Source: Azolla caroliniana
Lineage: Eukaryota > Plantae > Polypodiophyta
Direction of reading: 5' to 3'
DNA length: 64,000 bases
Assembly: GCA_043228905.1 (NCBI GenBank)
Contig: JBHGNT010000002.1
Span: forward strand, 23,684,001 to 23,748,000
Position numbers and translations under genes: made by a program. Of this stretch, positions 1 through 64,000 are shown in pieces. The notes beneath the pieces were generated by a model. It ran no database searches and was not told the origin of the DNA. It was given only the letters and a program-made list of their open reading frames with translations. Each line of letters begins with the position of its first letter. Position 1 is the first letter of the stretch.

Positions 1-599
1 GAATACCACAAATATTACGGATGTCGAATCTCAAGAATATCACGCATGGGTCAATCTATGTCCGTATGTATGCCCCTACTGAAACATAGTTTGAAACGTA
101 TCAACATATGCCCCTTACAATAAAATGAAAGCAAGGGCCTTTTTCTCTTTTATTCCTTAACCATAAAGCAAGAGTTTAAATATTACTATTTAACTTAAGC
201 TTTGACGTACATATAATACTTGGCTAATTTAAAGGAAAATAGTCACAAACATAATTACTCTTGAATTTTTGCATAATTATGATGCTAAAATTTTAGCTTT
301 AAAATGTGTAAAAATCTTGGCGCGCACTACATACTTAACGCCAATGGTCTTCTTGACATGATGCACTGGCCACAACATTTCTCTAAGAACATTAAACAAA
401 TGATGTTTGTAAAAATAGTGATTTGATCGATTGTTGTTGTTGTTATTGTAAAGCACACTTGGGATGATTATGATTCCACATGGTGCCAATGCAACCCATG
501 TATGTCATTGTTTTCAGTGATGAAGTGCACTTGTATCAATTCACATTGTGTTTACCAAGATTACAACTCGATCATGTATATTTGATTGTCCCTTGAATG

Positions 600-2350
600 T
601 GTTGTTAATGATAAATAAATGTGTCACGAGGTTAACATGTCATACCTTGAAATCATGAAGGGTTTATTATAATTTTTCTTTAAAATATAGTGTTGTTTTT
701 TCCAAAATTGGTGAGTTTTTAGACAAGCAAAGGAGTGCAAAAAAGGCTCTTTCTCATTTATACCGTGCACTCTATTTCGTTACACATGGAAAGATCTCAA
801 CATAGATTCTATATAAAATTATGCTCATCATTTGTGTTTCACTTGTGGATCTACTTTATGTCTCATTTGTCCTTCAATTTGTTATAAATGCCGAATCTAT
901 GTTGCATATTAAGTATTATGTGATCATTTCCATGATGTGCGATATCACACAAAGAGATGATTTGCAATGTACATAGTGTCACGCATTTTTGTGCACAGAA
1001 GAATCCTCTAGAAGGGAAGGTAATTCTATAACTAAAGAAACAATATAGAAACGTGAGTTGATAAAAACTTGGAGAAAGTGAATCTTTTGGCCTAGAAATA
1101 ATGCCCTTGAAAAACTTACAATGAAACTTTTGAAAAACCCACAAGTCAAACATATAATATTTTTTTGTAGTCTCATTTCTATCATTCACCTTATCTCACG
1201 AAGATGAGAATTATAAGGCTTTATTCAAAAAGCAATTGACATTGTAAATGCAATTATTTTGATGCATTAAGAAAAACACCAAAATTAAACGATATAGAGA
1301 GGTTTTATGTTTTATTGCGAACATGTGTAAAATGTTGATTTTCAAAAGTATTTGATTGTAAGGTGACTCCTATTCTAAGATACTTGGGAATAGTATAGCC
1401 CTTAAGGCATCTAATGGCCTAATTTGATCACTTTCACATGTTATGGGATTATCAACTTTCTTTTGCAAGGGCATGTAGTGAGAGTAAGATCCACACAATC
1501 ATCACTAAGAGAATGAATTAAACTCTTCTAGAATATCACAATGCATAATTTGAAGGGCCTCTTCTTAGATGGCAATGATTTCTTAGGTATATAATCTTTG
1601 GGGTTGTTTTGATAGAATTAGGTTACATCCATACAATGAAGATGCTCACATGTAGATTTCACGGAGGTCATGGGGACAACCCATCAAAAGATATCCTATA
1701 CTTACAACATCATATATATTCACTCTAGGGAGGGGGTATCATGTAAGTTTGATAAAGGGGAAGGAATGGACCAAACTTTTACACATTAATGACAAACAAA
1801 AGGATACGCTTTCGAAGGGTGTGGTCTAGTCGCATAACGAGCAATAGATGTGTGTTTATGTATGAAATTCCAAAGACCATAGGCTTGTTAAATAGGCTTT
1901 GAAGGCACATGAAACATTATACAATTTACATGTGGTTACCTCTTCAATCACGTTTGATTATCACATCACAAGCACCTTTACAACCTTATCCATATTGAGA
2001 GATGCCAACTTCAACACGCCGTAGTTTAAATAATTGCATTTGGGGGAGCTCTAAATTTGTGCCAATGATTCTCAACCTACAAAGAACTAGGAACGGATAG
2101 TTTTAGACACGATTTTTCTACAAAAATCATATTTATCGGACAGAAGTGGAAGTGCATAGGTGGGGAGGGATAAGGAGTTGGACTTGGGCCTAAATAATCT
2201 TTACACCTAAAGATCATATAAAATTAGGGAATATCTTCAACAAGTGGTATCCATGCTTGAGACATGTGGAATCCAAAAACATTAGCTCAATCCATCTGAT
2301 GACACTAATCACAAGATTTAGGTCAAGTACTGGATAACAATATATGAATT
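600..2350 (+). mobile_element. Highly decayed DNA-transposase remnant, possibly Mutator-like (MULE)
   Basis: No intact ORF. Fragmentary translation gives a C-x2-H motif (LTCRFHG, ~1646-1665), as in MULE transposases. The string aaggtgactcctatt (1361) recurs at 45361 in a similar decayed region. Confidence 0.3.
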
Positions 2351-2833
2351 TTCATAGAATCTTTAGACAATGAATATGATGTAGAGGAGAGAGAACAAGT
2401 GTCAGGCTCATACATATCTATATCCTTCATAATACAAATATTAAAGAAAACAGTACACATGGAAAAAGCTGTGCAAAAATAAAAATAAACTTACAATACC
2501 ATGGAATGGGCAAATAATTATTTTGGAGTTACGATATTGAAACAAACCATAAAAACATACAAATGAAGTACTAAGTGAAAGAATTGATTTGGAGCTCAAT
2601 ATTGAAATAAACTGAATATACAAAGCGTAGTCACTATAGTCTCCTGTCCCATTATTTTCAATAACACAAATAATATGTACATGTTTGCCTTTTGCAACAA
2701 TGACTAGGTTCTGCAATATACAAGCATTGTGTTGAGTGATCATGTTCCCATTTTAAAAATAAAAAAACATGAAACTAAAACCCATTTTTTGTTTCTTTTA
2801 TCACCACTCTTTGATCAAGATTTTGAGCTACTC

Positions 2834-2835
<2 letters not shown>

Positions 2836-2879
<44 letters not shown>
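2836..2879. repeat. (AG)n microsatellite just downstream of the UBE4 stop codon
   Basis: Perfect AG dinucleotide run. Confidence 0.95.
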
Positions 2880-2882
<3 letters not shown>

Positions 2883-3047
2883 GAAGTAGATTTCATGGGT
2901 TTTATTTTTCGTTTTTCACATACGGATAATCAGATATATAATAAGAAGAACAGAGGAACTCACTGGAAGTTTTTCCCGTATCCGAAATTACCGAGAGCAT
3001 TACGGACATATTTTACTTATTCTCCACACATAAAATTCAATTTTGTC

Positions 3048-6000
3048 TCATTTGATGCCATGTGACTTTATATATGCATCTATTTGAGCCTTCAATTCCG
3101 TATTAGGAATCAACATGTCTGGTGTCAGTAAGGATCGATTAAAGGGATCGGTCTGCATACAATTGATAAATAAATAAACATGTGATAGGAAATGACGATT
3201 TAGATGCATACACTAATAATCTCTACATATTATATATATATTCTTTATCACATATATTTTACCTGATCACTCAGTAAATGCCTCTGTATGGTAGCCCTAT
3301 CAACAGTAGTTTTTGAAGAAGGGAGGATCACAGGATCTCTCATTAGTGTATACTGCAACCAGACAAAAGGCATAAGAAACATATACTACTATGCTTCTTT
3401 ATCAAGATCTATGTTCCCGCTACAAGTTTTTCCATATCTTAAAAGTAAATTTCAATAAATCAAAGTTTCAGTTCAATTTAGAAAGGAAGCAAAGTCTTAT
3501 TTCGTGTTCTTACATAATGTTATTCAATCTTCATGAAACATATTCTTTATCTATGATTTAATCAAACTTGCTTAGCATATGCTTATTGCTTTAGTAATAC
3601 TTGCTGGGAACATCCAAATATGTTTAAATAGAATATGATTAAAAATATTATTACACCTAATAAAACTTGTGGAAGGTTGAGGGATTAAGGACTCAATTAC
3701 CTGTATTGGGTCTAAAAATTCATCGGGAATGTCCCCAAGCATTGCCTCAGTATCCAACGCTTCCACAGCCGCAGCTTTAGCCTTTTCACTCAAGACTTTG
3801 AAGTCTTGTATAACATTTTCTGGCACGCTTCCAAGACGATGCAAGAGATCCAAAGCCTCCTTGAAGAGCTGCATGATTGATATTATAGAGACAGCATTAT
3901 TCATAATGCAATTAGAGTTTCAAATGCAAAGGTTCAAAGAGGCACTGCAATTTATTTACCTCTTCTCGATATGATCTACCATCACTGGATATCGCTTTAG
4001 CAAATGTATCAGTTTTATCACCCCGGGCAAGGTTGACATATATATCAACAATCTTGACATTGGCCAAAAACGAAATTATACATTATTCATGACCCGATAT
4101 ACAAAATATTAAACTTACTTTAGGCAATGTGTCACTTTCACCAATGTACATATATACCAACAATCTTAATATTGCCCAGAAACTAAAATTAAGCAAGCAT
4201 TCCTGATCCAAAATAGAAAAATTAAACTTGATTAAAAATGTTTTCACATTTTATAGCCACATGCACGTCATGTCAATAATCTTAACATTGCTGAAAAACA
4301 AGACCAGATATCAATCGTGGGCCAAGGTGCAAAAACAATAAGAACATAGTTACACAACCTTTATATCTTAATCTCAATGAAATGGTAAAGAAGAGGTTCA
4401 GGGAAAATCAACCTGTGAAAGCAGTTCTTTGGGCCGAAACTCATACTTTTCTGGATCTTTGACCTTCAGAGCCCTTCTCTCTGGTCCAACTAGCTGTAAT
4501 AGAAAGTAGTTCAACATCGATGCTATTCTTTCTACCTGCAAACATTTTCAAAACTGAGAACCCGCATCATATCCATGTATCACTGAATTCATCTCTTCAT
4601 CACATTGTCAGTGCATATAAAATACCAGCTCTGGTAAGAGAAATGCCCCGGTGATTTCCGCAGATGTGTACTGCATCATTTTCACATCTTCATTGGCCAG
4701 CATCATGTCAAAACGTACATGCTATACATAAAAAGCCAAAGGAAGCAAGGATTAAAGTTATAAAAAGCTCATAAAAAGGAAAATATGTATATAGATAGAT
4801 AGATTGCAATACAGATTCCTGTTGCCGAAATTGACGGGTTCGTTCTTGCCGTTCCTGTGCAGGTCTCCTCTCCCATTCGGCTGTATTAGACATTTCAAGT
4901 TCCAATTCCTTCAGCTCAGGGATTCTTTTCAAGCTCTCGTCAAGCAAAAAGATGCTATCATTTATGAGAAGGTTCAAGAATCTCAAGTAAAATCCTTTCT
5001 CCTCCTTACTAGCAATCTACAAAGAACACACATAGCAGGAGTTTAAACTAGAATTCTAATTAGAATACATTAGGCAAGATTTCATTCATTTCTTTCATTG
5101 ATCTTCAAGATTAGAAATCCTTGTAAGATGTAGACTTTGTCGAATCTCGTTGTTCATTATGGTTTTCCTAGAGAGGATAATACATCTTGATTGTTTCTTT
5201 CTTTCTCAAAATCAATGCAATGTTTGTTACTCACCATTTTCCAAGCATTCCGATGACTGGGTACCGTCCACAGGTATTCAAGGAGTTCTGATATATTATG
5301 ACGAATATTGAACTTGTCATAAAACTGAGTACATAGGCCACAAAATGAGTGTCACGCATCATACTATCAATAGACAGATATATTCACTGGTACTTTTTAT
5401 TAGACAAACCTGAGTGTGTGAACCAGTAAATTCAATATCAACATATAGCTTCAGAAGATTTGGAACTAGACATTCCAAAGCAAGCTGATGACCCTCAAAA
5501 AGTGAGGACATTGAACTGCTCTGCATTGGTGAGAACGAACTACAAAATGCAATAAAAGCAGGTGTAAGAACAACCTCTACTTTCCTCTCACAGTCCAGAA
5601 AGTGAACAAATATTGTACCTCTTTTGCGGCATCCAGGCATTTAGAACTTCCACCATTTTTGCCCTCAAGTAAGGATTTTTTATATGTAATGGACTCCCCA
5701 TAAACATGACTATGAAGCTCATGAACTCATCCTGAATTACACAACAAAAATAAAGGCATCTATATCCATGATGTAAAACGTATAACATCAATGATGTATC
5801 ACTTAACAAGAACAAATTTGTCGATTAGATAGAGTTATTGTTGACAATATATTACTCACCAATACAACACCATCCAATGCTCTGGGAATTCTTGAAGAGA
5901 ATAGAAGCAGTTCCATAGCATCTTCAATGAAATGTTCAGGCATCGATGCAAAGACCATGGGGCATTCCACTGGCAGGGGCATCTGAAACCCGCCAACTAG

Positions 6001-9000
6001 ACCAACAAGCCATAATATCATTAACCTGTAGTAGGTGAGACCTTGCTGCAGCAATTCCACATCCTACATAGATTCATAAATTAAGTCATTATTTAGAGCA
6101 ACAAAGATGGAGATTTCTCTTTACATGAAAGAACAAATAGAATTCCAGAAATGAAACATAGGTTTACATTAATTCTTAATTAAGATACACGGTTTTCACA
6201 AGAAATCAAAACTCACCTTTAAGATTTGAGCTTCATAGCAAAACCTGGCTTGTGAAAGTTTCTCAATTATGGACTCAAGTTCCGTTATATTCTGCTCTAA
6301 TTGAGGAGGTGAGCCAGGTCCTCTCATAGCTTGCAATGCGGCCAAAGCCTCCTTTTGCCTCGAATAATCCTTTAGATTCATGATCAAGTCAGTATATCAG
6401 CTATACTAGCCAAAGAATTTTGGGAGTTCTTAGTAAATACTAACTGAGATTGAACAATTTCAAAAGTATATACCTGCATTACGAGTTTAAAATCTGACAA
6501 AGCTTTAAGAAGCCCCAAATTGAGAACTCTTGCTGTCAAGAAGAAGCATTCACAGATGAATGAGTACTTTTGAGGAGGAGGAGGAGTGGAGGTTGAAGGA
6601 GATGCAGATGTCGATGTGCCATTGCTTGATGTCATAGTTTGGTGTGACACCAAGCGTTGGCGTTCTTCTTGCTCCATCCGTAATTGAGCTTGCCGAAAAC
6701 CTTCAACACGAGCATAATTTTCTTTATCAACCCATTTTGCTACCTCCTCCGATGTAGCATGGATAGCAGTGAGACCACTATTTTGTGAATGTCAACCAGT
6801 TGCCAAAGTATCATCAGCCAATCCAATACATAAAATATTAAATATTTCATATACAATGTCATGCATGTTAAGCAACCACTCAAGTTGTTTTCCGCATAAT
6901 GTTTGCACTTTGCACCCGTAAGTGGATAGCCAGTGATTGAGATGTATTCAATTTTTGTTCCTGTATGTCATTATCCTATCCCTAACCTTCCACAATGTTA
7001 TACTGTCCCATCACCAATATATCATACCCAACTGCTTGCTTCTCAGCTGTAGCATCACTGCTACTTCTCCTTTTGTTTATATCTGACAATTATTGATGTA
7101 TCAAATGTAAACACTTTAGACTAATTATTCATATGCCATTTTGGCCTTTTGCAGATGTTATTACTACATTTTATTTAGTAGTCTCCCATGGAGTCTCCAT
7201 AGCTGTTTTATGGCATCAGCCAATATTCAAAAACGGAAACGATATTATGCTTGCAGATTTTTGTCCTGATCTCTAGGCTTCTCTGTTTCCTACAGAGCTT
7301 GGAAAGGCATAATATCTTCCCCAAGTTCTCCCACTTGAGATTTGCTTTCATATCTCTATCTGCTCTGGACTCGATGAGATGTTTTGATTTTAATTTGTAT
7401 TATATGCTTCATGGGATGGAGCATTTTTCTTTCTATAGCTAACTGTATAATGGATGCTGCTAAATGTTTTAAGGTTAAGTTTTGGCATGCATCAAATGTG
7501 AAGTTCTGAAGGTTAAGCTTTTCTTATGTCTAAGCACCATGTGGCATGTCTTTGCAATATTAGACCACAAAAGCAATCTCCTTTATTCTGGTTAGGTTCT
7601 TCATAGTTTGAAATGGTTTGCACCATGGGATGTAGATGAGCTCTTAAAAGTAGCTTTTGGTCTCATTGGCCTTTCGAAAAATTTAATTTAACATTTCCTT
7701 TCATCTTTCTCTCCTTCAGTATTTACATATAAGGAAACCACTCACCTGAAATCAACCCGTGCTTTATGAAGAATATATGATGCATCAATCTTATCTCTCT
7801 TTGAGAAGGAGGCATCCAAAAATGGTTCACAAAGTTTGAGCATCACTGCACTTAGGCTAACAAACATACCCGAGCTCGCACACCTATATGGATCAACCTA
7901 TTCACAAACAGAGTAAATATTCTTAGCACATAAAACCATCACTTTAAAATACAAGGGAAAGGGAAGAGCAATCTACACACCTGGATCTGACTCCTGCCAG
8001 CATTCTTCTCAATCAAATCTGCTAGGTACATCAAGACATGTTCTCGTGTATTTGAAGTTTTTAACAATTTCAGTAGGACCTCGTGCAAACCATCATAGAG
8101 TTGATGCATGATATTTTTTATAGTGGAGAAAGAGGCCAAAAGATCAGCACTGCGGCGGCTTGAAGCCTCCGAGAAACATTGCTGCCTGCAAACATACACA
8201 ATATGCTTGGTTAATATATGCTTAAAAGCACACAGCATACCATACTATAAAAAAGTTAATAAGAAACATATAGTATTATAAACCAGTCAAAATATTGCTG
8301 CCTGTAAAGATACATAACATGCTTGGTTAACATATGCTTAAAAAGCAGCATATCACAGTGAATACGAGTGCAGTAACACAGTCCTGGTGATTATAGTATT
8401 CATAAAGCATATTAGTTCAAATTTACTACTAGTAGCAACACTAAGTCATATTTTCCATTACTCAACATTAGGTTCATCGTTGGCAAAGACTGGGCAGCGG
8501 GTTGTCCACAAAACCACTAATTTGGAAACACAGACTCAGTAAAGAACATGGCTTTGGCTATTTAAGATATCGGTTATAGTGGTGTTTGCGCATCAAAGGT
8601 CACTTCTGAAACCTAGGTCGATAGACCCATTCTAGTTAATAATCATATCTCTAAATGCTAACACAACCCTGACATGAATGCATCATCTACCTCTACACAG
8701 GTGTTAGTAATGTTCACAAAGTAGATTACCCCACATCTACTATTATTAGGGAATTTACATTAAGATTTTCAGTTATCCAGCATTCACATCAGTATTACTA
8801 GGGAAAATAAAGTAAGATTTTCAATCATAGAATATCTTACTTTATTTTCCCTATGATTGAACATTTAAGACCTTACCTTGTATGATCGAGTTATCACCTT
8901 AAAATAACTCGACCAGACAAGGTAAGGTCCTAAATGGGTCAACATTAGGTTTGCCATTTCCAAATATCAGGTTGTCCAAAATGACACTGATTTGGAAAAA

Positions 9001-10185
9001 GGGACCCAGCATACTCTTGATTTGAGGGCATAGTTATAGCCCTTGGCCATACTAAGCATATAGCTATTTTGAATATTGGCATCATTGCGGTAACATATCC
9101 CTAGAATAAAAGCATTATCTACCTCCTCATTGGTGATTGTGTTAACAAAGCATTTATCTAAATGAGATTCTCATAATACATTATCCAGCATGAGATTTAA
9201 GTAAATAACCCAACATTCTCAAAGTAATATTGCAAAGTAGATTACCCAACATTAGACTTTTAAAGCAATGTAATAAAGTACATTACCCAACATTAGGTTC
9301 GCCATTTCCAAAGATTGGGTTGTCAGGAATAACACTGATGTGGAAAAAGGGGCCCAAGATACTGTTCATTTCGAGGACCCGACCAGTGATATTTGTGCCT
9401 TTGGGAAGCCAATTTGGGTGGTTCACCAACACTTTTGCAACAGAATGATATGAAACCAACATTATCAACGTCTTGAGAGGTATTTGGAAAGGACCCAAAG
9501 GAGAGACTCGTGTCACACTACTGCGAAGATCATCAAATGCAGGTCTCCAAATATTCTCAAAGCCCGATTCATTCTCGAATCTCTTGATAAAATGGTCAAG
9601 AAAACCCGATGGCAATGTATGGTTATGACTATTACTGTCTATTCCATTAGTGTGAGAATTGGTGTTACCGATGATGACACTTACAATTGATTGCTTAAAT
9701 GGAGACGAAACCGGGGCATCTTTATTTAGCAGTGAAGGGAACATATCGGGTTGTTCGAACATGATACCAACATAAGAGACAGTTAGTTCTTTTACCTGGG
9801 ATATGGAATCTAGAATCTCCGATGAGATTCTCTTGTCCTTCATCCCTTGAACCTTGCGAGATTCCTCAACCGATCTCCGATAGCACCCAAGAAGGTACAT
9901 GATCGCTGACTCTGGGCTGTGAGAATGGTTGTAGAGACGATCAAACAGCACTCTTTCCAGAACATCTCGAGAGAGAGCGAGCGGTTTGCTCTCACTAAGG
10001 AGCTCTGCTGCGAGCTGCTCTAAATATACGGGCGAGTTATTAGGGCTAGAATCAGGGTGAGGGGTGGGGTTAGGGTTAGGGTTAGGGTTTTTCTGTGGAG
10101 GTGGGTCCGTGTAGGAGAGTGTGACGTTGAGTATTCTTCGAAGAGCAAAGTCTTCGGTCTCTGCTGCGCTTCTTCCAGGCGCCAT
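3048..10185 (-). CDS. UFD2: Ubiquitin conjugation factor E4 / U-box E3-E4 ligase (UFD2/UBE4, plant PUB1/MUSE3 type); 16 exons, ~1042 aa
   Basis: Exons (minus): 10185-9287, 8185-7981, 7897-7746, 6777-6474, 6369-6217, 6063-5860, 5731-5619, 5539-5410, 5324-5235, 5016-4813, 4721-4626, 4535-4413, 4052-3960, 3868-3701, 3352-3263, 3152-3048. All introns are GT-AG with consistent phases; total 3129 nt. Ufd2 core motifs include [34 protein letters not shown] and [16 protein letters not shown]. The C-terminal U-box reads [23 protein letters not shown]...[10 protein letters not shown]. Confidence 0.96.
4031..4330. repeat. Degenerate ~115-bp tandem repeat (3 copies) spanning the UBE4 exon-13 acceptor
   Basis: caacaatcttgacattggcc (~4047), caacaatcttaatattgccc (~4158), caataatcttaacattgctg (~4274). 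Confidence 0.7.
8799..8935. repeat. Two adjacent short inverted repeats (hairpins) in UBE4 intron 1
   Basis: tagggaaaataaagtaagat (8799) pairs perfectly over 20 bp with atcttactttattttcccta (ends 8853). catttaagaccttaccttgtatgatcgagttat (8862) pairs over 33 bp, with 3 mismatches, with ataactcgaccagacaaggtaaggtcctaaatg. Confidence 0.85.
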
Positions 10186-10218
10186 GGCTGGGCAAGCAAG
10201 CAAGAGCTTTGAAGAACA

Positions 10219-10246
10219 GAGGAGGAGGAGGAGGAGGAGGAGGAGG
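10219..10246. repeat. (GAG)n/(CCT)n trinucleotide repeat in the UBE4 5' UTR
   Basis: Run lies ~35-60 bp upstream of the ATG at 10185. Confidence 0.85.
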
Positions 10247-10569
10247 AAAGAAGGAAAAATAATAATGACTATAGTCTATGTATACATATATAAATTATGT
10301 TTGTGTGCTTTTCATATTCTTGTCCCCCTCACAAGCACCAAAAGGCTTCATTCCTTCCGGAGTTTGTATATAATTTGCCTTGCCTGGCCAGGCCAGGCCA
10401 GGCCAAACGGTGGCAGAAATGAAGAAGATGGTGAGAGATATGTACAACATGCATCTATAACCCTCACACGTGAGATGGATGGATGGATGGACAGATACAG
10501 ATACAGATACAACACAATTGAATATCTCTCGAATGATGATGCCCATCCGTGACCTCCTCGCCAGGAAAC

Positions 10570-11010
10570 TCTGATGAAGATCATCAGCCTACAAACTTGT
10601 TACTTGTCTGGTCATCACACGTCATTCTAAAGAAGGCAAGCAACCCATTGATGTAGGCCATCGCCCCATCGGCACCTTGTTTGGATAGGCCTCTCTCGCT
10701 TAGAAGATAAGTACATGATTTTGTTGAAAGAATGCGGAGCCCAACACTGAATCTGAAGATCTCGTCAGCAGCCTACAAACTTGTTACTTGTCTGGTCGTC
10801 ACACGTCATTCTAAAGAAGGCATATAGCCCATTGATATAGGCCATGGTCCCATTGGCACCTTGTTTGGGCAGCCTCTCCCTTAGAAGATCTACATGGTTT
10901 TGTTAAAAAGAATGCAGAGCCCCAACTCCTCTCATTAGCCACAATCTTGTTACTTGGTCAGTCGTCAAGGGTCGTTCAAGCGGCAGCCCAAAGATAGGCA
11001 GGCCATCGCC
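10570..11010. repeat. ~184-bp direct tandem duplication plus a partial third copy upstream of UBE4
   Basis: cagcctacaaacttgttacttgtctggtc at 10585 and 10769; partial copy at ~10935. Confidence 0.85.
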
Positions 11011-11051
11011 AATCAACATCTCGTTTGGTTGACCTTTAATCTAGTGGATGA

Positions 11052-12343
11052 TGTCGTGAAGATCCGTCACTACGTGTGGATCGTGAAGCGGAACCGTCGG
11101 GGTTCTGGACTAGAAGGATTTAAAGTTTGCACTAGCTTTGGCGAGAAAGTATTTAAGAGAGATTGAGAGAGATTGATATGACGAAAGAGAAATATTGAGA
11201 TCAAGATTGAACTTTTAACTTTTAGATTTAAGAGAGAATATACATCAACAATAGGATTACAAGTTTCTTATTTTTCCCAAATTTTTCATTAGTTTTTCCT
11301 TGCTTGATTCCTCCACTCTTTTATAGATGCCCCCATGCATATGCTGCATGTGAGCGTGTAAGACATGCGTGTAATGCATGCTTGCCATGTCATCATCTAA
11401 GCTCTCGTGTATGAGAATTACAAGTAAAAGTATAATGATAAAATTATAGCTTTTAAGAAAATGACTCGGCTTAGTGGTAAGTCTATTGCCTCCTATCTTG
11501 GAGGTGTAAGGTTCAAGCCTTGCCCACATCCCTTCTAAAACACAAAATACTACTTTTGGTCTTATATTTAACACCGATAATCTTCAAAACACCATGCACT
11601 GCAATCAACTGACCATGTAATCATCTAAGCTCTCATGTATGAGAATTACATGTAAAACTATAATGATAAAATTATAATTTTTTAAGAAAATGACTTGGCT
11701 TAGTGGTAAGTCTATTGCCCCTTATCTTGGAGGTGCAAGGTTCAAGCCTTGCTCATATCCCTTTTAAAACACAAAATACTACTTATGGTCTTGTATTTAC
11801 ACCGAAAATCTTCAAAATACCATGCACTGCGATCAACCGACCGGTTCAATCCAATCTCGATCTGATCTTGTCCGTCGCCATCCGGTCCCGATCTTGGTCG
11901 TCGGTTGCCATCTCGCCGGATTTGTCCGGTCACCCAAAACCTTTACAAGTAGTTAGGCCACACCCATTCATCTAGTTAGTTTAGCTCAAGTCACCTTGAA
12001 CATTCTATGATCCACTCATAAACACAAAGTAATAGATTTTGGCCCTGCTTATATAATTTGGGATCCTTATTTATTCTGTCTATGTGGGATATCTCATAGC
12101 TTTGTTTTTTCTCTTCTTCTTCACAAACTTCATACCCACATAACTTGCCACTTAGTTGACCGTTTCTTGTGTGGTAAAGTGTATTCGAAAGCTCTTGAAG
12201 ACCTCCTTCTTTTTGTACCAAGATATTAAACTAGTATAAAATAGTATATTCACTATTATTGTTTTATGTTGTGTGTGAAGAACCACACTTGATTTTGTAC
12301 ATTTCATGCAATTTTCACACCGTTGCCGAAAATCTTCACGACA
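11052..12343 (-). mobile_element. Solo LTR (1292 bp) of the same lineage as the 52748-57840 element, with an internal ~229-bp tandem duplication
   Basis: Perfect 12-bp terminal inverted repeat tgtcgtgaagat/atcttcacgaca. 4-bp TSD atga (11048-11051)/acga (12344-12347). The motif gcggaaccgtcggggttctggactag matches gcgggaccacgggggtcttggactag at 52780 and 57102. TATA-like ctataaaag on the minus strand at ~11326. Confidence 0.85.
11465..11530 (+). promoter_or_regulatory. tRNA-like Pol III A-box/B-box cassette inside the solo LTR (second copy ~11694-11760)
   Basis: A-box-like ggcttagtggtaag and B-box-like ggttcaagcc with tRNA-like spacing. Not a complete cloverleaf. Confidence 0.55.
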
Positions 12344-12892
12344 ACGATCTACATGAAGGATGTGGAGCCCCACTCCAACCCTATTTGTTCAACTCACTCT
12401 CCCACGTCCTCTCTTTCCATGGATGTTGCAAGTGATTGTGTCTCGTGTACAAAAAAAAAAACACAATTATTTTGAAAGTAATAGCTCAATAAAATGGGTC
12501 ACAAGCTTTCCATCATGAGAAGGAACACACCTTTCAAATTCAGAAGACACCCCATCACTCTCTCATCAAAGACAATTTGTTGACCAACATTATCCTTTGA
12601 TTTAGGTAAATTAGTTTATCAAGAGGTTGAGGGCATCCCATATTGCCTCTTGTTGAGCTTTCACATATTTATTTGTATGGAGAAATTTTAAGAGTTGGCT
12701 TAAGTTACGAGCATCTCAAAACTAGTAGAAATTCATGCATCATATATTTCAATCTTCATTCCTTCTGACTAGTTTAACAAAGATTTTGTGATTTGAATAG
12801 TATTGGAGTATGAAGTTTGGTTTGTAGTTATCAGAGCTCAATAAATGCCTTTTTTAGTTTTATTTTACTAGTGGGAAATCAAAGTAAGGAGT

Positions 12893-13029
12893 ATCGGGGA
12901 TAGTAGTAGAGGCCAAGACAATTAGTACTAAGGATAGAGGAGAAGAATGAGGATTAGCAACGTCGGTCTTAAGTCTCCTAGTTGTTCTTGTATCTTTCTT
13001 CATATAATATAATATACTTCTTGTTGTCA

Positions 13030-13095
<66 letters not shown>

Positions 13096-13188
13096 TTCTC
13101 ACACACTCTTTCCCTTCTTAGTACTAATCCTCATTCTTCTCCTCTATCTTTAATACTAATTCTCCTTACCTCTAGTACTATCCTTGAT
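12893..13188. repeat. Inverted repeat with ~65-bp arms (12893-12956 / 13125-13188) enclosing a (CT)n microsatellite (13033-13091)
   Basis: tagtactaaggatagaggagaagaatgaggattag pairs with ctaatcctcattcttctcctctatctttaatacta. Confidence 0.8.
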
Positions 13189-15299
13189 AGTTTGAACCGA
13201 ATTGGTTCTCAATAATGTCATGTGCCTCTTTTTATAGTGTGCTTAGGAGTACTCGTGACATTTCTAAATTGCTCCAAAGAAATCTAGAATATACATGGAT
13301 TTCCTAAGTAATATAATAAATTAAAAGAATATTTTTTATGTTACAATGTATAGCTTATTTGTAGGGCTTCAACCCCTATGACACAATGTCATAGGTTCAA
13401 AACCTTTGAAGCCATACCATGCTATATCATGATAAGGAGAAAACCTAAAGAAAAGTATACAAATGTCGATTAGACACTAAAGAGCTTAGAAGCACTCAAA
13501 GTAAATAGTGTAAATTTGCAATGTGATGTCTTTAAGTTATAGAAAATCAAACAGAGATTGCTTGAGGGATTGCTTAAAGATGCTAACTTCATGTAGTTGG
13601 TTTTGATCGAAGTCCTTACGGGCCGTCTAAATGGTCCAAAGTGCCCAAAATCTTGTCCATTGGAGAAAATGGGCTTTGTTGGATAGGGCGCATGGAATAT
13701 GTCCAAATAGCCAAAAGTGCTTCCCAAACCTTCATCCATGAAATGTGGGAGAAAGCTCAATAATTGACTACTTCATGTATCTTGTATTTTTTCTTAACAC
13801 GCAATCCATATAAAGAAGCTCGAGTACAAAGTTATTGCTATAGCATTATGGGCAGTGGTACTAAATAAACCAATGGTATATGAACAAGAGGATGTTGTAG
13901 ATACTCTTGCTACGAGATATTGTCTGATGCAAAAAACATGTATACATCCAAATCAACAAACACAGATTGATCAACTTGAAATATGGCAATGAGTAAGTAA
14001 TATCACAATTTGGTATATTTGGAAGGTGAGATGTTTGAAGGTATTCCAAATTGTGACTGAATGACCTAGCTAAATAATTTATGGTATATTGGACAAGGAA
14101 GGTGCATAATCTCAGAGGTTCTTTGAATAACATAAAAAGTAATATGCAACAGGCAGAGCTACAATGATTGGAGTTTCATGCCATATGGGACAAAGGAATA
14201 TTTTATAGACGGCTTTCTGATAAGGTGGTGTGGTTCTACTCCACCGAAGTATTTATTTAAGTTGACAATTAAAACTTCATTACCTAAATGTACATATTTT
14301 ATGCATAGCCTTAGGGCATTTCTCAATACTGATGTATTATCTGTTCTGGAAGAAAAAAGTTATCAAAGCTATTGTAGTGCATCAAATCTCTTCGTGTGCA
14401 ACTTCAAAATGTATAGATCCTTTTCTAGTCCATCTTGAGGAAGTTTCTTGCGAATTTTCATTCAACCTCATTGCTAGCTTCCATGGTTTAATGGTTTTGG
14501 GTCTCCCTTAGTGAAACCTAAATCCTCAAATTGAGGGCCCTTCTATTTTGAAGTTCTGATTCATTTGATCATGCTCTAGTTTCAAGTTCTATCTTCAATT
14601 AATAGTATTTTGCCAAGTTCTATTAGATTCTTTATGTCAATCTCTATTTTGATTCTTGTTCATGATTCTTCATTTGTCCTATTTCATATTCACGTGATTG
14701 CTCATGATTTGATTCTTGGCCTCTTTGACCTCATTCTTAACCTATGTCTCAATATCATATTGCCTCTGTACTTGTTTTTAATGACACCGATGGGGCACAT
14801 TCATATGTTGAGTCCTCAATTCTCTATAGCTTTTACCACAACTTTGTTGGCCTTTCGTTGTCATCATAATTATGGGTACGTGAAGGCCGTGGAACCATGG
14901 GGGATTTGAACCAAGAGAGAAAGGTGACATGATGGCATGGTACACATAAATTGTTTGTTTTTATGTGCAAATGACTCTTTAGCAAGGTCGTGATTAGAAG
15001 TGTTTTAAAAAATGGTTGTCAGGCAACAAGCTAACAAAAAACCAATTGGATTCACAAATACGAACTTGTGTTTACAAGGATTAAAGTTCAAATCGTTGAA
15101 CGTATCCATAAAATAGATCCTAACAAAACTTTGTGATTTTTTATCTCACAACTACAAGAAATAAATTTGTTAATGTAAAACCCATGAAAAGGACTTCCAT
15201 TATAAACCTTGCTCGCAAGAGAGAGCTCAAGAAATCTATCATGAGACATATAAAATTAGATACAGTGGGGATGTGTTTGCCAAAAGGGAGTGGAGTAGG

Positions 15300-17525
15300 G
15301 CAAAATAACAAAAGAAAAATAGAATGAGAGGATCTCAACTTGATGTTTTTATTAATAGTTTAATAAAAGATAGAGAGCTCGAAGTTAAAATACCTTAGCC
15401 TTTTGTAGGCTATTGGCATTTTACCATTATGCAGTATGAAAGGACAAAGAGGGGTACACTCATTACAAAGTTTTCAAGTTAAATATTGGGACATTTAGAG
15501 CCTAACTAATCCAAAATTATGTGTTGTTGATTACAAACTATCTAGGTACCTAAGGATCTCCTAGTTACATAACACAACTCCATTGGCTATTTTTATAAAT
15601 GGATAACACCTAGCATGTTCATGAGAAAACTTATTTAAAGGTTGATCTACAAGTTCCTTAACATGCCATTATGTGCCTTATCCATATCTATGTTTTTCCT
15701 CATCCATTGATATTTTCTCACTTGTCTAAACTAGGCATGAAGATCAATCGACTTTGCATGACATGGTGATCGCTCAACTCTTGACTAATAAATATTGACT
15801 TCAACGCAAGTATCACTCGACTACCTATTACTCAATTATTAGCTTGAATAAATTGTTGGCAATCACTCTACTCTCCTGTCACATCTTTGTCATAAGTTAT
15901 TATATGAGCAAATTTTCTTGCCTCATTCTTCAATTGCCCTCTCTTTCATTGATTGCATTATTAGAGGTGACATCCCAATGGTAGTAACAAATTTCATTGG
16001 GGGTGGATCCACCGAAGCAATGATAGCCTAATGGCCACAACATCCCAAATTGTGGATCCACCACCAATGAAATAGTGGAAAACTTCAAATATATTGGGCT
16101 TTAGGTTCCTTCCAATCACAAATTGAATGAATAGGGTACCCATTGCTTAGTAGGAAAGAGTGTTTATTATGCATTTTAGAACATATAAAATGATGATGTT
16201 GGGTTCTGAATAAATAATACTTTCATATTTTGTGCTTCCCTTCAAGGGTGGATGCATGTGACCATTAACATCCATAAGTTTGCTTAAAAAGGGTTTGAAA
16301 AATGTCCAAAAGCACTTTCTCACAAAGTTTCTTAAAGTCAAGCTACAAATACCATACATGTGTTTGCCAAAAAATTTGAGTAGAGACAAGAACAAGTGTA
16401 CATGTATCTCGAGATGCATCGTTGAGGGTGCATCATGATATTCAAAAAGTTTTTTTTTTTTTACCTTAGACAATTTAGAGACAAAAACCTTTCTATTACG
16501 GTAGAGTGGGTCGTTAGCAATGTAAAAGGTTCCTTTTGAGGATGAAATGTTTATGGCATTTGTTCCGGATTCAACTCTAACCCAAAATGTTCTAAAATAA
16601 CTATCTTCAAGGTGCTTTCCTTGAAGTTGTTCATACAGACTAGATTTAATTTTAGTGAAGCTAAACATGAGCTTCATGTATATTATTTGATACATCAATG
16701 AGTGTGTTCGTGAATCCTTTACGATATTGTATAGAAAAGTCAAAGTCTTGAATGAGTTCTACCCATTTTGCCTTACGACTCGTGAGGTCTTGTTGGTCAC
16801 AAAAATATTTTTTAAGAGAAGTGAAGGAGCCTAGCAAACATGTTCTATAAGTGTTGTAAATGACTCATCTAGATGATCATTCTAAGGTATCAAAATTGTA
16901 GACTTACATGTTTAGCCTTTTAAAAGGTTCACGACGTTGTCAATTGGGAGTATTTACGAATAGATTGTTGCAAAAAACCCACAAAACCTAAAAATGAACA
17001 TAGCTCTCAAACGGTTTGAGGAATCAATCATAGTTTGACTTTCTCTATTCAAGAATGATCAATTTGCACACCTCATTCAACGATTAAATGTTCAAGATAA
17101 ACAATTGACTTATTGAAAAAAATTCACATTTTGCTAGCTTGGCATAAAAAATTTCGTCTCATAAAGTTTGACGAAAAAACATGTTTATCTTGTTCATCTA
17201 GTGTTTGGCTATAAATATGAATATCATCCAAGAATACAACAATGAATTGCTTGAGTTGATCTCGAAACATATCATTCATTTATTGTTCGAATGTGGTTGG
17301 GGCATAATTAGAAACTCGTAATGGCCATAACACATACGAAATGTTGTTTTTGGAATATCATTTTCGGCAATTCGAATATGGTGATGGCAAGTTCCCAAAT
17401 CAACCTTTGAAAAGTATTTATCTCCTTGTAGACGATCTATCAAATCATCTATTCGAGGCAAGGAATAATTATTTCAGATTGTGACTTTATTCAAACAATG
17501 ATAGTTAATACATAGTCACCAATTG
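15300..17525 (-). mobile_element. Decayed Ty3/gypsy pol (RT-RNaseH-integrase) remnant
   Basis: ORF 17276-17461, [21 protein letters not shown]...[17 protein letters not shown], is a canonical gypsy RT. Downstream fragments resemble the integrase zinc-finger region (EYHDAP) and carry many stops. The left boundary is approximate. Confidence 0.75.
16180..16390 (+). mobile_element. Short fragment of the non-L1 LINE family, inside the gypsy remnant
   Basis: gtttgaaaaatgtccaaaagcactttctcacaaagtttcttaaagtcaag matches the reverse complement of ~48095-48145 (FENVQKHFLTKFLQVK). Confidence 0.6.
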
Positions 17526-19189
17526 TTTTAAGTCCATATCACCTCCCATTCAAATCTTAGGCATGAAAATGGTTATTGAGTATATGCTTAAGGCTTAAAA
17601 AAATCTTCTGACATTAATTTCCTATAATAACATGAGAAACAAGTAGAAAAATTCAAGCAACATACAAAATCAAAAATTTGATGGATGCAATATATGAATA
17701 CATGGCTTGGAAATCTGGATGTATACTAACAATTATGTGCAAGATATCATTGGCAATTGCGTGCAATCTCAATTATGTGGCACTCATTCGTCTTTTAAGT
17801 TGTTGAACATTGAGAGTCATCATTCACTTTCACATGTATTATGTGTGGATTTCATATTTATTTGTCTCATAGGATATATTTAACCCCCGAAGACAATAAT
17901 AAAATCTATCTATCTATCAATGAAAATACAGAATTATATTATTTACATGTGAAAAACACTAGGATGTCACAATAACTAGTTTAATGTATCTAGTACATGG
18001 CTATTGGGACATGTTGAAACACGAATAGCCAATAAGAACATCCAATTGAGGAGAGAACAACAACATCTCTCTTACTCTCAAAGTGGATATTGGGATGTGT
18101 TGAAACTCCAATAGGTAATGGGAAAACCCCATTGAGGATAGAATTTCGACATCTCCCTTTCTCTCAAAGTGGAGGATAGATGAAGAAATTATTTGGAAGT
18201 TGGGATTCATTAGTAATTACACTTGCTTCATATGTGTTGTCTCAATAGTTTCTGGGTAATGTGTGCATTGAAACGAAACCATTGGAGTTCGGAACTAAGA
18301 GTCATGTTAACTTGAATGAATAATCACTTGAGGTTTGTGTGACAACAATGTTGTTAAGAAACTAAATGTCAAAGTGGGAACATAAAAAATAAATTAAATA
18401 AATACCCAAAAGCACATGAGAAATGATAACGCTTGGGTTTGTTTGCCCGGAATATAATTAGGAGATGAAGGAACATGCTAGGGGAAAGCAAGTATATTGT
18501 CATGATGTGACGAGTGCGAAGGGAGAGAAACACAAAAAGGTAAAGTGTACAAAGGCTTTGGATTTTGGTCAAAGTAGTCAATAGTGAAAAAAAGAACCAA
18601 AAGAAAATTAAGTTGACAATTATTGGTAATAAAGGGGTAAATGGTTCAAAACTTCTTAAAGATGATCGACAGAAAAATATGAGCCACAATGAATCAAGTG
18701 ACGACAAGGAAGCATGCACTAAATGTGAATTGTCAACGTACATTTTGCCAAAAGACAATTAATTACCCATGCAAGGATAAGCACAAGTGCATGCTCAAAG
18801 AAAAAAGTAGTGATGCATGCTAAAAGGAGAAGAAACTATTTCTATTCAACAAACAATTCATTCACAAAAATAAATAAAATTTTTGGAACTTCATATGTTC
18901 TACACTATTGGTTTCCTACTCCCTAATAACCCGTCTTAAAATCTCTCTCTCTCTCTTTGAGGTTGTCCCTAATTCTTTCATGGTTTAGCAAGATGTTCAA
19001 AGTATTGGATCAAGCTTTTCTTATATTGGTTTTGGACTTGTGCACAAGCCAATGCTTTGTTGAGCACCTTTGTCTCCTTTCAAGTCTGAGAATTGTATGG
19101 ATTGTGAATCGGACGGTTGGTTAATGTAGTGAAGTAGAATAGAGGATGAACGATGGAGTAGCAAAAGAAGTCAAGCAGTCAATACCCTA

Positions 19190-19550
19190 ACCATATAGTA
19201 AGACAAGGAACTGATAAGCAGAAACTTGTCGGACATAGAGATGCCCATATACAATTGCCTAGAAAGCATACCCATGACAAAAGAGATAGATATGGGTATA
19301 TAGAAAGAAAGCACACAAGAATTGATAAGTGGAAGTTTGTCAGACATGTATAGAAGAGATGCATGGATACGAGTGCGTACAAAGCGTACCTACGACAAAA
19401 GAGATAGATGGGTATATAGAAAGAAAGAAGCACATGAGAATCTATAAGTGAAAGTCAATCGGGCATGTGTAGAAGAGATGGCCGGATACGCGTGGCAAAA
19501 AAGTGTGCCCAAGACAAAAGAGATAGATATGGGTATATAGAAAGAAGCAT
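19190..19550. repeat. ~117-bp tandem repeat (3 copies; a fourth partial copy resumes at 20100)
   Basis: gacaaaagaga...gggtatatagaaaga at ~19276, 19394, 19513 and 20100. Confidence 0.8.
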
Positions 19551-19585
19551 TTGCCCATACCCAAGGCAAACATCAACAAAACTTG

Positions 19586-20099
19586 TAGCAATCGGCAATG
19601 GTTCAGTTCAGTTTAGTTTGAGGGTGTCTAACTCGAACAATTAAAAAAATTGAAATTTAAAGCGAAGTGGACCGAACCACAAAACCAAATTTACCAAAAC
19701 TGTTCCAACTGAACCGTTAAATAAAATCCAAACTCAAACCCAAACTAGTTTAGAGATTTTCAAACCGTTAAAACCACAATTTCGCGGTCCCATTTCAGTT
19801 TTCAAGTTAGGTCAAATTTCAAAATTTTAAATCTTTCAATATCTTGAAATTTAATTTCTTCCTTGAAATGTCAGAATTACGCTTAAATGAAAAGGTTGTT
19901 CAGAAAAATATTTAAGAAAAAATAATCAAGAGACAACCATAAACCATTTGAAGCATTTCAACCACGGTTTCAAGCTGTTTGAACTGAACCAAACTGAATT
20001 GTTGAACCTCCCCCAAACCAAACCGAATCGTTAAAAAAAAACCTGAACCTAAATGGTTCGATTCAAACCGAATGGTTTAAACCGTTAAGCCGATTCCTA
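19586..20099. mobile_element. Non-autonomous hAT-like MITE ~480 bp upstream of the LSMT start
   Basis: Imperfect TIRs tagcaatcggc..aatggtt / aaccgttaagccgattccta, with many subterminal aaccg/gaacc motifs. No clean 8-bp TSD. Confidence 0.6.
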
Positions 20100-20577
20100 G
20101 ACAAAAGAGTGATGGATGGGTATGTATATATGTGTATGTACAGAAAGAAGATGCAATGAGGAGTCAAGACGCCCATAAGACCAAAGCCAGGACAAAACCA
20201 CCCATAATAAGACCACACCCAAAGTCATAGTACGTAATATACTCGAATGCATTGGCAAACATTCTTTTTTCCCATACGAATGAAAAACGAACGCGCATGT
20301 TATAAAAAATATTCTTATGTTTTTATTTATTTATTTACAATTATTTACCTTAACTTTCTTAGTACCTTAAATAAAATGATTTCTTATAATAAAGAATGAA
20401 TACAAAAAGTATGGTATTGAGTGTTGACCATACTTCGAGAGGGTGTTTAACATACGCGAATGATAGAAAGAAGGGTAGAGAATGCGAATGCACGAATGAT
20501 TCGGACTATGCAGGCCAAGTAGTAAAAGGATGAGCCAAGAATGAAGAAATGGGCAGAAGAAGAAACAAAGAAACACA

Positions 20578-23500
20578 ATGAACACCATCATCCCTTCTTC
20601 CTTCTCTTCCTCTTCCTCTTCCTCCCTCTTCTTCTTCAACAGTGGCAGCTATGGCAGGATTCGAACTCGACCCATTCCCCCTGCACTCTCATCGACGCAT
20701 CAAACCCTCTCTTCTCCCCTCACAGACACCTCGCAGATACAGCAAAAGCTTGAATCTTTCCACTCATGGCTCTATGACAAAGGCGTCTTGTCTGAGAAAA
20801 ATAGCATTGTTAAACCTAAGATTTGTGATGTTCCTTCTTCCCCTCAGAGACTAGGTCTTTTTGCTCACAAAAGATCTATTTCCGAAGGTGAAGAAACTCT
20901 CAGTGTCCCTCAAGAGCTATGGATGAGTGTCGCTGTTTCTCATTCTTCCCTAGAAATTGGTTCTTTTTGTCGCAATTGCCGGCCGTGGGTTGCTCTTGCA
21001 CTTTTCCTTCTCTTTGAGAAGAATAAAAAGAGCTCGTCGGTTTGGTGTGCTTATATAGACATTCTTCCGCCCACACTTGATTCACCCCTTTTCTGGTATA
21101 TTTAATTCTGTTATGGATGAATACATATTTTTTGTTGTTTCAATCTTTGTTGAAGTATTATAGTTTGAATCCATCTTTGCTTGAATCGGTGTTTGTCATG
21201 ATTTATGGTTGAATCAATGTTTTCTTCTCATGTTTTAGATTTAATCAATCCTTATTTGGAATCCCATGTTTCTTACCATGTTGTAGATTGAAACAAACCT
21301 TGTTTTAATGAATTCCATATTTTTGCATCCAACTTTGGCACAATGTTATGGTTGAATGAATGATTCTTATCATGTTATGGTTGAATCAATCTTTGGTTAT
21401 CATCCTATGATAGCATCAATGTTTGTTACGATGTTATGGCTGAAAATAGCTATCTTTTCTGTAGGATATCAATGGAAACTCATGATTCATAGGATTTAAT
21501 GTGAAAATGGTTGGAATATCATCTTAAGGACTAGTTTATGGGGGAATCTACTTGTCTACCTAATAATATCATTCAAAGTTTGCATTGAGATGCCATATAT
21601 GTGAAATATCTTCCGAATTCACTGATATGTTTTCCAGAAAGGAATTCACAATGTCTTTTTTTCTCTCCATGGCAGGTCTGAAGAAGAATTGATGGAGATT
21701 GAAGGTATGTTTTTTGATCTTCTAATGGCTAGTTTCTTTATAACTAGTTGACAAATTTCAACTTATCAAATTATCTGATGCCGATAATCAATGCTCGTTA
21801 AATAGGTACCCAAATAATTGGATCAATTTTAGGTTATCGGCAACATGTAGAAAGTGAGTACAGGAAACTCCTTGAAGAGACGATACTTCCGAATCCGGGG
21901 CTTTTTGATGAATCGGTTTTCACACTTGAGGCCTTCTTGTGGGCATTTGGTATTCTACGATCTCGAACTTTTCCTCCTCTAACCGGAGATGACTTAGCTT
22001 TGGTTCCTTTAGCAGATCTCGTAAAGATTCCAATCTCAAATCCCTGGTGTTGAGTGGTTTCGTGATATTTTTTAAGTAGGAATTTCTTATTATAAATGTA
22101 CTCTCCTAATAAATTTAGGAATGTTATGGAGAAGTATGAAATTTCTGGTAAAATTTATTATTAATTTGATATAATATGCATTATAAAAAATAAAAATAAA
22201 CATTTGACGATATTAAGAAGAATCAAGCTTTAGAAAGGTTCACTGCATGTTTAAAATGTATTTCCTACCTTTTTTTTGGGCCACTCTAATTTTTATGTTT
22301 ACTTAATTTGTGAAGGTGAATCATGGAATGGTTGTTAACATGGAAGGGCCGAGTTGGGAAAAGAAAAGTTCTGGTTTCTTCCCTCGACGGGAATATTTAT
22401 CGTTGCGTGCACCAAAAGCTATCAAAGAAGGAGAGCAGGTGCTCAAAACATTCGAAGTTCTATGCAATCAGATGAATGAATTTACATGGTTTTGAGTTTT
22501 ATGTATGTACATATGTACGTATGTGAAGGAGAGCATATTGTTCTGAGTTTCTTGGGAAACTCTCTATCTTCTTCATCATATGTAATATATATGATTGCAT
22601 GTTGTAGATTTTGGAAGCTTGCATTGTTCTATCAGCAGAGAAACATGAAATACCTCTGAGTTTCTCTTTATTACCCCAAATGCACCTAAGTGTTCATTAC
22701 TTCCCCATCATGCCCTTTGTCAACACCCTCTCGAGCAATTATATACTATTTGAGCAACTATTATGTGGTCAATTAATCCCCTTTTTCTCAAATATGTGTT
22801 GTCTGATTCAAATCCCCATTTTTCTCTCTTTCAGAGGTTGACAAGGGACAGTTGAGGGAAAAAGAAATCAGGGGTGTTTTGTGGTTTTCCCCATCTATGT
22901 CATTAAATCTGTTTATATTCAATATATGGGCATATGATTTTTACTTTGTATACATGAAATTGCTTATAGACCTTTCCAAAATAATTGTCCAGAAACAGAT
23001 CAGAAACAGATTATATTTATGCATTCACAGTCTTAAGTATAGAATGTGTATGCAGTTGGTAATGCAGTATGGAAAAAACAAGAGCAATGGGCAACTAGCC
23101 TTGGATTATGGATTTGTTGAGTGCAGCTCAATGAAAAGTGCTGTTAGAGATAGTTTCATGCTAACTTTGGAAATACCTGAGTCCGATCGCTTTTATGGAG
23201 ATAAGCTGGATATTGCTGAACTGAATGGGCTTGATACTACAGTTTATTTTGACCTAATCTATGGGGAAGGATTACCAGAAAATATGCTTCCATATCTCAG
23301 GTTGATTGCGCTTAATGGACCTGATGCCTTTCTACTTGAGGCACTATTCCGAAATTCGGTGTGGGATCATCTTCAATTACCTATAAGCCAGGAGAATGAA
23401 GAAGCAGTATGCAATATGATATTAGAGGGCTGCAATTCTGCCTTATCTGGGTATCCTACCTCGATCAATGAGGTTATAATTTCCTTATCATTTGAAAATC

Positions 23501-25035
23501 TTGTTTTTTAGAAATGTATCTATATATATGTACACGTCTATGTGCATATATACGCACATACATAGATATATATACATATACGTACATACATACCTACACA
23601 CAAATATACATATATGTATTATATGTTAGTGTATGAACGCATATGTGTGCAAGTGTGTCTTTATTTATGTGCGCCATTAGCCTTATATTTTATGTGGATG
23701 TGTACATATGTATATAATGTGTAGGGATGTATACCTGTGCACCGACAGTCCTATTTTTCAAATGCACTATAGTCAACCTATTTCAGACACATCGTACATT
23801 TAGGTTTTCCCTCGATCAATATGCACATCATACAATGCCTCTAAAGATAGTCCTCTTCTGATGTATATTTCTTCAAAATTTTCTGTTCAGAATGCCCTAT
23901 ATAATTACCTGTTGATAATTTCTTCATGATCATGTTCAATTGTTTCACCTTGCGTTGAGGTTTTATAATAATTAATATAATGTATTACAAAAACAGAAAA
24001 GTGCATGTGTCTGTGTGTACATATAAATTTCCCTTTCCATCTATTATGTTTCAGGATTTGCGCTTATTAGAAAGTGGTAATCTGGATACTCGGACCGAAA
24101 TGGCTGTTTCTATCAGGCTTGGAGAGAAAAGAGCTTTAGGGGAGCTGCAATTGATTTTTGAAAATCAGAAAGCAAAACTAACCCAGCTTGAATATTATGC
24201 CACAAGGAGGTTGCGCACTTTGGGCCTGCTTGATGACAAAGGCGATATGACCCCTTGGGTAAGTATATGCTTACAGCATTCCATGTTATGTATTAAACTT
24301 GTTAGCTTTTCATTTGTTCTCCAAATAATCCTATTGGGAGAACCATAACAAAGTCATGATGATCATACCATGCATTTATTAGAAAATTATTGGATTTTTT
24401 TATATAACTAGAATGTAGGAGTTTTCTACTGGTCTTTGCTACTTTTAGGCAAAGATATTTCAGAGTAGAATCATGTGAGTGTTATTTTTCGCCTCTTGAA
24501 ACCACGTGTCCCAAATAACTGAATTGTAGATAACCATCCTTCCATACAGTGCTCTATACCAAATTCACGATCTAAAAATGCCAACATCTAAGCAAACCAT
24601 GACTGAGTTTGGGGAAAATACAATAATGAACATTTATTGCTAGATTGCTATTTTTTGTGGACTTTCAGAAACTTTATGATTATTTTTTACTAGTAATGTT
24701 CACTAAACATAAGCTAAAAGTTTGTGGAATTTGGAGATGGTAGCCAAATGTTCTTTCTGTGATTTAAGAGTTTCATAACCTACTACTATATTCACCCTAT
24801 CATACATTGTGCTGAGGGAATGTTCCAAAAAGTTATTAGCCTATGTAATGAAACTATCCATACCACAAATTCCTCAAACATGTCTGAGCATTTCTCTCAA
24901 ACATTTGCCATGAAATCTCTTTGGTTTCTTGTCGAAATTTTCTAGGACCTTACCTTATTTTTGTAATACAAGGGATGAAATGATTTAATTATCTAATTGT
25001 GGATTTAATCTTGTTAACAGGTATTTGAGGGCTAA
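20578..25035 (+). CDS. LSMT: Plastid SET-domain lysine N-methyltransferase (Rubisco LSMT / FBA-lysine methyltransferase family); 7 exons, ~506 aa
   Basis: Exons: 20578-21095, 21676-21704, 21806-22020, 22316-22438, 23056-23472, 24055-24258, 25021-25035. All GT-AG and in phase; total 1521 nt. Ser-rich transit peptide, SET motifs (WAFGILRSRTF, LVPLADLVNH, QYGKNKSNGQLALDYGF) and the Rubisco-LSMT substrate-binding domain (LPYLRL...DAFLLEALFRN). Confidence 0.93.
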
Positions 25036-25037
25036 AT

Positions 25038-25158
25038 GGAAAAATACATGTGAGAAATGTACATTGAGAAGATATTGGTTGAAACTACATTTGTTGGAAA
25101 AATACGTGAGAGAAATGTACATTGAGAAGAGATTGGTTGAAACTACATTTTGTTGGAA
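25038..25158. repeat. ~58-60-bp tandem duplication in the LSMT 3' UTR
   Basis: ggaaaaatac.tg.gagaaatgtacattgagaaga.attggttgaaactacattt occurs twice. Confidence 0.85.
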
Positions 25159-27449
25159 TTCCTTCTTGTAGCATAGTATTAAGTGGCAAATAATAAATAT
25201 TACTTCTCTTAAATTAGAAAAAGCCTATGATTGTATTGTATTTGTAGAGATACGTGGGGCTTATGATTGGTTCATGCGTGATTTTCTAACTCTTTTAGAT
25301 GCCCTATATTGTTCATTTCATTTATATCATGATTTCCTGGACATATTTTATCATAACTACTTTGTGAAACATAGCTCACAACCCCAATGCTTTACATACA
25401 AGCGCGAAAATGAGCTCATGCTTAGTTCAACTACGAAATACTGAAAGTTGAGTAACAAAAAGATCACACAAAGTGTAGAGGCAGCTCATGAACTGGAAAT
25501 AACGCATGAATATAAAAAAGCAATCTAATAGAAAAATCCTGGTGATAACATTGAACACAAGGCATACCAGCTACTCGCATTTTTGGGAAGGGAAATTTTC
25601 CTACGTGCTCTTGTCATCACTTGTTTAGACTACTACGATGTGGGAGCATCCACCTATCCATTAGATTGCCACATTTATATAACTTGGAGGCAATAAAAGA
25701 ACAATTCAGGATATAAATGAAATCAAAAGGCTTAGTCACTTGCAACTTAATGAAGAAGTGTCAATTTCATTACAGAGTTCTTGTAGTTGCTTCAAGCTTG
25801 GCAAAGTGCATAGAATAAAATATGTAGGATTTGCAAATTCATCTTGGTCAATAATTACTTGAAGTGGCCAATTGTACTTAGAAATTGTCAACCAAAATCG
25901 TCTAGCATATTGACAAGAATTGGCCACCTATGCAATTAACTCTTTGAAGAAGCCCACACCAAAGCCACAATGAAGGATAATACCCTTGTCCCACCACTAG
26001 ACGATAATAGATCCAAATGACAATGATGGCAATGTTAACAAGGATAGGACATATCACCTCTAACTCCAACTACATTAATCCCCAATACCCCCCCCCCCCC
26101 CCCCCCCATCATCAAGCTAGTAATCACCACATGATCCACAAGAGGAAGTTTGACTTGACATTGACACGCAACTAGAAGATTTTGTTTGTGCCCGCATCTT
26201 CTAATTGTTACCTTGTTTCCCATTGTACTCAACACCTCCCTTTGTGATATCAATTGGATGGTGGGACAACCCATGGTGAACCCTACACCATAGAGGTATT
26301 TCTCTTGGTCTTCAAACATCTAATGAATACGTCTACTTGTTCTAAGATTTACAGAGAAACAAGTGTTTGTTTATGTGCACTACAATGTGACATAGAAGCT
26401 ACATGTTAGATGCATGCCCACTTGATGTGAGATTGTGAAATGGAAGTTGCATGTTAGTTGCTCTCCATTGATTTTTCTCTAGTATATGAACAAGTGTTGC
26501 TTTTGGTGGCATACGTAGTTTGCCCCAATGGTGAAATGAGATTGGCTAATGAGTAGCATCCCAACTTTTGTTAGGTGCTTAGGGGTTGCAATCAACTAAC
26601 TCTCATTACATTTTGATGGATTCCAAAATGTTTGAGGCTTCAAGTACCTGATGAAGTAGTTCCTTTAGTTCCAATAGGAATTAATCAATGGTTGGGAAGG
26701 GCCACCTTGAGATTTGCAAATTCGACAGATCTCATTTTGCCTTGTGAAAGAATCAAATAAGAGATGTAAAGATTCAAAAGGTAGTTAAGGCCATTGAGTG
26801 GCAATGCCAAGAGACCTAAAGGCACAACCAATAATGATTAGGAAGAGTTCGATTTCTTGGCAATGTCTACTGTAAAATTCACCTAACAAACAACGTATAT
26901 TTCATGGTCTTGGGTTGTGACTCGATTGGAAATTTATGGACAAAATTATATAGTACATATTAGAAGGAGACCACATCAAATAAGTCTATTGGATAAGGAA
27001 ACTCTATGATCTTCGCATGAAGGCCAACAATAGTGCCACTTCCCATTAAAATGAAGAAATTTAAATAAAGGAATGATAATATTTCCATTAATCAACCCAT
27101 ACTACATTGAAGTTGAGCCTAAAGATGGGAAACTCATGTACTCACAGACTTCATTCAGGTTGAGAGAGAGGCTTGGCATATGATCAACGGAGATTAGAAT
27201 GTCATGCATTTAACTCCTATATTTTACAATGGAATTTAGTAAATTTTAAAAGAATATGTATGGTGTGAACGTTAGTGCCTTGAATGTGAGGCATCGTGTT
27301 AATGGTAGTCTAATAATTGATAGTTCGTCTTGCTCTACCATCTGGGAAATAGAAAGCAAGAGACAGAGAGAGAGAGATGGCATCATGTGAGGAAATAATT
27401 TGACTTGCTCTACCATTTGGGAAACAATTGAAAGCTCAAGCATTGGGAG

Positions 27450-30400
27450 TGTTGGGAATTTGGTCCCTTCGGATGGGATCCAGATGAGAACCGGAGGAGT
27501 TGGATTAGACAAGCCGGAGGAAGGAATTGAACCGGATGGATATGGTTGGTATCCGACCAAAGATTAGTATACGTATATATATTCCGATCTCACTGTTCGA
27601 GGTCATATTTATAAATAACCCAAAGTTATATAAGTATAAATATAACTAGGGGAATACTGTTATAGCATTGGTATTATTATTGTGTGTGTGTCGTATAGAG
27701 AGAGAGAGAGATCCTAGATGGATGTAGCTCAGTTGGTAAGGTTGCCCAATGGAGACTAGGTGGTCATGGGTTCAACCCCTACATTCCATGAGTCAAGAGA
27801 TATATATGAAGTATATAATAGAGAGAAGTGAGAAAATTGGGTTTCAAACCCAAGACGCAGTGCTTGTAGTGTTAACAACTTACCAGGTAATTATGAGAGA
27901 GAGAGAAAACTTTTTTTGTTGTAACCGCATGTTGGTGAAGATACAGAACTCGAGGTCGGTGCCTCTGAGTCTCATTCTATTTGGTTTTCCCGATTAGGGT
28001 TTTCCATGTTAACATATGGTGTCATCTCTTCTATCTTGTGAAGTGCATTGCTATTTTCGGTTTATTTCTTCCATCGTGTGTTTGAGACTTGGTTGTGGCC
28101 GAACAATATTACTATCAATCTGGTATCAGAGCGAACAACATAAAAAAAAAAAAAAAATAAAAATAAAAATGGAAGAGTCATTTGGTCGCATGTTCAAGCT
28201 CACCGGCTCCAACCACCTAGTGTGGAAGTTGAAGATGAGGGACATGTTAGTGGTAAAAGATCTGTGGTTGTCGGTACAGTTTGGGGACAAAAGACCAGAT
28301 AAGATCGATGCCGCGACCTAGGAGGTAATGCACATGAAAACGACGTCATACATTCAATGCTTCGTTGACATGAGCTTGTACAATAACTTGAATGAAGAGA
28401 ACAAGGACAATGAGCTCTAGGAGAAGATTGACACGATGTTGGAGAACAAGAACACCGTAAATCAGACTACCTCGCTCAAAGTACCATTAGCCGACGAGGT
28501 ACTTGCTTTGTTGTTACTCGGATCCCTTCCGAATAGTTGCGAGATGCTGGTTGTCACGTTGGGCAACGCTGGACCGTAAGGGAAGACTTATCCCCGGCAA
28601 GAGTTAAATTGAGCTTGCTGAATGAAGAAGCTCGCCAGAAGGACTGGGAGTTTTGAACTGATCCAAATGCCTTGGTTACAGAAGACGACAATAATCGGGG
28701 AAGAGGCCGGAATCGAAGTCCCCAGAACTGGGAGAAGTCAGGGACGAGGTCGAAGTCAAGGGGGAGGCCCACATGCTTCTACTGTGGGAAACCGGGGCAC
28801 TTCTAGAAGAATTGCCAACACTTTTGGAAGGAGAAAGGAACTGGCAATGTCGACTCGAAGAAGGGTCCGCACCGGAGGAGTTCGGATCGGAAAGGAACAA
28901 CGACAATCACGAAAAGCGAAGAGGAATTGCTCATGATCACCGAGGAGAGCGAGCTACACCTTGTCAACAATGAGACGTGATGGGTTGTCGATTCCGGAGC
29001 GTCGTTCCATCTGACCCCCGACCGGAAGTGCTTCTAATGATGAAGGCTACATAGGTAGCATCCAGAATGGAGTCATGAAGTTCAACAAAGGAAGCATGAT
29101 CGTGGCTCGAGCCCAAAAGATCGACACATTGTACCTGATGCATGCCCGGATATACCGGGAGGAAGTAAATGTGGTATCCGACATTGCCGGTGAGCTATGA
29201 CACAAGAGGTTGTGTCACACGAGCCAGAAAGGGATGTAGAGACTTGCCAAAGATAACCGCATTCTGGAGGTGAAAGACGTGCAACTTGAGAGGTGCATTG
29301 ACTCTTTGGTTGGCAAGCAAAACCGAATCTCTTTCCGGGCAAGAGGATCGATGAGATAGAATGCACTGTTGGAACTTGTGCATACCGATGTATGCCAAGT
29401 GGACACGAAGTCACATGTTGGGTCATTGTACTTCGTGACGTTCATAGATGACCACAACCAGAAGCTGTGGGTCTCACCGCTTAAGACAAAGGACCAAGTA
29501 TTATCCGTCTTCAAGGAATTCCACACGAGAGTGGAAAGGGAAACCGACTGGAAGCTGAAGGCGGTTCGAGCGGACAACGAAGGCGAATACCGGGGGTAGT
29601 TCGAGGAGTACTGCTGGTCGAAGGGTCTCCGGCTTGAATTCACTGGAGGTGAACGAATTGGCCGAGAGGATGAACCATACTGTGATGGAGAGAGTCCGGA
29701 GCATGCTGGCACATGCAAAGTTGCCCAAGAAGTTTTGGGCTGAGGAGCTGATGACAACAACATACGTGATAAACAGATCCCCATAGAGAGTATAGACCCG
29801 TAAAGACGTGTCTTACTGGCATCTGAAGGTGTTCTGTTGTCTTGCTCATGTGCATGTAGCAAAGGACAAGAGAGAGAAATTGGATCCGAAGTCCCGACCA
29901 TGCATATTCCTTGGATATGGTGATCATGAGTTCGGCTATCGACTGTGGGACTTGGTTGACAAGAAGGTCTTCTGGAGTCGAGACATAGTCTTCATGGAAG
30001 ACAAGACCATTTCCGATTGGGAGTCAGAGAAGAAGATAACGGACTCTAGATCGACCAACAGAGATCAGTTAAAGGAGATAAGGACCCACACGGCCGGAAG
30101 CCGTATGACACTCAATGAATTGGCCGGATTCGGATTCAGAACCGATCCGACCGAAGAAGAATTAGACACCGGAACCGAACAAGACCCAAAATTGGATTCT
30201 GATGAAGAACAGATGGAGGAATTAGTTGTCGAAAACCAAGGACGAAGATACCCCCTTAGGGAAAGAAAAGCTCCCCAGAGATTTTTGGATGAAGAGATAA
30301 TATTGTTGATGGACGAGGCGGAGCCAGAAAGTTTCGAAGAAGCAAAGAAAGACACCCACACCCACAAGTGGTTAAGTGCCATGCAGGATGAGATCGATTC

Positions 30401-32278
30401 CTTGCATGAGAACCACACATATGAACTGACAGAGTTGCCGAAAGGAAAGCGGGCGCTCCGGAATAAGTGGGTGTACAAGCTGAAATTGGGAGACGCCGAA
30501 AATCCACCGAGGTACAAAGCTTGCATTGTGGTGAAGGGTTTCCAACAAAAGAAAGGAGTGGATTTCGACAATATCTTTGCCCCGATAGTCAAGTTGACAT
30601 CCATCTGGACGATGCTGAGCATAGTGACAATCATGGACCTCGAGATCGAGTAGCTAGATGTTAAAATGATGTTCCTTCATGGAGACCTCGAGGAGGAGAT
30701 CTAAATGTAGCAACCAGAGGGATTCGTCAAGAAAGCGAAGGAGCACCTGGTGTGCTGGCTGAAGAAGAGCTTATACGGACTGAAGCAAGTTCCCCAGGAA
30801 TGGTACCGGAAGTTCGACTCCTTCATGACCAACCAAGGATACCACAAGATGCAGGCCAACCACTGCGTGTTCGTGAAGAAATTCGACGGAGGCGACTTCT
30901 TGATCCTCCTGATATATGTAGATGAGATGCTAATTGTCGGACTGGACCAAATCAAAATCGGGAATTTGAAGAAGGCCTTGAATTGGACCTTCTCAATCAA
31001 AGATTTGGGTCCAACGAGACAGATATTGGGGATACATAGTCCGGGGCCGAATGAAGAAGCTATTGTGGCTGTCACAGGAGAAGTAAGTGACGAAGGTGCA
31101 CCAACGATTCAGGATGATGAATGCAAAGTTAGTTGGGTTCGACACTTTCGGCTAATTGCAAGCTATCCGGGAAACAAAGTCCGAAGACAAAGACGGAGAA
31201 GTCAAAGATGATGAAGGTACCATATGCGTCTGCCTTAGAAGCTTGATGTACGCAATGGTGTGTACCCAACCGGGAAACAAAGTCCGAAGAAAAAGATGGA
31301 GAAGTCAGAGATGATGAAGGTACCGCATGCCTCTGCCATCAGAAGCTTGATGTATGCAATGGTGTGTACTCGACCGAATATCAGATGTGCGGTGAGAGTG
31401 GTCAGTCGGTTCATGAGCAATTCGGGAAGAGAACACTGGGCTACTATCAAGTGGATACTCCGGTACCTAATTGGCACCTCGAGCATGTGCCTTCGATTAA
31501 GCTCCGGTAAACCCCTATTGGAAGGGTTCACCGATTCGGGCATGTCGACTGATGCAAATACCAACCGGTCTACATCCGGATGCGTTGTGACTTATGCACG
31601 GGGAGCCGTATTGTGGTAGTTGAGGTTGCAAAAGTCCGTTGCATTGTCAACATAGGAAGCATAATACATGGCGGCAGTAGAAGCTGACAAAGAGGTAATT
31701 TTGATGAAGGACTTCATCGGAGAGCTAGGGATCCAGTAGGAGGAATTCCGGCTCTATTGTGACAATCAAAGTGCCATCTAGCTTGCGAAGAACGTGGCCT
31801 GCCACTCCTGGACTAAGCACATCCATAGGAGATATCATTGGCTCTGGGAGAAGGTAGAAGACAAACACTTTGTCTTAAGAAAGATCCACACAGAGGAGAA
31901 TGGATCAGACACGTTGACCAAAGTGCTGTCAGCCGACAAGCTGGATGCGTGTTGGAGATGGATCAGACTGACGAGACATCCCATGCCGGAGTGAAGGGGG
32001 AGTTTGTTGGGAATTCGGTCCCTCCGGATGGGATCCGAATGAGAACTGAAGGAGCCGTATCGAACAAGCCGAAGGAAGGAACTGGACCGGATGGATCCGG
32101 AAGAGATCCGGAAACCGGATCAGATAGATCTGGTTGGTATCCGGCTAGAGATTATTACATGTATATATATTCCAATGTGACTGTTCGAGGTCATATCTGT
32201 AAATAACCCAAAGTTATATAAGTATAAATATAACTAGGGCAATATTGTTATAACGTTGGTATTATTATTGTGTGTGTG

Positions 32279-32344
<66 letters not shown>

Positions 32345-32573
32345 GTTGTAACCGCATGTTGGCGAAGATACAGAGCTCGAGGTCATTGCCTTTGAGTCTC
32401 ATTTTGTTGTACCCCTTCTCTCATAGTGATAGTTGGAGTTTGTGGGCTCCTGTGGTTTTCCACGTTAACATCTGGTGTCATCTCTTCTATCTTGTGAAGT
32501 GCATTGCTATTTTCGGTTTATTTCTTCCATCTTGTGCTTGAGACTCGGTTGTGGCCGCGCACTATTACTATCA
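27450..32573 (+). mobile_element. Full-length, inactivated Ty1/copia LTR retrotransposon (Tto1/Tnt1, Tork-like)
   Basis: 5' LTR 27450-28117 and 3' LTR 32005-32573 (TG...CA). 5-bp TSD gggag (27445-27449 / 32574-32578). tRNA-iMet PBS tggtatcagagc at 28121-28132; PPT gagtgaagggggag at ~31989-32002. Domain order gag (CFYCGKPGHF)-PR (WVVDSGASFH)-IN (ELVHTDVC)-RT (YVDEM)-RH, with many stops, frameshifts and deletions. Confidence 0.96.
27711..27893. mobile_element. ~185-bp insertion in the (GA)n tract of the copia 5' LTR, with two convergent tRNA-like cassettes (SINE/MITE-like)
   Basis: Absent from the 3' LTR, where only (GA)n is present. The plus strand reads ggatgtagctcagttggtaag...gggttcaacccc; the minus strand reads tggtaag...gggtttgaaaccc. 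Confidence 0.7.
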
Positions 32574-33582
32574 GGGAGATGATTCATTCTTGTAATTCAA
32601 AGCTAAAACCATTGAATTGTGGAATGTGTTTGCCTTGCCTCGGATGGTGTTGCAAAATATTAGATCCAAGAATGTCTGACATCACTTAGGTTACTCTGTT
32701 GGTGTTTATACCTCACTTTATCATAGTTTGAATTGGATATAAGATATAAATGTAGATGAATTTATGTATCAAAAGTCTTAATCTTGGACGTTTCATACTC
32801 GGCTCAAAGTGGTACAAGCAATAATGATATCAAAGATTTCTTATTTTTTGCTAGTGTTACCATGGACAAAGAAATCACCTAGTCATTTGGCCCATTCACG
32901 AAAAAATATATTGTGGACGAAAGAGTCCAAACTTGACATGAATTAGGTTTCATGGAGCCATATTTGTACCTGAAAGTGTTTAAGGGGAGCGGCCTTACTA
33001 AATTGGAAGATCATATGGTTGTTTGAAGATTTAACCTCTTGGGCAAAGATAATTTGTCATTTTGTGCAGAAGGTGAGCATATACCACGAAAAACAAGAAT
33101 GACAACTTAATGGTGGCATGATGTTAATAATACTAAGTACTTGGGCATTTAAATGTTTAGAATCTACTATGCTTAAAAAATTAGAGCTTTCTTGGGAACA
33201 CTGTTTGAAATTGTTCTATTGGCAACATCCTAAGTGTAGAAAAGATAGTAATTCTTTGGGTGTAGAGGTGATGGTGACCTCAAGACTATTACAATAGGGC
33301 GGAAAAGAAAGTCTCAAGTTAGTGTTCAATCAAATAACAAGGCTTGGCTTGGCTACATTGGAATATATTATTTTAGAGTCATGTAGCCAAATGATGATCT
33401 TTCAGACAATGTGAAGTAGGTTCTATATGTCACATGGATATGCTTATATATGACAATCAATATTGGCATGACGTATTATGGATTACCTAATTCCAGAGTT
33501 TGTGGTCAAGGAAGCATGGAAAGATTTGTCATTTGATAGTGAAAATTTGATATTTGTGGTGCAAACTAATGATGTATACCGT

Positions 33583-34300
33583 TGTTGTGATGTGCGATGC
33601 GCACATAAGGAAATAAGTTAAACTAGCAAGATGTAGAAGGTTGAAGGAAAGGGAAAGGGTAAAATATAAGAAGGATATGTGATGAAATGAAGATGATCAT
33701 AAAAAAGGGCTTAGCTAAATCAATAAGAGTTTGTATTGTAAATGGGACTTTAAGGGTTTGTCTCTCCTTTGGGCTGAAGGAGATTAAGTGGACAAATACA
33801 AAAGGGATAGGACAACTCATTGTAAAAGAGCTTTTGGGGGTGAGAAGGAGGAGCTCTATTTCGACATCTTGGAGGCTATTCTTTGCATTAAGGTATAATT
33901 TATAGATTTTTCCACTTGTTCTTCTCTACCTCCTCTTTTACTTTGGATGGTTTCATACTTCTCCCCAAGCACGGGGTATATCTCTCATTGTCACCTTTGA
34001 GAAGAACTTTTGTAGGCGAGGAGTAGCTCTTTGTTTCGACATCGTGGAGGATCTTCTTTGTGCTAAGGTATAATTTTGGATTTTTCCACTTCTTCTTCTC
34101 TACCTCCTCTTCTACTTTGGAGGGTTTTAGACTTCTTCTCCACCACGAGGTACATCTCGCATTAAAAACTTTGAGAAGGGGACCACCTAGGTTGCACACT
34201 GGTCGTTGAAAGGACCACAACGTGCCCTGATAACACTACATCGACTTCGAGGTACCGATACCATCCGTAGTAGTTGTTGTCTCAACGGTTCACTCGATTT
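33583..34300 (+). mobile_element. Partial LTR of the same lineage, oriented opposite to the 34303 LTR; internal ~175-bp duplication
   Basis: Begins tgttgtgatgtg...aggaaagggaaa, like the reverse complement of the 34970 end, and is preceded by ccgt. The string aaggtataattt..gatttttccactt occurs at ~33890 and ~34066. Confidence 0.5.
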
Positions 34301-34302
34301 GT

Positions 34303-36290
34303 TGTTGTGATAATGCGGTGCGTCTGCTACTAGAGTGGGACCACATGGGTCTTGGACTAGGGAGGTCACAAGGGCTTAAAGGGCGCGGATGATGGAACCT
34401 GGACTTGAAGGATCCTCGGACTCGAAGGCAACGCATACTCAAACAGAGTACACAGTCAAAGGGAGCGTAGAGTCGAGGGCAGCCCATAGTCGAATGGAGC
34501 GTAGAGTCTAAGGCTCAAAGTTGAGGGGAGCCTAGAGTCGAAGGCTCAAAGTCGAGAAGAGCCCAAAGTTGAAGACTCTTAAGACTCCAAGGCTCTTCTC
34601 TCGCAAAGGGAGTGGCGACTTGTATGATGTTTAACACGTGATTAGGATCGAAACATGCGGTTAAAGAAATGCACGCAAAAACGGGTCACCTGAAATAAGT
34701 CATCTTCTCCTCTTTTTATAGAGAAAAATGGTGCCTAATTTCGAGATTAAATGCGCTTATTCGAAAAAGAAAAAGGAATAAATAATCCTTAATCTGTGCC
34801 ATGTTGTTAAAGATTTAAACTCTACACCTACTTCGAGCCTCGTAAATAACTCAAACCACTAGGCTATTCACCGTAACTATAATTATTTTTTATATTTATA
34901 ATATTTGTGTTATTGCGTGTAGAACTTCCCATTTTTCCCTTTCTACCTTTGACCATGCCACATCACAACATCCACCCCCACCAAACTGCACATCCTTCGG
35001 CATATGCCATGAAAACGTGGTGATTGTCAAGAACAAAGGTAGTTAGTCAAATTTGTTCCTCCATTTTGAGGATGTCTTCTCTCTCCACCTGAACCACCTT
35101 CGCCATGTTATCCAGCATACGATTCATCTACACTTTGTACCACCACGACCAATTGTTGTGGCTTCGTCCACTTTTCCCGAGCATAACCCTTTGTGCACCA
35201 CACATGTGCCAACCTCATTCCGACCTTGCGTCTTCCGTCAATCCGCTCTTGCCTTTGTTAGGCCCCATCTGAAAATTGACATCGACTACTCCTTGTAGCC
35301 CCTTCTTCAAGTACATGCTCACATTTAGGCCCTTAGATGAACACATTGCATATTTCTCGTTTCACCCTTTTTCATGGTATCCTCTCCCATTACAGTTGAC
35401 CACAGTTTCCTTCATCTTCGTGCTAGGGTCCTCCGTTGAGTTGGATGTCTCACATCCTGAGGAACACCCTTCAAATTCATCCGACCCACTTGACCCACTT
35501 TGCTTTGCCTCTTCATCATTTACATCTACTTTGACCTTTGTCTCCTCGCCGCCACCTTACTTCTCTTGGGTCTTACATCAGTTCCTGGTCATAATTGCCC
35601 TAGTCTCAAGAACTAGTGGGGAAGATGTCTCGATGTGTTTGTCGTCTTCTTTTGCCGTGTTGTCCATAACCACCTCTGTCTTGGTGTCATTGTCCGTGGC
35701 TATGACTTCAAATGCATAGGCCTCACATTGTGCTCTTTGACCATGCAAGATTCGATTATGCTTGCCTCTTCGTCGCATCAGGTTTCAAACACAACACATT
35801 GTGAAACACTCATCCACTCTCAGGGTGGTGTTTTTCGCTCTCATGTTATCGACCTTATCCTTAGATATCGTTTCGTCGCAAGACAAGAAGATGGCATGTT
35901 CCACACCTTCTCTATGGTACCGTCGTTGTACCGTACCTTGGCTTTTGTATCGATCGCATCATTTGTCTGCATTTGTCGAGAGGTGACTTTCTCCTCTTCC
36001 ACTTTAGTTTCAACTTGTACCTTTAAGCTCTCATAAGCCTCCCTTATGAAGGCTTTCATGTTGAGTACTGTAGTACTTTTTCGTATCGAGCTCTCTTCAT
36101 TAGGTGGTTGTGGGTAAACTTGTCTTGTCGTCCTCTGACCATCAATAGTGAGTTCTGTTATCGTTTTCCTTCCATCATGTCGTTGGCATACTCTTCCCAC
36201 TTTCGTCCAATCTTTGGCGAGCCCATTTGCACCATCGTCATCCTCGAGTTGGACTCTGATGGCTTGTGTTACCATGGCATTAAATAACAT
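34303..36290 (-). mobile_element. 5'-truncated, decayed relative of the 52748-57840 element: gag remnant, PPT and 3' LTR
   Basis: LTR 34303-34970 has a 9-bp TIR tgttgtgat/atcacaaca and the motif gtgggaccacatgggtcttggactaggga. PPT ggtgggggtgga at 34971-34982 (minus). The gag fragment LEDDDGANGLAKDWTKVGRVCQ matches LEDDDGANGLTEDWSKVRRVCQ at ~56500. Confidence 0.8.
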
Positions 36291-39200
36291 TAGTTTTACT
36301 TCCCATCATGAGTATAACTCCGGTTGCATTTATCTAAGATATTAGGGGATATGTTATTATTGGAGTTTGAGAAATGGGTTTTGTTTGATTAACTTCATGG
36401 GTTACCACAATAAATGTGTAGGCTAAAAGTAAAGTTGATTAGGTAATTTTCATAGCTATCTTGAATGGGCATCTTGTACTTTGAAGAGTTAGATTTGTGT
36501 CATTAATGCAACGCCTTAGAGGGTTTACCTTGCCATATCACTACAAGTGAAGTAATTGAGATAGTGAAGGTTTTAATACAAACATATGATTTATGGAAAA
36601 AAGAAAGAGAATGGGTTCAAAGTGAAAAATTGGAACTTTCTATTTCCATTACATTCAAATGTTTTTGTGGCCTTTCATATTATGGGGATACATATAAGAC
36701 CCTTCCCAACGTTTTACATGTTTTCTACCTCCCAATGCAAATAGCACCAAGAAATTAGAATGAAAGAACCCTGTGTCCACAAGAGTGTGAAATGGCAAGT
36801 GAAGTATAAAGGTTGCAATGATAACTTTTCTCATGGTTCAACTTCATTTTCCATCATCACTACTAGAAACTTCTCTTTCTCAATTATTGAGCATTTAATC
36901 TTAAGCCTAATAATGTATCATCTTTAACTTAATGAATCTAAAGCAATTATTCCTTCCTTTTTAAGAGTTCTTTACCTTAACATTTAATTTGTTAAGTCTT
37001 GTTGTTTAGTGATGAATAACTTAATTAATTAACGTTGTCCATATATTGAGAGAAAGTTTGCCATAGACTAAGCAAAGTCACTTGAAACTCGAATGGCTTG
37101 AAAATGACCTTATGTAGGGAAAACAACTTTGGCCAAGTAAAGACAGGTGCTTGAAGATTGGCGCTCGAAATGAACTATGGTGGAATTTGGGAGTGAAAAA
37201 TATGCATTCATGTTTGATGGTTTCCATGGGGCACCATGATAGGTACATCTATTGTAAGAAAATTTGATCAAGAAGTTCTCTCTCTATTGAGCTCTATGAG
37301 CACATTGCATTTAGAGGAGTTACCTTTACTTGAACAAGTTTTACATCACCTTAAGAGGGTTTGCTTTGGTAGAAGGTCCTCACTATAGTACAAGGGACAA
37401 CAATGATTTTTTGCATTGTCATGTTGTTTTAATTATACATTACTTTTACAAAAGAATGGAAAAATGTGTGTTTGTGTTTGACAAGAGAGAAAAGGAGATA
37501 CCATGGAAAATACTATTAAGAGATATGGGTTTGATACTATTCAAAGATATAGGTTCGACTGAGAGCATTTGGGGAAATCATAGAACTTTATCATACTAGA
37601 GCATATGATGGAAACCGCTGAAGTGTTTTCATGTTTGTTATTTTAGACATAATCAAAACCTAAATGATTGTTAGTATCCATATTAATCGTCAAGAGTCAA
37701 GACCATCATCTTTTAATTACAACTTGTATTTCATTTACCATATTCATATGGAGTGGTTCCCACTATTTTCAGAAGGTTACTTCGTTTTTCATTTAATTGA
37801 TTAATTAATTACTTTAAATTATTGCTAGAAAATTCATTCATAGGTGCCATCTTCTTTTATACTGGACTAGGTCTATCTTCTTTTATAACGGATTAAGTAG
37901 TAAGTACCATGTTCTTTTATTTTATTTACTCTATTTGCGAGTTCATTTCAACAAATTTTGAAAGAAAGAGAGAAGATAAAAAAACAAAATAGGCAATCAA
38001 CCCTACTAAAGACAATATATAGTGTTTCTTGGACATCTACGCGCCTTTGTGATTGCGGTCACAGTCTAGTTGACATTGGATACCTTGATCATTTCGAAGT
38101 TCAAGCATACTATTGCTCTATGAAGTTGCCCCATGAGCACTGCCTACTAGGGCACCATGACCAAATGTTTTGCCATGTTGTGGTAGGTGGGACCATTTCA
38201 TAGCTACAGACAAGGTAATTGTCCCTTAGGATTCCAAATGTCATGAGCAACAAGTATGAATAGTGGCCTTCCTGAGAGCAAACAATTTATTACTGAAGTT
38301 TTATTTGAAATAAGAGAGAGAGAGAGAGAGTGAGAGTGAGAGTGAGAGAGTTCAACTACTAATTCATTAATATTAATGGTATGTTCCTCTTAAAAAAAAC
38401 AACTAAGATTTAAAACCATAATGATCACAAGGGTCGTATCTAACTACTCGCTTTTCATGGTGCACTTTTCCCTCTCCTTTGTTGATATATTTCCGTATCC
38501 GAACCTTTTCAGTCCCCCTTGGCACCCCTTTGAACTCAGTTGCATCATTTTCACTCCTATTCTATCTGAATACCCACCTTCTTACCTCTAGCCACACATT
38601 CTTGATTCATCTAATCCTCTCTTTCTATTTTTCTATTGTGTGCACTGAAATCATCTCATCATTCTTTCTCCTAACCCCCTTGAATCTCCTTACAATCACC
38701 CAAGCCACATATTCTTTATTATCTCAAGTTCATTTTCCAAGTTTCGTCTAGTTGAGGAAACGGAGAGCGTTAATCCTTTTGTACAATCAGTTGTGATCAA
38801 GTGGAAGATAACAAAGGATAAGGTGCATTAGGCATTACATTCTTGAAGTGATCCTCCAATAACTCAATTGCACATACAAACACAATTATATATATACATA
38901 CAATCGAAGATTACATTAAGAAGTGTACCGCCAATGTATACATTCAACTCAAATGCTAAAGATAGAGTGGTCCCAAATAGGGTATGGGGGGAGAAGGGTG
39001 ATGATGAACTTTGAAAGTACTAGTATTTAGTAGAGTTGCATGGGGCCACAAAAAGGAGAGTGACATCGATCATGACTTCAAAAGGAGAAAAGCAATTATG
39101 ATGTGATAACTTTGATATGTTGAACGACATTAATAAAAAGAAAAACAGCCCTACTCCCCTTCAATTCACACAATCTAATTCGTCATCTCCATTGCATATA

Positions 39201-40869
39201 TATAAGCACAAGTAATCCTGCCACATATAATATCCTAGCTATCTTAGAGAGAGAGAGAGAAAGATGTGTGTACACAATACTCCTATACCGTGAGGTAAGC
39301 TTGCGTTTTGCCTTTCATATAATTATCTAGCTTGAGAGAGGGAGGAAGAGTTTAAATTGAGAGAACACGAGATAATGAAGTTGCTCACAATTAAATGTAG
39401 TAGAAAATTTGATATTTGCTCATTCATTACTTCATAGATATATAGATAGATCTATTAATGAACTCAAAGATTCGACTAGGTTTTAGTTTGGATGGAAGAG
39501 TCTCTCGAGTCCCAACATGTCAAGTCTTTGAATACCCCAAGGATGCACATCCCAAGTATAGTTAGAGATAATGAGCAGGTTACTTAACACGATTATATGA
39601 GCTCCGATTATTTTATATTCAACATTGATCCATTTCATAATTATCTTGTAGCTAGAAATAGCGCTACCAATGTTGGCCCAGGATAACATGAAGGAGAGGA
39701 GGAGGAGGAGCAACAATGTTGATCATAGAGTATGTGTGAGAGGGGGAGTTGGGTGATTGTATTCAATGTGAGATAAATTGGTGGTAAGAGATGGAAGAAA
39801 GAAACTGGTATGGCATTGGATCGATTCAACTTGCTCAAAGCTTCTACATGATAATGGGCCATAATAAAATCTTAAACTATGTTAAATCTTGTATACAAGA
39901 TGCATTCCTTATTCCACATTGAACCAAGAGCTTATTGAAAACAAGTGAAATGAAGATCAAGATCATGTTGAGCCGAGCCAATGTCACACCACTCTCCATG
40001 TAAGTCAGTGCTATTTTGTTTATATTGATTTATCGTGCAAAATTTGGCAATGTTTTGCCCACAATTGTAATATAAGTTTTACTTGGTTGAATATTCCTAA
40101 AATGAATATATTCTTAGGTCATAAACAAAGAAAAATTCTCAAATTATTAAGAATATTTTCGTCGATTATGAGCACATTGCATAGTTTGTAAATTTTGTAA
40201 AAATATTTCTAAAAACTATTGAACCTAATTGCTTTTAATGATGCATAGCCTCGCCCACTTGTTTTCTTAAGAGACCAGAGTAGTATGAGAGACTATCCTA
40301 GCAAAACTTGTACACATACATATTGTATGTTGCTTTCTAGGTCATGTAAGATTTTATGCAATAATCTTGTTTCCATTGTTTGGTCATGTAAGAGAAATTC
40401 TCTCCATAGAAATAAACTTCAAATGTTCCTGAAAATATTAGCATCTTGTTAGACATTTTGGTGCATTTTTCTTGTCTTTTCACAAACAACGCATAAAAAT
40501 TTACAACTCTAAGGCTATCATGGTTCAGCTTTTCCATTATGACTCATGAGAGAACTGTTATAATATAGAAATAATGTTAAGATCTTTATTGATGCCATCA
40601 TAACCTTTTAAAGAAGTAGTTACTTAAGGTTTATTTTTGGTATAATTATGTTGTTTCACTTGATAAATAGATAAAGTTTCCAATCATATGATTGTCATAA
40701 TTTATGAATCACATTATTTATTGTTAATAAAATACTTTTCATAGAAATAGACTTCAAAAGCTCATCTAATGCTAGCATCCTCAAAAGTTAGTGATCTCAT
40801 GACCTTTGGAAGAAGAATGTGAGATTTGTTTCCTTTATGTACAATTCATCTTTTCACAATAAAACACGA

Positions 40870-43689
40870 TAGTAACCATTTGGTTAAGTGTGTGTCCACT
40901 TAAGTGTGCCATTCCATTAAGTGCGTTTTTTTTATAGAGGTCAAAATCTTATTAAAAAAATTACATAGCTTCATGAAAATTACATTAAACCAAATTGAAA
41001 CTATGTTCCATACATTTTTTAAAACCAACAAAATCATCAACAAAAATAAGATTGTACATCTTTCTCTATTTCATACCACAATCATGTAAGGTCATTTTCC
41101 TACTTTTAGCTATATGCTTAGAAACAATGGTAGAATTGCGTCTTGAATAATTGTACGAACAACCGATAAAGCTGATTTTACTTGCTTTGCTTTTTTGGAA
41201 CTCAAATAAGTTGCTGTCATGATCGAACTAAGCATGAGTTCTCTATCTTCTTCCTTAAAGCATCCATGCATATCTTGCATCTCAACAAACTCAGAATTTG
41301 AATTACTTTTGTAATATGTAAGTGGTTCACTTGTGTTATAACTTCATCAATCTCTCCAAGGAGATTTTGATTAAGTTTTTTTATATTCATTTTCATTTGC
41401 ATTGACACATTCCATGATTTTATCTCGAATTTCTTCTACATTATGTGCATTTCAAGCAATCTGTAGTTACATAACAAAACAATAAGATCATCAATGCATT
41501 GATCTTCCATTTCAACGATTTCGACATCGTTAATACAAAATGATGGCATAATATCCACCTTTCTAAATCAATTAAAAAGTGACTCTTTCTTGATCTCATT
41601 CCAAGCAATAACAATGAGATTGGCAACATTTAACAAATGTGCCGACTTTCCAAAAGCAAAACCAATAGAACCTCTTCTCATACGTTTAGCTACATCCTTC
41701 AAATGAATCTTAGCATAATCTGGATTATCATTTTATTTCAAAATTTGTCTTATCAAATTATATTTGTACCTCTTTTTCAAAGCTGTAATGATTCCCATAT
41801 CCATTGGTTCCATGATATGACATTTTCCAAGAAAAAAATGACTTTGATAGCATCGTGCGCAAATGCTTCGGAATGACCAAGAATATTATCAATGATTAGA
41901 AGCACTTTGTGATTAGTTCAAGAATGAACAAAAGGTAAAAAGTTCAAACACTTGATCAAAAGTTTTATTAAAGCAAGGGATATCAATCCAAGCATTTCTT
42001 TGTGCTAAATAAGGTAATGACCAAGAATTTCCAACAATATAAGCAGGTTCCTTAGCCTTTCCAATCATTGTAATAGGAACTTTTTTAGTTCCAGTCGCAT
42101 TACAACAAACAATTAAGGTTAAGTCTATCTCGCAATTTTTTCTTACCTTGATTTGTTATAGGATCTTCATTAGGCAAAAACATTGTGTATCTTGGAACTA
42201 ATTGATAAAACAAACATGTTTCATCTATATTGTAAACACAACTAGGATCATACTCATTGACTATAAGATAAAGCCTTTCCAAAGAAGCCAACAATTCAAG
42301 GTCATTTCCATCAATTGCCCCCCTTCACCATACAAAATAACAGTACTCAAACATTGGGGATGATGAAATTTCCTAAACCAACCCCAAGTTTCCTTGAAAT
42401 CATCATCACAAATAATCATTTGTGCAACCAATCATCAAGCCTTCTCCATAATAACTGATGGAGGCAATGCAATTGACAATCAACGAGATGCATCAATCCA
42501 AGCATAAAAGTGTTCCTCTAATTCAAGGTATTTCCCTTTTGATCCTCTAAAAGTTGTTTTCCTTGTATTTTGATGTTTTTGTTGGACACACATTTGTACC
42601 TCATCCTTCTTCTTGACCAAACTTCTAATTGCATTCACTTACACCAAATTTTTTGTGTTGCGAAGAGAAGGAGCTGATGGTTGTTCCACTAAGTCCAAAA
42701 TATGTAGCCTTTGTTCATAATTCAAACAAGGTCCAACACCTTGACTTATTGGTTGAATTCATCTCAGTCATAATGCTAATTAGCTAATTTCATATTGACT
42801 TATCGATTATTTTCGAATCCCCTTTCCCTAGTTCTATTAAACCACACATTTGCGAATCTAATCGACATGTGGACTCCAATTCAAACAAAAAAACCCACAC
42901 AAATCCATTACATACTCTTTTACAATTGAATATTTTCGAATCCTCTTTCCCTCATTCTAAGAAAACCACACAAATACATTACATACTCTTCTAATCTAAT
43001 TGACATATGGTCTCCAATTCAGCCATAAAAAACCACACAAATCCATTACATACTCCTCTAATCTAATTGACACATGGACCCCAATTCAGCCATAAAAAAC
43101 TACAGAAATCTATTATATACTCTTTTACAATTGATTATTTCCGAATAAAAAATCAGCTTTTGGGTATGTACACAAAGTCTACATACTCGGAGAAGAATGT
43201 AGGAGCACAATAGTGTCGTGAGCAACATCATGGGATTGATAAGGAGCAAGGAGGGTATGATTGGTGGATGTTGGGGTTGCGCTTTCTTAGAAAGTACTAA
43301 GGAAAAACAAATAGAAAAGAAATACTTTACATACTCTTCTAATCTAATTGACATATGGACTCCAATTTAGCCATAAAAAACTACATAAGCCTATTATATA
43401 CTCTTTTACAATTGATTATTTCTGAATAAAAAACCAACTTTTGGGTATGTACACAATCTACATACCCGGAGAAGAATGTAGGAGCACAACAATGTCGTGA
43501 GCAACATCATGGGATTGATAAGGAGCAAGGAGGGTCTAATTGGAGGATGTTGGGTTGCGCTTTCTTAGAAAGTGCAAAGGAAAAAAAACGAGAAAAAAAA
43601 TATTCGTGTAAAAAGCCCTGAGTGTGCAACTTAGTTAAGTGCACACTTTTCCTCGAGATCAATGCGCACACTTAATTGAATGGTTATTG
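40870..43689 (-). mobile_element. pogo/Tigger-like (Tc1-mariner superfamily, CENP-B/DDE_1) DNA transposon with a decayed transposase (~42760->41200)
   Basis: TIRs tagtaaccatttggttaagtgtg (40870) and cacacttaattgaatggttattg (ends 43689), the right one followed by TA; subterminal ttaagtg repeats. Transposase motifs KGKYLELEEHFYAWI, FKETWGWFRKF, VYNIDETCLFY and VPITMIGKAK. A 281-bp tandem duplication lies at 43087/43368. Confidence 0.85.
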
Positions 43690-43950
43690 TATCCTTTTGA
43701 TGAACTTTGAAAGAGAAAGCTTCATTACTAGGGTATTACTTTCAGTGAAATAAAATGTGTAAAGAAACAATGTCACTTATTGGTGAAGGTTGGCCTCTAC
43801 ACTATCTTATCATCATCCCCTCCCAAGTTTTCTACTTGAGCTATGCTTAATTAGTTTACAATTTTACCACTTGAGCTATGCTTACTTATTATGTATCTTT
43901 TATTCCTAACATTTTCTTCTAGTAATATGTTGTCTCGATTCTCAACCGAA

Positions 43951-45180
43951 TGTAAGACTCGACTTTTATAGTCAATCCTCCCTTCACCCCCACCACAATA
44001 CGACAACAGAAAGGCTCGAGTGGGTGCAATCTATTAGGAATATGGGACTGAATCGGGATGATTTAGACTTCCAACACAATTAACAATGAATGAAACCACA
44101 AGAAGAAAATGAGAGTACACCAAAATTTTTAACGTGGAAAACCCAAAATAGGGAAAAACCACGGGAACTGTAGGTTCCAAACAACTTTACCATGATCTGA
44201 GTACAACGGAATACAACCTCTCTAGGTTTTCACTAGAAGAATGTATCTACCTCAAGGCGATGACCTTGGTTACAACCTTCACCCAATTGGGTGGATAGAA
44301 TAACAAAGATTACAAACTGAGTACAACCTCTCTAGGTTTGGACTAAAGGAAATGTACTAGCCTCAAGGTAACAACCTTGGCTACAATCTTCACCTGATTG
44401 GGTGGATAAAACAACAAAGATTACAACTGAGTACAACCTCTCTAGATTTTGACTAGAGAAACTTACAAACCTCAAGGCAATAGCCTTGGCTACACAATAG
44501 TGAGTACAACTAAGTATGGACTCTCTAGGTTTTGATTAGAGAAAATGTACTAGCCTCAAGGCAACAACCTTGGCTACAATCTTCACCCGATCAGATGGAT
44601 ACAACAACAATAAGCACAACTGAGTGTAGTCTCTCTAGGTTTTTGACTAGAGGAAATATATTAACCTCAAGTCAACAAACTTGGCTACAATCCTCACCCG
44701 ATTGGGTGGATAAACCAACAAGCAATAACCTAGATTACAATTCCTCACCCAACTGGGTGGATAGAAAAAAAACTAGCAAAAATGGAAACAAGAAAAACAC
44801 AAAACGAAGAAACCTGATGCAAGTAGACAGGATAGGTGTTGTTCAATCGTGGTTCTCTAATAGCACGAACAACCCCTCGCAGGTCTTTGTCTCCGCTTTG
44901 GTAGAACACTCTTCCTCTTGCTCTCAGTCTTTCGTTTTCTTTTTTTCTCTCTCAGTTTTTTTGTTTTTGCTTTGTGTTCTTAGAAAATTAGGTCACACTC
45001 GGTTTTCTCCTTCTCTTTATATGTTTTCTCCTTGTAGTCCAACGTCTATATACCTATGTTCACACACACACACACACACAAAAGACACACACCAAGGAAA
45101 AACAACATACAAAGAAAAGGGCATGTATATATATATATATATGAATATAATTATAAACTTCATAACTTTTCTCCTTTTTT
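43951..45180 (-). mobile_element. Probable copia-type 3' LTR with PPT, containing ~110-bp tandem repeats (44195-44760)
   Basis: LTR-typical ttttaacgtggaaaaccc...gggaaaaaccacg (44127-44163). Purine tract aaaaaaggagaaaa on the minus strand at ~45166-45180. ctctctag units at 44218, 44328, 44437, 44521 and 44631. Boundaries are approximate. Confidence 0.5.
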
Positions 45181-47167
45181 GGCCCTAAGCCAAATTCGGT
45201 TCTCAACCGACTTTCAATCGGCCCTTCGGCTCTCAACTGGCTCCATGTTGTGGGCTCCACTTGAGTGGATAGGCCTAGATTGGGAGTGTTAGATGGTCAT
45301 GGCGCTACTATAGTACCATCATTTGTGAAATATTGCTTAAGGGGCCAAGCTATATATCATAAGGTGACTCCTATTATTTCATCTTTAGAACTCTCACAAG
45401 TTGCAATTGTTTCTTGGTTGGATAAAATGGTTGTGATCATGCTTTCTTGCTTTGGTCATGCTAAAGGGATGAAGATAAATAACTAATATCCAAGTAACCT
45501 TCTTTAGGAAACTCTCTTAATAACTATTAACTTTAATATTAAATGACATCATTAAGTACATTAATATGCTAATAGTTTTAACTTAAATGCTTAATCACTT
45601 GGGAATTAAACTTACAATGAATTCATCTAGAGATCACACAAGAGTATTACCGACCAAGTTTTACATTCCTCAATTGTTAGCATACACACACTCACTCAAA
45701 CTTTCATTTGTTAACCATTAGAATACACACATCCACTCAAACTCATGATTATATTCCAAGTATAAAATTAGCATCAAGAGATTATCATAAACTATTGAGA
45801 GAGATTAGGGAGCTCAGGCTCAAAAGAGAGATAGATAGATTCTATTATCGTCTTTGGAGGTCAAATATGATCTATGAGACCAAAAATATTGCATTTCACG
45901 TTATACGTGTAAAAGTGAGTAGTGACTCAATGTTTGAGAACTTTACCAATGAATGTTGCAATCAAGAGTGTACATTGTGGTTGTGAGAGAAATTTGTACA
46001 AGGATTGGGCTTGGTCAAAGATGTGTGGAAAGCATGGTCAAATATGATAAAAGGTAGAGCATTGTATCAAAGTGTGATACTCATAGTGTGCAAAGTGTGC
46101 ATAGTCGACCACTCTCATCACTTGTGTCCCAATGCCCCATCTCACATCGCAATCCATGTGAGCTAAGTCGCATGGAAGCAATGGTTCGAATGGCAGACAA
46201 CGAGATGGGCTCTAATATGTATCATTGTGTATGGTTTCCCTGTTCCACGAAGATATGGTTTTGTAGTTAGGTGCAACATATGTAGTATAATGTGTGAACC
46301 GTGAGCCTCCACATTTTTCCCATGTCATGATACATTGGCATTGCAAAGGCCTCATTTACAGAGGAATCTACTGATGCATCATGAAGCAAATGTGTTGCAT
46401 CCCATCTTCCAAACCAGTTTTTCATATATTGTATCCAACTGATGTTGTGATATTTTCAACATGTAGTGTGAAACCACCTTAGAAAGAAATAAAATAGTAG
46501 TTCAAAAAAACTAATATAGCGAAGTCAACTTTGTTCGTAACAAAAATACTTTTCTCAATTGTCAAAGAGCTTGCCTTATGGATGAAAGGCCATAAATGAT
46601 GAGTGGATATAAAGTTAGAGGCGGTTTCAAAAGTAGAAAAAAGGCAGAGAAAAAAAAGTGGAAAAAAACAAGGCATGGATATGAAGATCTAGGTAGAGAA
46701 AAAAGCTCATAATGTATTCGCCCGATATCTAAATTCAAAAAGGGTTTAGGGTTTCCAAAAATATCTTGCATGTGAAATTTGAGATTACAAAAGAGAAATA
46801 GTAAAAAAAAAAAAAGCCTCACATAGACTAAAGCTTTAAGGATTTGAATAAGAGTGGATTACTAGCACAAACGGGGGTAGGGGGACAAGAAGATGCGGAA
46901 GCTCTAAGGATTTGAAAGGTGGAAGAAGAGGGATCTCAACCAAGAAGAGCGTGAGGCTTCAACATCAAGCGGATGCAACGAAGTCATCGGTTGTTGGGGG
47001 ACCTCATCAACATCAAGGATTTCTCTCTTTTATGCTCTAGTAATTTCTCTTCTCCATCCCTCTTCCCCCTTGTGAACTATCTTCCTTGTTTCAACGCATT
47101 GTAACTTGAATCTTATTTTAACTCTTGTTTTGTGATTAAGTGTTGTTTTCTTTTAGCTATCGTTATC

Positions 47168-47835
47168 CGTGTCTTGTGCGTGTAACTTCCTCTTGTGCAT
47201 TAGTTCGTCTTGTGACTAGGGGTTGACTCAGGCTTGCCCATGTGCTTCTCCTTTTCACAAAGTTGTTCGAACATTCATGTCTTGTGCGTGTAACTTCTTC
47301 ACTTGTGTTAGTTTGTCTTATGACTAGGGGTTAATTCGGGCTTGCCCATGCACTTCTCCTTTTCACAAAGGCATTCGAACATTTGTGTCTTGTGTGTGTA
47401 ACTTCCTCTCGTGCATTAGTTTATCTTGTGACTAGGGGTTGATTCAGGCTTGCCCATGAGCTTCTCCTTTGCACAAAAGCATTTGAACATTCCTATCTTG
47501 TGCGTGTAACTTCCTCTCGTGTGTTAGTTCGTCTTGTGACTAGGGGTTGATTTGGGCTTGCTCATGTGCTTCTCATTTTCACAAAGGCGTTTGAACATTC
47601 ATGTCTTGTGTGTAAGCCCTCCTCTCGTGCGTTAGTTCGTCTTTTGACTAGGGGTTGATTTGGGCTTGCCCATGCGCTTCTCCTTTTCACAAAGGCATTC
47701 AACATATGTGTATTTTGTGTAAGCCTTCCTCTTGTACGTTTGTTCGTCTTGTGACTTAGGGTTGATTCGGGCATGCCCATGCACCTCCCCTTTTCACAAA
47801 AAGTTCAAACATTCATGTCGTGTTTGCGTAAGCCC
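47168..47835. repeat. 108-bp tandem repeat array (~6 units) 3' of the LINE ORF
   Basis: gactaggggtt at 47214, 47322, 47430, 47538, 47646 and ~47753. Confidence 0.92.
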
Positions 47836-48241
47836 TAATTCTATCCGGTCCTAAACCCTGGCGGTTCCGTCTCACGATCTACACATATTGCAGGATTTTT
47901 ACAACACTGAACACAAAATTTTATTTTTATTGTCTTTTGGATCTTTTTGCTTGCTTCCCATGCAATTTGAGGAAGTCAATGTGAGGGACTTTTTTGAGCC
48001 TTAAGCATGTATTCAACAACCCTTTCCATGGCCATGATCTCAATGGGAAGTGATCCCGTCTCAAGGTGGAGGAGGATGTATGGTGTTTGTTTCTTAACTT
48101 GTAAAAACTTTGTAAGAAAATGTTTTTGGACATTTTCAAACTCTTTCCAAGTAGATTTAGGGATATTACCACCCCATACTTCCACCCCATAGAGAAGCAC
48201 CGGTGTCACCAAAGTGTTGAAAAGGTATTTTTTGAGGATGT

Positions 48242-48957
48242 TGTCGTAGTGCATTTCGTACACTACGTGAAAAACGTATAGAGTACTAGATTGAATAAAT
48301 ATGACGAAAAACAAGAAAGTATAAAAATATATATTACATGCATAGGGCAAGATTCAAACCTTGTACCTCCATGTTCATAATTTGAAGACTTACCATTATA
48401 CTAACACATCATGAGTATTAAAGAAGTAGATATCTCACATAGAAATCTTATTTCACGCATATTTTCTAGGAAAAAGCTTTAGTTAGAAAAAAAACTATAT
48501 GTGCACATCTAGCATGCATGAACACTATAGTCGATAAAAAAAACGCATGAGGTTAGAAAAAGCATGATCATAGTCTATAGATAAATAAAGCATGGAGTCC
48601 ATAGTTAAAGAAAAGGATGAATTACTAAGCCTCTCTCATCACTATATAAGGATGGGGAGCACAATGTAATGTGTGTGGAATCTTTGGAAATTGAATATGT
48701 TTCTAAATAACGATTAATACACTATACTCGTGGGATTCACGAGTTTTTTCTATATGTAAGGGATGTTGATTCTTACTTGGGTATTATTAGGGTTAAATAT
48801 TAATAAAACTAAAAAAACTATATTTGTGGGATTCACGAATTTCTATCTCTTTCTTATAATCTATTCATATTCATAACTAAACTCATCTCAAATTCTTCCT
48901 CTTCCTAGTCCAAAACCCTAATGGTTCCCACTTGACTCACGCCCGAAAGGCATGACA
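48242..48957 (+). mobile_element. Solo LTR (716 bp) of the same lineage, inserted in the LINE RT
   Basis: Termini tgtcgt...atgaca; degenerate 4-bp TSD atgt/acgc. Removing the LTR and one TSD copy restores the LINE frame IKCCVLKKYLF. The family motif ctagtccaaaaccctaatggttccc lies near the 3' end, TATA-like ctatataag at ~48642, and a tRNA-like cassette at 48340-48405 (minus). Confidence 0.8.
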
Positions 48958-51273
48958 ACGCAACACTTAATATCTCCACAATTGCATGTGTTCTTAAATG
49001 CGTAATATGCTCGGTTTCCCGCCTCTAAGCAGCGTGTAGCACATTCATTCCATCTATGATTTGAAGGAACTTCAAGGCCAAGATATTTGAAGCTTTTCAC
49101 ACATTCAAGTGGCTCATTATTGTACTATGCATGACTTACCTTTTCTTTGGCTCTTCACAAGCATGATCTTTGTTTTAGAGCCATTGACACTTAATTTACT
49201 ATGCATGCAAAAAACTTTTAATGATTTCATAAGCTTTTGTGCATCTCCTAAATTATTTGCAAAAAACACTACATCATCCACATATAGCAAAAGCATAATG
49301 ACAACATTCCCAATGGCAACTTCTTTAACACCTTCTTCATTTACAAACTTGGCAACCATTTCTTTCAATTCATCAATTCATTTGGTGAGAGTGGGCCTCC
49401 TTGCTTAACACCAACAATGCTATTGAAAAAATCTGAAAGTTTATTGCTCATACACACACAACATATAACCTTCTCATATATCGGGGAGATTGCAAGCATA
49501 TATTCACTTGGCACCTCAAGTTCTTCCATTAGCCTCTAAAGATGCTCACAAGGTACCATATCAAAAGCTTTCTTGAAGTCTACGAAGCAACAATATAAAC
49601 CTTTACCTCCAAGGTGACTTTCCTCCATTAATACTTGAAGGCCGATAAGGTGATCATTGGTGCTATGGTGTTTTCGAAAGCCAACTTGTCCATAAGCTCT
49701 TTTATTATTATTTTTAGCTCATGCACTTATCTTCGATTCCATTATACATCCAAACAGTTTTGCCATTAGCAAGCCAACCATGATGGCTCGATAGTTGTTT
49801 ACGTTATTTACATCTCCACCTTTATGTAAAGGTTTGATCCCATTTTTAGTCCAATCGTACGACATACCATGTTGCAATTCATGATTAAACATATCGTTTA
49901 TCCATGCATGTGCTTCCTTTCTTGTCAATTTGAGCATTTCAACCTCTATACATTGAAGATCGCTTGCCTTTCGAGAGGCCAATTTCTTAAGTCCTATGCA
50001 TATACCTTCAATTGTAAAGGAGACATATGTGAAAGAGAACCATAACACATTATCTTTCCGGCAAGAGATAACTCATATAGATTATTACAATTCATAGACA
50101 AGTCAAGAAGAGTTACATCACCATAACTCTCAACACATTTCCCCTTTAGATTTCCCCAAAATTTAGCACATGCATGCGCTTTCTCTTACGTTTGGAGAAA
50201 TTGTTGAGTAACTTCCCATATTCTTCTCTTTCTTTGAATAAGATTTTTGTTCTCATGCAAATGTTTTTGGTAATTTTCTTTATCTTTAATTATATCCAAA
50301 ATTATAAGGTGCCTTCAAGCTTCATGACATTCTTTATCAAACCATTTTTTCTTTGAACTACATTTCTTGGTGCATTTCCAAGATGTGTGCTTGGTTGAAA
50401 AAGATTAGTTTGTGCATGAGAGATTGAATTTGTTTAAAGCTTCCTATTTGCATTCTAGTGTGGCACGATGTTATATCTTTGTCATTTGTAACATATCCTC
50501 AACCATCTTGGAATACATGGGTGCTCGCATACGGTTCATGCTCAAGTGGGGTTGTTTATTATCTTCAATGGCCTTCTCACAATCAAACCTAAGCATACAT
50601 TTGAGGTCAATACATAAAGTCCTATGATTGGATTACGGTGTCCATTCACCAAGTGAGAATTTATGTATACGATCCAAAATACCTTCGGAAAGTAGCATGT
50701 AGTCAATCACGCTATTTCCATTGTGTTTTCTAAATGTAAAACCATTAGTGTTGGCCATAAGGAAACATCATTTGCAATAAGCAATCTGGTACTATTGCAC
50801 ATTTGTAGGAGTAACTTGCCAAATTGGTCCAGATCTTTTTCATCTCTAGAAGAGCGGCTATATAGTTGTATATTCTCTTGCATCCTTGAGATATGTGGCA
50901 CGAAATATTGTTGTGCATCAAGTTGAAAACTTCTTGTACGGGCATTCATGGCACCAAAGACAATAACTTCCCCTTTGGATTTGAAATAGGTGTGAGAGAG
51001 AGAGAGATTATTGGGGACTACAACACAGTTGGAATATGCGTAATGCTTTCATGTTTGATAATAGACATGGGGTAAAGAATTTGAAAGGTATTCTCATGTG
51101 GAACTTTTTTATGTTGGAGCATGTGGGGATCATTTCCTCAAATGCATATTCCGGTTTTTTAACGGCATTACAAGACGTCCCTCTCCCTACATAGGCGTAT
51201 GATAGGTAGAGGAGACTAAGAAGTGTTGTAACTAAGTGGATTTTACATACAATTAATATAATTGTGTGCTTTT

Positions 51274-51419
<146 letters not shown>

Positions 51420-54400
51420 CATTAAAACTAAGGAGAAGAAATAAGTATAGAAGTTTATAACACTAGTTTTATTATTGATATGTTTCTTCATATTCTAGCT
51501 ATCTACATTTTGAATCTCCCTCTTTTCCCTTGAGCTACACTCTCAAGTTCTTTGTGAGATTCAATTTCCCTTAATTCTCAACATTGGTCTTCTATCAAAT
51601 AATACCTCTAGCATAACAGTAATGAGTCCAAGACAAAGACATTTGTTAACTTTTGCTTTGAAACAAAACCACAAAGGGTAAAATCTTCATGAAAAATTCT
51701 ATGAAGGTTTTTCTCTGTGGAAATTTTCATGAAGAGGAACAACGAGCACACGCTTACTACTTGTAGAAGGGAAGAGAGAAGAAGAAGAGGAGAGAGTCTC
51801 TAACCTTGAAGGCCACAACAACAGTTGTTATGCACACATAATGTAGGTGAGGGAAGGTCACTAATAATTATATAAGTGAAGGGTATGTTCACTAATCTTA
51901 GAAATGGACTAATGTGATTGGATAGAAGGAATGGTAGGTGCATGCACTATCATGATCTTGAGAACCAATGAATGGAGAGTCTTTTAGAAAGGCGTAGCTA
52001 TTCAAGGGGCCTAGGAAGAGGTATAAATCTTAGGCTTAGTTACCCTCATCAGACACATTACGTTGAAAGGTTGTCGTCTTGAGGCACTGGTGGTGTGGGC
52101 TAGGCTTTCATCACGACGATAGTGTTATCTCTTCCAAGGTATTAGTCATCCTAATGTCCAACGGTATGGGACGTTGGTGGTAGGTTGGCTATGTCTTGAT
52201 CATAGCTTGGGGATGGTCAGGTGGAACATGTTCTTCTATCCAATCTGTTTAAAACCTTGTTTTTACTTTATTTTGGTCTGATTAACTGTAATAGACTCTT
52301 AACAACAACTTATGTGTCGACACCCTAATGCCAATCTTGCGATTCTACAACATTAACTCTAGGGACAACCTATGAAACCATGGTTTTACACTAACATACA
52401 TAAAATTTCCCCTTCACAACTCACTTACCTTCCCACTAGAAACTAATAATGAGGAAAAAAGGGGGGAGAGAGAGAACTATATATGTCCCCAAATGCCCCG
52501 AAAGTTTCCAATAACACTTATACAAGTACCTTTATTTAGTATTTCCTACAGTAAGCCTCTCCCTATTTACAAAAAATAAACCTACACACAATTATACATA
52601 CACACACAATCGTACGATTCCATATAACACAAATGCACAAACAAAAATATACTCATAGCCAGACGTATTTACACATACTCACATACACAGAAACTAGGGT
52701 AGCAAATCAAGAGGGCATGTAAGACCAACATCGGCAAGAGGCGACGTTGTCGCGTTGTTACGCGCGTGCGTGGAGAAAGGCGGGACCACGGGGGTCTTGG
52801 ACTAGGGAGTGACAGAGCGTAGAAAGTCATACTTCACCGTTTCCGGGGCATCCCAGAAGCACACCGGAAGCAACCGAAGGGAGAGAGAGAAAGAGAGGGA
52901 GCGCGCGCTTGACACCGACTCACGCACACACACACACACACACACACACAGGCCGACCCGACTCACGCCCTTATGTACATGAAACGCAGGAAAGGGGAGG
53001 CACCCGACACCAACGGAGACACGAATATACACAGACAGACGCAAACGTAAGTATTACAAGGGAAAGAATACAATCCCGGCTTCGAGCCGGACCATGGTAG
53101 GGTAGGTTACAGCAGAAGTTTGCTACCAAGCCGCCGCCCGGGGAGCTCTCGGGCTCGTCACGCGGAGCGGGGTCTTGCACAGGAGACCTAGCGGAGACAG
53201 CCCTCAACGGTCGACCTCCCCGCCAAGAAGAAGAAACCATGGTACGTGCCAAATCCGCCCCCACCTAACCGCACGTCCACCGGTACGTGCCAAATCCGGT
53301 GAAGGGTGAGAGATTTCAGCTGGTGAGAAACCGGTCTTCCGTAATCCGCATCCCGGCTCGCTGCCGATTTGATCCGTCGGCTTCGGTTCTTCCTTCGTGC
53401 TTACCTCCCCGTAGGCTCGTTCGACCCGTCGATGGGTCCTCTGCCGCGATCTCCGTACTACGTGTACTTCCGCTGGCCCTTGTTCGGCCGTATGACGCCC
53501 CGCTCCCCGCCGTCTGCCCGATGTCCTCCGCTTGAGGAACGCCCGTAGTGGCCCGCTTGGCCTCCGTTGACCATTCATGTTGTCCTGATTGCCGTCCCAT
53601 GTTGTTTCGCGTTGCCTTCATCCTCTCGCCGCCACCTTCCTTCTCCATGGTCTTACATCGCCGCGTTGGCTCGAACTGCCATGGTCTCCGGAACGGTGTG
53701 GAGGATCCTTTTCTGGCCTTCTACGCGCTACCTCCGAACCGTGCAACCCATCTCCGCGCTCACCTTTCCGCTCTGGCACCTCCGTGTGCCACATACCCTC
53801 GTCCGTTGTTTGGCACTGCTTGTGCCGTACTCCGGTTCATTGCTCGCCTTGTCGGCCCCTTTCCCGGCCAGATCGTGCATCGCCGCTCACTCGCATATTG
53901 GTGTCCTCCGCATCTGAGGAACACCCCGTAGTAGCCCGCTTGGCCCTTCCCGTCTTCGTGCTGCTGCAACAGGTCCTGAGTCTTCCGCTTGCCGTCGCCC
54001 CCTCGCCCCCACCAGCTTGTCACCCCGGCTTGCCGTGTCAGTCTTCGCTACTTCGACGGAGCTACCGAGATCTACGAAGCGAGTATGGAGGATCCTCCTC
54101 CGGCCTCTCTTGCCATCCCCTGACTCCGACCCTGTGCAGTCCACTAGGCACTTGTCACCTCGTTCCCGGCACCTCCCTTGTGCCGTCTTCCACTTCCTTT
54201 GTTTGGCACCGCCCGTGCCGAACATTGTCCCGTAGTCACGCTTTGATCCGGCCCGCGATGGCCACTTGTGAGACTCTTATTCCGTCCCAGGTGTGCCTTT
54301 CCGGCCCGACACACCTCCTCGTGTTCGCCCTACCGGCTACTTCCGAAACCGTAACCGGCCGGTGAGGGTTTCGCACTTCGTCCGCCCCATCTTACCGACT

Positions 54401-55912
54401 CCCGATCCGCTACCCTGTGTCGTTGGGTCCCGTTCCCTGCCACCACCATCCTTCTCCCTAGGTCTCATGTTGCCACGTTGGCCGAACTGCCGGGGTCCCC
54501 GGATCAATGTGAGGGTTCCATAGGACCGGTCTTCGTTTCATCGCTTGCCGAGATCCGGGTGTCTTTTGTTTGAGTCCCTCCCGGACTCTCCTCGTGGCTT
54601 CCGCGTAGTCGGGTCCCGTTTCCCGCCGCCACCAACCTTCTCTCTCGATCTCATGTTGCCACATTGGCCGAACTGCCGGAGTCTCTGGTTAAGTGTGGGG
54701 ATCCCGTAGGACCGGACTTCCTTACGCCCACTCACCTCGCCGGAAGGTTTGAGATGGTCCGTAGCCACCTTGCCGGCCTCATACCTCCTTGTCGTTCGTC
54801 GCCTCCTGTCGTCCGATCACGTTCTCCTGTTGCCACCGATCTCCCCTATAGGACTCACGCCGGCACTCGGGCCGACCGCTGGATCGGTGTGAGTGTCTTC
54901 GTGGGACCTCCCCTTCTGGCTTCGGTTGCCCGGCTTGTCGCCGCCACCGTCCCTTACTCTAGGTCTCACGCCTCCTCTTGTCGTTGGTTGCCGGAGTCTC
55001 TAGAATCGGTGTGTGTAAGGTCACGATTGCTCCGCTCTGCCTTCGCTAGTCTCTTCTGTTGGTCATGTTCACCTACCGCCACCGTCCTTTCCTATAGGAC
55101 TCACGCCGGCTCTCGGGCCGACCGCCGGATCGGTGTGAGGATCTCCGTAGACCGCCCATCCGTAGCCCTTGCCTTCGTCCCTTCGCCGCCACCGTTCGTC
55201 ACTTTAGGCCTCGCGCCGGCTCTCGGGTCGACCGCCGGTTTCTGTAGAACCGGTGTGAAGGATCCTCCTCGGGCTTGCCATATCTCTGACCCTTATCCCG
55301 AGTCTTCCTTCTTTCGTAAGTCGAGAGGGCGGCTCGCTCCACACCCTCTCCTGTGGTACCGACGTACCGTGTTCCCGGCCTCTTCGTAGGCCTGCTCTCT
55401 TCCTCCCTTCCGGAATGGTCATCCGGGAGTCCGCTCCGCCCGGTTCTCGTCCGGGTCCGTTCGTCCTTCTCCGGATTGCCGGGTCCCGTTCTCCTGTCGC
55501 CACCAGCCTTCTCCCTAGGTCTCACGTTGCCACGTTGGCCGAACTGCCGGGCCTCCGGACTGGTGTGGGGATCCTGTAGGACCAGTCTTCGTTCTCCTCT
55601 TCATCCCTTGTACTTCTCCCGAACTCGTTGTTTCTCTCCTTCTCGCGTACCCGCCTCCATCTCCCATCTCTCTAGGTCTCACGTCGGCGCTCGTTACCGG
55701 CTGCCTGAGTCTCCGGATAAGACGTGGTGCTTCCGTCCCGTAATGATTTGCGGACGCTCGTTCGGGGTACTGCTCCCAAGTATGTTCGGTGAGAAGCATC
55801 TGGTCTGTGATCAACCAAGCCCCGCCTGGGCTTGGTTCTCCAATATCCGTAGTTTCGGTTTTGATGCCGACCTCTCCGGACTCGTCCCGCACCCTCTTCC
55901 GTATCGGCACTT

Positions 55913-57032
55913 TCATGCCGAATCCGGCCCCGATCGAACGATCCATGACCGGATTCTGCTCCATCCAAATCGGAATGCCGATCTTCTCGTGCCGCTTCCG
56001 TCATCGGCCTCCTCGCAAGCCGTTTCCCATCCATCTTCGTTGGCATCATGCGAGGACTCCTCGCCGGCGCCTCCCTTCTCTCCGGTCCCATGTCGGCACA
56101 CGGGCACGATCGCCAGAGTCTCTGTAATCCGCGTGGAGGGCTCTTCTCCGCTCCCGACCTTGTCCTCAGTCGGCAATTCTCTGCAAGTCGAGAGGGCGTT
56201 TTGTTCCGCACCCTCTCCCGTGGTACCGTCGTACCGATCTTCCGCCATCTCGTGGGGCAAGACCGTCTCCTCGGTCTCAACTTGGGGCCTCGATCTTTCC
56301 TCTTCCTCGAGCATCGCCTTGAGAACTGCGTACGCCTCCACAATCCTGGCCCCAACGCCGACCCTTGCCAGCTCCCTTTGCCGTTCGGCCTCTTCCCGCT
56401 GTGATGGCACGCCGTCGCGCGTCTTCCACTTAGCCTTCTCGACTCGCTCATCGTCTAGCTGTTGGCACACCCTTCTGACCTTCGACCAGTCCTCCGTAAG
56501 CCCATTCGCTCCGTCATCGTCTTCGAGCTCCATCCCGATGGCCTCCCGTTCCGCTCGGTCGATCGACCTGACGAACAATAGGACCTTGTCCGTCCCCACC
56601 AAACCTTGTTCCCGCTCCGGGAGAGGAGCAAACCGTCGCTCGAACTCTCGGAACGCCTTCGTCGCGCCCCGGTAGGTCTTTACCGGTGCGACCCACTGGT
56701 CGAAGTCGTGTCGTCCCCGGTTGCAGGAGCGCCTCTTCAAAGGCCTCCCACGAACTATGAGCTTGTCGGAGCTCCTTTACTTCCGCGTGCATACAAACGG
56801 CGACAGCCCGACAGAAGAATTCCAGCCTCAACGCTTCGTCCACGTCTCGCTCCTCCATTTCCACGTTGTAGGCTTCCAAGTAAGATGGGACTTTGTCCCC
56901 GTTCAAACGGCCGACTCTTTCGACCACTCGCTCGACCGCTTGTTGCGCTGCTTCTCGCCTCATCACCACTCGTGCTGACTCCAACACCACTTCGGCCACC
57001 ATCGCCGCGAGGTCGTCGTCTTCCGACTCCAT
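55913..57032 (-). pseudogene. Frameshifted gag-like ORF of the 52748-57840 element
   Basis: ORF 57032-56514 (..GRLNGDKVPSYLEAY..SWEAFEEALL) shifts near 56720 into ORF 56740-55913 (..FREFERRF..KVLLFVRSI..LTEDWSKV). Together they give a retrotransposon capsid-like pattern. Confidence 0.75.
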
Positions 57033-57047
57033 CCTCCCTTGCCGCCT

Positions 57048-57065
57048 TTCACGTCGGGTTCACCA
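57048..57065 (-). promoter_or_regulatory. Primer-binding site complementary to the 3' 18 nt of cytosolic tRNA-Trp
   Basis: The plus strand reads ttcacgtcgggttcacca, the 3' end (with CCA) of plant tRNA-Trp(CCA) as recalled; it lies 4 nt from the LTR edge. Confidence 0.85.
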
Positions 57066-57844
57066 AAGATGTCGCGTTGTTACGCGCGTGCGTGGAGAAA
57101 GGCGGGACCACGGGGGTCTTGGACTAGGGAGTGACGGAGCGTAGAAAGTCGTACTTCACCGTTTCCGGGGCATCCCAGAAGCACACCGGAAGCAACCAAA
57201 TGGAGAGAGAGAATCGCGCTTGACACCGACTCACGCACACACACACACACACACACACAGGTCGACCCGACTCACGCCCTTATGTACATGAAACGCAGGA
57301 AAGGGGAAGCAACCGACACCAACGGAGACACGAATATACACAGACAGACGCAAACGTAAGTATTACAAGGGAAAGAATCCAATCCCGGCTTCGAGCCGGA
57401 CCATGGTAGGGTAGGTTACAACAGCAGTCTGCTGCCAAGCCGCCGCCCGGGGAGCTCTCGGGCTCGTCACGCGAAGCGGGGTCTTGCATAGGAGACCTAG
57501 CGGAGACAACCCTCAACGGTCGACCTCCCCGCCAAGAAGAAGAAGAAGAAGAAGAAGAAACCTAACTCTAAACCTAACGGTATACCCTCTAACGCGAAAT
57601 GGGCAACCCTTTCACAAAGGGCGCTCCCTTCCTTTTATAGAACAAGGAGAGGGATGCGTTACAATGTGGGATAAATCCCGACTTACATGGGATCGTTTGT
57701 CCTGACTTGACTACTCTTCGGCGCCATAAAGGCGCCCTCGTTATTCACACTAAATGTACAAGGGTGAGCACACATGCTGCACCCCGCCGATGTAGCCAAT
57801 GTTTCCCGGTTTCCGCCTCTGGACGAAATTCTTCACGACAACGT

Positions 57845-58868
57845 GGTTGTCGATCATTAGGACGTTGCACCAAAACTCGAGGATCTCCCCTTTAAACTTC
57901 ACTCGTGAACAAATCTTTTTCGATTATTCTTTTCTTCTTCATCATCATCTTCTTCTCCACAACATACTTGTTGTCTTAGAGTTTTAATTACTTCATGAAA
58001 TTTAGGGTTCTTAGATTATATTATATTTCTGAAAATTTACCACCAAATGTAGTTGTTTACCCCAAAAAAATTGTAGCCCCTATTTTATAAACGGAATTTC
58101 TTTCTTAATCTAGCGTTTCTCGACTAAATATTGTAAAATCCATTTGTGATCTCATGTCCTTTAGGCTAATTACTTGATTCTTTGCTCCATTAGACTCTAA
58201 GGAGCTTTTGAGTCTAAGGAGCCTTTGAGGCTCAAGAGCTTTTGGCTCTAAGGAACGTTCAACTTTGAAGAGCCCTCGAATCAAAGGAGCTTGCGACTCT
58301 GAGGGGCCTTTGATTCTACAGAGCCTTCAACTCCCAAGAGCTTTTGATTTTGAGGAACATTCGACTCTGGATTACATTCGATTCTAGTTAATCTTTGACT
58401 CTAACTACTTTCTTCAACTCTAGGTTACATTCAACTTTGATTAATCATCAACTCTAACTAATCTTTGACTCTGAGTAACCTTCAACTCTATATTTCATTC
58501 AACTTTAACTAATCTTCGACTTTGAGTTACCTTCGACTCCGCATAACCTTCGACTCTGACTTACCTTCAACTCCAAAGAACCTTCGACTCCGAGGAATGT
58601 TCAACTGTAACTTACCTTCGACTGTGTAGAGCCTTCGACCCGGATGAACTTTCGACTCCAAATAGGCTTCGAGTCTAACAATCTTTCGACTCTTAAGAGC
58701 ATTTGACTCTGATGATCTCTCTTGACTCTGAAGAGCCTTCGAGTCTAACGACCTTTCAACTCGGACGATCATTCGACTTTGATAGACCTTCAAGTCACCC
58801 ATCCTCTCTAATTCAAGTCCCTGGTGGTTCTGCTCAAGTAGCACACGTATGCGTGTAACTTTGTGACA
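57845..58868 (+). mobile_element. Older LTR of the same lineage that hosts the 52748-57840 insertion; contains a ~21-bp tandem array (58190-58800)
   Basis: Ends gtgaca followed by acgt. Family motif aattcaagtccctggtggttctgc near the end. cttcgactctga-type repeats resemble those in the 34303 LTR on the opposite strand. Its 5' part probably lies at ~52690-52743. Confidence 0.65.
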
Positions 58869-60960
58869 ACGTCATGCACACACACACACAAACATACATA
58901 CATACACACAAATACACGTAAAGCACAAGTCCATATAAATCATTCATTGCACACACTATTTTATGCACTTATATACATTCACTTACACAAGCATACACAC
59001 GAATGTGCTTGTGTGATCTCATGATACCAATAAATGCACACACGACATATGGATACATTTCCACATTCACACATACATAGGTAGGTCATCATACAAAGTC
59101 TTATACATTTTCATAACTTTGTCAATTATGTTTGTTCATAACTTGGCATACATATTCACCAACAAAACCACACTACCACTTGAAGAGGGTTGAAGAGGTA
59201 ACATTACATTTATTATCTTCCATAACTCCTCATTAAAAAAGTAGTCTCCCCTAGTTTAAGTCCCTAATGATCTTGATTAATTTCTAGACACATGCATGTA
59301 TTTTTGCTACAAAATGCCTCTTGGGCATGATCACTTAGTACATGATGTTGTGAAAAAAAACAGAAATAAATTGTAATTTTTATTTTTATTTTTAAAGAAA
59401 GATACACTTTAGTATATTACTTGAGAAATGTGCATATAGAAAACAGAAGAAAATTGTAAATTTATTGTATGTTGTACCAATTGAAATAGGCATGCATATA
59501 GCCATGAGAGCCCAATGCATCACTCAAAACTTAAAATGACACAATTTGAGCACTTGAATAGTGGTTCAAGAAAAAGGGAAGCAAAAGCCTCACAAAAGTA
59601 ATAAATCCTCCAACCAAGCAAAATTCCCAAATTTTCAATGGCAAATTACCTCTAAAAGAAAATGGAACATAGCCAGACACAATCCTACCACCCCACTTAG
59701 CAAATAATCCAAATACCCACACTAATTTGCCCAAATATAAAACCATGTTCATGTCATTCAAAAATAAGAGTATATGAATAGCCAAGGTAAGGAAAACCAA
59801 GCTACCATGACTTTTGTTGAAATAGGGCCCATGATTGGCCTTACCGAACCCCACAAAGTATAGACAATGAGGTGGAGATTGAAATGGACCTTGTAGGTTG
59901 CTAAGAAGAAACACCTAGGACCCTGGAAAGTTAAATGTGGCTTTGCTCCAAAACAACAACTTAAGGTGTCCTTGTCAGTAATGGAAGTACATAGGGTGGT
60001 CAAGCTCTCCACTATCTAGACCACATAACTTCAATCTATCTTTGCTAGACTAGTGAAGCTCACCATAGAAAAACTATTACAATGAGACCCTCAACCATTG
60101 CATGATGTACTCTAGCAAGTACATGGCAACCTACATGCAAGACCCATAGTGTTCCTAATGATTGGGAGAGCCTTGTAGGTAATCAAGGACAAGAGTCTAA
60201 TGTTGTTGGTTTTGTCACAAGGAATCACTAAGGACCCCTTTGCAGATGAAATGGTAGCAAAGCTTAATAATTATGTATATTATGTTAATGTTTTGGATAA
60301 ACACATGCTTTATCAATCATGTTATTTTGAATTTTGAATAATCTACATATCTTGGTTTTGTCAATTATGTTTGTTTATGTTTTATGAATAGTCATCATTG
60401 CTTCATGAAAATGTAAGAGATAGTGATGAAAACCCAAGAGAGAAGTGCATGGGATGAAATTATTCAACAAGATCCCATTCTCGCTCTAATGAATCTCCAA
60501 AGAGTGCTCGATCATGCTTGAGAATTGGATAAAAAAGTCTACAATCTTTGTATCAGACTAAGTTTCTTTGTTACGATACTTATTCTTATTGTTTTGATTC
60601 AAACAAAAACTAGCTCGTGTCAAAGAGGGTGAAGAAGTCAATATAGAATTTTTGGACCATTCATTTTGTAACATGAGAAGGGGAAGCAAGAAAGAATGAA
60701 GACAATATTAGGGGAAGCAATGAATTGGGAGATCACGATCCAAAATTCGATATCTTTGAATCTATGTGCAAAAATACAAAAAGGACATCCCTAGTGACAT
60801 TCGGTCATTGTGATCAAGTTTAGCATATGAAGACAAAGTGTCTACTTCAATTGTATTCACAAAGTTTAACATTTTATGTATGTTTATTAACATAAAATAT
60901 TACAAACTTGTGTGCATAGGATACAAGAAGATAAGAGGAACTATGAGCAAAGAAACGAGC

Positions 60961-62838
60961 GATGGTTGAGCGCCGAGTGGCACCTGAGTCAATGCACAGA
61001 GGGAGTTCTGGTGTATCTTCCCTCGACCGGCCTATCATCTCTCCTCATATTTTAGGTAAGGTCATCTCACTCTCCTTGTCAAATAATGCAAAAACCCTAG
61101 TGTTGACAGAAGTACAACAGCTGGAGGCGGTCTCATTGGTGGCACATATGGAAGGATTAAGGTGAATAGGCCTGAATTACACTGTATGTTGTATGTGATT
61201 TTTCCGGAAGAAATAAATAATGTGGTAGACATACAATTTATGGGCAAAGGATGTTATAATTTGGAGTTTTCCGATGATTCGTCCATTGCCCGTTTGTTGG
61301 AGATCAAACATACATCGTTGCAAGGTCCGTGGATATCTTTTAATAAGTGGAATCATAATGTGATTGCTGATGATATTCTGAAGAACAAAGAGACCCATAT
61401 GATTTTTACTGCCATTTTCCCAGGATTGAAGAAAGAATGGCGTCAAGTGTTAACCCAAATAGGCTCTCTTCTAGGCACAATAGTAGCTATTAAAAATGAG
61501 ACTTCACAAGATGATGAGTGTATACAAGGAGCACCTTCAGTGAGGATTTTGGCACCTAGGAATAGTGAATTACCATCTTTTGTTTTGTTGCCGAATCTAC
61601 AAGAACATAAGGAACCGTTATCCCAGAGGATTATGTATCAGGGTCTTCTGGATCAATGTTTTATATGCAAAAAATTTGGGCATTTAGGGAAGGATTGTCC
61701 ATGTAGACGCTATCGATCAGAGGAGGTCTTAAAATCAACTTCGAAGGTGGGCAGATCAGATTGGACACCAGTTACAACTAAACATTCTTTTAAATAGTTA
61801 GCTCTTCGGTAAATTCTATGTTTTTGTTGGATTGCAATCCGTATAATCCTTTGAATAGCGAGGAAGGTGGTGATATTTCATTGAAAAATAATTTAAGGGA
61901 GGTGAATAAAGTCACCGAAGTACAGAGTCCATCATCCTCGAAACAGGATCAAGAAGTCTTGTCGATAAAAGAATTTAATGATACAGTCTCCCTTACAAGC
62001 CACCATAAGTTAGAGGTTATGTCTATTGGGCAAGCCAAAGGTAATAAATTGGGAGATAAAGGAAAACATATCATTCATTCCTTGCCCCACCTGATGTCTC
62101 AGGACAAAGGACGAAAGATTGATTGTTCGGGTGTTGACATGAATTGTGAAAGCCCAATTTTTAAGGCAACCGTTGTTATGGAACCCTTTGTTTTAGGAAT
62201 TAGACCGCATTTATCATAGGGAAAAATGGACTCGGGACCAACTACCTTTGTGGCTTGCCTGGGAGCGGTTTCAAATGCTCTCGGAGGAGGATAAAATACA
62301 ATTCTTATCTTCCTTGTGTGGGGGTTGTTTGATGTCTGACCAAATTCAGTAGGCTTTTCGGTAGGGAGCAATATTTACATGGGGGGCTATTTTCTGGGGG
62401 TCTTTGAATGTGCAGGTATCTTTGTACGAGGCGGAGCAATGCGCGGAAGCATTAAGTATGTCAAAGAGTACAATTGAAGCAGTCCGTCCAAACATTGTTG
62501 GTGGTAAAAATTTTAGAAATTCTTTTGTTTGGAATATTGTTTCAGTTAATGCTTTATGGGTGTGGTGGAAGTGTTGTTGCAACAAGAAACATGAAGGCAT
62601 CGATTACAATGTGGTGGATATGATTAAGATGTTTTGGGACAACTTGGTGCACACAGTTAAGGGAGAGTATGATAGTATTAAAGGAACGTCGGAAAAGGTG
62701 CATAGGAAAAGGCGAAAACTTCGTAAAATATGGTGGCCAATACCTCTCTGGCTAGATGAATCACATGCAGATCGTTGGAATTATGCTCCACCATGTTGGC
62801 TATTCCCTCCTCCTAGTCCTTTCTTATTTCAAAGATAA
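60961..62838 (+). mobile_element. Internally deleted L1 LINE: ORF1 (DUF4283-like plus zinc knuckle) joined to the extreme C-terminus of ORF2
   Basis: ORF 61162-61797 ends in CFICKKFGHLGKDC after a DUF4283-like region. ORF 62404-62838 has the L1 ORF2 tail pattern WNIVSVNALWVWW...N. No EN or RT lies between them. Confidence 0.75.
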
Positions 62839-63049
62839 TTGTGTGGTATATAGTTTTTTCTTCTTACTCTTTTTAACTTACAGTTTGATAGGAAGGACAT
62901 AAAAGAGGCGAATGAGATAGGGGCGATCATGTGGAGTGACAAGGGTGAGATATTTAATACGGAAAATGAAGCATCTTCTAATTTTGGATAACGACGAGTG
63001 ATGAAGGTGTTGAGGGTTGTAACAAGATTTCATGAGCAAACAACGAGAG

Positions 63050-63890
63050 TAGTGTCACTTTGTTTTTGTAGGTACACGATTTTCGTGGTAAATCAGCGTG
63101 AGTGAGATGGTTGATGTTGATTTATGAAGCACAATTCTTTTTTTTTATAAGGATGAGAGATGGTGGTGTAGGGGGCTAAAGCATAGTCACTTGAGGAGAC
63201 TAGACTCATTAATTGTTTGTATGTACAGGATTTTGGCGATAATCGGCGAGATGTTTGATGTGGACTTGATGAAGAAGAATGAATGTTTTTGATAAGGATG
63301 AGTGATGTGGGTGTGGGGGGCGAAGCATATTCTCATGAGGAGATGAGGAAACAAGACTTATTGTATTGTTGTATGTGCAAGATTTTGGTGGTATTCCGCG
63401 AGATGATTGATGTGGACTTAATGAAGCAATTTTTATGGTTTCAATAAGAATGAGTGATGATGGTGTGAAAGCCGAAGTATATTCTCACGAGAAGATGAGG
63501 AATTTAAACTCATTTTATTGTCTATGTGTAGGAATTTGGTGGTAATTGGCAAGATGGTTGATGTGGACTTCACAAAGCAATTTGTATGTTTTTTATAAGG
63601 ATGAGTGATGATGGTGTGGGGGCCGAAGCATAAGCTCATGAGAGGAGAAAATTGACTTAATGTGGTTTTGTATGATAGAAAGTTGGTGGTAACCGGCGAG
63701 ATGGTGGATGTGGAAAGAGGAAGCATATTTATTAAGTTGACAGTATAATGTATTGGATCACCTTCAAATCTGTGATGTACAGGAAGTTGGTGGTAACCGA
63801 CGAGATGGTTGATGTGGAAAGAGGAAGCATATTTGTTGAGTTGACAATATAATGTATTGGATCACCTTCAAATCTGTGATATACAGGCAT
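63050..63890. repeat. Degenerate ~155-bp tandem repeats followed by a 104-bp direct duplication
   Basis: gatgagtgatg..ggtgtgggggccgaagcata-like units at ~63152, 63297, 63449 and 63600; ggtggtaacc...gatcaccttcaaatctgtgat at 63685 and 63789. Confidence 0.75.
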
Positions 63891-64000
63891 GGAATACATT
63901 GTTATCTACCTTGAAAGTTTCTAGTAGCATTGGGGGTTTTTTGGATAAAGATTATGTTGAACATGAGCAGGTTGAAGAAGAATTGAAAGGTTGATAACTA

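Follow-up and report, generated by a model that had tools for sequence, protein, structure and literature searches.

An antisense tRNA-shaped cassette retained in the U3 of a plant LTR retrotransposon family: a possible docking site for TFIIIC next to the Pol II promoter

Why should the LTRs of a retrotransposon carry, upstream of their own TATA box and pointing the other way, what looks like a tRNA-type Pol III promoter? The question is raised by a 64-kb stretch of Azolla caroliniana DNA (hereafter the window), in which three tRNA-shaped A-box/B-box cassettes lie antisense in the U3 of two solo LTRs. LTR1 (11052..12343, minus strand, 1292 bp) belongs to a Phygy-like Ty3/gypsy family; its 4-bp flanks, ATGA/ACGA, correspond to an NCGN target duplication with one CpG-type change. 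A 229-bp tandem duplication in its U3 (11385..11842, two units, 90.9% identity over 231 nt) doubles the cassette. Cassettes A (11460..11533, plus strand; A box 11467-11477 with one mismatch, B box 11510-11519) and B (11689..11762, plus strand; A box 11696-11706 and B box 11739-11748, both identical to the consensus) are accordingly 229 bp apart; the first T4 run after A is at 11554-11557 and that of B at 11762-11765. LTR2 (48242..48957, plus strand, 716 bp) is a diverged solo LTR with 4-bp flanks ATGT/ACGC, and it splits a LINE-like reading frame which resumes on its other side. It contains cassette C (48340..48410, minus strand), with a consensus A box (48393-48403) and a B box (48351-48360) in which C56 is replaced by T in the window copy; among contigs related to cassette C, C56 is intact in 58-66% of the depth. 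The TATA-like boxes of the presumed Pol II promoters are at 11319..11325 (minus strand) in LTR1, where the motif is one that recurs in family loci, and at 48643..48649 (plus strand) in LTR2. The places (A boxes starting at 11467(+), 11696(+) and 48403(-)), the doubling, the LTR strands and the antisense position upstream of the TATA box are all as originally predicted. The kinship of the two LTRs, also predicted, holds insofar as they are of the same family, but it is distant, a single 24-nt match at U5 being all that blastn returns.

The tRNA-like character of the cassettes was assessed in several ways. When both strands of the window were scanned with a strict generic A+B pattern, which tolerates C or T at B-box position 56, three matches were found (11696, 48403 and 27725) against none in 20 shuffles; with one A-box mismatch permitted there were four, against a shuffle mean of 0.25. 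The match at 27725 is unrelated to the family cassettes. Cassettes A and C align without a gap, with a score of 46 (300 shuffles: mean 16.9, sd 3.1, maximum 28); one letter of the 10-mer that they have in common, at position 48388, is a minority allele in LTR2-like contigs, a different letter accounting for 80-92% of their depth. Rfam scans and ARAGORN called none of the cassettes, and no 5S rRNA match appeared in the Rfam scans, the boxes being of the A/B type and not the A box, IE and C box of 5S genes. The tRNA fold is lost: pairing amounts to 25% in the acceptor stem, 58% in the anticodon stem and 82% in the T stem, and cloverleaf covariation is not above that of shuffles (0.090 versus 0.089), from which we conclude that the cassette is not a tRNA. 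Its tRNA shape, as predicted, is borne out by the shuffles, by the T stem and by the loop read in tRNA register, where a pyrimidine is found at 32 in 27/29 copies, T33 in 22/29 and A37 in 28/29. On the cassette strand, TATAA is present at -31 to -21 in 17/32 copies and a T4 run within 130 nt in 26/32, with a median of about 99 nt to the first T4; an upstream TATAA and a downstream T4 are the arrangement described for plant tRNA genes (PMC3082873). For cassette A, the TATAA at 11431..11435 (plus strand), which precedes the notional tRNA +1 by 29 nt, is a candidate TFIIIB site, albeit a weak one because its surroundings are AT-rich.

To what extent is the cassette a feature of the family? The cassette pattern retrieved 27 metagenome loci, 26 of them family LTRs (22 distinct at 95% identity) and one a true tRNA-Pro, the sole non-LTR match in the collection, which aligns in register with the cassettes. 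Membership of the family is indicated by an LTR end, TATA, U5, PBS or PPT motif in 23 of the 26 and by flank alignment in the other three. In all informative loci the cassette is on the same strand, antisense in U3, and in the same zone, ~160-255 bp upstream of the TATA box; the TATA-like motif of LTR1 is recognizable in 14/26 loci, or 17/26 with a looser motif. Spacing from A to B box is constant in 26/26, the pattern itself permitting only +/-1. Second LTRs, which had not been selected by the pattern, have the A box in all three cases that reach the cassette site; the two that are long enough both show a B-box-like core, one of them with an otherwise diverged spacer. Runs guessed to be RNA gave 0, 3 and 1 contigs, all continuing into LTR flanks. 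Three loci carry integrase frames (L008, L013 and L022), so that the family is not a TRIM, and two have gag-like frames (L009 and L026).

The presence of the cassette in several U3 types and in both integrase-bearing and gag-only elements goes against the idea that it is confined to one subfamily. That idea is right in one respect: LTR3 (57070..57840, minus strand), the 5' LTR of a young gag-only element (52748-57840, target duplication ACGT/ACGT), has no A/B pair, the best one in a pattern scan of this LTR showing at least four mismatches. The adjacent primer-binding site (57049..57065, minus strand), presumably for tRNA-Trp, is common to 5/26 cassette-bearing loci. LTR4 (34303..34971, minus strand), the 3' LTR of a related decayed element, has an A/B pair in sense orientation (A box 34856-34866, B core 34812-34820, 1 mismatch), whose homology to the family cassette is ambiguous.

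Conservation has to be read with the sampling in mind, as 25 of the 29 aligned rows were pre-chosen (24 by the pattern, the rest by the match of the original prediction), which inflates it. In the loci, unselected box columns are at 0.63-0.65, the spacer at 0.65 and the flanks at 0.47-0.54: the entire ~60-bp core is conserved, and the boxes no more than the spacer. The prediction that the cassette is better conserved than the flanking U3 is thus supported, but the conservation is not peculiar to the boxes. Retention across unrelated flanks is clear between subfamilies, where cassettes align at z values of 8-24 and TATA-side flanks at about 0-4; LTR1-type and LTR2-type flanks do not align. Among consensus positions that were not selected for, A14, purine 15 and purine 57 are each kept in 28/29 copies and A58 in 29/29. 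A-box G10 is kept in just 17/29, as is B-box C56, which is T in the other 12. C56 is required for TFIIIC binding, and its frequent loss counts against a strict requirement for a promoter or insulator role. Among the 9 copies of the subfamily to which the three integrase-bearing loci belong, the C56 site reads TG in 7, CG in 1 and CA in 1, while LTR-terminal CpGs are intact at 35/51 sites; the C56 to T change was therefore probably inherited through active elements.

Read depth and contig variation give another view. The B-box bin is the deepest of the 23 LTR2 bins in three DNA runs, its depth being 1.2-1.6 times that of the 5' terminus and 34-55 times that of the U3 bins that separate cassette and TATA box; the A-box side forms a shoulder without a depth peak, and bin 48398-48428 is at background. 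For cassette B, variable sites (sites varying in 12-90% of the depth) number 1/15 (X1) and 0/15 (X3) in the A box and D-loop, versus 12/33 and 15/33 in the spacer and upstream flank, a contrast with Fisher p values of 0.04 and 0.002 for sites that are not independent. The single variable site in the A box and D-loop is a permitted purine swap. Compared with the spacer alone, the A box does not differ significantly in X1 (p 0.18), and the zero count obtained for the B box is biased, since variant contigs are clipped there.

The explanation we favour, with a probability of about 0.45, is that a tRNA or SINE head was captured once and has been kept as a docking site for TFIIIC and TFIIIB beside the Pol II promoter. 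A tRNA-shaped module of ~70 bp would have been taken from a tRNA gene or from the head of a SINE, in a single event, and selection would act on it as a module. TFIIIC would bind its B box, and its A box would direct TFIIIB to the cassette end that faces the Pol II TATA box, leaving ~100-200 bp between TFIIIB and that box. The Pol III product, if any, would be a short antisense RNA pointing out of the element; being antisense, the unit cannot make genomic RNA. The element might gain a stretch poor in nucleosomes and protection from heterochromatin that advances out of the flanking DNA, so that the module would keep chromatin open beside the Pol II promoter and guard the element against silencing. 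Barrier activity is described for tRNA genes bound by TFIIIC and for ETC (extra TFIIIC) sites (PMC12409998); such sites depend on the B box, may block heterochromatin with or without transcription, and are known from host loci of yeast and mammals, the LTR cassette being a putative counterpart. Since some lineages have weakened or lost the module, it would be helpful rather than essential. The frequent loss of C56, the young LTR3 without the pair, the reversed pair of LTR4 and a spacer as conserved in the loci as the unselected box columns all argue against a docking site.

A rather unlikely alternative is a neutral passenger. Here the tRNA or SINE head would have entered an ancestral U3 once and been merely inherited, and its apparent conservation would stem from template switching among subfamilies, which exchanges the flanks or re-seeds the cassette, and not from any use by Pol III factors. 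The U3 is indeed a mosaic: the TATA-side flank of L011 is that of L026 (z 19.8) and its 5'-side flank that of L018 (z 18.3), with the changeover falling at the cassette. The equal conservation of boxes and spacer, the apparent propagation of the C56 to T change and the recent replication of LTR3 without a cassette point the same way. Captures of this kind do occur, as shown by a separate, one-off tRNA-headed insertion at 27712-27895, in one LTR of a copia element of the window, and 'not a few' Repbase LTRs are stated to contain part of a tRNA (PMC10886601). A passenger, however, does not readily account for boxes that survive a diverged spacer (second LTR of L008, LTR2 type), for contig variation concentrated in the spacer, for a B-box depth on a par with LTR termini and TATA box, or for the constant spacing, within the limits of the pattern. 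The copia insertion and the lack of alignment between LTR1-type and LTR2-type flanks could also be cited, with the other orientation of the LTR4 pair, in favour of independent SINE insertions into different LTRs. We give hardly any weight to this possibility, which is largely refuted by the constancy of strand and TATA-relative zone and by the following: in the 26 loci no poly(A) accompanies the cassettes (longest A run at most 5 within 150 nt), no TSD of their own is seen (longest flanking direct repeat at most 8 nt, and at most 6 in the three window copies), no non-tRNA match (0/26 in the metagenome collection, with a narrow pattern) stands outside an LTR, and the 20 loose ends listed out of 116 all resemble the family U3. 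Neither of the signs that would have told against the prediction, TSDs belonging to the cassette or a varying position, is thus seen, and in these loci the cassette is, as predicted, built into the LTR at a constant position.

Other readings do without Pol III. The sequence might be an upstream Pol II element, or an inverted repeat acting in DNA or in the 3' U3 of genomic RNA, with the repeat arms surrounding the B box and the tRNA origin incidental. We consider this distinctly unlikely. In its favour, the B box is surrounded by an 8-bp inverted repeat whose pairing amounts to 84.6% over 30 rows; LTR3, though it lacks a B box, shows arms of weak similarity in the corresponding position (z 2.8, best of 27); the 13 nt preceding the B box are free of variable sites in contigs; and C56 to T would be tolerated. 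Against it, hairpin covariation is not above shuffles (0.164 versus 0.161), the second LTR of L008 keeps the boxes without the arms, and shuffled sequences fold as well as the genomic-RNA strand (z -0.1 and -0.9). The antisense orientation and the U3 location would be accounted for by a Ty3-type second primer site, which requires both: the 3' U3 of genomic RNA would anneal to the D and T arms of the primer tRNA and so bridge the RNA ends during minus-strand transfer. In Ty3 itself, tRNA-complementary sequence in U3 pairs with the T arm and the D arm of the element's own primer (PMC5371799), and a 3' primer site is described for Drosophila Gypsy as well (PMC1635307). As the A and B boxes are D-loop and T-loop sequences, their conservation fits this model and the Pol III one alike. 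It is, however, highly unlikely: unlike in Ty3, the cassette mismatches the primer read from the PBS, both in the T stem (3' strand CACGT for the primer, CAAGG with CCTTR for the cassette) and at the anticodon position (CTT, TCT or CCT in 23/29 rows, CCA in none), and pairing would be limited to short universal loops. Finally, the failure of Rfam and ARAGORN to call the cassettes would suit a chance resemblance to a tRNA promoter, a barely credible view in the face of the empty shuffles, the paired T stem and the true tRNA aligned in register, and one largely refuted by the in-register tRNA hallmarks.

If the cassette is a retained TFIIIC docking site, a further step would be that a lineage of coding plant LTR retrotransposons has domesticated an entire tRNA-type Pol III unit, running from an upstream TATA through A box and B box to a T-run terminator and lying back to back with the Pol II promoter, as a portable TFIIIC insulator or booster, which we regard as possible, if doubtful. 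Were it true, every new insertion would bring the unit along and seed the host genome with many barrier sites, the capture of small-RNA promoters would extend from miniature non-coding TRIMs to autonomous elements, and a captured promoter would have a new job, protecting transcription instead of driving it.

Comparison with known systems shows where the family differs. The original prediction spoke of a tRNA analogue of Cassandra, but that analogue is already described: it is Helenus, or TRIMp3 (Kojima 2024, PMC10886601), whose defining features the present element fails. Helenus elements are non-coding TRIMs of 311-1263 bp, also met with as solo LTRs, and their Pol III promoter is proposed to make the element RNA; they are proposed to have arisen when a SINE inserted into an LTR, and the plant family (Selaginella) has a 120-bp LTR and a 5-bp TSD. 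Cassette orientation is unstated in the text of that source, sense being implied by its model. In both cases a tRNA-derived LTR sequence has conserved A/B boxes and no functional fold. Here, by contrast, the LTR alone measures 0.7-1.3 kb, gag and integrase are encoded internally, target duplications are of the 4-bp NCGN type, and a conserved Pol II TATA box accompanies a cassette that is antisense and points away from the element, so that by its anatomy the Pol III promoter would not drive the element's own RNA. Cassandra likewise has a small-RNA-gene Pol III promoter inside plant LTRs, ferns included, but its elements are described as 5S-derived non-coding TRIMs whose transcript starts in the 5S portion of the 5' LTR and runs to the 3' LTR (PMC10886601, PMC10946416), whereas the boxes here are of tRNA type, antisense and followed by a nearby T run, in coding elements. 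As to the elements themselves, Phygy, a non-chromovirus Ty3/gypsy lineage described as Physcomitrella-specific (Neumann et al. 2019, PMC6317226), has the same 4-bp NCGN target preference and is tRNA-primed; the main text of that paper contains neither 'polymerase III' nor 'tRNA-like'. In the present family, no RT linked to a cassette LTR came up, one integrase C-terminal fragment gave no chromodomain match, NCGN is found at 6/9 of the non-PPT right ends listed, and relatives of the integrase, which carry rve, are found in Riccia, Calypogeia and Ceratopteris.

The three cassettes, each a tRNA-shaped module of an A box and a B box, were found where the original prediction had placed them, with A boxes starting at 11467 (+) and 11696 (+) (cassettes A and B, in LTR1, 11052-12343, minus strand) and at 48403 (-) (cassette C, in LTR2, 48242-48957, plus strand). 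In both LTRs, as had also been claimed, it runs antisense to the LTR and precedes the TATA box. LTR1 and LTR2 are solo LTRs whose flanking 4-mers nearly match, and LTR2 interrupts a LINE-like frame that reads on beyond it. A duplication (90.9% identity over 231 nt) places cassettes A and B 229 bp from each other; in all three cassettes the B-box core is 44 nt from the A-box start. Cassettes A and C align without gaps with a score of 46 (versus 16.9 ± 3.1 for 300 shuffles), and outside the cassette the likeness of LTR1 to LTR2 is small, i.e. a single 24-nt blastn match at U5. The 5' LTR of a young gag-only element (LTR3, 57070-57840, minus strand) has no A/B pair, again as had been noted. An A/B pair in sense orientation occurs in LTR4 (34303-34971, minus strand), the 3' LTR of a related decayed element; it aligns to the family cassettes both inverted (z 4.2) and colinear (z 5.0).

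The letters common to the three window copies were used as a search pattern on a metagenome collection. Of the 27 loci retrieved, one was a true tRNA-Pro (L005) and the other 26, or 22 distinct ones at 95% identity, were LTRs of the family; they come from few assemblies and their host may be the same or a related one. An LTR end, TATA, U5, PBS or PPT motif was identified in 23 of the 26 and the remaining three were placed by flank alignment. In 14 of the 26 loci the distance between cassette and TATA motif is 173-221 nt, the two being on opposite strands every time (the distance is 157 in LTR1 and 255 in LTR2). Integrase frames are present in L008, L013 and L022 and gag-like frames in L009 and L026, and L011, L019 and L020 are similar to the gag-only elements of the window. 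The loci also contain four second LTRs that the pattern had not picked, one of which stops short of the cassette site: the A box is present in all three that reach it, and a B-box-like core in both that are long enough, one with a diverged spacer. No match to the cassette, LTR end or primer tRNA was obtained in a scan of viral contigs; a genome-contig scan for a pattern-free LTR set gave three matches, in records titled as bacteria. In L016, L017 and L008, family LTRs are nested or adjoining; in those inspected, the insertion points are not at the cassette.

Conservation was assessed on the 27 loci and on contigs placed on LTR2 and on cassette B. The truncated second LTR of L017 was omitted from the alignment of cassettes, as were, being near duplicates, L020 and L025; the tRNA row, L005, was kept in pair counts and left out of column counts. 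Between subfamilies, cassettes aligned at z 8-24 and TATA-side flanks at z ~0-4, the pattern itself having fixed 21 letters. Independently of the pattern, contigs from three DNA runs (two organism labels) placed on LTR2 at 80% formed islands of depth in four places: 5' terminus, B box, TATA box and U5 motif. Of the 23 LTR2 bins, the one with the B box ranked first, its depth being 1.2-1.6 times that of the terminus and 34-55 times that of the U3 bins that separate cassette and TATA; the A-box side was a shoulder only, without a depth peak. Although depth does not measure copy number, a free SINE of far greater abundance would be expected to lift the B-box depth much further above that of the terminus. 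For cassette B, variable sites (12-90% of depth) numbered 1/15 and 0/15 in the A box and D-loop, against 12/33 and 15/33 in the spacer and upstream flank; the B-box count is not reliable, being biased by the clipping of variant contigs at that place. Among the loci, conservation was 0.63-0.65 in unselected box columns, 0.65 in the spacer and 0.47-0.54 in the flanks. The predicted conservation was borne out for the core relative to its flanks; the unselected box columns do not exceed the spacer. Within these limits the cassette is more conserved than U3.

The cassette aligns in register with the true tRNA-Pro. In this register the 29 rows keep A14 (28), purine 15 (28), pyrimidine 32 (27), T33 (22), A37 (28), purine 57 (28) and A58 (29), and 23 of them have CTT, TCT or CCT at the anticodon position. 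A working tRNA fold was rejected: the T stem is 82% paired and the acceptor stem 25%, and cloverleaf covariation is at shuffle level. ARAGORN and Rfam gave no call on the cassettes. The cassette is a tRNA relic that has retained promoter letters and lost the fold. Of 32 copies, 17 have TATAA on the cassette strand at -31 to -21, and 26 have a T4 run within 130 nt downstream; plant tRNA genes have a TATA motif at about -34 to -29 (PMC3082873). This pattern hints weakly at a tRNA-gene-like unit, the region being AT-rich and the copies related. Among runs that we guessed to be RNA, X6 gave 0 contigs on LTR2, and X10 and X19 gave 3 and 1 on cassette B, these contigs carrying no strand, start or short-RNA information. 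The idea that the palindromic B box also serves a second A box in convergent orientation was rejected for the family (best match 2.11 mismatches versus 2.24 in shuffles, 0/27 perfect). A CTAGG motif, which makes a poor second A box, lies at a varying distance (20-55 nt) past the B-box hairpin and is kept in 17 of the 26 loci L002-L027.

A tRNA analogue of Cassandra, as originally proposed, does exist, i.e. Helenus (PMC10886601), but the cassette family shares one feature with it and differs in three, namely its size and coding capacity, its TSD and the role of the promoter. The same paper states that many Repbase LTRs contain part of a tRNA, and that autonomous partners are expected not to share the tRNA-type LTR sequence. 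Among the papers listed in literature searches (subscription papers, Repbase and SINEBase aside), none was on a conserved antisense A/B module in coding plant Gypsy LTRs, and no HIV-1 U3 tRNA-like precedent was found. The cassette is real, family-wide and outside Cassandra and Helenus; it would represent a further form of the capture of a small-RNA promoter by LTR elements, with a predicted function.

The genomic RNA cannot come from the cassette, an antisense unit with a T run nearby at which it ends, and the family retains a Pol II TATA box. We tentatively view the cassette as a putative DNA docking site for TFIIIC/TFIIIB (probability about 0.45), which best fits the fixed TATA-box spacing, the retention across swapped flanks and the loss of the fold. 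TFIIIC would occupy the B box and TFIIIB would be placed on the TATA side, so that chromatin might be opened and a barrier formed at the outer edge of the element; tRNA genes and ETC sites are described as barriers in yeast and mammals (PMC12409998). Several observations count against docking: 12 of 29 rows have T in place of C56; in the subfamily that includes the integrase-bearing loci, TG is read in 7 of 9 rows, while terminal CpGs survive at 35/51 sites; G10 is retained in only 17 of 29; LTR3 moved recently without a cassette; and the LTR4 pair has the opposite orientation.

The foremost competitor, itself rather unlikely, is a neutral passenger around which the flanks recombine, as U3 is a mosaic whose parts switch at the cassette. 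A Pol II element or a hairpin is less probable still: the hairpin arms are ~85% paired but show no covariation. We give little credence to a Ty3-type U3 primer site, the T stem deduced from the PBS not matching the cassette, and slightly less to independent SINEs in separate LTRs: own TSDs, which the original prediction had named as the sign of such insertions, were not seen (flanking repeats of at most 8 nt for every cassette), and the A run beside the cassette never exceeds 5. Chance resemblance is the least credible; a strict generic A+B scan gave three matches in the window and none in 20 shuffles.

A TFIIIC site built into the LTR would offer a simple and testable explanation of how the promoters of plant LTR retrotransposons stay active in methylated, repeat-rich chromatin. 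A single genome offers natural controls, with LTRs carrying intact, C56-mutated, doubled (LTR1) or absent (LTR3) cassettes. If docking is true, tRNA-promoter capture would extend beyond Helenus-type miniatures, and cassette LTRs could spread Pol III factor sites over a fern genome; a neutral cassette would remain useful to mark lineages and to warn against errors in tRNA/SINE annotation.

The LTRs are flanked by NCGN 4-mers, a target preference that Neumann et al. describe as unique to Phygy elements (PMC6317226), and the named relatives of an integrase fragment adjoining one cassette LTR are from Riccia, Calypogeia and Ceratopteris. We provisionally call the family Phygy-like. No homologs of the window gag-like frame were found among longer proteins. 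Two host genes are represented by exons. For the LSMT-type Rubisco methyltransferase (20545-24348), one exon shows 72% identity to named proteins of the ferns Adiantum and Ceratopteris and no more than 65% to those of other named plants, which makes a fern the probable host; the exon at 9283-10275, for which a Pfam search gave no match, presumably encodes a U-box/UFD2-like protein.

Other repeats were noted. A copia 5' LTR contains, in its (GA)n tract, a 184-bp insertion (27712-27895) that is absent from the 3' LTR and occurs only once in the window. A tRNA-like head is present on the plus strand (Rfam tRNA 13.9 bits, below threshold), and the other end carries a second head, A/B-like, more decayed and on the minus strand; there is no poly(A). 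From its sequence it is a two-headed SINE- or MITE-like unit. At 47169-47906, six 108-bp tandem repeats are followed by a (+) end resembling the LTR1 U5; the stretch is probably a further LTR, one in which the U5 region is repeated. A degenerate 17-bp tandem array occupies 58176-58813, and weakly similar repeats occur in LTR4. The young gag-only element (52748-57840) has an ACGT target duplication and a 3' LTR of only ~490 bp, which lacks the TATA and a U3 part found in its 5' LTR.
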